A stretch of 64,000 nt of DNA, taken from Eledone cirrhosa (lineage: Eukaryota). Under the pieces are notes generated by a model. That model did no database searches and had not been told where the DNA came from. It worked only from the letters and a program-made list of their open reading frames with translations. The stretch is taken from positions 21,948,001 through 22,012,000 of the forward strand of contig OZ024765.1 in the NCBI GenBank assembly GCA_964016885.1, in the 5' to 3' direction. The number at the start of each line of letters is the position of its first letter. Positions within the stretch are counted from its first letter, which is position 1. Of the stretch, positions 1 through 64,000 are shown in pieces. A program made the translations under genes and the position numbers.

Positions 1-5
1 GGCAG
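1..5 (-). CDS. Hc: First bases of hemocyanin FU-b exon 1 of the minus-strand gene (continues off the left edge)
   Basis: Bases 1-100 are the reverse complement of 46271-46370, including the acceptor ttcag|CTGCC that opens FU-b in the + gene. Confidence 0.8.
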
Positions 6-93
6 CTGAAATTATAGAAGAGAAGGTTTAAATAGAAGTTGATTCTAAAACAAGAAAACATTCACTTGAATTAAAACTATTGTCTAACCCTTT

Positions 94-549
94 AACATTT
101 ACATTACACTATATATACTATTGTATTTTCACAGTAAAGGCTTTACCTCACATAATATCTCACATAACATTTACATTACTCTATCTTTACTATTGTATTT
201 TCACAGTAAAGTCTTTACCACACATAATATCTCACATAACATTTACATTACTCTATATATACTATTGTATTATCACAGTAAAGTCTTTACCTCACATAAT
301 ATCTCACATAAGATTTACATTATTCTATATATACTATTGTATTTTCACAGTAAAGGCTTTACCTCACATAATATCTCGCATAACATTTACATTACTCTAT
401 ATATACTATTGTATTTTCACAGTAAAGGCTTTACCTCACATAATATCTCACATAACATTTACATTACTCTATATATACTATTGTATTGTCACAGTAAAGG
501 CTTTACCTCACATAATATCTCACATAACTATTACATTACTCTATATATA
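94..549 (-). repeat. 72-bp minisatellite (~6 units) in the FU-a/FU-b linker intron of the minus gene
   Basis: Reverse complement of the unit atgttatgtgagatattatgtgaggtaaagcctttactgtgaaaatacaatagtatatatagagtaatgtaa; gives 24-aa periodic pseudo-ORFs. Confidence 0.95.
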
Positions 550-632
550 CTGTTCTCTTACTTCCATTCTCCCACTGGATGATGTATTTTGTTTAGTTCT
601 AGATAAATGTCTGAGAGAAAGGAGGTACTTAC

Positions 633-1865
633 GGTCGTGATGTCCAACTTCTGGGATGTAGGTAACAATTGGTTTTGGAATAACTTCCTCAGGAAGATGA
701 CTTCCATTGATAGCTGTCACTTCGGCTTTCAGATAATAGTCTCCATCTAATTCCAATCCTAAAGACTTGACTGTATCGCTGATATCATAAAGATAAGGAT
801 AACCAAAGTTCCATGGCATCTCTCTTTTACCACCGAGGATGAAGAATTCTCCAGCATCATTATGGCAGTCGTCGCTCTTTCTTGAATCTTTGCTTGGGAT
901 ACACACCATGATGTGAACATTAGCTGATGTCTTGATACCACCCAAACGGAAGTTAGCGAAGGCTCTCGGGTGTGACTGGCGTTCCTTTAATAAGCTGTCT
1001 AATTCAGAAATAGACATTCCATTTAAAGTGAGATCGTCGTAATTATATTCTAAATGGTCGCTAGTGAAAATGTCGGCTGCTTTAGCGTTTTTCTTTGTTA
1101 ATTCAATTGGGTTAGAATCTCGTCCGAAAGGTTCCATAGGAGTGTGAAGTAAGTTTAAACCGCAGTGAATCTTCTCATCATGGCCTCTGTGTTTCTGAAG
1201 AGCTTGCCATATACTAAACAAACGCTCAACGTTGGAGTGGTGTAAAAAGAAGAGAGGGTCGTATGAGGTATAGTCTAGACTAGACATAGAATAAGGGTAT
1301 CGACCCCCAACTAAGAAGTGGACTGGGTTGTGTGCTACCTCAAACTGGACTTCAAACCGACAATAGTCTTCCTGTTCAAAAGCCATCAACATCTTCTCCA
1401 ATAAGCTGTTCTTCTTTCCGTGGGCGGCATCAAAAAGTTGGTTATCAATTGCTCTGGCAGTGACTTTGTTCTCAAATTCAATGGCACCAGAATAAAATAC
1501 ATTTTTCTTTGCTTTCTTACCGCTGGGATCGATAAAGAGCGGATGTTGAACTAAGGAGGGTAGTTCAGATATCGCCTGTGTCCAATCCCAGTAGGGTACA
1601 CCATGAGTCGATCCATGACTTGCCATAACCTGTTCAAATTGTACCACGTACAACCTGTGCCATAAAGGAAACGTAGGCATACCATGGAGACAACATACCA
1701 CTGGACTACCATCGGCAGCTTTACAGTCAGCAGGTTCTCCATGATAGGCTGAAATAGCCTGGAAACCAGTTGGACCGTGGTCAGATTGCATGGAATGTAA
1801 GGCCAATTGTAGGCTGATTATCTCAGCCTCGGTCAAGCTATCGACATTTTTGCGCACAAATTTAC
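633..1865 (-). CDS. Hc: Hemocyanin FU-a exon, minus-strand gene
   Basis: Type-3 copper motifs AYHGEP, CCLHGMPTFPLWHR, PYWDWT, EVAHNPVH and DPLFFLHHSNVER; AG acceptor at 1867-1866 and GTAAGT donor from 632; phase 1 at both ends; protein identical to 43756-44988 in the ORF track. Confidence 0.95.
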
Positions 1866-1967
1866 CTGAAGAAGGAGAAAAAGAAGAAAAAGCAAAGAAT
1901 AAGATGAGAGTAAAGGGAAAATAATAGTTAATGATATTACATATTTTACTGGGATGGGAAGATAAAC

Positions 1968-2060
1968 ATACATAGACACTCTCTCAGACATACATAGACA
2001 CACATACATAGTCTCTCAGACACTCACATACATATACACTCTCTCTCAAACATACACATT
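1968..2060 (-). repeat. Short (~1.5 unit) version of the 60-bp satellite
   Basis: Reverse complement reads ...gtttcaatgtgtatgtttgagagagagtgtatatgtatgtgagtgtctgagagactatgtatgtgtgtctatgtatgtctgagagagtgtctatgtatgtttatc, matching both ends of the 22378-43654 array. Confidence 0.9.
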
Positions 2061-2277
2061 GAAACACATACACACACACACGCACACATGTATGTATGGA
2101 TATATATATATGTATTGTATGCCAGGTCACCAGTTGGTGCTACTGGTAACATGTATCCCAGTACAACCTGTCCATTGTCGGGTCGTTGGTGACTAAACTG
2201 GCAACCCCACCAAGGTTTCTTGGTGAGGAGGGTGACTTTGGACATCCTGCAGGACTAAAAACAAAACCTGTCAAAGT

Positions 2278-2711
2278 GCAAAGGAGCTCTTAAGAGTCAA
2301 TGGCCATCCAAAATCACCGGGAGAGATGACCCCTTAGCCTTTGTCAAGGCAGAATTCTAGGAGAAGGAAAACTCTGATATAACACCTGCAACCCTGATGG
2401 TATCCAATGATGTTGACTTGTTCTTCTTTTTGGTAAATATCATCTTGGTTAAGAGAGTGGGACTGGCTTTGTGCAGTGCCTTTGCTCACTATAAAAGCTT
2501 TGCTTTATATCTGGCATTGCTTTATATCTGGAGATCTCTCTGCACTTGTCGTTACATGGTACCATGGGCCCAGCACTATGTGTCAATAATTGTCACAAGT
2601 GTAGTGTTTGTACCAGAGTTTTCAAGTTGCTGGCTGGACTAAAAAGTCACACTCGTTCAGCGCATCAGTAGGGGTTCTCCTACATGGATATAAAGTAGTG
2701 GCCGTACTCGA
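2278..2711 (+). mobile_element. Interspersed repeat (LINE 5'-region-like), copy 1; inverted copy at 6888-7318
   Basis: ~430 bp highly similar to the reverse complement of 6888-7318 (compare ORFs 2397..2642 and 6957..7199). The family assignment is inference. Confidence 0.7.
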
Positions 2712-2728
2712 AAACGAGTTGGCAGCCA

Positions 2729-2765
<37 letters not shown>

Positions 2766-2951
2766 ACTGTGTACGTATGCATATATGTATTTATTGGGGT
2801 GTGAATTTATGTATATCTGTATATATATATATATATATCATCATCATCATCATCTTCGTTTTCCATGCTAGCATGGGTTAATATATATATATATACATAT
2901 AAGCAAAGAGTTATTTAACAAATTTATTTATAACAGATTCGAAGAGCACTC

Positions 2952-2988
<37 letters not shown>

Positions 2989-2990
<2 letters not shown>

Positions 2991-3196
2991 GGAAATGTGG
3001 TAAGGAACCAGGTGGACCATAACGCACCAAAGTACTCAATACTTAGAGTAGTAGAGTGGGTAATAGGAACAAGTAGGACCCCGACGGCTGAGCTCAAGCC
3101 GTTTCGATGGCTAATTCTGGACTAAAAATCATTTTTAGTCCAGAATTAGCTGTCGAAACGGCTTGAGCTCAGCCGTCGGGGTCCTACTCGTTCCTA
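2989..3196. mobile_element. Fold-back element: 66-bp inverted arms (3064-3129 / 3131-3196) plus a ~75-bp tail, in (TA)n
   Basis: taggaacaagtaggacccc...ctaaaaat-c-atttttag...ggggtcctactcgttccta, with 3 mismatches between arms; half copy at 3463-3522; relatives at 52826-53022 and 54156-54326. Confidence 0.8.
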
Positions 3197-3518
3197 TATA
3201 TATATATATATATATATATAAATGAGTGGTATAGAGATTGTTTTAGCGAGAAGCTAACAGCATTCTATAACATATATGCGACTATAACGTCAAGATGGGA
3301 AAAGTAGTTAACGTAAGATTTAGGAAAAATAATTCAAACTCATCTCAAAAGAGAATCAGGATATAAATTCATCCACAGAGTTTAGTGCAATCCAGGGAAA
3401 AATCAATAGACCTTTAACTCATGATAAAATAAAGTTCAAAACACTTATCCTATATATACATATAGGAACGAGTAGGACCCCGAAGGCTGACCTCAAGCCG
3501 TTTCGACGGCTAATTCTG

Positions 3519-3562
<44 letters not shown>

Positions 3563-3615
3563 GTAAGTTATTCCGGGTTGAATCGGAGGTAACCATATAT
3601 GTATATATATCGGAG

Positions 3616-3654
<39 letters not shown>

Positions 3655-3743
3655 CCAAAGAGATTGTTTTGGTAAAAACAGGAGCAAGCAGGAGAAAGCT
3701 CTCAACATTCGTAATTTGTAGTTACTGATGTTATTATTATCAC

Positions 3744-3777
<34 letters not shown>

Positions 3778-3988
3778 TATGTATACATATATATATATAT
3801 ACCCTAGCGTCCCCCTTATTTACGTGTCCCAACAACTTTTTTTTAGCCGTTGCTCACAGCAACCTGAGGTATATGGCCTCTAATGCGACGAAATGCCTAC
3901 GACGGTTGGATGGCCACTGATGAGGACAAACTTTTTCATATGTAACCCATTTGCAGCGCCGCAGCTCCATTATTATCATATTTACATA

Positions 3989-4019
<31 letters not shown>

Positions 4020-4056
4020 GTGTGTGTGAATATATATACATATATATATATATATA

Positions 4057-4228
4057 TGTTGTTATACTTTGGGAGGGTCATGTTGCCAATAAGAAACACA
4101 CGCAGCAGTTGCTTTCACTCCAATTTATAATAAATTAAATTTATAATTTAATTTATAATAAATTGAAGTGAAAGCAACTTGTGCGTGTGTTTCTTATTGG
4201 CAACATGACCCTCCCAAAGTACAACAAT
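4057..4228. repeat. Second fold-back: ~70-bp inverted arms around an AT-rich loop
   Basis: tactttgggagggtcatgttgccaataagaaacacacgca...tgcgtgtgtttcttattggcaacatgaccctcccaaagta. Confidence 0.85.
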
Positions 4229-4289
4229 ATCGGTTTCAACACACGTTTTCAGATAAAGAATCTTGCTAAACTAATTCAGAAACGAAATT

Positions 4290-5191
<902 letters not shown>

Positions 5192-5258
5192 AATGCGTGA
5201 ATATATGCATATCTATTGTATGAAACTTGGAGAGAGAATTCCAGAATCTTTAACTTAC

Positions 5259-5289
5259 CGTAAGTAATTACTGGTACAAATATTGAGAT
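5259..5289 (-). CDS. Hc: Hemocyanin signal-peptide exon s2 ([11 protein letters not shown]), minus gene
   Basis: Polypyrimidine ctcag acceptor, 31 nt, phase-1 GTAAGT donor that joins FU-a in frame (G+GT = Gly, then KFVRKNVD); mirror of 17881-17911. Confidence 0.85.
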
Positions 5290-5438
5290 CTGAGGTGGAG
5301 AAAAATAAGATTTTTAATTACAGAGAAATTAATTAACTTAGAATTTAATTAAATTATAATTAAAATTGAACAGAATAGAAAATATGTTTTAAAAAATGAA
5401 ATATAATTTTTTTAAACTCTTTTGATAGAAAGGCTTAC

Positions 5439-5474
5439 CATATAGAGCAACATTAGGCTATGGGCTGGTCCCAT
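5439..5474 (-). CDS. Hc: Candidate alternative first exon s1b (MGPAHSLMLLYM), minus gene
   Basis: accATGG context, 12 codons, GTAAGC phase-0 donor in frame with s2; diverged tandem copy of s1a. Confidence 0.45.
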
Positions 5475-5608
5475 GGTGTTGGGGAGTTTAAGTTAGTGGG
5501 GAAACAAATTAATTAATTTAAAATTAAATTAAAATAGAAAATAATTTTTTAAAAACGATATAAAATCTCATAAATTAAAAGAAAAAAGAAAAAAAAACTT
5601 TGTCTTAC

Positions 5609-5659
5609 GATGGAAAGGATTGCCACGCAGAGCAACCTTGGGCTATGGGTTGGTGCCAT
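5609..5659 (-). CDS. Hc: Hemocyanin signal-peptide exon s1a (MAPTHSPRLLCVAILSI), minus gene
   Basis: aacATGG start ~80 nt after the TATA box, hydrophobic core, GTAAGA phase-0 donor. A split signal peptide is established for molluscan hemocyanin genes. Confidence 0.8.
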
Positions 5660-5734
5660 GTTGTTGATAAATGTAAGTTAGTGTTGAGCCATCTGTTAGC
5701 AGAGCAGAATGTGTTATGGAGGTCTGTTGTGAGG

Positions 5735-5797
5735 TTTATATAAGGCTGGCTTCTCAAGAGAGTCCAGAATAGTTTTGATATCTGATCTGAACACGTG
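5735..5797 (-). promoter_or_regulatory. Core promoter of the minus gene: TATATAAA (5742-5735) and CACGTG (5792-5797)
   Basis: Motifs read directly; identical to the + gene promoter. Confidence 0.7.
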
Positions 5798-5981
5798 AAG
5801 AAGAGGTTTAGATTAACAGAGTAAACAGAGGAGAGGTCAGAAGTTCAGAGATGAGATGATGGAGAGAAGGAGAGGAAGGGAGAGAGAGAGAGGGGGAGAG
5901 AGGGGGGGGAGTCTTTGTTTCTTATTTTTGTCTTTTCTTTTCTGTCTCTTATTATTTGTTTTTGTCAAAATTACAATATGT

Positions 5982-6012
<31 letters not shown>

Positions 6013-6099
6013 TACAATATATATATATATATATAGTATATATATTGTATATATATTGTATATATATATATATTGTATACATATATACGTATATATATA

Positions 6100-6150
<51 letters not shown>

Positions 6151-6336
6151 GAATAATCGAGAATCGGAATATCAGCCCACGAAATCACGATAAACAATAT
6201 CCGATATATGTGGCAGAGGGCTCAATAATTTGGAAAAATCAGAGCTATAACTATCGTTAAAATACCAACACATAGACGTCATGCCTAAAATCACCCGTGC
6301 AGCCGAAAAAGAACGACCAGGAAGATTCGGGTCACT

Positions 6337-6390
<54 letters not shown>

Positions 6391-6644
6391 CAAACAACAC
6401 GGACACTCTATCTCAAAATTATTTTTGAAAAGCATTTAGAAATGCGCAGCCGGTAAAAACTTAAAAACTTAAAACCACAACTGAATACTAACCCATACAA
6501 TCACTAATACTCTTTTATTCCTAATTAAACCCTTTTTCAACTGTGAACAATTTGTCAGCATTTTCTATTCCGTTTACCAATATATATATATATATATATA
6601 CATATATGTATATTTATTCAGATATATGAATACGTTACATATCC

Positions 6645-6760
6645 AAGGCCAGCAATTTTGGGGGAGGGGGAAGTCGATTAAATCAACCCCAGCACATTAC
6701 TGGTACTATATTTTCTCAACCCGTAAGGATGAAAGGCAAAGTTGACCTGAACGGGGATTT
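6645..6760 (-). mobile_element. Fragment of a tRNA-derived SINE (same family as 20959-21150)
   Basis: Reverse complement contains gtcaactttgcctttcatcctt...agtaccagtaatgtgctggggttgatttaatcgac. Confidence 0.7.
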
Positions 6761-6887
6761 TATTTTATTATAATTCCTGTATTTGTTTTTCTATAAAGTT
6801 TATCTGGAAGCATCTGTTCCCCAACTATCAGATAATCTTGCCAGAACTTTCTGTAATAAGTCCATAGTTTCCAAACTTAAAGTCACC

Positions 6888-7318
6888 TCGAGTACGGCCA
6901 CTACTTTATATCCATTTAGGAGAACCCCTACCGATGCGCTGAACGAGTGTGACTTTTTAGTCCAGCCAGCAACTTGAAAACTCTGGTACAAACACTACAC
7001 TGGTGACAATTATTGACACATAGTGCTGGGCCCATGGTACCATGTGATGACAAGTGCAGAGAGATCTCCAGATATAAAGCAATGCCTGTGCCGTGAAGCT
7101 TTTATAGTGAGCAAAGGCACTGCACAAAGCCAGTCCCACTCTCTTAACCAAGATAATATTTACCAAAAAGAAGAACAAGTCAGCATCATTGGATACCATC
7201 AGGGTTGCAGGTGTTATATCAGAGTTTTCCTTCTCCTAGAATTCTGCCTTGACAAAGGCTAAGGGGTCATCTCTCCCGGTGATTTTGGATGGCCATTGAC
7301 TCTTAAGAGCTCCTTTGC
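6888..7318 (-). mobile_element. Interspersed repeat copy 2 (inverted relative to 2278-2711)
   Basis: Direct reverse-complement similarity. Confidence 0.7.
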
Positions 7319-7740
7319 CCTGTTTTCTCTGTCCTTGTGGTGGTGTTTACCCAGGGTGGGTTGAGCTGGCTCCATTGAAGGAATTCATGCTGTGAGTTCA
7401 TTTCAATGGAGGTTCTGTGCTGCATAGGTCTCAGAAATGGCACCCAGCTGCAAGTATATCCACTTTAGGATGGTGCAATCCATTGCATCAATTAGAGCGC
7501 CGAGCTCTTACTTTCACGCCCAACCCAATTTAGTGGAGCCAGTTCCATGACAGTGATACATGTGAGGGAGTTTGGCCAACAGAGGTGATAAACACAACCT
7601 ATTTGAGCCATTTTGTCTGCCAGCTTGAGCTCACCCCACTGCCCAGCTCAGGCAAACCAACCCCCAGGTTTGTTTGTAGGTAAATCTGACTACAACCTCA
7701 TGGGACAGATCTCAATTTCTGGCTCAACTCAAGAAGGATC

Positions 7741-7768
7741 ACACACACATATATACATATATATATAT

Positions 7769-7861
<93 letters not shown>

Positions 7862-7952
7862 TATATACATATATATACACGCACACATATATACATATAT
7901 ATACACACACACATGTATACATATATATATATATACACACACATATATACAA

Positions 7953-8005
<53 letters not shown>

Positions 8006-8442
8006 CACATATATACATATATATATACACACACACGTACACACACACATATATATATATATACACACACATATATATATATATATATACACACACATAT
8101 ATATACATATATATACACACACACACACATATATATATACACACACATATATACATATATACACACACACATATATACATATATATATATATACACACAC
8201 ATATATATATATACACACACACACATATATATATATATATACATACACACACACACATATATACATATATATATACTAAAAACAATATACATATATATAC
8301 ACACATATATATATATATATATACACACACCCACACACATATATACACATATATATATACACACACACACATATATACATATATATATATACACACACAT
8401 ATATATATATATATATACACACACACATATATACATATATAT

Positions 8443-8487
<45 letters not shown>

Positions 8488-8510
8488 TATATACATATAT
8501 AGATACACAC
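7741..8510. repeat. Compound (CA)n/(TA)n microsatellite
   Basis: Direct reading. Confidence 0.97.
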
Positions 8511-8571
8511 AAAATTATTTCTCTTCAAAATATGCTTCATTTATTGTCACAAGAAAATAATTCAGGTAGAA

Positions 8572-8822
8572 GATCGTCAGCTCGGTGCTTATCCCGGTTT
8601 CATGGCGTGAAGTGACTGAGAGTACAAGACTTCCCCCTGGATAGGACACCAGTCTATCACAGGGTTAAACCTCCAGCTATTACTGGTACTCATTTTTAGC
8701 TGAGTAAACTGGAGCAACGTGAAATGAAGTATTTTGCTCAAGAACACAACACGCAACCCAGGAATCAAACCTACAACATTATGATCGTAAGTCCAACACC
8801 CTTACCACTAGGCCACACACCA
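8572..8822 (-). mobile_element. tRNA-derived SINE with Pol III A and B boxes
   Basis: Minus strand GGTGTG-TGGCCTAGTGG-TAAGGGTGTTGGACT...GGTTTGATTCC (A box 8815-8805, B box 8771-8761), followed by a SINE-like body gtgttcttgagcaaaatacttcatttcacgttgctccagt... Confidence 0.8.
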
Positions 8823-11800
8823 ACCAGTCTAACACCCTTACTACTAGACCACACACCAACCAGTCTAACACCCTTACCACTAGACCACACACCAACCAGT
8901 CCAACACCCTTACCACTAGACCACACACCAACCAGTCCAACAACCTTACCACTAGGCCACACACCAACCAGTCTAACACCCTTACTACTAGACCACACAC
9001 CAACCAGTCTAACACCCTTACCACTAGACCACACACCAACCAGTCCAACACCCTTACCACTAGACCACACACCAAACAGTCTAACACCCTTACCACTAGA
9101 TCACACACCAACCAGTCCAACACCCTTACCACTAGACCACACACCAAACAGTCTAACACCCTTACCACTAGACCACACACCAACCAGTCCAACACCCTTA
9201 CCACTAGACCACACACCAAACAGTCTAACACCCTTACCACTAGACCACACACCAACCAGTCCAACACCCTTAACACTAGACCACACACCAACCAGTCTAA
9301 CACCCTTACCACTAGACCACACACCAACCAGTCTAACACCCTTACCTCTAGACCACACACCAACCAGTCCAACACCCTTACCACTAGACCACACACCAAC
9401 CAGTCTAACACCCTTACCACTAGACCTCACACCAACCAGTCTAACACCCTTACCACTAGACCACACACCAACCAGTCTAACACCGTTAACACTAGGCCAC
9501 ACACCAACCAGTCTAACACCCTTACCACTATCACTAGACCACACACCAACCAGTCTAACACCCTTACCACTAGACCACACACCAACTAGTCTAACACCCT
9601 TACCACTAGACCACACACCAATCAGTCCAACACCCTTACCACTAGACCACACACCAACCAGTCTAACACCCTTACCACTAGACCACACACCAACCAGTCT
9701 AACACCCTTACCACTAGACCTCACACCAACCAGTCTAACACCCTTACCACTAGACCACACACCAACCAGTCTAACACCGTTAACACTAGGCCACACACCA
9801 ACCAGTCTAACACCCTTACCACTATCACTAGACCACACACCAACCAGTCTAACACCCTTACCACTATCACTAGACCACACACCAACCAGTCTAACACCCT
9901 TACCACTAGACCACACACCAACTAGTCTAACACCCTTACCACTAGACCACACACCAACCAGCCCAACACCCTTACCACTAGACCACACACCAACCAGTCT
10001 AACACCCTTACCACACTAGAAACACACTAACCAGTCTAACACCCTTACCACTAGGCCACACACCTACCAGTCCAACACCCTTACCACTAGACCACACACC
10101 AACCAGTCTAACACCCTTACCACTAGGCCACACACTAACCAGTCTAACACCCTTACCACTAGACCACACACCAACCAGTCTAACACCCTTACCACTAGAC
10201 CACACACCAACCAGTCTAACACCCTTACCACTAGACCACATACCAACCAGTCTAACACCCTTACCACTAGACCACACACCAACCAGTCTAACACCCTTAC
10301 CACTAGACCACACACCAACCAGTCTAACACCCTTACCACTAGACCACACACCAACCAGTCCAACACACTTACCACTAGACCACACACCAACCAGTCTAAC
10401 ACACTTACCACTAGACCACACACCTACCAGTCTAACACCCTTACCACTAGGCCACACACTAACCAGTCTAACACCCTTACCACTAGACCACACACCAACC
10501 AGTCTAACACCCTTACCACTAGACCACACACCAACCAGTCTAACACCCTTACCACACTAGAAACACACTAACCAGTCTAACACCCTTACCACTAGACCAC
10601 ACACCAACCAGTCTAACACCCTTACCACTAGGCCACACACCAACCAGTCTAACACCCTTACCACTAGACCACACACTAACCAGTCTAACACCCTTACCAC
10701 TAGACCACACACCAACCAGTCTAACACCCTTACCACTAGGCCACACACCAACCAGTCTAACACCCTTACCACTAGACCACACACCAACCAGTCTAACACC
10801 CTTACCACTAGACCACACACCAACCAGTCTAACACCCTTACCACTAGACTACACACCAACCAGTTCAACACCCTTACCACTAGACCACACACCAACCAGT
10901 CCAACACCCTTACCACTAGACCACACACCAACCAGTCTAACACCCTTACTACTAGACCACACACCAACCAGTCTAACACCCTTACCACTAGACCACACAC
11001 CAACCAGTCCAACACCCTTACCACTAGACCACACACCAAACAGTCTAACACCCTTACCACTAGACCACACACCAACCAGTCCAACACCCTTACCACTAGA
11101 CCACACACCAAACAGTCTAACACCCTTACCACTAGACCACACACCAACCAGTCCAACACCCTTACCACTAGACCACACACCAAAAAGTCTAACACCCTTA
11201 CCACTAGACCACACACCAACCAGTCCAACACCCTTACCACTAGACCACACACCAAACAGTCTAACACCCTTACCACTAGACCACACACCAACCAGTCCAA
11301 CACCCTTACCACTAGACCACACACCAACCAGTCTAACACCCTTACCACTAGACCACACACCAACCAGTCTAACACCCTTACCACTAGGCCACACACCAAC
11401 CAGTCTAACACCCTTACCACTAGACCACACACTAACCAGTCTAACACCCTTACCACTAGACCACACACCAACCAGTCTAACACCCTTACCACTAGGCCAC
11501 ACACCAACCAGTCTAACACCCTTACCACTAGACCACACACCAACCAGTCCAACACCCTTACCACTAGACCACACACCAACCAGTTCAACACCCTTACCAC
11601 TAGACCACACACCAACCAGTCCAACACCCTTACCACTAGACCACACACCAACCAGTCTAACACCCTTACTACTAGACCACACACCAACCAGTCTAACACC
11701 CTTACCACTAGACCACACACCAACCAGTCCAACACCCTTACCACTAGACCACACACCAAACAGTCTAACACCCTTACCACTAGACCACACACCAACCAGT

Positions 11801-14800
11801 CCAACACCCTTACCACTAGACCACACACCAAACAGTCTAACACCCTTACCACTAGACCACACACCAACCAGTCCAACACCCTTACCACTAGACCACACAC
11901 CAAACAGTCTAACACCCTTACCACTAGACCACACACCAACCAGTCCAACACCCTTACCACTAGACCACACACCAAACAGTCTAACACCCTTACCACTAGA
12001 CCACACACCAACCAGTCCAACACCCTTACCACTAGACCACACACCAAACAGTCTAACACCCTTACCACTAGACCACACACCAACCAGTCCAACACCCTTA
12101 ACACTAGACCACACACCAACCAGTCTAACACCCTTACCACTAGACCACACACCAACCAGTCTAACACCCTTACCTCTAGACCACACACCAACCAGTCCAA
12201 CACCCTTACCACTAGACCACACACCAACCACTCCAACACCCTTACCACTAGACCACACACCAACCAGTCTAACACCCTTACCACTAGACCTCACACCAAC
12301 CAGTCTAACACCCATACCACTAGACCACACACCAACCAGTCTAACACCCTTACCACACTAGAAACACACTAACCAGTCTAACACCCTTACCACTAGGCCA
12401 CACACCAACCAGTCTAACACCCTTACCACTACCACTAGACCACACACCAACCAGTCTAACACCCTTACCACTAGACCACACATCAACCAGTCCAACACCC
12501 TTACCACTAGACCACACACCAAACAGTCTAACACCCTTACCACTAGACCACACACAAACCAGTCCAACACCCTTACCACTAGACCACACACCAAACAGTC
12601 TAACACCCTTACCACTAGACCACACACCAACCAGTCCAACACCCTTACCACTAGACCACACACCAAACAGTCTAACACCCTTACCACTAGATCACACACC
12701 AACCAGTCCAACACCCTTACCACTAGACCACACAACAAACAGTCCAACACCCTTACCACTAGACTACACACCAAACAGTCTAACACCCTTACCACTAGAC
12801 CACACACCAACCAGTCCAACACCCTTAACACTAGACCACACACCAACCAGTCTAACACCCTTACCACTAGACCACACACCAACCAGTCTAACACCCTTAC
12901 CTCTAGACCACACACCAACCAGTCCAACACCCTTACCACTAGACCACACACCAACCAGTCTAACACCCTTACCACACTAGAAACACACTAACCAGTCTAA
13001 CACCCTTACCACTAGGCCACACACCTACCAGTCTAACACCCTTACGACTAGGCCACACACTAACCAGTCTAACACCCTTACCACTAGACCACACACCAAC
13101 CAGTCTAACACCCTTACGACTAGGCCACACACTAACCAGTCTAACACCCTTACCACTAGACCACACACCTACCAGTCTAACACCCTTACGACTAGGCCAC
13201 ACACTAACCAGTCTAACACCCTTACCACTAGACCACACACCAACCAGTCCAACACCCTTACCACTAGACCACACACCAACCATTCTAACACACTTACCAC
13301 TAGACCACACACCTACCAGTCTAACACCCTTACCACTAGGCCACACACTAACCAGTCTAACATCCTTACCACTAGACCACACACCAACCAGTCTAACATC
13401 CTTACTACTAGACCACACACCAAACAGTCTAACACCCTTACCACTAGACCACACACCAACCAGTCCACATACCAACCAGTCTAACACCCTTACCACTAGA
13501 CCACACACCAACCATTCTAACACACTTACCACTAGGCCACACACTAACCAGTCTAACACCCTTACCACTAGACCACACACCAACCAGTCTAACACCCTTA
13601 CCACTAGACCACACACCAACCAGTCTAACACCCTTACCACACTAGAAACACACTAACCAGTCTAACACCCTTACCACTAGACCACACACCAACCAGTCTA
13701 ACACCCTTACCACTAGACCACACACCAACCAGTCTAACACCCTTACCACTAGGCCACACACCAACCAGTCTAACACCCTTACCACTAGACCACACACTAA
13801 CCAGTCTAACACCCTTACCACTAGACCACACACCAACCAGTCTAACACCCTTACCACTAGACCACACACCAACCAGTCTAACACCCTTACCACTAGACCA
13901 CACACCAACCAGTTCAACACCCTTACCACTAGACCACATACCAACCAGTCTAACACCCTTACCACTAGACCACACACCAACCAGTCTAACACCCTTACCA
14001 CTAGACCACACACCAACCAGTCTAACACCCTTACCACTAGACCACACACCAACCAGTCCAACACCCTTACCACTAGACCACACACCAACCATTCTAACAC
14101 ACTTACCACTAGACCACACACCAGCCAGTCTAACACCCTTACTACTAGACCTCACACCAACCAGTCTAACACCCTTACCACTAGACCACACACCAACCAG
14201 TCTAACATCCTTACTACTAGACCACACACCAAACAGTCTAACAACCTTACCACTAGACCACACACCAACCAGTCCACATACCAACCAGTCTAACACCCTT
14301 ACCACTAGACCACACACCAACCATTCTAACACACTTACCACTAGGCCACACACTAACCAGTCTAACACCCTTACCACTAGACCACACACCAACCAGTCTA
14401 ACACCCTTACCACACTAGAAACACACTAACCAGTGTAACACCCTTACCACTAGACCACACACCAACCAGTCTAACACCCTTACCACTAGACCACACACCA
14501 ACCAGTCTAACACCCTTACCACTAGGCCACACACCAACCAGTCTAACACCCTTACCACTAGACCACACACTAACCAGTCTAACACCCTTACCACTAGGCC
14601 ACACACCAACCAGTCTAACACCCTTACCACTAGACCACACACCAACCAGTCTAGCACCCTTACTACTAGACCACACACCAACCAGTCTAACACCCTTACC
14701 ACTAGACCACACACCAACCAGTTCAACACCCTTACCACTAGACCACACACCAACCAGTCCAACACCCTTACCACTAGACCACACACCAACCAGTCTAACA

Positions 14801-14931
14801 CCCTTACCACTAGACCACACACCAACCAATCTAACACCCTTACCACTAGACCACACACCAACCAATCCAACACCCTTACCACTAGACCACACACCAACCA
14901 GTCCAACACCCTTACCACTAGACCACACACC
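8791..14931. repeat. 36-bp tandem array, ~170 units, derived from the SINE 5' head
   Basis: Unit ccactagaccacacaccaaccagtctaacaccctta; 12-aa periodic pseudo-ORFs; contiguous with the SINE A box. Confidence 0.97.
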
Positions 14932-15246
14932 TCTCTCTAGCTATGAGCTCGAGTCTCCCAAATAAAACAGTTTCGTAAGCTGATGTATTTATTAATCACA
15001 TGAAATTATTATATATTTTATTTAATTGCACAAATTTGGGTAAAGCTGCGATCTTTAAGTTTCAATAATGTCCTTTTCTGGTGTCTGTGCCCTAGGTCTC
15101 TGCCTAGTTGGTCTTAATGGTAGCACCAGCCCTATATAAAACTGTGAACCTTTAAGTTTCAATATTGCGCCTTTCTGGGGTCTGATATCTGTGCCCTAGG
15201 TGACTGCCCAGGAGGGATATGTTCATATAGTTCTTCCTTCGAGGAA

Positions 15247-15525
15247 CAGGGCCGGATTTAGTGGTGAAACATGGGGGAATTTGTCTCGGGCCCTCTGCAG
15301 TGGAGGAGGAGGTCCCACCAGTGACAGTCGTAGCAATTTATTTGTGCCCTTAGCTGGGCTTTTTAGTTTTAGGATGGTTAGAATTTTTTAATTTAATACC
15401 TGTAGGTATAACTTTTCAATTCCAATTACTTGCTCCAAACTAACTTTGATATGTAAAATTGAGGGTTTGCTGGGTATTCTAATTTTTTGTGTATGAGGGG
15501 CTCTCAAGGTCTAAATCCAATCCTG
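15247..15525. mobile_element. hAT-type MITE with 8-bp target-site duplication
   Basis: TIRs CAGGGCCGGATTTAG / CTAAATCCAATCCTG; flanks TCGAGGAA (15239-15246) and TCAAGGAA (15526-15533). Confidence 0.75.
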
Positions 15526-16033
15526 TCAAGGAATGATACTTCCAGGAATTGTTCAGCACTACACATAGCATTCCGGTGTATTTCACCATCAATTATGTTC
15601 TTTAACCAGTCATTTCCCAGACTGAGGAACCATAGAACTGACTTAACTACAGCTCTGAAGATGCCCCTCCTCATTTTGTTTATTGTTGATAATGATAAAC
15701 AATGGTTGAATGACTTTGGGGTAAAGTAACCCTAAAGATGGGGTGGTAGGGTGTTTGGGGGGCATGGAAAAGGGTCAGACACGACTGTGGGCAACCAGAC
15801 CACGAATCTCTCGGAGGTCGTGTGACCACGTCTAACCATTGTACCAATGTGCTTCTCTGAAATCTGTGCCCGGAAGTGGCTGCCTAGTTTGACTGGAAGT
15901 TATCATCAGCCATGACTCTATCTTGACACAACATGAAGGGGAGGGACTCCGATCAAATTTGTCCAGGTTTCCGCAGGCAATTTCCGATGAGAGTGGGTGT
16001 AGGGATGGGAATCTATTTTTTTTCTTTCATTTT

Positions 16034-16207
16034 CAGACCTGTCATCAACTCTCCCTGTCCGACAGGGAGATTTCCTGCCCACTTTGGGGTGGGGGAAAGA
16101 TGTCTTCTCTTGTGAAAATCTCCCCATTTTTGCCTCATTTTTCCCCCCTTTGGGGCACTATTTTTCATGGTGCTCTCCGTTTGGGTTTTTAGGGGTTGGC
16201 AGGTCTG
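16034..16207. mobile_element. Small MITE-like element
   Basis: TIR-like ends CAGACCTGTCA / TGGCAGGTCTG; no convincing TSD. Confidence 0.5.
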
Positions 16208-16570
16208 CTTTTTTTTATTTTATTTTTTACCTGGCAGGTGTTAGAGATGTTGTATAAGCTGGCCTTGTGATGTGGAACTGTGTCCCACCTGTGCTCACCT
16301 GTTGCTCGGGTATTCTCACATCGTCCCATATAAGGGAAGGAAAAGGAAGAAGAGGTATAAAGAAAGGAAGATACAAGCAATGTGTGGCTTACGTGACAAA
16401 TCAAAAATAGGAAATAAACACAGAAAAAATTAAAATAAATAATTTAATGTAATTGATTGCATTGGTTGTTCAATGACCTACGAACTACAGCATACCAAGG
16501 TGGGGGTTGATGTGGGGTGTGTGTGTGTGTGTGGGGGGGGGGGGGGCTGATGTTTCTAGCTGATTCGGCA

Positions 16571-17180
<610 letters not shown>

Positions 17181-17372
17181 TTACATATTGTAATTTTGAC
17201 AAAAACAAATAATAAGAGACAGAAAAGAAAAGACAAAAATAAGAAACAAAGACTCTCCCCCCCCCCCCCCTCTCCCCCTCTCTCTCTCTCCCTTCCTCTC
17301 CTTCTCTCCATCATCTCATCTCTGAACTTCTGACCTCTCCTCTGTTTACTCTGTTAATCTAAACCTCTTCTT

Positions 17373-17435
17373 CACGTGTTCAGATCAGATATCAAAACTA
17401 TTCTGGACTCTCTTGAGAAGCCAGCCTTATATAAA
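17373..17435 (+). promoter_or_regulatory. Core promoter of the plus gene: CACGTG (17373-17378) and TATATAAA (17428-17435)
   Basis: Motifs read directly; the TATA box starts 83 nt upstream of the ATG at 17511; conserved in both gene copies. Confidence 0.7.
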
Positions 17436-17510
17436 CCTCACAACAGACCTCCATAACACATTCTGCTCTGCTAACAGATGGCTCAACACTAACTTACATT
17501 TATCAACAAC

Positions 17511-17561
17511 ATGGCACCAACCCGTAGCCCAAGGTTGCTCTGCGTGGCAATCCTCTCCATC
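17511..17561 (+). CDS. Hc: Hemocyanin signal-peptide exon s1a (MAPTRSPRLLCVAILSI), plus gene
   Basis: aacATGG, 17 codons, GTAAGT donor at 17562 (phase 0). Confidence 0.82.
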
Positions 17562-17695
17562 GTAAGTCAAAGTTTTTTTTTCTTTTTTCTTTTAATTTAT
17601 GAGATTTTATATCTTTTAAAAAAAATTATTTTCTATTTTAATTAAATTTTAAATGAATTAATTTGTCTCCCCACTAACTTACACTCCTCAACACC

Positions 17696-17731
17696 ATGGG
17701 ACCAGCCCATAGCCTAATGTTGCTCTATATG
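17696..17731 (+). CDS. Hc: Candidate alternative first exon s1b (MGPAHSLMLLYM), plus gene
   Basis: accATGG, 12 codons, GTAAGC donor at 17732, in frame with s2. Confidence 0.45.
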
Positions 17732-17880
17732 GTAAGCCTTTCTATCAAAAGAGTTTTAAAAAATTATATTTCATTTTTTAAAACATATTTTCTATTCTGT
17801 TCAATTTTAATTATAATTTAATTAAATTCTAAATTAATTAATTTTTCTGTAATTAAAAATCTTATTTTTCTCCCCCTCAG

Positions 17881-17911
17881 ATCTCAATATTTGTACCAGT
17901 AATTACTTACG
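17881..17911 (+). CDS. Hc: Hemocyanin signal-peptide exon s2 ([11 protein letters not shown]), plus gene
   Basis: tttttctccccctcag acceptor; GTAAGT phase-1 donor at 17912; in frame with FU-a at 43756. Confidence 0.85.
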
Positions 17912-18002
17912 GTAAGTTAAAGATTCTGGAATTCTCTCCCCAAGTTTCATACAAAAGATATGCGTAATTCACGCATTCACACACACATATATATATATAC
18001 AG

Positions 18003-18057
<55 letters not shown>

Positions 18058-18102
18058 CCTACATATATCCATATATGTATATATATATACATATATATCT
18101 TC

Positions 18103-19850
18103 TAGGGCGGGTAAAATTCCTGCGATCCATGGACGAGTTCTCTGCCATGTCCTGCGTCTCCAAGAGACCAGTGTCTGTCCTTAGGGCATTAACATACGTT
18201 AACCTTGGTCTTCCTCTTCCAGTGTGTCCATGTAGGGGTTCCCACAGGAGCACGGAGTGCAGTGTCAACTCTGGATGTCGGTGAGCATGTCCAGCTAACC
18301 TCAGTCTCCTCTGTGTCACTTTTGAGCTGACTTTTGGGAGGCTCCCACACAGCTCTGAGTTTTTCATCCTCAGTGTATACTGATTAATGTTCAGAGCCAT
18401 CCTCAGCATTCTCGTGTAGCACCCATCCACCATCTGAGTGAGTCTCTTAGTCAGTGTCCAAGTGTCAGACCCATACAGCAGCACAGACTCCACTACAGCA
18501 ATGAAGAGGCGGATCTTCAGGTCTTTACAAAGGTCCGACTTCCACACCAATCTCAAGCTGTGGCACGCCGCCCAGGCCTTGCTCTTCCTCTCAACCACAT
18601 CATCTTCCGTATTCCCAATCTTTGCTCCCAAATACAGGAAGTCCTCAACCAATTCTAGCGGCTTACTGCCTACATTAGTGATCCCCTCTGGCTTCTCAAC
18701 ATTCTCTACCAGATATTTTGTTTTAGTCTCATTCATTCTCAGCCCCACACTCCTAGACACAGTCTCAACCTCCCGCATCAAATCCTCTGCCTCCTACACT
18801 GTGTTTGTCACCAAAACTATGTCGTCGGCAAATTCAGCATCCGATATCTTTTTCACCTTAACTCTCCTACTCTGAGCCGGGGCTACAGTAAAGCCAGAGT
18901 CCTGGTATTTCTCCAGTGCAAGGCGCATACAATAGTCCACTACGATGATAAAAAGGTAGGGAGCCAATGTGTCTCCCTGGAGCACTCCAGCCAGTATCTC
19001 AAAGAACTCTGTCATCCCATCAGGTGTAATGACTTGGGCTTTGGTGTTGGTGTAGAGCAGTGATATCAAGTCCACTATCTTCTTGGGAATTCCATAAGCC
19101 TGTAAGATCTTCATCAGGCAGTGACGTTCCACAGAATCAAAAGCCTTCCTAAAGTCAATGAAAACCATGACCACAGGAAGGCACTTTGCTCTAGCTCCCT
19201 CTAATATCCTCCTCAGTATCAGGATGTGACTGGTGGTTGATCTTCCCTCTCTGAAGCCGCTCTAGTTGTCCCTGAGCTTCTTCTCCATCTCAGGCTGGAT
19301 CCTGTTAAGAATCATCCTGTTGAGGGTCTTTGCCACAAGTGACATCAGTGAGATCCCCCTGTAGTTGTTGGTGTTAGAGAGATCACCCTTCTTTGGCACT
19401 GGGACGATGTTACTGATCCTCCACTGATTCGGGGCAACTCGTTTCTCCAGTGCCTGGTTACAGAACCCCAGGATGATATCATCAAAATCACACCTCTTCT
19501 GATGCCACTCCATCTTCTCCATGAACCTTGTCCTCCTTGATCCTCTTCTTGGCTCTCTGAAGCTCCTCTCTGGTGAAGGGCTCTGTCTCAATATCCAGTT
19601 CTTCAAACAACCGCCTGATCTCCCCAGTGCTCTGGGCTGTGGAGGGTGGCTCTCCTAATAGGGTCCTAAAATGGTCTAGCCATTTCCTCTTCCTATCTTT
19701 GGGCCCTGTTCCCTGGATCTGACTCAAACACCTTCTCTTCCTCCCTGTGATCTCGTTGATGATCATCCAGCTCTCCTTACATCCAGACCCGTCAACCGCT
19801 CTCTCCACACCTTTGATCTTCTCTATCAGTGCCTCCTCTCTGGCCTAAGC
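18103..19850 (-). mobile_element. Degenerate 5'-truncated non-LTR retrotransposon (RTE-like) reverse transcriptase
   Basis: Motifs PKKGDLS..NYRGISL, FIDFRKAFDSV, GVLQGDTLAPYLF, EFADD and FLYLG spread over four ORF fragments separated by stops and a frameshift. Confidence 0.9.
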
Positions 19851-19893
19851 TGTGGCGAATATATGGATATATATATGGATATATATATGGGTA

Positions 19894-20640
19894 TCATCAT
19901 CATCATCATCATCATCGTTTAACGTCCATGTTCCACGCTTGCATGGGTTTGGACGGGTGTTTTCCCACTTGAGGCAAGAGTGGTTGTCTTGCTCGCATAG
20001 GACTGTCTGGCGGGTTTTCTATGGCTGGATGCCCTTCCTAACACCAACCACGTTTACAGTGTGGACTGGGAGGTTTTTACCGTGTTACCTACACGGCCAC
20101 ATTACAGCGTGGTCTGTGTGTTTTTTTGTCGTGACACCTACACGACCTCATTTGTTTCGGGCTGGATGTTGTGGTACCAACATAACTTTACATTGAAAGG
20201 AGTGGTGTGGATGGGGTGGGGGTAGTGGGACGGGGGTGTATTTTTGTTAGAGGTGCCTACTGACTGTAGGTTTCGCTTTGTACTTAGGCAAGGCGGGTCT
20301 TCTCTATTACTGAGTAGCGCCAAAGATCTCGGTCCTGTGACATTGTCTTGGAGAGGTGTAAGTGTGTGAGGTCGGAATTTATCAAGTCGTCCCAGGTTTT
20401 TCTGGGTTTGCCTACTCCGTGGCTACCATCTATTTTTATTGCCCTGCGCTTTTTTATACAGCTGTCGTCTTTCATGCGCATCACGTGACCATACCAACGT
20501 AGTCTTCTCTCGAGTAAACAACATCTGATCCCTCTTATTCCTAATTTCTCACTTAGTTCATTTATGCTTTGCCGTTCACGTATATTACTATTACACATCC
20601 AGCGGAGCATGCAAGCTTCGTCCCTCTCCAGCCTGCGTAT
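19894..20640 (-). mobile_element. RTE-clade LINE 3' end with long 3'UTR and (GAT)n tail
   Basis: [12 protein letters not shown]...GKPRKTW C-terminal motif; (CAT)n on the + strand at ~19894-19916. Confidence 0.8.
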
Positions 20641-20871
20641 ATATCATTTCCTTTCATTTTACGTCCACTTTTCCCTGCTTGCAAGGGTGGGACGGGAACT
20701 GATTCTGGCTTGATTTCTACAGCTGGATGCCCTTCCTAACACCAACCTCATTTACAGTGAGTGCTGGGTGCTTACACATCCAGCGGAGCATGCAAGCTTC
20801 GTTCCTCTCTAGTCTGCGTATATCCTCTGCACACAATGCCCAGGTCTCACTGCCATGCAACATTGCTGTTC

Positions 20872-20915
<44 letters not shown>

Positions 20916-20958
20916 ATAATAACATCAGCATCTTTATTAATGTTATTATTATACTGAA

Positions 20959-21150
20959 GGGCGGTGAATTGGCAGTATCAGTAGAGGGTTGGACACTATG
21001 CTTTCTAGCATAGAGTTACGGCCCTTTACGGTTTGAGTTCAAATCCCGTCGACGTTAACTTTGTGTTTCATCCTTCGGGGTCGATAAAATAAAGTACCAG
21101 TAATGCACTGGGTAATTGCTGGCCTTGTGCCAATAGTAGAAACAATTATT
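20959..21150 (+). mobile_element. tRNA-derived SINE
   Basis: A-box-like tggcagtatcagt, B box GAGTTCAAATCC, body ctttgtgtttcatccttcggggtcgataaaataaagtaccagt. Confidence 0.75.
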
Positions 21151-21248
21151 ATACTGAATCTCCATCATAAATACAAACTACGAATGTTGAGTGCTTTATC
21201 CTGCTTACTCCTGTTTTTACCAAAACAATCTCTTCGGAACATATATAC

Positions 21249-21351
<103 letters not shown>

Positions 21352-21359
21352 AATTAAAA

Positions 21360-21999
21360 ATAAGAGGGATCAGATGTTGTTTACTCGAGAGAAGGCTACA
21401 TTGGTATGGACACGTGATGCGCATGAAAGTCAATAGCTGTATAACAAAGTGCAGGGCAATAAAGATAGACGGTAGTCACGGAATAGGCAGACCTAGAAAA
21501 ACCTGGGACGAACTGATAAACTCCGACCTCACACACTTACACCTCTCCAAGACAATGTCACTGGACCGAGACCTTTGGCGGTACTCAGTAACAGAGAAGA
21601 CCCGCCTTACCTAAATACATAGTAAAACCTACTACAGCCAGTAGGCATCTCTAACAAAATACACCCCGTCCCACCACCCCATCCACACCACCCCCTTCTA
21701 TGTAAAGTTATGTTGGTGCCGCACCATCCAGGCCGAAACAAATGAGATCGTGTAGGTGTCACGACAAAAAAACACAGTCCACGCTGTAATGTGGCCATGT
21801 AGGCAACACGGTAAAAACCTCCCAGCCCCACACTGTAAATGTGGTTGGTGTAAGGAAGGGCATCCAACTGTAGAAAACCCGCCAGACAGTCCTATACGAG
21901 CAAGACAATTACTCTTGCCTCAAGTGGGATTACCCCCGTCCAAACCCATGCAAGCGTGGAACACGGACGTTAAACGTTGATGATGATGATGATGATGAT
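21360..21999 (+). mobile_element. Second RTE 3'-end copy, inverted relative to 19894-20538
   Basis: [25 protein letters not shown]; same 3'UTR; (GAT)n tail at ~21979-21999. Confidence 0.8.
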
Positions 22000-22377
22000 A
22001 AATTCACACCCCAATATATATATACATACATATATACACATATACATACATATATACATATATTCATACATATTTATATATGCATACATGCATACATACA
22101 TGCTCATACATGTATATATATATATATATATATACATCCACACATACAAATATGTGTGTGAGTGTGTGTGTCAAACAAAGAGAGTGTATGTGTGTGTGTA
22201 TGTGCGTGTGTATGTGTGCATATGTTTGAATGTGTATGTAAAAGAAAGAGAGTGTATTTGTATGTGTGTGAGTGTTAGTGTGTGTGAGAGAGAGTGTGAG
22301 TGAGTGTGTGTGCGTGTATGTGTGTCAGTGTGTGTGTTAAAGAGAGTGTATGTGTGTGTGTGTGTGTTTGAATGTGT

Positions 22378-25300
22378 ATGTCTGAGAGAGAGTGTCTATG
22401 TATGTGAGTGTCTGAGAGACTATGTATGTGTGTCTATGTATGTCTGAGAGAGAGTGTCTATGTATGTGAGTGTCTGAGAGACTATGTATGTGTGTCTATG
22501 TATGTTTGAGAGAGAGTGTCTATGTATGTGAGTGTCTGAGAGACTATGTATGTGTGTCTATGTATGTCTGAGAGTGTGTCTATGTATGTGAGTGTCTGAG
22601 AGACTGTGTATGTGTGTCTATGTATGTCTGAGAGAGAGTGTCTATGTATGTGAGTGTCTGAGAGACTGTGTATGTGTGTCTATGTATGTCTGAGAGTGTG
22701 TCTATGTATGTGAGTGTCTGAGAGACTGTGTATGTGTGTCTATGTATGTCTGAGAGTGTGTCTATGTATGTGAGTGTCTGAGAGACTGTGTATGTGTGTC
22801 TATGTATGTCTGAGAGTGTGTCTATGTATGTGAGTGTCTGAGAGACTATGTATGTGTGTCTATGTATGTCTGAGAGAGAGTGTCTATGTATGTGAGTGTC
22901 TGAGAGACTATGTATGTGTGTATGTATGTCTGAGAGAGAGTGTCTATGTATGTGAGTGTCTGAGAGACTGTGTATGTGTGTCTATGTATGTCTGAGAGAG
23001 TGTCTATGTATGTGAGTGTCTGAGAGACTGTGTATGTGTGTCTATGTATGTCTGAGAGAGTGTCTATGTATGTGAGTGTCTGAGAGACTGTGTATGTGTG
23101 TCTATGTATGTCTGAGAGAGTGTCTATGTATGTGAGTGTCTGAGAAACTGTGTATGTGTGTCTATGTATGTCTGAGAGAGTGTCTATGTATGTGAGTGTC
23201 TGAGAGACTGTGTATGTGTGTCTATGTATGTCTGAGAGAGTGTCTATGTATGTGAGTGTCTGAGAGACTATGTATGTGTGTCTATGTATGTCTTTAGAGA
23301 GTGTCTATGTATGTGAGTGTCTGAGAGACTGTGTATGTGTGTCTATGTATGTCTGAGAGAGTGTCTATGTATGTGAGTGTCTGAGAGACTATGTATGTGT
23401 GTCTATGTATGTCTGAGAGAGTGTCTATGTATGTGAGTGTCTGAGAAACTGTGTATGTGTGTCTATGTATGTCTGAGAGAGTGTCTATGTATGTGAGTGT
23501 CTGAGAGACTGTGTATGTGTGTCTATGTATGTCTGAGAGAGTGTCTATGTATGTGAGTGTCTGAGAAACTGTGTATGTGTGTCTATGTATGTCTGAGAGA
23601 GTGTCTATGTATGTGAGTGTCTGAGAGACTGTGTATGTGTGTCTATGTATGTCTGAGAGAGTGTCTATGTATGTGAGTGTCTGAGAGACTATGTATGTGT
23701 GTCTATGTATGTCTGAGAGAGAGTCTATGTATGTGTGTCTATGTATGTCTGAGAGAGAGTGTCTATGTATGTGAATGTCTGAGAGACTGTGTATGTGTGT
23801 CTATGTATGTCTGAGAGAGTGTCTATGTATGTGAGTGTCTGAGAGACTGTGTATGTGTGTCTATGTATGTCTGAGAGAGTGTCTATGTATGTGAGTGTCT
23901 GAGAGACTGTGTATGTGTGTCTATGTATGTCTGAGAGAGTGTCTATGTATGTGAGTGTCTGAGAGACTGTGTATGTGTGTCTATGTATGTCTGAGAGAGT
24001 GTCTATGTATGTGAGTGTCTGAGAGACTGTGTGTGTGTGTCTATGTATGTCTGAGAGAGAGTGTCTATGTATGTGAGTGTCTGAGAGACTGTGTATGTGT
24101 GTCTATGTATGTCTGAGAGAGTGTGTCTATGTATGTGAGTGTCTGAGAGACTATGTATGTGTGTCTATGTATGTCTTAGAGAGTGTCTATGTATGTGAGT
24201 GTCTGAGAGACTATGTATGTGTGTCTATGTATGTCTGAGAGAGTGTCTATGTATGTGAGTGTCTGACAGACTATGTATGTGTGTCTATGTATGTCTGAGA
24301 GAGTGTCTATGTATGTGAGTCTCTGAGAGACTGTGTATGTGTGTCTAAGTATGTCTGAGAGAGTGTCTATGTATGTGAATGTCTGAGAGACTATGTATGT
24401 GTGTCTATGTATGTCTGAGAGAGAGTGTCTATGTATGTGAGTGTCTGAGAGACTATGTATGTGTGTCTATGTATGTCTGAGAGAGAGTGTCTATGTATGT
24501 GAGTGTCTGAGAGACTATGTATGTGTGTCTATGTATGTCTGAGAGAGAGTGTCTATGTATGAGAGTGTCTGAGAGACTATGTATGTGTGTCTATGTATGT
24601 CTGAGAGAGAGTGTCTATGTATGTGAGTGTCTGAGAGACTATGTATGTGTGTCTATGTATGTCTGAGAGAATGTCTATGTATGTGAGTGTCTGAGAAACT
24701 ATGTATGTGTGTCTATGTATGTCTGAGAGAGTGTCTATGTATGTGAGTGTCTGAGAGACTGTGTATGTGTGTCTATGTATGTGAGTGTCTGAGAGACTGT
24801 GTATGTGTGTCTATGTATGTCTGAGAGAGTGTCTATGTATGTGAGTGTCTGAGAGACTGTGTATGTGTGTCTATGTATGTCTGATAGAGTATCTATGTAT
24901 GTGAGTGTCTGAGAGACTGTGTATGTGTGTCTATGTATGTCTGAGAGAGTGTCTATGTATGTGAGTGTCTGAGAGACTGTGTGTGTGTGTCTATGTATGT
25001 CTGAGAGAGAGTGTCTATGTATGTGAGTGTCTGAGAGACTGTGTATGTGTGTCTATGTATGTCTGAGAGAGTGTGTCTATGTATGTGAGTGTCTGAGAGA
25101 CTATGTATGTGTGTCTATGTATGTCTGAGAGAGTGTCTATGTATGTGAGTGTCTGAGAGACTATGTATGTGTGTCTATGTATGTCTGAGAGAGTGTCTAT
25201 GTATGTGAGTGTCTGACAGACTATGTATGTGTGTCTATGTATGTCTGAGAGAGTGTCTATGTATGTGAGTCTCTGAGAGACTGTGTATGTGTGTCTAAGT

Positions 25301-28300
25301 ATGTCTGAGAGAGTGTCTATGTATGTGAATGTCTGAGAGACTATGTATGTGTGTCTATTTATGTCTGAGAGAGAGTGTCTATGTATGTGAGTGTCTGAGA
25401 GACTATGTATGTGTGTCTATGTATGTCTGAGAGAGAGTGTCTATGTATGAGAGTGCCTGAGAGACTATGTATGTGTGTCTATGTATGTCTGAGAGAGTGT
25501 CTATGTATGTGAGTGTCTGAGAGACTATGTATGTGTGTCTATGTATGTCTGAGAGAGTGTCTATGTATGTGAGTGTCTGAGAGACTGTGTATGTGTGTCT
25601 ATGTATGTCTGAGAGAGTGTCTATGTATGTGAGTGTCTGAGAGACTATGTATGTGTGTCTATGTATGTCTGAGAGAGTGTCTATGTATGTCTGAGAGAGT
25701 GTCTATGTATGTGAGTGTCTGAGAGACTGTGTATGTGTGTCTATGTAGGTCTGAGAGAGTGTCTATGTATGTCTGAGAGAGTGTCTATGTATGTGAGTGT
25801 CTGAGAGACTGTGTATGTGTGTCTATGTATGTCTGACAGAGAGTGTATATGTATGTGAGTGTCTGAGAGACTGTGTATGTGTGTCTATGTACGTCTGAGA
25901 GAGAGTGTCTATGTATGTGAGTGTCTGAGAGACTGTGTATGTGTGTCTATGTATGTCTGAGAGAGTGTCTATGTATGTGAGTGTCTGAGAGACTGTGTAT
26001 GTGTGTCTATGTATGTCTGAGAGAGAGTGTATATGTATGTGAGTGTCTGAGAGACTGTGTATGTGTGTCTATGTATGTCTGAGAGAGAGTGTCTATGTAT
26101 GTGAGTGTCTGAGAGTCTATGTATGTGTGTCTATGTATGTCTGAGAGTGTGTCTATGTATGTGAGTGTCTGAGAGACTGTGTATGTGTGTCTATGTATGT
26201 CTGAGAGAGAGTCTATGTATGTGAGTGTCTGACAGACTATGTATGTGTGTCTATGTATGTCTGAGAGAGTGTCTATGTATGTGAGTCTCTGAGAGACTGT
26301 GTATGTGTGTCTATGTATGTCTGAGAGAGAGTGTCTATATATGTGAGTGTCTGAGAGACTATGTATGTGTGTCTATGTATGTCTGAGAGAGAGTGTCTAT
26401 GTATGTGAGTGTCTGAGAGACTATGTATGTGTGTCTATGTATGTCTGAGAGAGTGTCTATGTATGTGAGTGTCTGAGAGACTATGTATGTGTGTCTATGT
26501 ATGTCTGAGAGAGAGTGTCTATATATGTGAGTGTCTGAGAGACTATGTATGTGTGTCTATGTATGTCTGAGAGAGAGTGTCTATGTATGTGAGTGTCTGA
26601 GAGACTATGTATGTGTGTCTATGTATGTCTGAGAGAGTGTCTATGTATGTGAGTGTCTGAGAGACTATGTATGTGTGTCTATGTATGTCTGAGAGAGAGT
26701 GTCTATGTATGTGAGTGTCTGAGAGACTGTGTATGTGTGTCTATGTATGTCTGAGAGAGTGTGTCTATGTATGTGAGTGTCTGAGAGACTATGTATGTGT
26801 GTCTATGTATCTCTGAGAGAGTGTGTCTATGTATGTGAGTGTCTGAGAGACTGTGTATGTGTGTCTATGTATGTCTGAGAGAGTGTGTCTATGTATGTGA
26901 GTGTCTGAGAGACTATGTATGTGTGTCTATGTATGTCTGAGAGAGTGTGTCTATGTATGTGAGTGTCTGAGAGACTGTGTATGTGTGTCTATGTATGTCT
27001 GAGAGAGAGTGTCTATGTATGTGACTGTCTTAGAGACTATGTATGTGTGTCTATGTATGTGAGTGTCTAAGAAACTATGTATGTGTGTCTATGTATGTCT
27101 GAGAGAGAGTGTCTATGTATGTGAATGTCTGAGAGACTGTGTATGTGTGTCTATGTATGACTGAGAGAGAGTCTATGTATGTGTGTCTATGTATGTCTGA
27201 GAGAGTGTATATGTATGTGAGTGTCTGAGAGACTATGTATGTGTGTCTATGTATGTCTGAGAGAGAGTGTCTATGTATGTGAGTGTCTGAGAGTCTATGT
27301 ATGTGTGTCTATGTATGTCTGAGAGTGTGTCTATGTATGTGAGTGTCTGAGAGACTGTGTATGTGTGTCTATGTATGTCTGAGAGAGAGTCTATGTATGT
27401 GAGTGTCTGACAGACTATGTATGTGTGTCTATGTATGTCTGAGAGAGTGTCTATGTATGTGAGTCTCTGAGAGACTGTGTATGTGTGTCTATGTATGTCT
27501 GAGAGAGAGTGTCTATATATGTGAGTGTCTGAGAGACTATGTATGTGTGTCTATGTATGTCTGAGAGAGAGTGTCTATGTATGTGAGTGTCTGAGAGACT
27601 ATGTATGTGTGTCTATGTATGTCTGAGAGAGTGTCTATGTATGTGAGTGTCTGAGAGACTATGTATGTGTGTCTATGTATGTCTGAGAGAGAGTGTCTAT
27701 ATATGTGAGTGTCTGAGAGACTATGTATGTGTGTCTATGTATGTCTGAGAGAGAGTGTCTATGTATGTGAGTGTCTGAGAGACTATGTATGTGTGTCTAT
27801 GTATGTCTGAGAGAGTGTCTATGTATGTGAGTGTCTGAGAGACTATGTATGTGTGTCTATGTATGTCTGAGAGAGAGTGTCTATGTATGTGAGTGTCTGA
27901 GAGACTGTGTATGTGTGTCTATGTATGTCTGAGAGAGTGTGTCTATGTATGTGAGTGTCTGAGAGACTATGTATGTGTGTCTATGTATCTCTGAGAGAGT
28001 GTGTCTATGTATGTGAGTGTCTGAGAGACTGTGTATGTGTGTCTATGTATGTCTGAGAGAGTGTGTCTATGTATGTGAGTGTCTGAGAGACTATGTATGT
28101 GTGTCTATGTATGTCTGAGAGAGTGTGTCTATGTATGTGAGTGTCTGAGAGACTGTGTATGTGTGTCTATGTATGTCTGAGAGAGAGTGTCTATGTATGT
28201 GACTGTCTTAGAGACTATGTATGTGTGTCTATGTATGTGAGTGTCTAAGAAACTATGTATGTGTGTCTATGTATGTCTGAGAGAGAGTGTCTATGTATGT

Positions 28301-31300
28301 GAATGTCTGAGAGACTGTGTATGTGTGTCTATGTATGACTGAGAGAGAGTCTATGTATGTGTGTCTACGTATGTCTGAGAGAGAGTGTATATGTATGTGA
28401 GTGTCTGAGAGACTGTGTATGTGTGTCTATGTATGTCTGAGAGAGAGTGTCTATGTATGTGACTGTCTTAGAGACTATGTATGTGTGTCTATGTATGTGA
28501 GTGTCTAAGAAACTATGTATGTGTGTCTATGTATGTCTGAGAGAGTGTCTATGTATGTGAGTGTCTGAGAGACTGTGTATGTGTGTCTATGTATATTTGA
28601 GAGAGTGTCTATGTATGTGAGTGTCTGAGAGACTGTGTATGTGTGTCTATGTATGTCTGAGAGAGTGTCTATGTATGTGAGTGTCTGAGAAACTATGTAT
28701 GTGTGTCTATGTATGTCTGAGAGAGTGCCTATGTATGTGAGTGTCTGAGGGACTGTGTATGTGTGTCTATGTATGTCTGAGAGAGTGTCTATGTATGTGA
28801 GTGTCTGAGTAACTATGTATGTGTGTCTATGTATGTCTGAGAGAGTGTCTATGTATGTGAGTGTCTGAGAGACTGTGTATGTGTGTCTATGTATGTCTGA
28901 GAGAGTGTCTATGTATGTGAGTGTCTGAGAGACTGTGTATGTGTGTCTATGTATGTCTGAGAGAGTGTCTATGTATGTGAGTGTCTGAGAGACTGTGTAT
29001 GTGTGTCTATGTATGTCTGAGAGAGTGTCTATGTATGTGAGTGTCTGAGAGACTGTGTGTGTGTGTCTATGTATGTCTGAGAGAGAGTGTCTATGTATGT
29101 GAGTGTCTGAGAGACTGTGTATGTGTGTCTATGTATGTCTGAGAGAGTGTGTCTATGTATGTGAGTGTCTGAGAGACTATGTATGTGTGTCTATGTATGT
29201 CTGAGAGAGAGTGTCTATGTATGAGAGTGTCTGAGAGACTATGTATGTGTGTCTATGTATGTCTGAGAGAGTGTCTATGTATGTGAGTGTCTGAGGGACT
29301 GTGTATGTGTGTCTATGTATGTCTGAGAGAGTGTCTATGTATGTGAGTGTCTGAGAAACTATGTATGTGTGTCTATGTATGTCTGAGAGAGTGTCTATGT
29401 ATGTGAGTGTCTGAGAGACTGTGTATGTGTGTCTATGTATGTGAGTGTCTGAGAGACTGTGTATGTGTGTCTATGTATGTCTGAGAGAGTGTCTATGTAT
29501 GTGAGTGTCTGAGAGACTGTGTATGTGTGTCTATGTATGTCTGATAGAGTGTCTATGTATGTGAGTGTCTGAGAGACTGTGTATGTGTGTCTATGTATGT
29601 CTGAGAGAGTGTCTATGTATGTGAGTGTCTGAGAGACTGTGTGTGTGTGTCTATGTATGTCTGAGAGAGAGTGTCTATGTATGTGAGTGTCTGAGAGACT
29701 GTGTATGTGTGTCTATGTATGTCTGAGAGAGTGTGTCTATGTATGTGAGTGTCTGAGAGACTATGTATGTGTGTCTATGTATGTCTGAGAGAGTGTCTAT
29801 GTATGTGAGTGTCTGACAGACTATGTATGTGTGTCTATGTATGTCTGAGAGAGTGTCTATGTATGTGAGTCTCTGAGAGACTGTGTATGTGTGTCTAAGT
29901 ATGTCTGAGAGAGTGTCTATGTATGTGAATGTCTGAGAGACTATGTATGTGTGTCTATTTATGTCTGAGAGAGAGTGTCTATGTATGTGAGTGTCTGAGA
30001 GACTATGTATGTGTGTCTATGTATGTCTGAGAGAGAGTGTCTATGTATGAGAGTGCCTGAGAGACTATGTATGTGTGTCTATGTATGTCTGAGAGAGTGT
30101 CTATGTATGTGAGTGTCTGAGAGACTATGTATGTGTGTCTATGTATGTCTGAGAGAGTGTCTATGTATGTGAGTGTCTGAGAGACTGTGTATGTGTGTCT
30201 ATGTATGTCTGAGAGAGTGTCTATGTATGTGAGTGTCTGAGAGACTATGTATGTGTGTCTATGTATGTCTGAGAGAGTGTCTATGTATGTCTGAGAGAGT
30301 GTCTATGTATGTGAGTGTCTGAGAGACTGTGTATGTGTGTCTATGCAGGTCTGAGAGAGTGTCTATGTATGTCTGAGAGAGTGTCTATGTATGTGAGTGT
30401 CTGAGAGACTGTGTATGTGTGTCTATGTACGTCTGAGATAGAGTGTCTATGTATGTGAGTGTCTGAGAGACTGTGTATGTGTGTCTATGTATGTCTGAGA
30501 GAGTGTATATGTATGTGAGTGTCTGAGAGACTGTGTATGTGTGTCTATGTATGTCTGAGAGAGAGTGTATATGTATGTGAGTGTCTGAGAGACTGTGTAT
30601 GTGTGTCTATGTACGTCTGAGAGAGAGTGTCTATGTATATGAGTGTCTGAGACACTGTGTATGTGTGTCTATGTATGTCTGAGAGAGTGTCTATGTAGTG
30701 AGTGTCTGAGAGACTATGTATGTGTGTCTATGTATGTCTGAGAGAGAGTGTCTATGTATGTGAGTGTCTGAGAGTCTATGTATGTGTGTCTATGTATGTC
30801 TGAGAGTGTGTCTATGTATGTGAGTGTCTGAGAGACTGTGTATGTGTGTCTATGTATGTCTGAGAGAGAGTCTATGTATGTGAGTGTCTGACAGACTATG
30901 TATGTGTGTCTATGTATGTCTGAGAGAGAGTGTCTATGTATGTGAGTCTCTGAGAGACTGTGTATGTGTGTCTATGTATGTCTGAGAGAGAGTGTCTATA
31001 TATGTGAGTGTCTGAGAGACTATGTATGTGTGTCTATGTATGTCTGAGAGAGAGTGTCTATGTATGTGAGTGTCTGAGAGACTATGTATGTGTGTCTATG
31101 TATGTCTGAGAGAGTGTCTATGTATGTGAGTGTCTGAGAGACTATGTATGTGTGTCTATGTATGTCTGAGAGAGAGTGTCTATGTATGTGAGTGTCTGAG
31201 AGACTATGTATGTGTGTCTATGTATGTCTGAGAGAGTGTGTCTATGTATGTGAGTGTCTGAGAGACTATGTATGTGTGTCTATGTATGTCTGAGAGAGTG

Positions 31301-34300
31301 TGTCTATGTATGTGAGTGTCTGAGAGACTATGTATGTGTGTCTATGTATGTCTGAGAGAGTGTGTCTATGTATGTGAGTGTCTGAGAGACTATGTATGTG
31401 TGTCTATGTATGTCTGAGAGAGTGTGTCTATGTATGTGAGTGTCTGTGAGACTGTGTATGTGTGTTTATGTATGTCTGAGAGAGTGTGTCTATGTATGTG
31501 AGTGTCTGTGAGACTGTGTATGTGTGTCTATATATGTCTGAGAGAGTGTCTATGTATGTGAGTGTCTGAGAGACTATGTATGTGTGTCTATATATGTCTG
31601 AGAGAGTGTCTATGTATGTGAGTGTCTGAGAGAATATGTATGTGTGTCTATGTATGTCTGAGAGAGTGTATATTTATGTGAGTGTCTGAGAGACTATGTA
31701 TGTGTGTCTATGTATGTCTGAGAGCGAGTGTCTATGTATGTGAGTGTCTGAGAGACTATGTATGTGTGTCTATGTCTGAGAGAGAGTGTCTATGTATATG
31801 AGTGTCTGAGAGACTGTGTATGTGTGTCTATGTATGTCTGAGAGAGAGTGTCTATGTATGTGAGTGTCTGAGAGACTGTATATGTGTGTCTATGTATGTC
31901 TGAGAGAGTGTCTACGTATGTGTGTGACTGAGAGACTGTGTATGTGTGTCTATGTATGTCTGAGAGAGAGTGTCTATGTATGTGAGTGTCTTAGAGACTA
32001 TGTATGTGTGTCTATGTATGTCTGAGAGAGTGTCTATGTATGTGAGTGTCTGAGAGACTGTGTATGTGTGTCTATGTATGTCTGAGAGAGAGTGTCTATG
32101 TATGTGAGTGTCTGAGAAACTATGTATGTGTGTCTATGTATGTCTGAGAGAGTGTCTATGTATGTGAGTGTCTGAGAGACTGTGTATGTGTGTCTATGTA
32201 TGTTTGAGAGAGTGTCTATGTATGTGAGTGTCTGAGAGACTGTGTATGTGTGTCTATGTATGTCTGAGAGTGTGTCTATGTATGTGAGTGTCTGAGAGAC
32301 TGTGTATCTGTGTCTATGTATGTCTGAGAGAGTGTCTATGTATGTGAGTGTCTGAGAAACTATGTATGTGTGTCTATGTATGTCTGAGAGAGTGTCTATG
32401 TATGTGAGTGTCTGAGAGACTGTGTATATGTGTCTATGTATGTCTGAGAGAGTGTCTATGTATGTGAGTGTCTGAGAAACTATGTATGTGTGTCTATGTA
32501 TGTCTGAGAGAGTGTGTCTATGTATGTGAGTGTCTGAGAGACTATGTATGTGTGTCTATGTATGTCTGAGAGAGTGTCTATGTATGTGAGTGTCTGAGAG
32601 ACTATGTATGTGTGTCTATGTATGTCTGAGAGAGTGTCTATGTATGTGAGTGTCTGACAGACTATGTATGTGTGTCTATGTATGTCTGAGAGAGTGTCTA
32701 TGTATGTGAGTGTCTGAGAGACTGTGTATGTGTGTCTATGTATGTCTGAGAGAGTGTCTATGTATGTGAGTGTCTGAGAGACTGTGTATGTGTGTCTATG
32801 TATGTCTGAGAGAGAGTGTATATGTATGTGAGTGTCTGAGAGACTGTGTATGTGTGTCTATGTACGTCTGAGAGAGAGTGTCTATGTATGTGAGTGTCTG
32901 AGAGACTGTGTATGTGTGTCTATGTATGTCTGAGAGAGTGTCTATGTATGTGAGTGTCTGAGAGACTGTGTATGTGTGTCTATGTATGTCTGAGAGAGAG
33001 TGTATATGTATGTGAGTGTCTGAGAGACTGTGTATGTGTGTCTATCTACGTCTGAGAGAGAGTGTCTATGTATATGAGTGTCTGAGAGACTGTGTATGTG
33101 TGTCTATGTATGTCTGAGAGAGTGTCTATGTATGTGAGTGTCTGAGAGACTATGTATGTGTGTCTATGTATGTCTGAGAGAGAGTGTATATGTATGTGAG
33201 TGTCTGAGAGACTGTGTATGTGTGTCTATGTATGTCTGAGAGAGAGTGTCTATGTATGTGAGTGTCTGGGAGACTATGTATGTTTGTCTATGTATGTCTG
33301 AGAGAGAGTGTATATGTATGTGAGTGTCTGAGAGACTGTGTATGTGTGTCTATGTATGTCTGAGAGATAGTGTATATGTATGTGAGTGTCTGAGAGACTG
33401 TGTATGTGTGTCTATGTATTTCTGAGAGAGTGTCTATGTATGTGAGTGTCTGAGAGACTGTGTATGTGTGTCTATGTATGTCTGAGAGAGAGTGTATATG
33501 TATGTGAGTGTCTGAGAGACTGTGTATGTGTGTCTATCTACGTCTGAGAGAGAGTGTCTATGTATATGAGTGTCTGAGAGACTATGTATGTGTGTCTATG
33601 TATGTCTGAGAGAGAGTCTATGTATGTGTGTCTATGTATGTCTGAGAGAGTGTGTCTATGTATGTGAGTGTCTGAGAGACTGTGTATGTGTGTCTATGTA
33701 TGTCTGAGAGAGAGTGTATATGTATGTGAGTGTCTGAGAGACTGTGTATGTGTGTCTATGTATGTCTGAGAGAGAGTGTATATGTATGTGAGTGTCTGAG
33801 AGAATGTGTATGTGTTTCTATGTATGTCTGAGAGAGTGTCTATGTATGTGAGTGTCTGAGAGACTATGTATGTGTGTCTATGTATGTCTGAGAGAGAGTG
33901 TCTATGTATGTGAGTGTCTGAGAGTCTATGTATGTGTGTCTATGTATGTCTGAGAGTGTGTCTATGTATGTGAGTGTCTGAGAGACTGTGTATGTGTGTC
34001 TATGTATGTCTGAGAGAGAGTCTATGTATGTGAGTGTCTGACAGACTATGTATGTGTGTCTATGTATGTCTGAGAGAGTGTGTCTATGCATGTGAGTGTC
34101 TGAGAGACTATGTATGTGTGTCTATGTATGTCTGAGAGAGTGTGTCTATGTATGTGAGTGTCTGAGAGACTGTGTATGTGTGTCTATGTATGTCTGAGAG
34201 AGAGTGTCTATATATGTGAGTGTCTGAGAGACTATGTATGTGTGTCTATATATGTCTGAGAGAGTGTCTATGTATGTGAGTGTCTGAGAGACTATGTATG

Positions 34301-37300
34301 TGTGTCTATGTATGTCTGAGAGAGTGTATATGTATGTGAGTGTCTGAGAGACTATGTATGTGTGTCTATGTATGTCTGAGAGCGAGTGTCTATGTATGTG
34401 AGTGTCTGAGAGACTATGTATGTGTGTCTATGTCTGAGAGAGAGTGTCTATGTATATGAGTGTCTGAGAGACTGTGTATGTGTGTCTATGTATGTCTGAG
34501 AGAGAGTGTCTATGTATGTGAGTGTCTGAGAGACTGTGTATGTGTGTCTATGTATGTCTGAGAGAGTGTCTACGTATGTGTGTGTCTGAGAGACTGTGTA
34601 TGTGTGTCTATGTATGTCTGAGATAGTGTCTATGTATGTGAGTGTCTGAGAGACTGTGTATGTGTGTCTATGTATGTCTGAGAGAGTGTCTATGTATGTG
34701 AGTGTCTGAGAGACTGTGTATGTGTGTCTATGTATGTCTGAGAGAGAGTGTCTATGTATGTGAGTGTCTGAGAGACTGTGTATGTGTGTCTATGTATGTC
34801 TGAGAGAGAGTGTCTATGTATGTGAGTGTCTGAGAGACTGTGTATGTGTGTCTATGTATGTCTGAGAGAGTGTCTACGTATGTGTGTGTCTGAGAGACTG
34901 TGTATGTGTGTCTATGTATGTCTGAGAGAGTGTCTATGTATGTGAGTGTCTGAGAGACTGTGTATGTGTGTCTATGTATGTCTGACAGAGTGTCTATGTA
35001 TCAGAGTGTCTGAGAGACTATGTATGTGTGTCTATGTATGTCTGAGAGAGAGTCTATGTATGTGAGTGTCTGAGAGACTGTGTATGTGTGACTATGTATG
35101 TCTGAGAGAGTGTCTATGTATGTGAGTGTCTGAGAGACTGTGTATGTGTGTCTATGTATGTCTGAGAGAGAGTGTATATGTATGTGAGTGTCTGAGAGAC
35201 TATGTATGTGTGTCTATGTATGTCTGAGAGAGAGTGTCTATGTATGAGAGTGTCTGAGAGACTGTGTATGTGTGTCTATGTATGTCTGAGAGAGAGTGTC
35301 TATGTATGTGAGTGTCTGAGAGACTGTGTATGTGTGTCTATGTATGTCTGAGAGAGTGTCTATGTATGAGAGTGTCTGAGAGACTGTGTATGTGTGTCTA
35401 TGTATGTCTGAGAGAGTGTGTCTATGTATGTGAGTGTCTGAGAGACTGTGTATGTGTGTCTATGTATGTCTGAGAGAGTGTCTATGTATGTGAGTGTCTG
35501 AGAGACTGTGTATGTGTGTCTATGTATGTCTGAGAGAGAGTGTCTATGTATGTGAGTGTCTGAGAGACTATGTATGTGTGTCTATGTATGTCTGAGAGAG
35601 AGTGTCTATGTATGTGAGTGTCTGAGAGACTATCTATGTGTGTCTATGTATGTCTGAGAGAGTGTCTATGTATGTGAGCGTCTGAGAGACTATGTATGTG
35701 TGTCTATGTATGTCTGTGAGAGAGTCTATGTATGTGAGTGTCTGAGAGACTATGTATGTGTGTCTATGTATGTCTGAGAGAGTGTGTCTATGTATGTGAG
35801 TGTCTGAGAGACTATGTATGTGTGTCTATGTATGTCTGAGAGAGAGTGTCTATGTATGAGAGTGTCTGAGAGACTGTGTATGTGTGTCTATGTATGTCTG
35901 AGAGAGAGTGTCTATGTATGTGAGTGTCTGAGAGACTGTGTATGTGTGTCTATGTATGTCTGAGAGAGTGTCTATGTATGAGAGTGTCTGAGAGACTGTG
36001 TATGTGTGTCTATGTATGTTTGAGAGAGTGTATATTTATGTGAGTGTCTGAGAGACTATGTATGTGTGTCTATGTATGTCTGAGAGCGAGTGTCTATGTA
36101 TGTGAGTGTCTGAGAGACTATGTATGTGTGTCTATGTCTGAGAGAGAGTGTCTATGTATATGAGTGTCTGAGAGACTGTGTATGTGTGTCTATGTATGTC
36201 TGAGAGAGAGTGTCTATGTATGTGAGTGTCTGAGAGACTGTATATGTGTGTCTATGTATGTCTGAGAGAGTGTCTACGTATGTGTGTGACTGAGAGACTG
36301 TGTATGTGTGTCTATGTATGTCTGAGAGAGAGTGTCTATGTATGTGAGTGTCTTAGAGACTATGTATGTGTGTCTATGTATGTCTGAGAGAGTGTCTATG
36401 TATGTGAGTGTCTGAGAGACTGTGTATGTGTGTCTATGTATGTCTGAGAGAGAGTGTCTATGTATGTGAGTGTCTGAGAGACTGTGTATGTGTGTCTATG
36501 TATGTCTGAGAGAGAGTGTCTATGTATGTGAGTGTCTGAGAAACTATGTATGTGTGTCTATGTATGTCTGAGAGAGTGTCTATGTATGTGAGTGTCTGAG
36601 AGACTGTGTATGTGTGTCTATGTATGTTTGAGAGAGTGTCTATGTATGTGAGTGTCTGAGAGACTGTGTATGTGTGTCTATGTATGTCTGAGAGTGTGTC
36701 TATGTATGTGAGTGTCTGAGAGACTGTGTATCTGTGTCTATGTATGTCTGAGAGAGTGTCTATGTATGTGAGTGTCTGAGAAACTATGTATGTGTGTCTA
36801 TGTATGTCTGAGAGAGTGTCTATGTATGTGAGTGTCTGAGAGACTGTGTATATGTGTCTATGTATGTCTGAGAGAGTGTCTATGTATGTGAGTGTCTGAG
36901 AAACTATGTATGTGTGTCTATGTATGTCTGAGAGAGTGTGTCTATGTATGTGAGTGTCTGAGAGACTATGTATGTGTGTCTATGTATGTCTGAGAGAGTG
37001 TCTATGTATGTGAGTGTCTGAGAGACTATGTATGTGTGTCTATGTATGTCTGAGAGAGTGTCTATGTATGTGAGTGTCTGACAGACTATGTATGTGTGTC
37101 TATGTATGTCTGAGAGAGTGTCTATGTATGTGAGTGTCTGAGAGACTGTGTATGTGTGTCTATGTATGTCTGAGAGAGTGTCTATGTATGTGAGTGTCTG
37201 AGAGACTGTGTATGTGTGTCTATGTATGTCTGAGAGAGAGTGTATATGTATGTGAGTGTCTGAGAGACTGTGTATGTGTGTCTATGTACGTCTGAGAGAG

Positions 37301-40300
37301 AGTGTCTATGTATGTGAGTGTCTGAGAGACTGTGTATGTGTGTCTATGTATGTCTGAGAGAGTGTCTATGTATGTGAGTGTCTGAGAGACTGTGTATGTG
37401 TGTCTATGTATGTCTGAGAGAGAGTGTATATGTATGTGAGTGTCTGAGAGACTGTGTATGTGTGTCTATCTACGTCTGAGAGAGAGTGTCTATGTATATG
37501 AGTGTCTGAGAGACTGTGTATGTGTGTCTATGTATGTCTGAGAGAGTGTCTATGTATGTGAGTGTCTGAGAGACTATGTATGTGTGTCTATGTATGTCTG
37601 AGAGAGAGTGTATATGTATGTGAGTGTCTGAGAGACTGTGTATGTGTGTCTATGTATGTCTGAGAGAGAGTGTATATGTATGTGAGTGTCTGAGAGACTG
37701 TGTATGTGTGTCTATGTATGTCTGAGAGAGAGTGTCTATGTATGTGAGTGTCTGGGAGACTATGTATGTTTGTCTATGTATGTCTGAGAGAGAGTGTATA
37801 TGTATGTGAGTGTCTGAGAGACTGTGTATGTGTGTCTATGTATGTCTGAGAGAGAGTGTATATGTATGTGAGTGTCTGAGAGACTGTGTATGTGTGTCTA
37901 TGTATTTCTGAGAGAGTGTCTATGTATGTGAGTGTCTGAGAGACTGTGTATGTGTGTCTATGTATGTCTGAGAGAGAGTGTATATGTATGTGAGTGTCTG
38001 AGAGACTGTGTATGTGTGTCTATCTACGTCTGAGAGAGAGTGTCTATGTATATGAGTGTCTGAGAGACTATGTATGTGTGTCTATGTATGTCTGAGAGAG
38101 AGTCTATGTATGTGTGTCTATGTATGTCTGAGAGAGTGTGTCTATGTATGTGAGTGTCTGAGAGACTGTGTATGTGTGTCTATGTATGTCTGAGAGAGAG
38201 TGTATATGTATGTGAGTGTCTGAGAGACTGTGTATGTGTGTCTATGTATGTCTGAGAGAGAGTGTATATGTATGTGAGTGTCTGAGAGAATGTGTATGTG
38301 TTTCTATGTATGTCTGAGAGAGTGTCTATGTATGTGAGTGTCTGAGAGACTATGTATGTGTGTCTATGTATGTCTGAGAGAGAGTGTCTATGTATGTGAG
38401 TGTCTGAGAGTCTATGTATGTGTGTCTATGTATGTCTGAGAGTGTGTCTATGTATGTGAGTGTCTGAGAGACTGTGTATGTGTGTCTATGTATGTCTGAG
38501 AGTGTGTCTATGTATGTGAGTGTCTGAGAGACTGTGTATCTGTGTCTATGTATGTCTGAGAGAGTGTCTATGTATGTGAGTGTCTGAGAAACTATGTATG
38601 TGTGTCTATGTATGTCTGAGAGAGTGTCTATGTATGTGAGTGTCTGAGAGACTGTGTATATGTGTCTATGTATGTCTGAGAGAGTGTCTATGTATGTGAG
38701 TGTCTGAGAAACTATGTATGTGTGTCTATGTATGTCTGAGAGAGTGTGTCTATGTATGTGAGTGTCTGAGAGACTATGTATGTGTGTCTATGTATGTCTG
38801 AGAGAGTGTCTATGTATGTGAGTGTCTGAGAGACTATGTATGTGTGTCTATGTATGTCTGAGAGAGTGTCTATGTATGTGAGTGTCTGACAGACTATGTA
38901 TGTGTGTCTATGTATGTCTGAGAGAGTGTCTATGTATGTGAGTGTCTGAGAGACTGTGTATGTGTGTCTATGTATGTCTGAGAGAGTGTCTATGTATGTG
39001 AGTGTCTGAGAGACTGTGTATGTGTGTCTATGTATGTCTGAGAGAGTGTCTACGTATGTGTGTGTCTGAGAGACTGTGTATGTGTGTCTATGTATGTCTG
39101 AGATAGTGTCTATGTATGTGAGTGTCTGAGAGACTGTGTATGTGTGTCTATGTATGTCTGAGAGAGTGTCTATGTATGTGAGTGTCTGAGAGACTGTGTA
39201 TGTGTGTCTATGTATGTCTGAGAGAGAGTGTCTATGTATGTGAGTGTCTGAGAGACTGTGTATGTGTGTCTATGTATGTCTGAGAGAGAGTGTCTATGTA
39301 TGTGAGTGTCTGAGAGACTGTGTATGTGTGTCTATGTATGTCTGAGAGAGTGTCTACGTATGTGTGTGTCTGAGAGACTGTGTATGTGTGTCTATGTATG
39401 TCTGAGAGAGTGTCTATGTATGTGAGTGTCTGAGAGACTGTGTATGTGTGTCTATGTATGTCTGACAGAGTGTCTATGTATCAGAGTGTCTGAGAGACTA
39501 TGTATGTGTGTCTATGTATGTCTGAGAGAGAGTCTATGTATGTGAGTGTCTGAGAGACTGTGTATGTGTGACTATGTATGTCTGAGAGAGTGTCTATGTA
39601 TGTGAGTGTCTGAGAGACTGTGTATGTGTGTCTATGTATGTCTGAGAGAGAGTGTCTATGTATGTGAGTGTCTGAGAGACTATGTATGTGTGTCTATGTA
39701 TGTCTGAGAGAGAGTGTCTATGTATGAGAGTGTCTGAGAGACTGTGTATGTGTGTCTATGTATGTCTGAGAGAGAGTGTCTATGTATGTGAGTGTCTGAA
39801 AGACTGTGTATGTGTGTCTATGTATGTCTGAGAAAGTGTCTATGTATGAGAGTGTCTGAGAGACTGTGTATGTGTGTCTATGTATGTCTGAGAGAGTGTG
39901 TCTATGTATGTGAGTGTCTGAGAGACTGTGTATGTGTGTCTATGTATGTCTGAGAGAGTGTCTATGTATGTGAGTGTCTGAGAGACTGTGTATGTGTGTC
40001 TATGTATGTCTGAGAGAGAGTGTCTATGTATGTGAGTGTCTGAGAGACTATGTATGTGTGTCTATGTATGTCTGAGAGAGAGTGTCTATGTATGTGAGTG
40101 TCTGAGAGACTATCTATGTGTGTCTATGTATGTCTGAGAGAGTGTCTATGTATGTGAGCGTCTGAGAGACTATGTATGTGTGTCTATGTATGTCTGTGAG
40201 AGAGTCTATGTATGTGAGTGTCTGAGAGACTATGTATGTGTGTCTATGTATGTCTGAGAGAGTGTGTCTATGTATGTGAGTGTCTGAGAGACTATGTATG

Positions 40301-43300
40301 TGTGTCTATGTATGTCTGAGAGAGAGTGTCTATGTATGAGAGTGTCTGAGAGACTGTGTATGTGTGTCTATGTATGTCTGAGAGAGAGTGTCTATGTATG
40401 TGAGTGTCTGAGAGACTGTGTATGTGTGTCTATGTATGTCTGAGAGAGTGTCTATGTATGAGAGTGTCTGAGAGACTGTGTATGTGTGTCTATGTATGTC
40501 TGAGAGAGTGTGTCTATGTATGTGAGTGTCTGAGAGACTGTGTATGTGTGTCTATGTATGTCTGAGAGAGTGTGTCTATGTATGTGAGTGTCTGAGAGAC
40601 TATGTATGTGTGTCTATGTATGTCTGAGAGAGTGTCTATGTATGTGAGTGTCTGAGAGACTGTGTATGTGTGTCTATGTATGTCTGAGAGAGTGTCTATG
40701 TATGTGAGTGTCTGTGAGACTGTGTATGTGTGTCTATGTATGTCTGAGAGAGTGTCTATGTATGTGAGTGTCTGAGAGACTGTGTATGTGTGTCTATGTA
40801 TGTCTGAGAGAGTGTCTATGTATGTGAGTGTCTGAGAGACTGTGTATGTGTGTCTATGTCTGAGAGAGTGTCTATGTACGTGAGTGTCTGAGAGACTATG
40901 TATGTGTGTCTATGTATGTCTGAGAGAGAGTGTCTATGTATGTGAGTGTCTGAGAGACTATGTATGTGTGTCTATGTATGTCTGAGAGAGAGTGTCTATG
41001 TATGTGAGTGTCTGAGAGACTATGTATGTGTGTCTATGTATGTCTGAGAGAGAGTGTCTATGTATGTGAGTGTCTGAGAGACTGTGTATGTGTGTCTATG
41101 TATGTCTGAGAGAGAGTCTATGTATGTGTGTCTATGTATGTCTGAGAGAGTGTCTATGTACGTGAGTGTCTGAGAGACTATGTATGTGTGTCTATGTATG
41201 TCTGAGAGAGAGTGTCTATGTATGTGAGTGTCTGAGAGACTGTGTATGTGTGTCTATGTATGTCTGAGAGAGAGTGTCTATGTATGTGAGTGTCTGAGAG
41301 ACTATGTATGTGTGTCTATGTATGTCTGAGTCAGAGTGTCTATGTATGTGAGTGTCTGAGAGACTATCTATGTGTGTCTATGTATGTCTGAGAGAGTGTC
41401 TATGTATGTGAGTGTCTGAGAGACTGTGTATGTGTGTCTATGTATGTCTGAGAGAGAGTGTCTATGTATGTGAGTGTCTGAGAGACTATGTATGTGTGTC
41501 TATGTATGTCTGAGAGAGAGTGTCTATGTATGTGAGTGTCTGAGAGACTATGTATGTGTGTCTATGTATGTCTGAGAGAGTGTGTCTATGTATGTGAGTG
41601 TCTGAGAAACTATGTATGTCTGAGAGAGTGTGTCTATGTATGTGAGTGTCTGAGAGACTATGTATGTGTGTCTATGTATGTCTGAGAGAGAGTGTCTATG
41701 TATGAGAGTGTCTGAGAGACTGTGTATGTGTGTCTATGTATGTCTGAGAGAGTGTCTATGTATGAGAGTGTCTGAGAGACTGTGTATGTGTGTCTATGTA
41801 TGTCTGAGAGAGTGTGTCTATGTATGTGAGTGTCTGAGAGACTGTGTATGTGTGTCTATGTATGTCTGAGAGAGAGTGTCTATGTATGTTAGTGTCTGAG
41901 AGACTATGTATGTGTGTCTATGTATGTCTGAGAGAGTGTCTATGTATGTGAGTGTCTGAGAGACTGTGTATGTGTGTCTATGTATGTCTGAGAGAGTGTC
42001 TATGTATGAGAGTGTCCAAGAGACTATGTATGTGTGTCTATGTATGTCTGAGAGAGAGTCTATGTATGTGAGTGTCTGAGAGACTGTGTATGTGTGTCTA
42101 TGTATGTCTGAGAGAGAGTGTCTATGTATGTGAGTGTCTGAGAGACTGTGTATGTGTGTCTATGTATGTCTGAGAGAGTGTCTACGTATGTGTGTGTCTG
42201 AGAGACTATGTATGTGTGTCTATGTATGTCTGAGAGAGAGTCTATGTATGTGAGTGTCTGAGAGACTGTGTATGTGTGTCTATGTATGTGAGTGTCTGAG
42301 AGACTGTGTATGTGTGTCTATGTCTGAGAGAGTGTCTATGTACGTGAGTGTCTGAGAGACTATGTATGTGTGTCTATGTATGTCTGAGAGAGAGTGTCTA
42401 TGTATGTGAGTGTCTGAGAGACTATGTATGTGTGTCTATGTATGTCTGAGAGAGTGTCTATGTATGTGAGTGTCTGAGAGACTATGTATGTGTATCTATG
42501 TATGTCTGAGAGAGTGTCTATGTATGTGAGTGTCTGAGAGACTATGTATGTGTGTCTATGTATGTCTGAGAGAGTGTCTATGTATGTGAGTGTCTGAGAG
42601 ACTGTGTATGTGTGTCTATGTATGTCTGAGAGAGTGTGTCTATGTATGTGAGTGTCTGAGAGACTATGTATGTGTGTCTATGTATGTCTGAGAGAGTGTC
42701 TATGTATGTGAGTGTCTGAGAGACTGTGTATGTGTGTCTATGTATGTCTGAGAGAGTGTCTATGTATGTGAGTGTCTGAGAGACTGTGTATGTGTGTCTA
42801 TGTCTGAGAGAGTGTCTATGTACGTGAGTGTCTGAGAGACTATGTATGTGTGTCTATGTATGTCTGAGAGAGAGTGTCTATGTATGTGAGTGTCTGAGAG
42901 ACTATGTATGTGTGTCTATGTATGTCTGAGAGAGTGTCTATGTATGTGAGTGTCTGAGAGACTATGTATGTGTGTCTATGTATGTCTGAGAGAGAGTGTC
43001 TATGTATGTGAGTGTCTGTGAGACTATGTATGTGTGTCTATGTATGTCTAAGAGAGTGTCTATGTATGTGAGTGTCTGAGAGACTGTGTATGTGTGTCTA
43101 TGTATGTCTGAGAGAATGTGTCTATGTATGTGAGTGTCTGAGAGACTATGTATGTGTGTCTATGTATGTGAGTGTCTGAGAGACTGTGTATGTGTGTCTA
43201 TGTATGTCTGAGAGAGTGTCTATGTATGTGAGTGTCTGAGAGACTGTGTATGTGTGTCTATGTATGTCTGAGAGAGTGTCTATGTATGAGAGTGTCTGAG

Positions 43301-43654
43301 AGACTATGTATGTGTGTCTATGTATGTCTGAGAGAGAGTCTATATATGTGAGTGTCTGAGAGACTATGTATGTGTGTCTATGTATGTCTGAGAGAGAGTG
43401 TCTATGTATGTGAGTGTCTGAGAGACTGTGTATGTGTGTCTATGTATGTCTGAGAGAGAGTCTATGTATGTGAGTGTCTGAGAGACTATGTATGTGTGTC
43501 TATGTATGTCTGAGAGAGTGTGTATATGTATGTGAGTGTCTGAGAGACTATGTATGTGTGTCTATGTATGTTTGAGAGAGAGTGTATATGTATGTGAGTG
43601 TCTGAGAGACTATGTATGTGTGTCTATGTATGTCTGAGAGAGTGTCTATGTATG
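22378..43654. repeat. 21.3-kb satellite of 60/62-bp units (~350 units) inside the s2/FU-a intron
   Basis: Unit tgtctatgtatgtgagtgtctgagagact(a/g)tgtatgtgtgtctatgtatgtctgagagag(ag). Confidence 0.98.
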
Positions 43655-43755
43655 TTTATCTTCCCATCCCAGTAAAATATGTAATATCATTAACTATTAT
43701 TTTCCCTTTACCCTCATCTTATTCTTTGCTTTTTCTTCTTTTTCTCCTTCTTCAG

Positions 43756-44988
43756 GTAAATTTGTGCGCAAAAATGTCGATAGCTTGACCGAGGCTGAGA
43801 TAATCAGCCTACAATTGGCCTTACATTCCATGCAATCTGACCACGGTCCAACTGGTTTCCAGGCTATTTCAGCCTATCATGGAGAACCTGCTGACTGTAA
43901 AGCTGCCGATGGTAGTCCAGTGGTATGTTGTCTCCATGGTATGCCTACGTTTCCTTTATGGCACAGGTTGTACGTGGTACAATTTGAACAGGTTATGGCA
44001 AGTCATGGATCGACTCATGGTGTACCCTACTGGGATTGGACACAGGCGATATCTGAACTACCCTCCTTAGTTCAACATCCACTCTTTATCGATCCCAGCG
44101 GTAAGAAAGCAAAGAAAAATGTATTTTATTCTGGTGCCATTGAATTTGAGAACAAAGTCACTGCCAGAGCAATTGATAACCAACTTTTTGATGCCGCCCA
44201 CGGAAAGAAGAACAGCTTATTGGAGAAGATGTTGATGGCTTTTGAACAGGAAGACTATTGTCGGTTTGAAGTCCAGTTTGAGGTAGCACACAACCCAGTC
44301 CACTTCTTAGTTGGGGGTCGATACCCTTATTCTATGTCTAGTCTAGACTATACCTCATACGACCCTCTCTTCTTTTTACACCACTCCAACGTTGAGCGTT
44401 TGTTTAGTATATGGCAAGCTCTTCAGAAACACAGAGGCCATGATGAGAAGATTCACTGCGGTTTAAACTTACTTCACACTCCTATGGAACCTTTCGGACG
44501 AGATTCTAACCCAATTGAATTAACAAAGAAAAACGCTAAAGCAGCCGACATTTTCACTAGCGACCATTTAGAATATAATTACGACGATCTCACTTTAAAT
44601 GGAATGTCTATTTCTGAATTAGACAGCTTATTAAAGGAACGCCAGTCACACCCGAGAGCCTTCGCTAACTTCCGTTTGGGTGGTATCAAGACATCAGCTA
44701 ATGTTCACATCATGGTGTGTATCCCAAGCAAAGATTCAAGAAAGAGCGACGACTGCCATAATGATGCTGGAGAATTCTTCATCCTCGGTGGTAAAAGAGA
44801 GATGCCATGGAACTTTGGTTATCCTTATCTTTATGATATCAGCGATACAGTCAAGTCTTTAGGATTGGAATTAGATGGAGACTATTATCTGAAAGCCGAA
44901 GTGACAGCTATCAATGGAAGTCATCTTCCTGAGGAAGTTATTCCAAAACCAATTGTTACCTACATCCCAGAAGTTGGACATCACGACC
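43756..44988 (+). CDS. Hc: Hemocyanin FU-a exon, plus gene
   Basis: ttcttcag acceptor, CuA and CuB His motifs, phase-1 donor C|GTAAGT at 44989; matches the Octopus FU-a pattern HGEPADCKA.DGS.VVCCLHGMPTFPLWHR. Confidence 0.97.
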
Positions 44989-45039
44989 GTAAGTACCTCC
45001 TTTCTCTCAGACATTTATCTAGAACTAAACAAAATACAA

Positions 45040-46277
45040 AATGTTATGTGAGATATTATGTGAGGTAAAGACTTTACTGTGAAAATACAATAGTATATAT
45101 AGAGTAATGTAAATGTTATGTGAGATATTATGTGAGGTAAAGCCTTTACTGTGAAAATACAATAGTATATATAGAGTAATGTAAATGTTATGTGAGATAT
45201 TATGTGAGGTAAAGCCTTTACTGTGAAAATACAATAGTAAATATAGAGTAATGTAAATGTTATGTGAGATATTATGTGAGGTAAAGCCTTTACTGTGAAA
45301 ATACAATAGTATATATATAGAGTAATGTAAAGGTTATGTGAGATATTATGTGAGGTAAAGCCTTTACTGTGAAAATACAATAGTATATATAGAGTAATGT
45401 AAATGTTATGTGAGATATTATGTGAGGTAAAGCCTTTACTGTGAAAATACAATAGTATATTTATAGAGTAATGTAAATGTTATGTGAGATATTATGTGAG
45501 GTAAAGCCTTTACTGTGAAAATAAAATAGTATATATATAGAGTAATGTAAATGTTATGTGAGATATTATGTGAGGTAAAGCCTTTACTGTGAAAATACAA
45601 TAGTATATATAGAGTAATGTAAATGTTATGTGAGATATTATGTGAGGTGAAGACTTTACTGTGAAAATACAATAGTATATATAGAGTAATGTAAATGTTA
45701 TGTGAGATATTATGTGAGGTAAAGCCTTTACTGTGAAAATACAATAGTATATATAGAGTAATGTAAATGTTATGTGAGATATTATGTGAGGTAAAGCCTT
45801 TACTGTGAAAATACAATAGTATATATAGAGTAATGTAAATGTTATGTGAGATATTATGTGAGGTAAAGCCTTTACTGTGAAAATACAATAGTAAATATAG
45901 AGTAATGTAAATGTTATGTGAGATATTATGTGAGGTAAAGCCTTTACTGTGAAAATACAATAGTATATATATAGAGTAATGTAAATGTTATGTGAGATAT
46001 TATGTGAGGTGAAGACTTTACTGTGAAAATACAATAGTATATATAGAGTAATGTAAATGTTATGTGAGATATTATGTGAGGTGAAGACTTTACTGTGAAA
46101 ATACAATAGTATATATAGAGTAATGTAAATGTTATGTGAGATATTATGTGAGGTAAAGCCTTTACTGTGAAAATACAATAGTATATATAGAGTAATGTAA
46201 ATGTTATGTGAGATATTATGTGAGATAAAGCCTTTACTGTGAAAATACAATAGTATATATAGAGTAATGTAAATGTT
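45040..46277 (+). repeat. 72-bp minisatellite (~17 units), FU-a/FU-b linker intron
   Basis: Same unit as 94-549 and 63871-64000. Confidence 0.97.
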
Positions 46278-46365
46278 AAAGGGTTAGACAATAGTTTTAA
46301 TTCAAGTGAATGTTTTCTTGTTTTAGAATCAACTTCTATTTAAACCTTCTCTTCTATAATTTCAG

Positions 46366-46828
46366 CTGCCATGATTAAAGTTGATAAAGTTGATATAAAG
46401 ATCCGTAAAGATCTTAATGTCCTCACTAAAGAAGAAGAATACTCAGTAAGGATGGCATTGGAACGTTTTATGTTAGATAAATCTATTAACGGCTACCAAG
46501 CTCTGGCAGAATTCCACGGCCTTCCTGGTAAATGTCCTCGACCAGATGCTCCAAACCGTATTGTTTGCTGTGAACATGGTATGGCAACATTTCCTCACTG
46601 GCACAGACTTGTCATCATGCAGTTTGAAGATGCCCTTGCTGACAGAGGTTCTAAGATTGGGGTACCATACTGGGACTGGTCAAAACCCATCAGCCAGTTG
46701 CCACATTTGGTAGCTGAAGAAACATATCAAGATCCTTACACAATGGAAACTAAAGCTAATCCTTTCTTCCGTTCCCCCATCACCTTCCTCCATTCCGATG
46801 TTTATACCGCCCGAGATATTGATCCAAG
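46366..46828 (+). CDS. Hc: Hemocyanin FU-b exon 1
   Basis: ttcag acceptor; EFHGLP, CCEHGMATFPHWHR and PYWDWS motifs; phase-2 donor AG|GTTTGT at 46829. Confidence 0.95.
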
Positions 46829-46924
46829 GTTTGTATAACTGATCAATATTATTGATTTTAATCTTTGTTTCCTACCCTCCATTAAATTTCACACTTAATT
46901 CTTCTCTGTGGCAGCTACAAAGTA

Positions 46925-46926
46925 TA

Positions 46927-46959
<33 letters not shown>

Positions 46960-47046
46960 ATGTATGGCTGTCTGTCTGTCTGGCTGTCTGTCTGTCTATC
47001 TGTCTATCTGTCTGTCTGTCTGTCTATCTGTCTGTCTGTCTATCTG

Positions 47047-47076
<30 letters not shown>
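46925..47076. repeat. (TCTG)n/(TATC)n microsatellite at the LINE insertion site
   Basis: Direct reading; the repeat resumes at 52782. Confidence 0.95.
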
Positions 47077-47078
<2 letters not shown>

Positions 47079-47279
47079 GATAGAGTAAGACACGCTTCGC
47101 ATCGGCTCCGCTATTCCATCGGGATTTACCCTTACTATTGTAAGTACCGGATAAATTTCTTAGTGCAACACATTTGGAACACTAACCCCTGTTATTTAGG
47201 GAAACATTTTTGCATTTACCCCCTTTTTAGGGGGTAAAATAAATATCTATTTTTGCCGAAAAATTTCTTTCTTGGCAGC

Positions 47280-49116
47280 ATGGCGGAAAAGATGGCAGAC
47301 ATGTCTGCCATTAGCTCTGCCACGCCCCCCAAGTCTGAAGAACAAAAAATAATTACAACAAAATTAGACATTGAAACAAACAAACAAAATGAAAAAACAA
47401 ATGTTAAGGAAAATGAGCAAACAGAAAACAAACAAACAGAAAATAATACAAATAACGACAGGGCAACTTTCGCCCAGAAAACAAAGCAATCCATTACATA
47501 CACACCAATTGACCTAACTGCCGCCAGAGAAAAACTGGCCGAAGCAAAGAAACATATTGTTTTGGGGGAAAACGGAATGTTTTCCATTAACTCCCCCCCA
47601 GAATTCAAGAAAGCCAGAGCAGAAAACACAGTTATATACAGAACTATACTAAACCAGTCAAGAAAGCCAGCACAGCCCAGCCAAATGGAAATAGAGTTAG
47701 TCCTAAAAGACTATATGAAGAATATTCTCTTCATACGAAAGGACCGACTCTATGGCAGCATTTCGGTCCTAACAAGAGACAAAGAAACGGCGGTTCAGCT
47801 TTCCCTAAGCCCACTCTCGTCGACAACATATAGCTTCTATCCCTCCTACATGGGTAGAAGAACTCAGAGAATAAAAGTAAAAACAATGCTGCCCACAATG
47901 GACTTCTGGTGGGCTATTGCTGGCTTCATTGATATGGGCGAAGACACTATGCTGTCAATGGGGAAGGCAACTGGAGATGCGTTCCTGGGAATGGGCCTCG
48001 ACATACTAGTCCAAATGAGGCCCGAAAGAATAGCACAAATCCCGGATCGCATCTGGCTGGATGACCTTACCCCAATAGACATAATTGTAGAGGGGAGAAG
48101 ACCAGCATGCTATTTATGCATGGAAAGGGGACACGTTAAGGCTAACTGCCCGAAACGTATCCCCCAAAAAGGACTATTGCCCACACCCACCACAAACAGT
48201 ACACCAGCACCACCCACCTCCAAAAATACACTAATACCACACACAGCAAACAAAATACAGACACCACCAACCACAAACACAACACAAACATCACCACCAC
48301 CAGCACCAAACACAAACACGACACAAAAATCACCACCACCAACCACAACACAAACATCACCACCACCATTACCAACCACAAGCACGACACAAACATTACC
48401 ACCACCACCACCACAAAACCCATTCCAAACAAATAATAAAAAAAACAGTAACAAATCTACCCCTCCCGCAAAAAAAAAAACAACCACACAACACGTCCCT
48501 CCCACCTAGCGCTGAAGAGTTTCCCCCAACTTCTGAAGAAGAAGGAGGAGAAGCCTTCAGACAAGTTAAAAGAAAAAAAAGAAAACACACACCCAGCACA
48601 CCACAAATAACCCACACACAAACACCAACTCCAATCAAAAACACCCCACCCTCAACAAACAAAAATAAATCTGCGCCTCCCCTCTCCGAAACATTGACAG
48701 CATCACAAAAAAAGACGTTGCAATACACATATATAAATAAAGAAAACAAAAAACTGGTTAAATTAATAAACAATAACCCTATGGTGCAGACCGAAGGGCC
48801 AAACTTTATCTCAACAGAGAACTTCACCCATTTAAAAATGATAAAGGTCCCTCTGGACCTTTATCGTTCCTTAAAAGAACAATTTAGACGGGACGTGAGC
48901 CCCCCCTGTTTAAAACCGTTGAATCGCGTCCTCTTGAAAGATTTCCCCATAACCGCCCCTCTCCCTGACACAACTCCAAATACCCCAACCCCACCACACA
49001 CGTGTACCCCCACACCACCACAAAACATCCCTCCACCCAACACACCTGATGCCATGGAAATTACGCCACCCGGAGAGGTAAGTGCTTTTCTTTCTTCACT
49101 TTCAACACCAAAATAG
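47280..49116 (+). CDS. LINE ORF1 (gag-like, CCHC knuckle, P/T-rich linker), broken by one frameshift near the A11 run at 48470-48480
   Basis: CYLCMERGHVKANC; the frame starting at 48481 (QPHNTSLPPSAEEFPP...KRKKRK) stays open to the TAG at 49114-49116. Confidence 0.75.
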
Positions 49117-49121
49117 ATCAA

Positions 49122-52100
49122 TTGAGAGTTGGCTGTTTGAACGCGCGTGGCCTGAGCTCAGCTTGGAAGCAAGCAAAGCTTCTAAGTGACCTCAGGTCAC
49201 AAAGTATAGATGTGATGGTTGTTTGCGAGAGTCGGATCAGCAGCGTGAGACAGCTGGCGCCCGCCTTCGATGACTTTGAGATGCACGCATCTCTCTGTCA
49301 ACCCGGAGGCGGGGGGGGAGTTGCCGTACTGCTGGATAAACGTCTGACTCTCGACGTACAGATTGTTCACTCGGACCCGGGGGGTCGATTACTGGTGCTG
49401 GACGTCGGAGGTGGTGAAGGCGGGGCTTTCAGACTGGTCGGTCTTTATGCTCCCTTCGGGGCGGAGAGAGCCGACTTCTTCCAACGTCTGGAGACTTTTC
49501 TAGGAACGTCGCGTTCCCTGCTTTTAGTGGGGGACTGGAATGGAATCCTAGATGCGCGTTGGGACTATGCAGGGGCATGTCCCGATAGAGGGGGGTGTAG
49601 CAGCCTCAAGGGGTTACTCGATCGATTCGACCTGGTCGATAGATTTCGACTAGATTGTCCAACTGCGCCAACCTGGACCTGGGCAAACCGCAGTGGACAA
49701 TCTAGATCGTACCTAGATAGGTTTTTGGTTAGGAGTAAGGATAGGGACGTATTTAGTTGTCCAGAACTGATCATGGTTGGCTATTCAGATCACAAATTAG
49801 TGACCTGCGTGGTCAACCTTGATAGAACGCATAGACAGGGTCCCGGTTACTGGAAGATGAACTTGTCCTTACCGACAAAGAAAGATTACAGAAACCGGAT
49901 TAGTAGCTTAGTTAAGATGCGGTTGACGGGAGCGATCGTCAACAGTAGGTGGTGGATATCTCTAAAGAGAGAGATTAGAGTAAGTTCGATAGGTTACAGT
50001 AAGGAACTAGCGGCGAATACAAATAGGAGGGAAAGGGAGTTAACAGATAAACTAGAAGAGGCGATTAGGAGCGGAGACGTAGCCAGAGTGTTAGCGACGA
50101 GAACGGCATTGAGCCAGTTCTTTGACGCGAAGCACGAAGGCTGCGTTGTCCGAAGTAAAATACGTGCTTTAGGAAACGAGGGGACCAAAGCTGTTAGCTG
50201 GGCCCGCGTGACAGAAGCCAAGAGTGGGATTAAATCCACCATTCGGTCTTTGCGAGACCAGGATGGACGGGTGATCCTTGAACCTGAGCGAATGTGCGAG
50301 ACCTTTCAAAGGCACTTTGCTCGACTGTTCGGAGGTGGCGGGGGGCCGGACGGGGATGTGGACTTCGGTCCATACCTCGACGGTCTACCGCGTCTTTCGA
50401 GCGGCGAAGCGGAGTGCTGCGAAGGGCCAATCACAGCCACTGAAATCGGGGAAGCGCTCAGCCAATGCAGCAGACGCAAATCCCCGGGTCTCGATGGTCT
50501 ACCATACGAACTTTATTTAGCTATGCCGGTCTTGTTCTCCGAACTCCTCGAGGCTGTCTATTGCAACTGGCAACAGAACGGGAGAATTCCCTGTTCTGTG
50601 ACCAAGGGCGTGGTCACGCTAGTGAGGAAGGACGAGAGCAAGGGGGACGACTTAAGTAACTTTAGGCCCATAACTCTGCTGAATGCAGAGTTACAGATTT
50701 TGGCCAAGGTGTTGACGAAGAGGTTGGCGCTTGTGGTGGGTGGTTTGGTGGGAGACGCGCAGACATGCGCTATCCCGTCCAGGTCCATTCACGACAACCT
50801 CCACCTCATGCGATACATCATAGAGAGGGTTGGCTACGAACCCGGCTTTGGTGGGGCCCTGATCAACTTGGATCAATCTAAGGCGTTCGATAGGGTCGAC
50901 CATGGTTACCTGGATGCGGTGCTAGCGGCGGCGGGCTTCGGACCCGTTTTCAGGGGCTGGATTTCTGCCATGCACAGTGGCAACATCTACTCTAGGATTA
51001 AAGTAAACGGCTACCTCTCGGAGCCGTTTCAAATCACCCGATCCATCAGACAGGGGTGCCCCCTCTCCTCCCTTCTGTACGTATTGACTCTCGAGCCACT
51101 GCTGCGGAAGTTGGAGTTGCTGCGGGGCATACCCCTGGAACCGGGATTGCACAAAGCGGTCTCGGCCTATGCCGATGACGTAACAGTAATGGTGGCGGAC
51201 GCCTCGGAAATCGGGGCGATCGCCACCCTACTGGAGGAATACGAAAGGCTGACGGGGGCTAAGCTGAACCAGGACAAGTCAGTCGGTTTGCAACTCGGAA
51301 CGTGGAGGGGCAAACCGATGCCGTTAGACGGTGTCGTCGGGCGGTGGACGGAGGGCCCGGTGAAGCTGCTCGGGGTCTGGTTCGGACCGGACCTCCAGGT
51401 GGAGAAGAATTGGGGCGAGGTGACGAGCAGGGTGTTTGCGCTGACCCAGAAGTGGGCCAAGTGCAAACTATCACTGAAAGGTCGGGCGGAGGTGACGAAC
51501 GCTTACATAGCGTCCGTCATCTACTACCGCCTGACCGTCGTGCCTTGCCCCAAGGAAAAGCTCACCATCATGGAACGCATGCTCTTCCAGTTCCTCTGGA
51601 AGAAGCGGCCTCCCATGGTGAGGAGATCCATCTGCTGCCAGCACCCTTCGAAAGGAGGGCTGGGTATGCCGTGGCTGTTGATGCGTAGGCACGCATTGAG
51701 GCTACGGCATCTACAGGTATTCCTCAACGGTCAGCCGGTGTGGGCCCCGTTTGTGAGGCGAGCCTTCCCACAGCTCGTCTCGCTCACCGAACTGCAATCC
51801 TGGGTGAAGCAAAGACCGAGAAAAATGGGCAACTGGCACACTGAGTGTGCCCAGGCGCTCACGGCTATCTGGCAAGCGGACCCGACTGTCAGTGGAGAAT
51901 CCACCTCGACATTCTATAGAGGGTTGGTGGCTAGCAGGGGCGACGACACCCTTGGAGAGTCGCTAGGCATGGAGGAGGACGAACTGGCCAGCCTGTTCGG
52001 TAGAACTTTCGGCCCGGGACCCATGGACAACTTCCAGAGGTCCCTAGCCTGGCAGTGTTACCGGGGGGCTCTGCCCGTTCGAGAAAAGCTCTACAGACAC

Positions 52101-52550
52101 GGGCGCCCGGGCAGGGATCCCGCGAAAAAGATCTGTCCCAGATGCGTGCGCGACGAGGAAACCGTTGCGCATGCACTGGTACACTGCCCGGGCGTTGCCG
52201 ATCTGTGGGGCTACGTCGAACGACTGCTGTCGCGTGTGGCGCCGATTCGATTAACCGCCGAGTCTGTGGTGAACATCAAGCCGCCTCCTCCCTTCAGAAA
52301 TGAAGCAGAGGCGGTCTTTCTGTGCGTAATAGCCATGATGAAAGAGGTTGTGTGGTGGACGCGCCTGAAAGGTCTGAGGTCGGGTGACTTTCTCTCCGGC
52401 CATCACCTGGTTTACTTCTTCCGATACCACTTCGGAAGAAGAATCAGGATGGAGAGAGAAGTGCTTGGTCCCAGACAGTTTTATGAAAGGTGGGTGAAAG
52501 AAGCGAGAATGGCCCGTGTAAATGGGCCTTCTCTCTACATTGTTCTGTAG
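49122..52550 (+). CDS. LINE ORF2: APE endonuclease + reverse transcriptase + C-terminal CCHC, uninterrupted 1142 aa
   Basis: LNARG, GDWN, YLDRF and SDH (EN); KSPGLDG, FRPITLLN, LDQSKAFDRV, QGCPLS and YADD (RT); CPRC..EETVAHALVHC. Confidence 0.95.
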   Translation: MRVGCLNARGLSSAWKQAKLLSDLRSQSIDVMVVCESRISSVRQLAPAFDDFEMHASLCQPGGGGGVAVLLDKRLTLDVQIVHSDPGGRLLVLDVGGGEGGAFRLVGLYAPFGAERADFFQRLETFLGTSRSLLLVGDWNGILDARWDYAGACPDRGGCSSLKGLLDRFDLVDRFRLDCPTAPTWTWANRSGQSRSYLDRFLVRSKDRDVFSCPELIMVGYSDHKLVTCVVNLDRTHRQGPGYWKMNLSLPTKKDYRNRISSLVKMRLTGAIVNSRWWISLKREIRVSSIGYSKELAANTNRRERELTDKLEEAIRSGDVARVLATRTALSQFFDAKHEGCVVRSKIRALGNEGTKAVSWARVTEAKSGIKSTIRSLRDQDGRVILEPERMCETFQRHFARLFGGGGGPDGDVDFGPYLDGLPRLSSGEAECCEGPITATEIGEALSQCSRRKSPGLDGLPYELYLAMPVLFSELLEAVYCNWQQNGRIPCSVTKGVVTLVRKDESKGDDLSNFRPITLLNAELQILAKVLTKRLALVVGGLVGDAQTCAIPSRSIHDNLHLMRYIIERVGYEPGFGGALINLDQSKAFDRVDHGYLDAVLAAAGFGPVFRGWISAMHSGNIYSRIKVNGYLSEPFQITRSIRQGCPLSSLLYVLTLEPLLRKLELLRGIPLEPGLHKAVSAYADDVTVMVADASEIGAIATLLEEYERLTGAKLNQDKSVGLQLGTWRGKPMPLDGVVGRWTEGPVKLLGVWFGPDLQVEKNWGEVTSRVFALTQKWAKCKLSLKGRAEVTNAYIASVIYYRLTVVPCPKEKLTIMERMLFQFLWKKRPPMVRRSICCQHPSKGGLGMPWLLMRRHALRLRHLQVFLNGQPVWAPFVRRAFPQLVSLTELQSWVKQRPRKMGNWHTECAQALTAIWQADPTVSGESTSTFYRGLVASRGDDTLGESLGMEEDELASLFGRTFGPGPMDNFQRSLAWQCYRGALPVREKLYRHGRPGRDPAKKICPRCVRDEETVAHALVHCPGVADLWGYVERLLSRVAPIRLTAESVVNIKPPPPFRNEAEAVFLCVIAMMKEVVWWTRLKGLRSGDFLSGHHLVYFFRYHFGRRIRMEREVLGPRQFYERWVKEARMARVNGPSLYIVL

Positions 52551-52825
52551 GTGAAGAAGTGAAGAGGAAAGGGGGAGCGCCTCCTCTCTGGGCTTCCCCC
52601 GCGAAAAGAGTTGCACACTTTTCGGGGGTATGTGCAATCCCCAACACGCCCCCTCCCTTTTGAGGACTTTTTATTGTTATATTATTATTGTTATTCCTTT
52701 TTTCTTTACTCGATTTATGTAAACTCCCCCACTGTGTAAATGTCCCCTTCTTTTGTGCCCTCGTGGCAAATAAATAGAAATTTATCTATCTATCTATCTA
52801 TTTATCTGTCTATCTGTCTATCTAA

Positions 52826-53022
52826 AAAAAAGAGTCAGGACCCCAACGGCTGAGCTCTGGCTGTTTTGACAGCTAGATTTGATCTATTCAGATCTAGCTG
52901 TCGAAACAGCCGGAGCTCAGCTGTCGGGGTCCTGACTCTTTTCCTATTACCCACTCTACATCCCTAAGTATTGAGTACTCTGGTGCGTTATGGTCCACCT
53001 GGTTTCTTACTACACTTCCTTT
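52826..53022. mobile_element. Fold-back element (family of 2989-3196)
   Basis: agagtcaggacccc...ggggtcctgactct hairpin plus tail cctattacccactctac...ggtccacctggtt. Confidence 0.75.
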
Positions 53023-53062
53023 GTATCTATCTATCTATGTGTCTATCTATCTCTATCTCTAC

Positions 53063-54138
53063 GTATTCCTCACCGGACAACCAGTGTGGGCCCCGTTCGT
53101 GAGGCGAGACTTCCCACGACTCGTCTCGCTGACTGAGCTGCAGTCCTGGGTCAAGCAAAGACCGAGGAAAATGGGCGACTGGCACATCGAATGTGCTCAG
53201 GCGCTCACAGCCCTCTGGCAGGCGGACCCGGTGATCAGTGGAGACTCCACTTCGTCATTCTATAGCGGGTTGATCCGCAGCAAGTGCGATGACGCGCTCG
53301 GTGAAACTCTAGGCATAGAGGAAGACGAACTGGCCAGTCTGTTCGGTAGGACCTTCTGCCCGGGACTGATGGACAACTTCCAAAAGTCCCTGGCCTGGCA
53401 GTGCTACCGAGGAGCTCTACCAGTTCGAGACAAGCTCTACAGACATGGGCGCCCGGGCAGGGACCCTGCAAAAAAGATCTGTCCGAGGTGCGTGCGAGAC
53501 GAAGAAACCGTCGCGCACGCATTCATACACTGCCCGGGCGTCGCCGACCTGTGGGGCTATGTAGAACGACTATTGTCGCGGGTGGGACTAATCCGGTTGA
53601 CCACTGAGTCCATTGTCATGATCAAACCGCCATCCTCCTTCAAAAACGAAGGAGAGGCGGTTTTCCTTTATGTGATAGCTATGGCGAAAGAGGTTGTATG
53701 GTGTACAAGGTTGAAAGGGCTGAGGTCAGACACCTTTCCCTCCGGCCAACAACTGATTCTTTTTTTCAAATACCACTTTGGAAGAAGAATCAGGATGGAG
53801 AGAGAGGTGCTGTACCAAAGGAAGTTTTATGAAAGGTGGGTGAAAGTGGCGAGAATGGCCCGAGTGAATGGGCCTTCTCTCTATATCAGCCTGTAGGTTG
53901 AGGAAAAGGAGGATGAGAGGAAAGGGGTACAAACTCTTTGTACTCCTGGAGATGAGGGTTGCACATTTTTTCGGGGGTATGTATTACCCATATGTAATGT
54001 CTCCCTCCCCCTATTGGGGAAAATTGACTAATTATTAAATTGCATTTGTGATAGTATTTTACACGTTTTTATTGTATGTAAACTTCCCCCTTTGTATTTG
54101 TCTCCTTCTTTTGTGCCCCTGTGGCTAATAAAGAAACA
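53063..54138 (+). mobile_element. 5'-truncated, diverged copy of the same Tx1/L1-group LINE
   Basis: ORF 53021..53896 parallels the ORF2 C-terminus (GQPVWAPFVRR...VNGPSLYI); AATAAA at 54127; flanked by (TATC)n. Confidence 0.92.
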
Positions 54139-54155
54139 TATCTATCTGTCTATCT

Positions 54156-54326
54156 AAGGAAAAGAGTCAGGACCCCAATGATTCAATCTATTCAGATCTA
54201 GCTGTCGAAACAGCCGGAGCTCAGCCGTCGGGGTCTTGACTCTTTTCCTATTACCCACTCTACATCGCTAAGTATTGAGTACTCTGGTGCGTTATAGTCC
54301 ACCTGGTTCCTTACTACACTTCCTTT
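54156..54326. mobile_element. Fold-back element with partly deleted left arm
   Basis: Nearly identical to 52826-53022 over the right arm and tail. Confidence 0.75.
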
Positions 54327-54382
54327 GTATCTATCTATCTATCTAACTGTCTGTCTGTCTGACTCTCTCTCTCTCTCTCCCC

Positions 54383-54414
<32 letters not shown>

Positions 54415-54715
54415 CATATATAAAACTGTTATTTTTCCCTGGGTAATATGTAAAATTATCTGAGAGTTCTCTATCGATCTATTAATGTATTTTTAAAGAA
54501 TGATTGGAAGAAAATACTTAATGATGTCTGCAATTAGTAAAATACATTTATTTTTAATTAATATCAGTTTCAGATTTATGTCCCTTGCCTTTCTTGACCA
54601 GAATTATCTACTAATATAATGATTGTTTCTCCTTATTACGGAAGTAGTTTCGTTTAATCATAATGTCTGTTGTGTTTCATCTAAAGACAATCTCTGTATT
54701 TATTGTTCTGTCCAG

Positions 54716-55497
54716 ATTGGTGAAACAACCGGCCAAAGGTGACCACTGTCCACTCTACGATGGTTTATTACTGGCATTTGAACAAGATAATTACTGTGAC
54801 TTTGAAGTACAATTTGAAGTGACCCACAACTTTGTTCACGCTTGGATTGGTGGAAAAGAAACTTACTCAATGTCGTCCCTACACTACACATCTTTTGACC
54901 CCCTTTTCTGGATACATCACTCTCAGGTAGACAGGTTATGGGCAATATGGCAAGCTCTCCAAATACACAGAGGAAAACCTTATAAAGCATATTGTGCCAA
55001 CTCCGAGATACACAGACCTCTCAAACCATTCGCTTTCGAATCTCCTTACAACAATAACGAACACACGAGAGCTCATGCCATTCCAACAGATGTTTATGAC
55101 TACGAAGCGAAGCTTGGCTATACTTTTGATAGTTTGTCATTTGGAGGTATGTCAGTGAGAGAATTACAGAAACACATCGAACATAAGATGTCCCTAGACC
55201 GAGTCTTTGCTGGATTCCTCTTGGAAGGTATTAAAACATCAGCAAATGTCGATTTATATATCGTGGCTGGAGAGAATGAATATTTAGCTGCCACTATTTC
55301 TATTCTGGGTGGCAGTAAAGAAATGAAGTGGAGATTTGATAGATTATATAAACAAGAAATCACAGATTCACTGAAGGCTTTGGGAGTTGATCCATTTGGT
55401 GATTATTCTCTTCGTGTTGATATCAAAGACGTCAATGGTACAGTTCTACCAGCTACCATTATTTCACAACCAATTGTCATCTACGAACCAGGCAAAA
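54716..55497 (+). CDS. Hc: Hemocyanin FU-b exon 2
   Basis: tccag acceptor (AG+A = Arg restores the frame); EVTHNFVH and DPLFWIHHSQVDR; phase-1 donor GTAAGG at 55498. Confidence 0.96.
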
Positions 55498-55577
55498 GTA
55501 AGGAGACATTCTTTCTTAATTTTCTTCATTAACAAAATCTCTTTTTAAAGGTTTATTTTTTTTAATTACAGTTTTAT

Positions 55578-56387
55578 AAATAACATTAGAAATATGTAAA
55601 TAACATTAGCAATATGTAAATAACATTAGAAATATGTAAATAACATTAGAAATATGTAAATAACATTAGCAATATGTAAATAACATTAGAAATATGTAAA
55701 TAACATTAGAAATATGTAAATAACATTAGCAATATGTAAATAACATTAGAAATATGTAAATAACATTAGCAATATGTAAATAACATTAGAAATATGTAAA
55801 TAACATTAGCAATATGTAAATAACATTAGAAATATGTAAATAACATTAGAAATATGTAAATAACATTAGCAATATGTAAATAACATTAGAAATATGTAAA
55901 TAACATTAGCAATATGTAAATAACATTAGCAATATGTAAATAACATTAGCAATATGTAAATAACATTAGAAATATGTAAATAACATTAGCAATATGTAAA
56001 TAACATTAGCAATATGTAAATAACATTAGCAATATGTAAATAACATTAGAAATATGTAAATAACATTAGCAATATGTAAATAACATTAGCAATATGTAAA
56101 TAACATTAGAAATATGTAAATAACATTAGCAATATGTAAATAACATTAGCAATATGTAAATAACATTAGAAATATGTAAATAACATTAGAAATATGTAAA
56201 TAACATTAGAAATATGTAAATAACATTAGAAATATGTAAATAACATTAGAAATATGTAAATAACATTAGAAATATGTAAATAACATTAGAAATATGTAAA
56301 TAACATTAGCAATATGTAAATAACATTAGCAATATGTAAATAACATTAGCAATATGTAAATAACATTAGAAATATGTAAATAACATA
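55578..56387. repeat. 20-bp minisatellite, ~40 units
   Basis: taacattag(a/c)aatatgtaaa. Confidence 0.97.
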
Positions 56388-56792
56388 AATTGCTCACAAT
56401 TCATTCTGAAGCACATTACAAATATAAATATATAACAGAGAGATAAAAAACAAACAAAGAAGCCCCGCAAGGTGGGGGTGGCCATTGCAGTGGGTGATGC
56501 TGGCCATTGTCCCTAGAAATACTTTTGCAGTTTTGTCTGCGGTGCAGTTGAAACACGGCCCCAACCTAGGTGTGGAGTCTGTCACTCTCTCCTCTTCCCC
56601 CTCTCTTTCTTCTGTGACCTAATAGTCCTTTCTCTTACCTCCTTTTCCTCTCATTTATGGTATTTATAGTTCTTTCCTTTACTTTCCAATACACACAGAT
56701 CTGCCCTTCTTTACCCCTTCCCCATTTTGTTTCACTATTTATATAATTAATTATGGAAAAACTTAATAAATTATTTCTTTTAATTATTTCAG

Positions 56793-58034
56793 AAGAAGCA
56801 GTCGTTGAATTTGACGAAAGTTTCCGTACAAGAAAAGATGTGTCAACCCTGACCCAACACGAGATGATAACACTGAGGAAAGCTCTAGAAAACTACGAAG
56901 CTGATAAAACAGAAAATGGTTACCAACAAGTAGCTGCCTTTCATGGATCAACTAAATGGTGTCCAAGTCCTGATGCTGAACATAAATATGCCTGCTGTCA
57001 CCATGGAATGGCCACATTCCCACACTGGCATAGATTGCTTACTTTGAACTTTGAAAATGGTTTAAGACGAAACGGTTACGAAGGAGGAATTCCTTACTGG
57101 GATTGGGTACACCCTATCACTTCCCTTCCAGTTCTTGTAGCAGAAGAACAATATAGCGATGAGAAGGGAGAAAGTCATACAAACCCCTTCTTCAGTGGTT
57201 CTATCGATCATATAGGAAAATCTACATCTCGTGCTCCTTCAGCTGAACTGTTCGTACAACCAAAATTTGGTGAATTCACTCCTTTGGCAAACGAAGTTAT
57301 TTATGCTCTTGAACAGGAAGATTTTTGTTCTTTCGAAGTGCAGTTTGAAATTGCACATAACCATATCCATGCATTAGTTGGAGGTACTGAGCCTTATTCA
57401 ATGTCTTCCCTCGAGTTTACTGCATACGACCCTATTTTCTTACTTCACCATTCTAACGTTGATAGAATCTGGGCCATCTGGCAAGCTTTACAGAAACATC
57501 GAGGTAACACATACAACTCTGCTAATTGTGCTATTGAAATTCTTCGTCAACCAATGTCACCTTTCAGTTTATCCAGCGACATCAATGTCGACGCACAAAG
57601 CCGGGAATATTCCGTTCCTTTCGATTCGTTCGACTACATGAAAAACTTCCACTACGAATACGACACACTTAGTGTAAACGGAATGTCCATTTCACAATTA
57701 CACGCAGAGATTAACAGACGTCGAGCTAGGGATCGTGTTTTTGTCACTTTCTTACTTGAGGGTCACAAGCAGTCTCTTCTTGTTGAATATTACATCCGAT
57801 TACATGGAAGTACTGACCAACATAAGGCTGGGGAATTCTATGTATTGGGCAGCGAGAATGAAATGCCATGGAAGTTTGACAGAGTTTACAAGGCCGACAT
57901 TACAAAACAAATGGAAGGACTCCACCTACATTACAATGATCTTTATCACATTGAATATACACTGAAAGACATGAATGGTGCTGAAGTAACCAGTCTTGGT
58001 TTAGAACCAGCAGTTATTTATGAACCAGGATTAG
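56793..58034 (+). CDS. Hc: Hemocyanin FU-c exon
   Basis: FHGSTKWCPSPDAEHKYACCHHGMATFPHWHR, EIAHNHIH and LLHHSNVDR; tttcag acceptor and GTAAGT donor, phase 1. Confidence 0.96.
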
Positions 58035-58589
58035 GTAAGTTAAAACTTAGGTTACATATATATTTCTTCTTCTTTATCCTGTAACACTTGAGGCAGTTGT
58101 AGAGGTGCCATATTGATATACAGCATCTCTAGGACAGTTTTAAGTCTGCCACATGCTTCCGCTTAAAAATAATGATTTCATTTATTGGCCACAAGCGCCA
58201 TTTCTGCTTAAAATTAATAATAATAATATCTAAATTAAACAAAAAATGTAGCAAAAGAAATAATTTTAAAGTTAGCTGGAAATTATACGAAATTTCTGCT
58301 TTGAATAATTAAGTCCTGAATATCAAATATGTATGTCTGGTCCCTTAACTTTCTCTTGGGGAGTTTTAGGAGTTTAGCATATTGACATACAGAGTTTCTA
58401 GGACATTTTAAAAACCTAGGGGAGTCCATCTCTTCTTCTGAAGTTAGATTGGAGATGTTTTTCCACAAATATAATTATTAAATCAAGTTTGATCAAAAGA
58501 TATTTCATTTGTTTTCATGTCTTTGTAATGTTCTAGACTGAAATATTTGATTAAATACGATCTTTTCTTCTCTTTCTTTCTACCTGCAG

Positions 58590-59840
58590 GTCGATATGGT
58601 GAAGATCGCGACTGGATTGAACCTGTAACAAGTGCCAATAGAATCAGGAAGAATCTAGACAATTTGAAAGGAGGTGAAATAGAATCTCTGAGGAATGCTT
58701 TCAAACACATCAAACTTGATGGAAAATATGAAGAAATAGCGGCTTTCCATGGACTTCCAGCTAAATGTCCCAATGAAGATGGTAGTAAAGTATATACATG
58801 TTGTTTACATGGTATGCCTAACTTTCTTCACTGGCATCGTATGTATGTTGTGTCTGTTGAACACGAACTTCTGGCGAGAGGTTCATCTGTTGCCATACCA
58901 TACTGGAATTGGTTAAAACCTTTTGATGAACTGCCGAAACTTGTAAGTGAAGCTACCTTCTATAATTCCCGTACTCTTCATATTGAACAAAATCCTTTCT
59001 TCAATGGAAAGATATCGTTTGAAAACACAATAACTGATCGTGATCCTCAACCAGATCTCTATGGAAACAGTTATTTATATGAACATGCCTTGTTTGCCTT
59101 GGAACAGACAGATTTCTGTGAATTTTCCACTCATTTGGAAGTTCTTCATAACAGTGTCCACTCTTGGTTAGGAGGTCGTGACCCTCATTCAATGTCATCA
59201 CTTGATTATGCTGCCTATGACCCAATATTCTTCCTCCATCATGCCAACATTGACCGTCTTTGGGCTATTTGGCAGGAATTACAGCGTTACCGTAAATTAT
59301 CCTATAATAGCGCCAACTGTGCTCTTGGACTGCTCAACAAACCAATGCGTCCTTTCAGCAACAAAACAGCAAACAGCAATCATTTAACCCTCACTCACAG
59401 CAGACCAAATGATGTGTTTGATTACCAGAACATCTTCCATTACAAATACGACACACTTGAATTCAATGGTCTCACAGTTATTCAGTTGGAAAACCTTTTA
59501 CATCATCAAAGACAACAGCATGACCGTGTTTTTGCTGGCTTCTTGTTACACGGAATAAAAGCTTCTGCCGATGTTAGAATTTATATTTGTGCTCCGACTG
59601 GTGTCAATCTAGAAAACTGTGCCAACTATGCCGGAGTGTTCTCCGTCTTAGGTGGAGAATCAGAAATGCCATGGAGATTCAAAAACCTCTTCCGTTATGA
59701 GATAACTGATGCTCTCACCAAATTAGGACTTAACCATAACAGTCACTTCCGTATTTCAACTGAAGTTAGAGCCGTTAATGGATCAAAGATAGAAAAGAAG
59801 ATATTCCCAGATCCAACCATTATATTTGTTCCAAAACATG
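58590..59840 (+). CDS. Hc: Hemocyanin FU-d exon
   Basis: EPVTSANRIRKNL, CCLHGMPNFLHWHR, EVLHNSVH and FLHHANIDR; ctgcag acceptor and GTAAGA donor, phase 1. Confidence 0.96.
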
Positions 59841-59956
59841 GTAAGATAATCTTTTTTTCTTTGAGAAACACAACAATATTTTCACATTCTCAGCCACCTT
59901 GCTCTGGGTGTCTACCCCTGGGTCACCTGCCAGTTGGTTTTGCCTGAAAAATCTGT

Positions 59957-60670
59957 CCAGAGATTCTTTCCTCAGACATTCTAACCACAGGTCTGTAGTA
60001 TCAGAGCTGTGATTTCTCAATCCAGAGATTCTTTCCTGAGACATTCTAACCACATGTCTGTAGTATCAGAGCTGTGATCTCTCAATTCAGAGTATCTTTC
60101 TTGAGACATTCTAACCACATGTCTGTAGTATCAGAGCTGTGATCTCTCAATCCAGAGATTCTTTCCTGAGACATTCTAACCACATGTCTGTAGTATCAGA
60201 GCTGTGATCTCTCAATTCAGAGTTTCTTTCCTCAGACATTCTAACCACATGTCTGTAGTATCAGAGCTGTGATCTCTCAATCCAGAGATTCTTTCCTGAG
60301 ACATTCTAACCACATGTCTGTAGTATCAGAGCTGTGATCTCTCAATTCAGAGTTTCTTTCCTGAGACATTCTAACCACATGTCTGTAGTATCAGAGCTGT
60401 GATTTCTCAATCCAGAGATTCTTTCCTGAGACATTCTAACCACATGTCTGTAGTATCAGAGCTGTGATCTCTCAATTCAGAGATTCTTTCCTGAGACATT
60501 CTAACCACATGTCTGTAGTATCAGAGCTGTGGTCTCTCAATTCAGAGATTCTTTCCTCAGACATTCTAACCACATGTCTGTAGTATCAGAGCTGTGGTCT
60601 CTCAATTCAGAGATTCTTTCCTGAGACATTCTAACCACATGTCTGTACTATCAGAGCTGTGATCTCTCAA
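59957..60670. repeat. 65-bp minisatellite, ~11 units
   Basis: t(c/t)cagagattctttcctgagacattctaaccacatgtctgtagtatcagagctgtgatctctcaa. Confidence 0.96.
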
Positions 60671-60755
60671 AAATGATTATTTTTTCCTTGTCTTTTAATA
60701 AAATATATTCTACATTGTCAGGATTATATTGAAGTTTGTTCTCCTTAATTTTCAG

Positions 60756-61777
60756 ACGACCACACCGAGAGCAGTGAGGGGGAAGTAGTAAGAGTAAACC
60801 TTGTACGAAAGAACATTGAACGTTTATCCCTGGATGAGATTGATTCTCTTATGCACGCTTTTAAACGTATGCAAAAGGACCATTCTTCAGACGGTTTCGA
60901 AAATATAGCAACTTTCCACGCTCTACCACCCATGTGTCCTAATCCAACAGCTAAACATCGCCATGCCTGTTGCCTTCATGGCATGGCTACTTTCCCTCAA
61001 TGGCATCGTCTGTATGTTGTACAGTTTGAACAAGCTTTACAAAGACACGGAGCTAAAGTCGGTGTACCCTATTGGGACTGGACTTATCCAATGACAGAAA
61101 TCCCTAGCTTCCTCTCCTTAGAGAAATACGTCAACCCATATACAGGTGTTGAGATGTTTAACCCCTTTAACCACGGTCACATATCATACATCAGTGAAGA
61201 AACTATGACCAGCCGAGATATCAGTGAACATATATTTGAAAAACCAGAACTGGGAAAACAAACTTGGTTGTTTAATAACATCATTTTAGCTTTAGAACAA
61301 ACCGATTATTGTGATTTCGAAATTCAGTTTGAAATTGTTCATAATGCTATCCATTCATGGGTTGGTGGCAAGGAATTGTACTCCCTAAATCACCTCCACT
61401 TTGCTGCATATGACCCAGCTTTCTACATACATCACGCCAATGTTGACAGGTTGTGGGTTATATGGCAGGAACTTCAGAAGTTAAGAGGTCTTCCAGCTTA
61501 TGAATCCAACTGTGCTATTGAGTTAATGTCGAAACCTTTGAAACCTTTCTCATTCGGTCCTCCTTACAATTTGAACCCCAATACCTACAAATACTCAACA
61601 CCATCTGATGTGTTCAAGTACAAAGAACATTTCCATTATGAATATGACATGTTAGAAATGAACGGAATGTCCATTGCTCAACTGGAAAATTATATTAGAC
61701 AAGAGAAACAGAGAGACCGATTGTTTGCTGGTTTCTTATTGAAAGGAATTGGTCAATCAGCTTATGTTACATTCCAG
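60756..61777 (+). CDS. Hc: Hemocyanin FU-e exon 1
   Basis: ttcag acceptor; FHALPPMCP, CCLHGMATFPQWHR, EIVHNAIH and YIHHANVDR; phase-0 donor CAG|GTGAGT at 61778. Confidence 0.96.
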
Positions 61778-62089
61778 GTGAGTTGATATTGTCTTTACAC
61801 ACCTGTATAGTACCTGTACATCACATTAACTGATAGTGAAATACAGTTTTACGACCACCACACACACTATGCTAACACACACTAACTCTAACACATACAC
61901 ACACACATACACTAACACACACACTCACTAATAGTAACACATACACACGCACACAGACACTCTAGCAGAAAGACATACACTCACTCTAAAACACTCACAC
62001 TCTAACACACTATGTCATATATATACACACACTTTAGTACATACACTCTAACCCACACACTAAAACACACTATAAGATATCCATACATC

Positions 62090-63370
62090 CTAACACACAC
62101 ACTCTAACACACACTCTAACACACTCGAAGCCTCCCACACACTCTAACACACACACTAACACACCAAAAGACCCCCCACACACTCTAACACACACAATAA
62201 CACACTCGAAGCCCCCCACACACACTAACACACACACTAACACACCAAAAGACCCCCCCACACACTCTAACACACACAATAACACACTCGAAGCCCCCCA
62301 CACACGCTAACACACACAATAACACACCAAAAGACCCCCCACACACTCTAACACACACAATAACACACTCGAAGCCCCCCACACACACTAACACACACAC
62401 TAACACACCAAAAGACCCCCCACACAGTCTAACACACACAATAACACACTCGAAGCCCCCCACACACACTAACACACCAAAAGACCCCCCCACACACTCT
62501 AACACACACAATAACACACTCGAAGCCCCCCACACACTCTAACACACACACTAACACACCAAAAGACCCCCCACACACTCTAACACACACAATAACACAC
62601 CCGAAGCCCCCCACACACTCTAACACACACACTAACACACCAAAAGACCCCCCACACACTCTAACACACACAATAACACACTCGAAGCCCCCCCCCCCTC
62701 CCCCCACACACACTCTAACACACACAATAACACACCAAAAGACCCCGCACACACTCTAACACACACAATAACACACTCGAAGCCCCCCACACACACTAAC
62801 ACACACACTAACACACCAAAAGACCCCCCACACACTCTAACACACACAATAACACACTCGAAGCCCCCCACACACACTAACACACAATAACACACTCAAA
62901 GCCCCCCCCCCCACACACACTCTAACACACACAATAACACACTCGAAGCCCCCCCCCCACACTCTAACACACACACTAACACACCAAAAGACCCCCCACA
63001 CACGCTAACACACACACTAACACACTCGAAGCCCCCCCCACACACTCTAACACACACAATAACACACCAAAAGACCCCGCACACACTCTAACACACACAA
63101 TAACACACTCGAAGCCCCCCACACACACTAACACACACAATAACACACCAAAAGACCCCGCACACACTCTAACACAGACAATAACACACTCGAAGCCCCC
63201 CCCCCACACACACACACACTCTAACACACACAATAACACACCAAAAGACCCCGCACACACTCTAACACACACAATAACACACTCGAAGCCCCCCCCCACA
63301 CACTCTAACACACACAATAACACACTCGAAGCCCACACACTCTAACATACACAATAACACACCAAAAAAA
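62090..63370. repeat. CA-rich minisatellite of alternating ~40-bp subunits in the FU-e internal intron
   Basis: Alternating ...aacacactcgaagccccc and ...aacacaccaaaagaccccc subunits. Confidence 0.9.
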
Positions 63371-63480
63371 ACCCACACTCTAATGACAAAGTACAGGTTT
63401 AAAAATATATTTCTGCTGCCATTTCTTCAATTCTTCACCATTTTGTTTCAATTTAAGTGAACCAAGTGAATCTGTTTCAG

Positions 63481-63721
63481 GTTTGTGATGATAAGAATAC
63501 ATGTCATGACGGCAGCCATTTTGCTGTTTTGGGAGGAAGTGCTGAAATGCCGTGGGCTTTTGACCGTCTTTATCTCATGGATATCACTGATGTTCTTCAC
63601 GATATGAAGCTGAAATTTGATTCTCATTTCCACATCCTTCACCATATTGAGACAACCAATGGAACTGAGTTACCATCACACCTAATTCCTGATTCAACTA
63701 TTATTCATATTCCGGCAATAA
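63481..63721 (+). CDS. Hc: Hemocyanin FU-e exon 2
   Basis: gtttcag acceptor; VCDDKNTCHDGSHFAVLGGSAEMPWAFDRLY; phase-1 donor A|GTAAGT at 63722. Confidence 0.95.
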
Positions 63722-63870
63722 GTAAGTTGTCTGTCTTTAACCCATTTAAAGCGGTTGTATCCAGCCAGAAATCTCTCACCTCTTTCTGTTCAAACTGGTC
63801 ATAACCAGCTGCTTATACCAAAATTAAGGTATTATTCTCAAAATAAATAATATCAAAATCTCATAGATTC

Positions 63871-64000
63871 GATATTATGTGAGATATTATGTAAAGTAAA
63901 GACTTTACTGTGAAAATACAATAGTATATATAGAGTAATGTAAATGTTATGTGAGATATTATGTAAAGTAAAGACTTTACTGTGAAAATACAATAGTATA
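63871..64000 (+). repeat. 72-bp minisatellite recurring in the linker intron after FU-e (runs off the edge)
   Basis: gagatattatgtaaagtaaagactttactgtgaaaatacaatagtatatatagagtaatgtaaatgttatgt, a variant of the 45040-46277 unit. Confidence 0.93.

Follow-up and report, generated by a model that had tools for sequence, protein, structure and literature searches.

Two head-to-head hemocyanin genes of Eledone cirrhosa, probably kept near-identical by gene conversion

We have analysed a window of 64,000 nucleotides from the Eledone cirrhosa assembly (GCA_964016885.1, contig OZ024765.1, positions 21,948,001 to 22,012,000) and identified a pair of hemocyanin genes in head-to-head orientation. Over the window and the adjoining sequence both genes are complete, each having 12 exons and seven units (FU-a to FU-g) that encode 2921 amino acids with zero internal stops, and they span 20-51 kb. 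The s1, s2 and FU-a exons of both genes are bounded by GT-AG introns. Each gene has its own TATA box, TATATAAA, at 5742-5735 (minus strand) and 17428-17435 (plus strand), 11.7 kb apart, and among the 40 scored of 47 genome candidates the promoter block occurred at these two sites alone. This layout, with s1, s2 and FU-a in each gene, agrees with a preliminary description of this DNA. The arms of the inverted pair measure 23 kb and 79 kb and are interrupted by large unshared blocks, and their homology extends beyond the gene end into a shared 3' flank. The features, in window coordinates unless marked, are as follows.

1..5, minus: first bases of left FU-b1; the gene runs on left of the window through FU-g
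C26:21933033, minus: left stop codon, outside the window; shared 3' flank to about C26:21931218
93..551, no strand: minisatellite of 72-bp units in intron a-b1 of the left gene, 6.4 copies (17.1 on the right)
633..1865, minus: left FU-a exon, 1233 bp; Tyrosinase and Haemocyan_bet_s domains (Pfam run on the identical right-copy protein)
1866..5258, minus: left intron 2, 3,393 bp; holds repeat fragments stacked on one another and (TA)n tracts, and is matched in the right gene at its ends and in short remnants only
2120..2730, minus: left-only dispersed repeat, 611 bp (sibling comparison)
2792..2810, minus: 19-bp remnant of the ancestral intron 2, left copy (exact match)
5259..5289, minus: left signal exon s2, 31 bp (exon table)
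5609..5659, minus: left signal exon s1, 51 bp of coding sequence starting at the ATG, with His5 (exon table)
5735..5742, minus: left TATA box; the shared upstream sequence stops about 250 bp beyond, within a (TA)n tract that reaches about 6155
6156..17002, no strand: non-palindromic spacer, 10.8 kb, containing repeat fragments and, at 8790-14931, a 36-bp minisatellite
17428..17435, plus: right TATA box
17511..17561, plus: right signal exon s1, Arg5 (exon table)
17881..17911, plus: right signal exon s2 (exon table)
18100..19850, minus: right-only decayed reverse-transcriptase LINE fragment, RTE-like by inspection (sibling comparison)
21998..22016, plus: 19-bp intron-2 remnant, right copy (exact match)
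22375..43655, no strand: 60-bp satellite in right intron 2, about 350 units (about 1.5 units in the left gene)
43756..44988, plus: right FU-a exon, 1233 bp (exon table, Pfam)
45039..46278, no strand: 72-bp minisatellite in right intron a-b1
46366..46828, plus: right exon FU-b1
47076..52740, plus: right-only young LINE with an intact 1166-aa endonuclease/reverse-transcriptase ORF
53054..54356, plus: older LINE 3' fragment in intron b1-b2, common to both genes
54716..55497, plus: right exon FU-b2
56793..58034, plus: right exon FU-c
58590..59840, plus: right exon FU-d
60756..61777, plus: right exon FU-e1
63481..63721, plus: right exon FU-e2
64964-68831 (window-equivalent, past the window end), plus: right FU-f1, f2 and g

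The FU-a protein matched Pfam PF00264 and PF14830 above cut-off, and the best PDB matches of the pair are molluscan hemocyanins. CuB motifs are present in 7/7 units and the CuA pattern was found by regular expression in 6/7, with the CuA histidines of FU-f visible in the translation. The unit set is a to g, with neither FU-h nor a d' duplicate, and the stop follows FU-g in both genes. Linker introns separate the units, and b, e and f are also interrupted internally, the pattern given for E. dofleini and Sepia (PMC3945787). Judged by its sequence relationships, the pair is Type-R hemocyanin, the subfamily treated as FU-g 'isoform 1' in the octopod data of PMC4491423. The Octopus Type-R proteins (ObH-R XP_014789836.1, OvH-R; PMC7931591) show 86% amino-acid identity to the pair and form one clade with it (support 0.98-1.0); they likewise have seven units a-g, introns inside b, e and f, and an FU-g without the five-residue DPEKG stretch, which is missing from the pair. 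On the other hand, the portions of PMC7931591 that we consulted give one R gene per species and describe no head-to-head near-identical pair or conversion. Against the E. dofleini G-type, identity is 70.0%, whereas membership of the A/G type would call for about 89% or more to OdH-G and for DPEKG. The preliminary description had called the product the main blood protein, which finds no support for a pair of Type R that is 70% identical to the A/G type. OdH-A and OdH-G of E. dofleini resemble the pair in being near-identical paralogs within one species (96.7% with the partial A sequence; 97.1% in the PMC7931591 supplement), but they belong to the other subfamily, whose orthologs in this genome are three genes of another locus (about 90%). 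In a tree with decapod isoforms, a matching squid isoform for R or A/G was not resolved (node support 0.62).

The coding sequences of the two genes differ at 23 of 8,766 bases (99.7% identity). The FU-a exons differ exactly once, by the synonymous CCG at 1540 versus CCA at 44081, and codon 5 of the signal peptide reads His in the left and Arg in the right gene, both as previously noted. The introns had been described as largely non-homologous, but 10 of the 11 are collinear and intron 2, between s2 and FU-a, is the sole largely unalignable one. In the eight core introns 25/3639 non-tandem sites differ (0.69%), indistinguishable from the 0.89% at synonymous sites (Fisher p=0.41). This equality had been named beforehand as contradicting the proposal that the pair is homogenised exon by exon, and that proposal is not supported. 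The excess of substitutions noted for the promoter/signal block is real in intron 1 (13/319 overall, 9/245 at non-tandem sites) and at the 5' end of intron 2, but the upstream promoter and 5'UTR show 0 differences in 226 non-tandem sites. Intron b1-b2 differs at 44/1658 sites, and the distal 3' flank shows 4.2% non-CpG divergence and 7 gaps.

Divergence is patchy across 13 non-coding segments (88/6255; chi2=50, Monte Carlo p=2e-5), with both b1-b2 (p=3e-8) and intron 1 (p=4e-6) departing from the core introns, and it is higher beside large insertions. What the two genes share in b1-b2 is LINE sequence rich in GC, and CpG sites (9/108) account for part of the excess there; the older LINE fragment shows 31/1180 differences between the arms, 2.05% when CpG sites are excluded. 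The right gene carries insertions of its own in this intron, and over 1.5 kb the young right-only LINE is 100% identical (rounded) to each of the 39 other genomic copies listed. Outside introns 1, 2 and b1-b2 the differences are evenly spread (47/7055 sites). Two copies permit no informative-site test of conversion; the longest-identical-run test gave p=0.016 over all 8,915 near-neutral sites and no tract signal inside the core, without introns 1, 2 (5' end) and b1-b2 (p=0.21). Identity also extends across the minisatellites and reaches some 200 bp into intron 2.

Intron 2 measures 3,393 bp in the left and 25,844 bp in the right gene, and 21.3 kb of this difference is 60-bp satellite rather than transposon. 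In a global alignment of the whole intron the middle was noise, and only the ends were counted. The 19-mer remnant has exactly two occurrences in the whole 3 Gb genome, collinear in the two introns 2, and where the left gene has its 611-bp repeat the right gene has a TA/CA tract lacking that element; on these grounds the two copies of intron 2 are homologous by descent. A second candidate anchor, 3648-3738 versus about 21150-21240, was rejected because it is a dispersed repeat of high copy number, with 1119 candidates and 94-97% for the best siblings.

The preliminary description had proposed that synonymous and intronic divergence be set against transposon ages. Dating used two elements, took the 10 closest matches as siblings and assumed insertion, not deletion. 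The right-only LINE fragment differs from the column majority of its siblings at 71/1751 sites (4.05%; 3.5% at non-CpG sites), its ten siblings themselves at 0-0.17%, and its changes at codon positions 1/2/3 number 17/13/21, the pattern expected for neutral decay. The left-only repeat differs at 13/607 sites (2.1%; 1.55% non-CpG). On the per-lineage scale the copy-specific transposons have thus aged by 2-4%, and the gene bodies, which differ by 0.69-0.89% pairwise, by about 0.4%. Accordingly, on these two elements and assuming insertion, the sequences are younger than their duplication. Of one repeat family, present over 600 bp on the right, the left gene retains a tail of roughly 30 bp, which makes past deletions possible.

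The second hemocyanin locus of the genome, the C1 cluster, holds three tandem A/G-type genes (A, B and C). Their overall synonymous divergence is 2.1-2.5%, and their introns differ by 0-20% in a mosaic: from b1-b2 to d-e1 gene A pairs with B (0-1%, against 6.5-20% for C), and in e1-e2 it pairs with C (1.2%, against 18-20% for B). Exon e1, although flanked by introns 17-20% apart, differs at 0-1 of 941 bp. The exon-versus-intron contrast does occur at this cluster, and a clear mosaic is seen there only. When paralogs were compared across octopods, as had also been proposed, they grouped by lineage in both subfamilies (tree and identity matrix of protein records from this genome, Octopus and Argonauta). 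R-type identity is 99.8% within Eledone cirrhosa and 95.6-98.6% for the four Argonauta models, which share one contig; between lineages it is 76-86.5%. Argonauta clearly has four R-type copies, GAB1607023-26, and O. sinensis likely two, the accessions XP_036370476 and XP_036370637 sharing one sequence; CAI9741815/16, with zero substitutions and one 15-residue gap, may be two models of one gene and were not counted as two. A/G-type copies number three each in Eledone cirrhosa, O. sinensis and the CAI97232xx series, and four in the GAB15986xx series.

Considering that the copy-specific transposons are more decayed than the gene bodies are divergent, that a unique remnant of intron 2 is shared, and that divergence is patchy, the C1 cluster mosaic and the paralogs grouped by lineage, we regard the pair as probably an old inverted duplication, kept near-identical by repeated long-tract gene conversion over exons and most introns. 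In this respect the preliminary description is supported. A break in one copy would be mended without crossover, with the neighbouring inverted copy as template. The tracts may be blocked by large unshared insertions, so that the adjoining intron 1, intron b1-b2 and the far 3' flank lag, and intron 2 and the outer flanks may have left conversion altogether. A crossover between inverted copies flips the spacer rather than deleting a gene, which would hold the copy number at two, and two intact copies are predicted to double the Type-R template. Gene conversion itself is textbook knowledge, and we found no report of it in octopod hemocyanins in the open literature searched.

Some points run counter to conversion: the core is uniform, as a simple recent duplication predicts, and old elements could predate a young duplication and then be deleted from one copy. 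A recent lineage-specific inverted duplication would have its breakpoints in the upstream (TA)n tract and about 1.8 kb past the stop, with intron 2 reshaped by reciprocal deletion of old transposons between TA tracts and by satellite expansion. Homology beyond the gene end, the equal divergence of core introns and synonymous sites and the many (TA)n tracts of intron 2, which favour deletions, fit this account, as does the treatment of octopod isoforms as recent duplicates, with E. dofleini A/G at about 13 Mya in the part of PMC3945787 consulted. However, several complementary deletions would be needed on both arms and both sides of the remnant within about 0.4% per-lineage time, and the 4% in intron 1, 2.7% in b1-b2 and >4% in the distal flank are unexplained. 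It also requires independent duplications per lineage in both subfamilies and leaves the C1 mosaic aside. We therefore consider it unlikely.

The pair divergence of 0.7-0.9% lies in the range expected for alleles, 5/6 intronic minisatellites are longer in the right gene, and a 200-N gap lies in satellite 3' of that gene, all of which would suit an assembly artefact in which two haplotypes of one gene appear as an inverted pair or exons were cross-polished. We give this very little credence: both genes lie inside one gap-free stretch through both stop codons, the upstream and outer 3' flanks are non-homologous although those of alleles would be homologous, and similar multi-copy sets occur in independent assemblies. 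Cross-polishing of exons explains nothing, because the introns are as alike as the exons. Four of 19 listed read runs were compared with 560-4250. A same-species run (X14) gave one contig over 560-1995 at depth 15.6, which has the letter of the right copy at 1909; the unique intron is swamped by repeats, and with neither a spanning record nor a single-copy depth reference the run does not settle the copy number. A run of another organism (X1) gave one FU-a contig with 86 differing letters over 573-1866 at depth 39.9, uninterpretable as copy number, and a RAD run (X17), examined for polymorphism shared between the paralogs, had almost no depth on the FU-a exon. Conversion confined to exons, suggested by near-identical FU-a beside an unalignable intron 2 and by the C1 pattern, is already largely refuted for the pair by its eight equally similar introns and by identity running into intron 2 and through the minisatellites, and is most improbable.

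As a tentative extension of the conversion reading, which may well prove wrong, both octopod subfamilies (the R head-to-head pair and the A/G tandem trio) could be ancient multi-copy loci that predate the Octopus-Argonauta split and were reset per lineage by conversion; published duplication dates would then be last-conversion ages, and substitutions that adapt the protein to temperature would pass through the copies together. Molluscan hemocyanin serves as a molecular clock and also as a model for studying thermal adaptation. Near-identical paralogs have been read as independent recent duplications (PMC3945787, PMC8599328, as far as consulted). If conversion resets paralogs, published octopus hemocyanin duplication dates are too young, short-read assemblies will collapse hemocyanin loci, and site-wise tests of selection that pool clones confound alleles with converting paralogs, a problem raised in the consulted part of PMC4491423. 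A single gene here shows insertions and satellites apparently fencing off conversion tracts.

Inverted paralog pairs under gene conversion include Drosophila hsp70, the primate gamma- and alpha-globin pairs and the Y palindromes. The present pair resembles these in its drop of identity at the flanks and at unshared insertions, but differs in its unequal arms and the 21-kb satellite in one intron, and is no near-perfect palindrome. Y-type palindromic amplicons have long arms of near-equal length with near-perfect identity across coding and non-coding sequence. The analogy to them drawn in the preliminary description is accordingly loose, the arms here being 23 and 79 kb, with intron 2 mostly unalignable and 0.7-4% divergence. 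In the Capitella Dlx inverted pair under gene conversion, linked paralogs are closer within than between lineages (PMC3199776, as far as consulted), as are the hemocyanin paralogs.

We extended the window by 50 kb on each side and found that both genes of the head-to-head Type-R hemocyanin pair are real in the assembly and complete. Each gene has 12 exons (signal exons s1 and s2, followed by functional-unit exons a, b1, b2, c, d, e1, e2, f1, f2 and g) with 8,766 coding bases, 2,921 residues, GT-AG borders at all introns and a single terminal stop. Seven units without FU-h or d' are those of the octopod-type subunit, as described in the available part of PMC3945787.

Location of the gene pair (window coordinates w, also used beyond the window edges; contig C26 position = 21948000 + w; window = G000:C26:21948001-22012000 of the 3.0-Gb Eledone cirrhosa genome, G000)
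ATG 5659 to stop -14967, minus strand, left gene (exon model)
17511 to 68831, plus strand, right gene (exon model)
5742 (left) and 17428 (right), TATA boxes (sequence match)

The stretch common to both genes opens in a (TA)n tract lying some 250-400 bp above each TATA box (6155 / 17003). Its other end is about 1.8 kb after the left stop (-16782 / 95852), past the satellite of the right gene. The two spacer halves are alike only in TA tracts, and among 40 scored of 47 candidates in the genome, the promoter block had no third copy. The sole N gap in 164 kb (80965-81164) falls within the 25-kb satellite that follows the right gene.

The two coding sequences differed at 23 bases, which fall in 22 codons; the change is synonymous in 15 of these and nonsynonymous in 7 (pS = 0.89%, 16/1803; pN = 0.10%). 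The FU-a details of the preliminary description proved exact on recheck. It had also considered the introns largely non-homologous, but eight introns are only 0.69% apart in sum (25/3639), no different from pS (p=0.41), and differ in length through minisatellite copy number. Only introns 1, 2 and a-b1 had been viewed for that description, and intron 2 is the exception.

Left versus right intron differences outside tandem repeats
a-b1, 0/137
b2-c, 4/481
c-d, 5/555
d-e1, 0/200
e1-e2, 1/200
e2-f1, 9/750
f1-f2, 4/521
f2-g, 2/795

Higher divergence was found in intron 1 (13/319 overall), the common part of intron b1-b2 (44/1658) and the 3'UTR (6/316), as well as, counting non-CpG sites, in the distal flank (23/542, with 7 gaps). 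Divergence is heterogeneous across the 13 non-coding segments (p=2e-5). The pair is low and uniform in divergence along most of its length, and higher at the edges and beside unshared insertions. Each gene has, within intron 1, a second, decayed copy of the s1 region (5477-5420, minus; 17693-17750, plus; about 70% alike), which carries an ATG followed after 12 codons by an in-phase GTAAG donor, with no difference between the arms; judging by these motifs, it may serve as an alternative first exon.

Intron 2 (s2 to FU-a) is old and copy-specific, measuring 3,393 bp in the left gene and 25,844 bp in the right one, where 21.3 kb is a 60-bp satellite. A 19-mer with exactly two genome occurrences (2792-2810 and 21998-22016) is collinear in both, indicating that the two introns derive from one ancestor; a second candidate anchor was dropped as a dispersed repeat. 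The right-only LINE (18100-19850) is off the column majority at 71/1751 sites (4.05%; 3.5% non-CpG), where the majority was built from 10 of the 39 best siblings listed, which differ at 0-3 sites. Its changes by codon position are 17/13/21, and it has decayed in place. The left-only 611-bp element is off its majority at 13/607 sites (2.1%; its 10 siblings, 0.5-1.3%), and its site in the right intron is an unbroken TA/CA tract. If these elements inserted after the duplication, the copies would have split at least 4-8% neutral divergence ago, 5-10x the gene-body value. A third element, on the right side, is 97% identical to its best siblings; the left gene has a short tail of its family near the matching place, so that the element may be common to both copies and partly deleted, and it was left out of the dating. 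The right-only 5.7-kb LINE in b1-b2 (47076-52740) is full-length with intact ORFs and 100% identical to dozens of genomic copies, and is uninformative on duplication age. Its position is a (TCTA)n tract that in the left gene holds no more than a 40-bp tail from this family, and it adjoins the more divergent common segment.

Several other repeats were observed. Right intron 2 holds inverted copies of one family (19859-20547 and 21351-22043, 88% alike), and a short palindromic MITE-like element occurs in TA/TCTA tracts of both genes (2957-3223, 3450-3560, 52793-53053, 54193-54345). The 21-kb satellite of right intron 2 (22375-43655) has a left counterpart of only about 90 bp, the related 25-kb satellite after the right 3'UTR (window-equivalent 69148-94492) one of about 480 bp, and 5/6 intronic minisatellites are longer in the right gene. 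This asymmetry may be biological or assembly-related.

We consider that the pair is probably explained by ectopic homologous repair of one copy from the other, in which kilobase tracts would cross introns and be stopped by large heterologies. A crossover between inverted copies inverts the spacer, so copy number is held, whereas a tandem cluster such as the one on contig C1 (below) can also gain or lose copies. A young duplication in which repeat-mediated deletions reshaped intron 2 would agree with the uniform core of the pair; we regard it as rather unlikely. That two alleles were assembled as a pair is very improbable, since alleles would have common flanks and those of the left and right genes differ.

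Three more hemocyanin genes, A, B and C, lie in tandem on contig C1 (G000:C1:173745680-173910430). They are 72% identical to the window pair, and their identity to the E. dofleini G-type is about 90%. Their pS is 2.1-2.5% overall and 0-10% per exon. Intron a-b1 is 17-19% apart in all three comparisons; b1-b2, b2-c, c-d and d-e1 are 0-1% apart between A and B and 6.5-20% from C; e1-e2 is 1.2% apart between A and C and 18-20% from B; and e2-f1, f1-f2 and f2-g are 0-1.1% apart among all three. Exon e1 differs at 0-1/941 bases and is flanked by introns 17-20% apart. Informative sites formed 211 runs versus 358 +/- 11 when shuffled (10,000 shuffles); introns were included here, and unequal rates in exons and introns contribute to this result. 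Upstream, the genes are only 69-83% alike, in patches. As assembled, the trio gives what appears to be the clearest gene-conversion signal found. Near-identical exons in divergent introns, the pattern previously proposed for the window pair, are seen in this trio; the earlier account of the pair was partly wrong in description and partly right in mechanism.

In a FastTree tree of 26 full-length sequences rooted on Nautilus, relatives formed two subfamilies, as in Eledone, and the window pair clustered with O. bimaculoides XP_014789836, named Type-R in the part of PMC7931591 available. The pair lacks the DPEKG stretch in FU-g, an absence that marks FU-g 'isoform 1' in the accessible portion of PMC4491423. 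Within lineages, the Eledone R-type pair is 99.8% identical, and four Argonauta models that share a 28.7-Mb contig (one labelled by species name, three assigned by accession series) are 95.6-98.6% identical, or 98.3-100% per unit except FU-f, where the models differ; O. sinensis has one sequence under two accessions. Between lineages, R-type identity is 76-86.5%. A/G-type genes number three each in Eledone, O. sinensis and the CAI97232xx series (by accession series, probably Octopus vulgaris) and four in the GAB15986xx series, with 97-100% identity within lineages and 85-90% between. The O. sinensis and CAI copies match up by position, indicating that homogenisation has lagged behind the very recent split between them. 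On these comparisons, the repeated copy numbers and lineage-wise grouping would agree better with concerted evolution than with duplications arising independently many times.

Concerted evolution itself is a known kind of process. We found no report of gene conversion of octopod hemocyanins in the open-access literature (the original E. dofleini gene papers are behind subscription), no match for 'concerted' or 'conversion' in the available text of PMC4491423 or PMC8599328, and no mention of hemocyanin in PMC9635652. As far as its available part goes, one molluscan hemocyanin paper describes linker introns without sign of concerted evolution, a different comparison from the present one between octopod paralogs. 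Its demonstration for octopod hemocyanins would correct the dates given to the duplications and how the 'isoforms' are read.

Contig C27 also carries hemocyanin fragments, with a divergent, short hemocyanin-like gene of about three units (G000:C27:60900-70200) that has 44-65% identity to the O. vulgaris 1271-aa 'hemocyanin subunit 1' and represents a third subfamily, recorded too in O. bimaculoides and O. sinensis.

Follow-up and report, generated by a model that had tools for sequence, protein, structure and literature searches.

Concerted evolution of inverted paralogs, as in the Hsp70 pairs of Drosophila and the palindromes of the human Y chromosome, leaves near-identical coding sequences, patchy divergence of introns and flanks, and homology that ends at insertions. 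The inverted pair of hemocyanin genes on C26 of Eledone cirrhosa differs from these systems in that the conversion boundary would lie within a satellite of very great length in one of the two genes, conversion being inferred here from one genome. Octopod hemocyanin genes have been described from Enteroctopus dofleini (OdH), Octopus vulgaris (OvHA and OvHR) and O. bimaculoides (ObHR); in the parts of these reports drawn upon here, they comprise FUs a to g with phase-1 linker introns and with introns lying inside the signal peptide (phase 0), FU-b (2), FU-e (0) and FU-f (0), and independent recent whole-gene duplications are known (PMC3945787, PMC7931591). The C26 pair shares the seven-FU layout and the intron phases, as in E. 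dofleini (PMC3945787), and is unlike OdH, OvHA, OvHR and ObHR, as described in the same parts, in being an inverted pair 0.26% apart in coding sequence with private arrays of 21-25 kb in two introns of one copy. In the available text of PMC3945787 and PMC7931591, gene conversion has 0 occurrences in both and intronic satellites are not mentioned. That a minisatellite can arise out of a complex microsatellite is already described for BvMSat07 of sugar beet, whose monomer is made up of degenerate microsatellite modules and for which tandem amplification by slippage and recombination was proposed in the sections considered (PMC2820488); the mechanism classes, namely slippage, unequal exchange and conversion, are all known. 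The hemocyanin-intron arrays resemble BvMSat07, as presented there, in having a microsatellite-built monomer amplified in tandem, whereas BvMSat07 is dispersed and its precursor was inferred from the monomer, and here a single locus offers the unexpanded counterpart in the paralogous intron, twice (PMC2820488). Simple satellite also makes up most of the intron of protein-coding genes in Drosophila kl-3 and kl-5, where, according to the portion of the source used, satellite-filled gigantic introns reach megabases and dedicated RNA-binding proteins are needed (PMC6508621). The two array-bearing introns of the plus copy on C26 likewise consist mostly of satellite, but at 25.8 and about 25.9 kb they fall far below that class of hundreds of kb to Mb. 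A literature search, with subscription papers and supplements outside its scope, found no report on this hemocyanin locus, and within the same scope none joining octopus hemocyanin genes with gene conversion, cephalopod hemocyanin with intron satellite, or intron-satellite expansion in paralogs with a microsatellite origin. What is new here is that the contrast between the copies recurs in the last intron, making the paired case doubly replicated. How a satellite was born is generally deduced from nothing but its monomer, whereas here two private arrays can be compared with unexpanded paralogous counterparts, and the ordered unit variants record block duplications. Since the mechanisms are known and multi-kb arrays are common in the region, the value of the locus is that of a test case and not of a new system.

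The window, the whole stretch of 64,000 nucleotides that was analysed, holds two intact seven-unit hemocyanin genes arranged head-to-head, the plus copy and the minus copy (Table 1). A search of the genome with its own FU-a gave two matches at 100% on C26, in opposite orientation. FU-a of both copies lies above the cut-off for the tyrosinase (PF00264) and haemocyanin beta-sandwich (PF14830) domains of Pfam and its best PDB matches are molluscan hemocyanins, the other FUs being identified by their search match to FU-a only. In each copy 13 exons with canonical splice sites join into a single open frame of 2,921 aa containing FUs a to g, without FU-h and without a duplicated FU-d, and the exon lengths give phase 1 for the linker introns and phases 0, 2, 0 and 0 for the internal ones. 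Judged by domains, layout and intron phases, the C26 pair are molluscan (octopod-type) hemocyanin genes. The coding sequences differ at 23 of 8,766 bases (0.26%; 15 codons synonymous, 7 nonsynonymous), and the proteins at 7 of 2,921 residues, so that an earlier note on this DNA overstated the likeness in calling the genes protein-identical; only the FU-a protein is so. The diagnostic SNPs of that note are real, the one at 44081/1540 being synonymous and signal codon 5 reading Arg in one copy and His in the other. Those 23 differences make paralog-specific counts feasible from ordinary RNA-seq. Promoter, splice sites and reading frame are intact in both copies, yet the plus gene spans 77,199 bp and the minus gene 21,547 bp, the plus gene being 3.6 times longer. 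In both genes the first signal-peptide exon also has a second copy, ATG-led and of phase 0, between s1 and s3 (plus: 17696-17731), which is a possible alternative first exon.

Table 1. Positions of gene parts, repeats and anchors at the paired hemocyanin locus (window numbering except where C26 is given).
Feature	Position	Strand	Remarks
Signal-peptide exons, plus gene	17511-17561, 17881-17911	+	spliced gene model
Array-bearing intron s3/FU-a, plus gene	17912-43755	+	gene model
FU-a exon, plus gene	43756-44988	+	later exons to 63721 in window
Last exon, plus gene	window-equivalent 94705	+	beyond window
Signal-peptide exons, minus gene	5259-5659	-	gene model
Intron before FU-a, minus gene	1866-5258	-	gene model
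FU-a exon, minus gene	633-1865	-	1 synonymous difference from plus copy
Tandem array, 60/62-bp unit, intron before FU-a, plus gene	22375-43655	+	~347 units
Stub, ~1.5 units, minus gene	about 1962-2060	-	1966-2056 letter-identical to plus 43565-43655
19-mer anchor, plus intron	21998-22016	+	5' of mosaic
19-mer anchor, minus intron	2792-2810	-	followed by homologous mosaic, split by high-copy element
Degenerate TA/TGTA/TG/GA microsatellite mosaic 5' of array, with decayed proto-units	22013-22374	+	from sequence
High-copy dispersed element, ~580 bp, minus intron only, between anchor and stub	2137-2720		from depth and loose ends; 96% copy at 6888-7321
Dispersed repeat, plus intron only	18120-19500		nearest other copies 96% identical (40 scored of 5,139 candidates)
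Second array, 28/30-bp unit, last intron of plus gene	C26:22017148-22042542; window-equivalent 69148-94542		~858 units, ~25 kb, 200-N gap
Smaller intronic array, 20-bp unit	55577-56386		40.5 copies plus vs 4.8 minus
Smaller intronic array, 65-bp unit	59958-60670		11 copies plus vs 6 minus
Smaller intronic array, 81-bp unit	62096-63362		15 copies plus vs a mosaic in minus
36-bp array, spacer between the two divergent promoters	8790-14931 (6.1 kb)	+	117 forward, 0 reverse marker matches

The intron between s3 and FU-a measures 25,844 bp in the plus copy and 3,393 bp in the minus copy, close to the 25.8 and 3.4 kb of the earlier note, and most of the plus intron is taken up by the tandem array. 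The array has 347 unit junctions with a mean period of 61.3 bp (334 by a stricter marker), where about 350 units had been reported, and it ends, as reported, 100 bp 5' of the FU-a exon. The ~90 bp of repeat, or about 1.5 units, ascribed to the minus gene are present as the stub. From sequence comparison on both sides, array and stub occupy a homologous site. On the far side this follows from the 19-mer anchor, which occurs exactly twice in the 3.0-Gb genome, once per intron, and on the near side from the identity of 190 of the 191 bases counted backwards from the FU-a acceptor, the single difference being at 43712; the right flank is hence the same in both copies, as had been claimed. The last 91 of those 191 shared bases lie within the repeat. 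The left flank had been called similar, and its junction motif is as described, short and of low complexity, with the unique 19-mer adding a firmer anchor. Beyond the anchor a related TA/TGTA mosaic, about 80% alike, is found in both introns, and the remaining intron interior carries different insertions in the two copies. A mid-intron island of 80-90% identity (21160-21250 vs 3652-3730) was considered as an anchor and dropped, since it belongs to a dispersed repeat with further copies that match equally well or better (40 scored of 1,087 candidates).

The consensus of the 60/62-bp unit is made of TGTA, GA and GT microsatellite modules, which bears out the mosaic composition proposed for it, and the units stand head-to-tail in one orientation. 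A 35-mer derived from the unit matched the genome 223 times forward and once in reverse (control 0), and the window alone gave the same counts; the unit is confined to these two introns, in a test of exact 35-mer matches (224 of 224 in the window) that diverged relatives elsewhere would escape. When the array was parsed, 333 segments fell into 99 unit types with an ordered and nested arrangement, and nested block duplications of 1.2-2.7 kb were found at lags of 1.2 and 4.4-4.7 kb. The duplicated block pairs differ by 1, 20, 29 and 0 substitutions over 1.2, 2.7, 1.7 and 1.7 kb, respectively, and 328 array units are on average 1.2 substitutions from the commonest unit. With so few substitutions between blocks (0-29 per 1.2-2.7 kb) and between units, the array is to be regarded as young. 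The stub contains a unit combining TTTGAG and GTATAT that is rare, occurring once in the whole plus array, and among 591 candidate unit ends in the array the second-best exact match of the stub end is 69 bp long.

The contrast at the last intron is of the same kind. This intron measures 25,878 bp in the plus copy, a figure that includes the 200-N gap so that the true size may differ, and 920 bp in the minus copy; its flanks, including the terminal exon and the 3' region, align in both. Marked 28/30-bp units number 858 in the plus copy and 6 in the minus copy, where the mosaic occupies 0.55 kb. This repeat is private as well, its 217 forward matches all lying in the plus array and a single reverse match in the minus mosaic. 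The minus mosaic has its own variant, in 3 copies against 0 in the plus array, and is therefore not merely a trimmed plus array. A general bias towards longer repeats in the plus gene was considered and set aside, since 6 of 7 minisatellite sites, or 8 of 10 when microsatellites are included, is not significant. Merged arrays of at least 1 kb (n=18) make up 42% of the 204 kb examined, and the two largest are both plus-gene intron arrays. A multi-kb array as such is ordinary in this region, and the paired contrast is the useful part.

Other repeats of the pair were also recorded. A 72-bp repeat occupies two intron positions that correspond between the paralogs (45039-46278, 93-551, 63872-64000 and one further stretch), in differing copy number (17 vs 6 and about 6 vs 9); it was discarded as another private array, being a genome-wide family with 17,200 exact 34-mer matches. 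At 47078-52740 the FU-b intron of the plus gene alone carries a LINE, apparently full-length and sense-oriented, that has inserted into a TATC microsatellite, with a 1,166-codon stop-free frame bearing endonuclease and RT domains and an upstream frame split in two. A 3' fragment of a related element (53132-54373) is common to both genes, at 96%.

Divergence between the copies is uneven. Seven non-tandem intron blocks, picked by leaving out tandem-repeat blocks, differ by 0.25-4.1% (chi-square 42, 6 df, P 1.5e-7), and synonymous divergence is 0.8%, whereas a plus-only insertion stands 4% from its nearest copies (40 scored). The block around FU-a, at 99.6%, ends exactly at the stub. From these patterns the pair is likely an older duplicate homogenised in patches by gene conversion; selection or local mutation rate could be an alternative source of the patchy divergence. 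The letters of the stub need not be ancestral, because the block to which the stub belongs was likely homogenised across the two copies, and the identity of stub and array end gives no direction, because conversion either way would make them identical. Hence, from the before-and-after snapshot proposed in the earlier note, the paired contrast at the same site stands and recurs in the last intron, whereas the stub, lying in a likely homogenised block, is not a frozen "before" state.

The reading that best accommodates these observations, with a probability of about 0.62, is that of an inverted gene-sized hemocyanin duplicate, likely homogenised by conversion, in which a compound microsatellite grew into a 21-kb array in the plus copy only. 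Slippage would first have built the 60/62-bp unit from runs of TGTA, GA and GT, and unequal exchange would afterwards have duplicated stretches of about 1 to 5 kb. Tracts of conversion would start in the FU-a exon, cross the acceptor flank and end together with the homology, which would explain a stub that matches the array end beside a far flank with a likeness of only about 80%. Of the 347 array units, 6 contain the TTTGAG variant of the stub, two of them at most three units from either end (post-hoc P about 0.004), and its GTAT state is met again in the decayed mosaic 5' of the array and in 25 array units. The placement of TTTGAG at the edges and of GTAT in the mosaic would accord with an old seed state that persisted at the array margins. 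Against growth, the first unit of the stub matches the penultimate unit of the plus array and not the initial one, exactly the trace expected of a deletion or of conversion from plus to minus, and the plus copy has about 200 bp more of the old mosaic than the minus copy, the intron of which may have lost sequence. Three hemocyanin genes on C1 lack such a repeat over the roughly 2.6 kb that precede FU-a and, at only about 70% exon identity to the C26 pair, are too distant to polarise the change. The contig of a relative (X4) covers FU-a (573-1866) with 86 other letters and ends at the acceptor, so that the direction is read without a close outgroup. The earlier note had left expansion and collapse side by side; of the two, expansion of a microsatellite mosaic in the plus copy is the more probable, a direction that the stub alone cannot give.

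A collapse, clearly the less probable course though the foremost rival, would start from an ancestral long array that the minus copy lost through recombination between the first and the penultimate unit, or whose acceptor end was overwritten from the plus copy. It would account for a stub identical to the array's final 91 bp, among them the variant unit occurring once, for a start junction motif common to both introns, and for the part of the old mosaic that is absent from the minus copy. The same course, however, requires an array to have been lost a second time, independently and almost completely, in the last intron, whose minus mosaic contains variants of its own, and it sits poorly with the youth of the array units and with the position of the seed-like variant at the array edges.

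Whether growth of the arrays had consequences is a separate matter. Under the growth reading the prediction for the array is near-neutrality, with a longer transcript and an unchanged splice-site context. Polymerase advances at 1-2 kb per minute, so that an extra 55 kb would mean a delay of tens of minutes, and steady-state output need not change. It is doubtful, in contrast, that the arrays are selected or effective regulators by which the plus copy became slower, silenced or differently spliced. Such an effect would suit the concentration of the two largest arrays of the 204 kb in introns of the same copy, the 3.6 times longer plus gene and its additional full-length LINE in sense, and the 302 donor-like GTRAGT motifs that the first array has on its sense strand, along with 860 branch-like YTRAY motifs of the last-intron array; however, such motifs are a product of the low-complexity unit, as much as 42% of the region consists of arrays of 1 kb or more, and promoter, splice sites and frame are intact in both copies. 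On the sense strand of the 21-kb array there are no AATAAA or ATTAAA poly(A) signals and no pyrimidine tract followed by AG, and CpG occurs 26 times. The branch region and the acceptor before FU-a are common to both copies. Because the array is without poly(A) signals or pyrimidine-tract acceptors and has few CpG, and because the 191 bases on the acceptor side are shared, large effects on transcription, splicing or silencing are not predicted. The regulatory satellite introns known from the parts of the source considered are, moreover, megabases long (PMC6508621). It is improbable that the locus acts as a satellite nursery, in which introns unpaired from their partner let two unrelated mosaics grow beyond 20 kb each in one copy and the arrays would now set the outputs of the genes apart; if true, this would be a case of expression divergence by intron satellite, between near-same promoters and proteins, with a built-in control gene. 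In either event the pair is a natural control for the effect of about 47 kb of intronic satellite on the output of a highly expressed gene.

The earlier note had named assembly collapse or over-expansion as what would refute its contrast. In the read-contig run X1 a depth of 10.9 was recorded for the FU-a contig and one of 456 for the contig carrying the 62-bp variant; with the exon taken as two loci, their ratio corresponds to about 84 copies of the 62-bp variant word against 63-81 in the assembly, an estimate from one contig in one run, probably of the assembly's own sample, in which depth does not equate to copy number. If a second array were hidden, about twice that depth would be expected, and one array of about the assembled size is therefore favoured. 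Two RAD runs from other individuals, filed under the same species label, barely covered the site, with an exon depth of 0-2. A collapsed minus array, an inflated plus array, or the side-by-side placing of two haplotypes from a single gene is very unlikely, since such an artefact, though it would suit the exact runs of 1,226 and 1,132 bp, the 1.65-kb pair with 0 substitutions, the 0.26% between coding sequences, the 200-N gap in the last-intron array and the lack of any read or contig across either site in X1 and two RAD runs, is at odds with a window free of N, 99 unit types in ordered and nested patterns, a read-derived word depth that matches one array and not two, homology that stops at the gene ends (the next 43 kb in minus and 48 kb in plus share dispersed repeats only), two upstream spacer halves without match to each other, a 36-bp spacer array that keeps one strand, and insertions proper to each intron.

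Further hemocyanin genes were noted elsewhere in the genome. The three on C1 (173.74-173.91 Mb) are compact and in tandem, with an FU-a at 71% to that of the C26 pair; their FU-g runs directly into the stop codon, whereas the C26 pair has the last intron and then a 5-base coding exon. Near the start of C27 lies a strongly diverged hemocyanin-like gene, at 33-41% to FU-a, in which the FUs are apparently shortened, some copper-site motifs, as judged by eye, are altered, and one exon end is duplicated.
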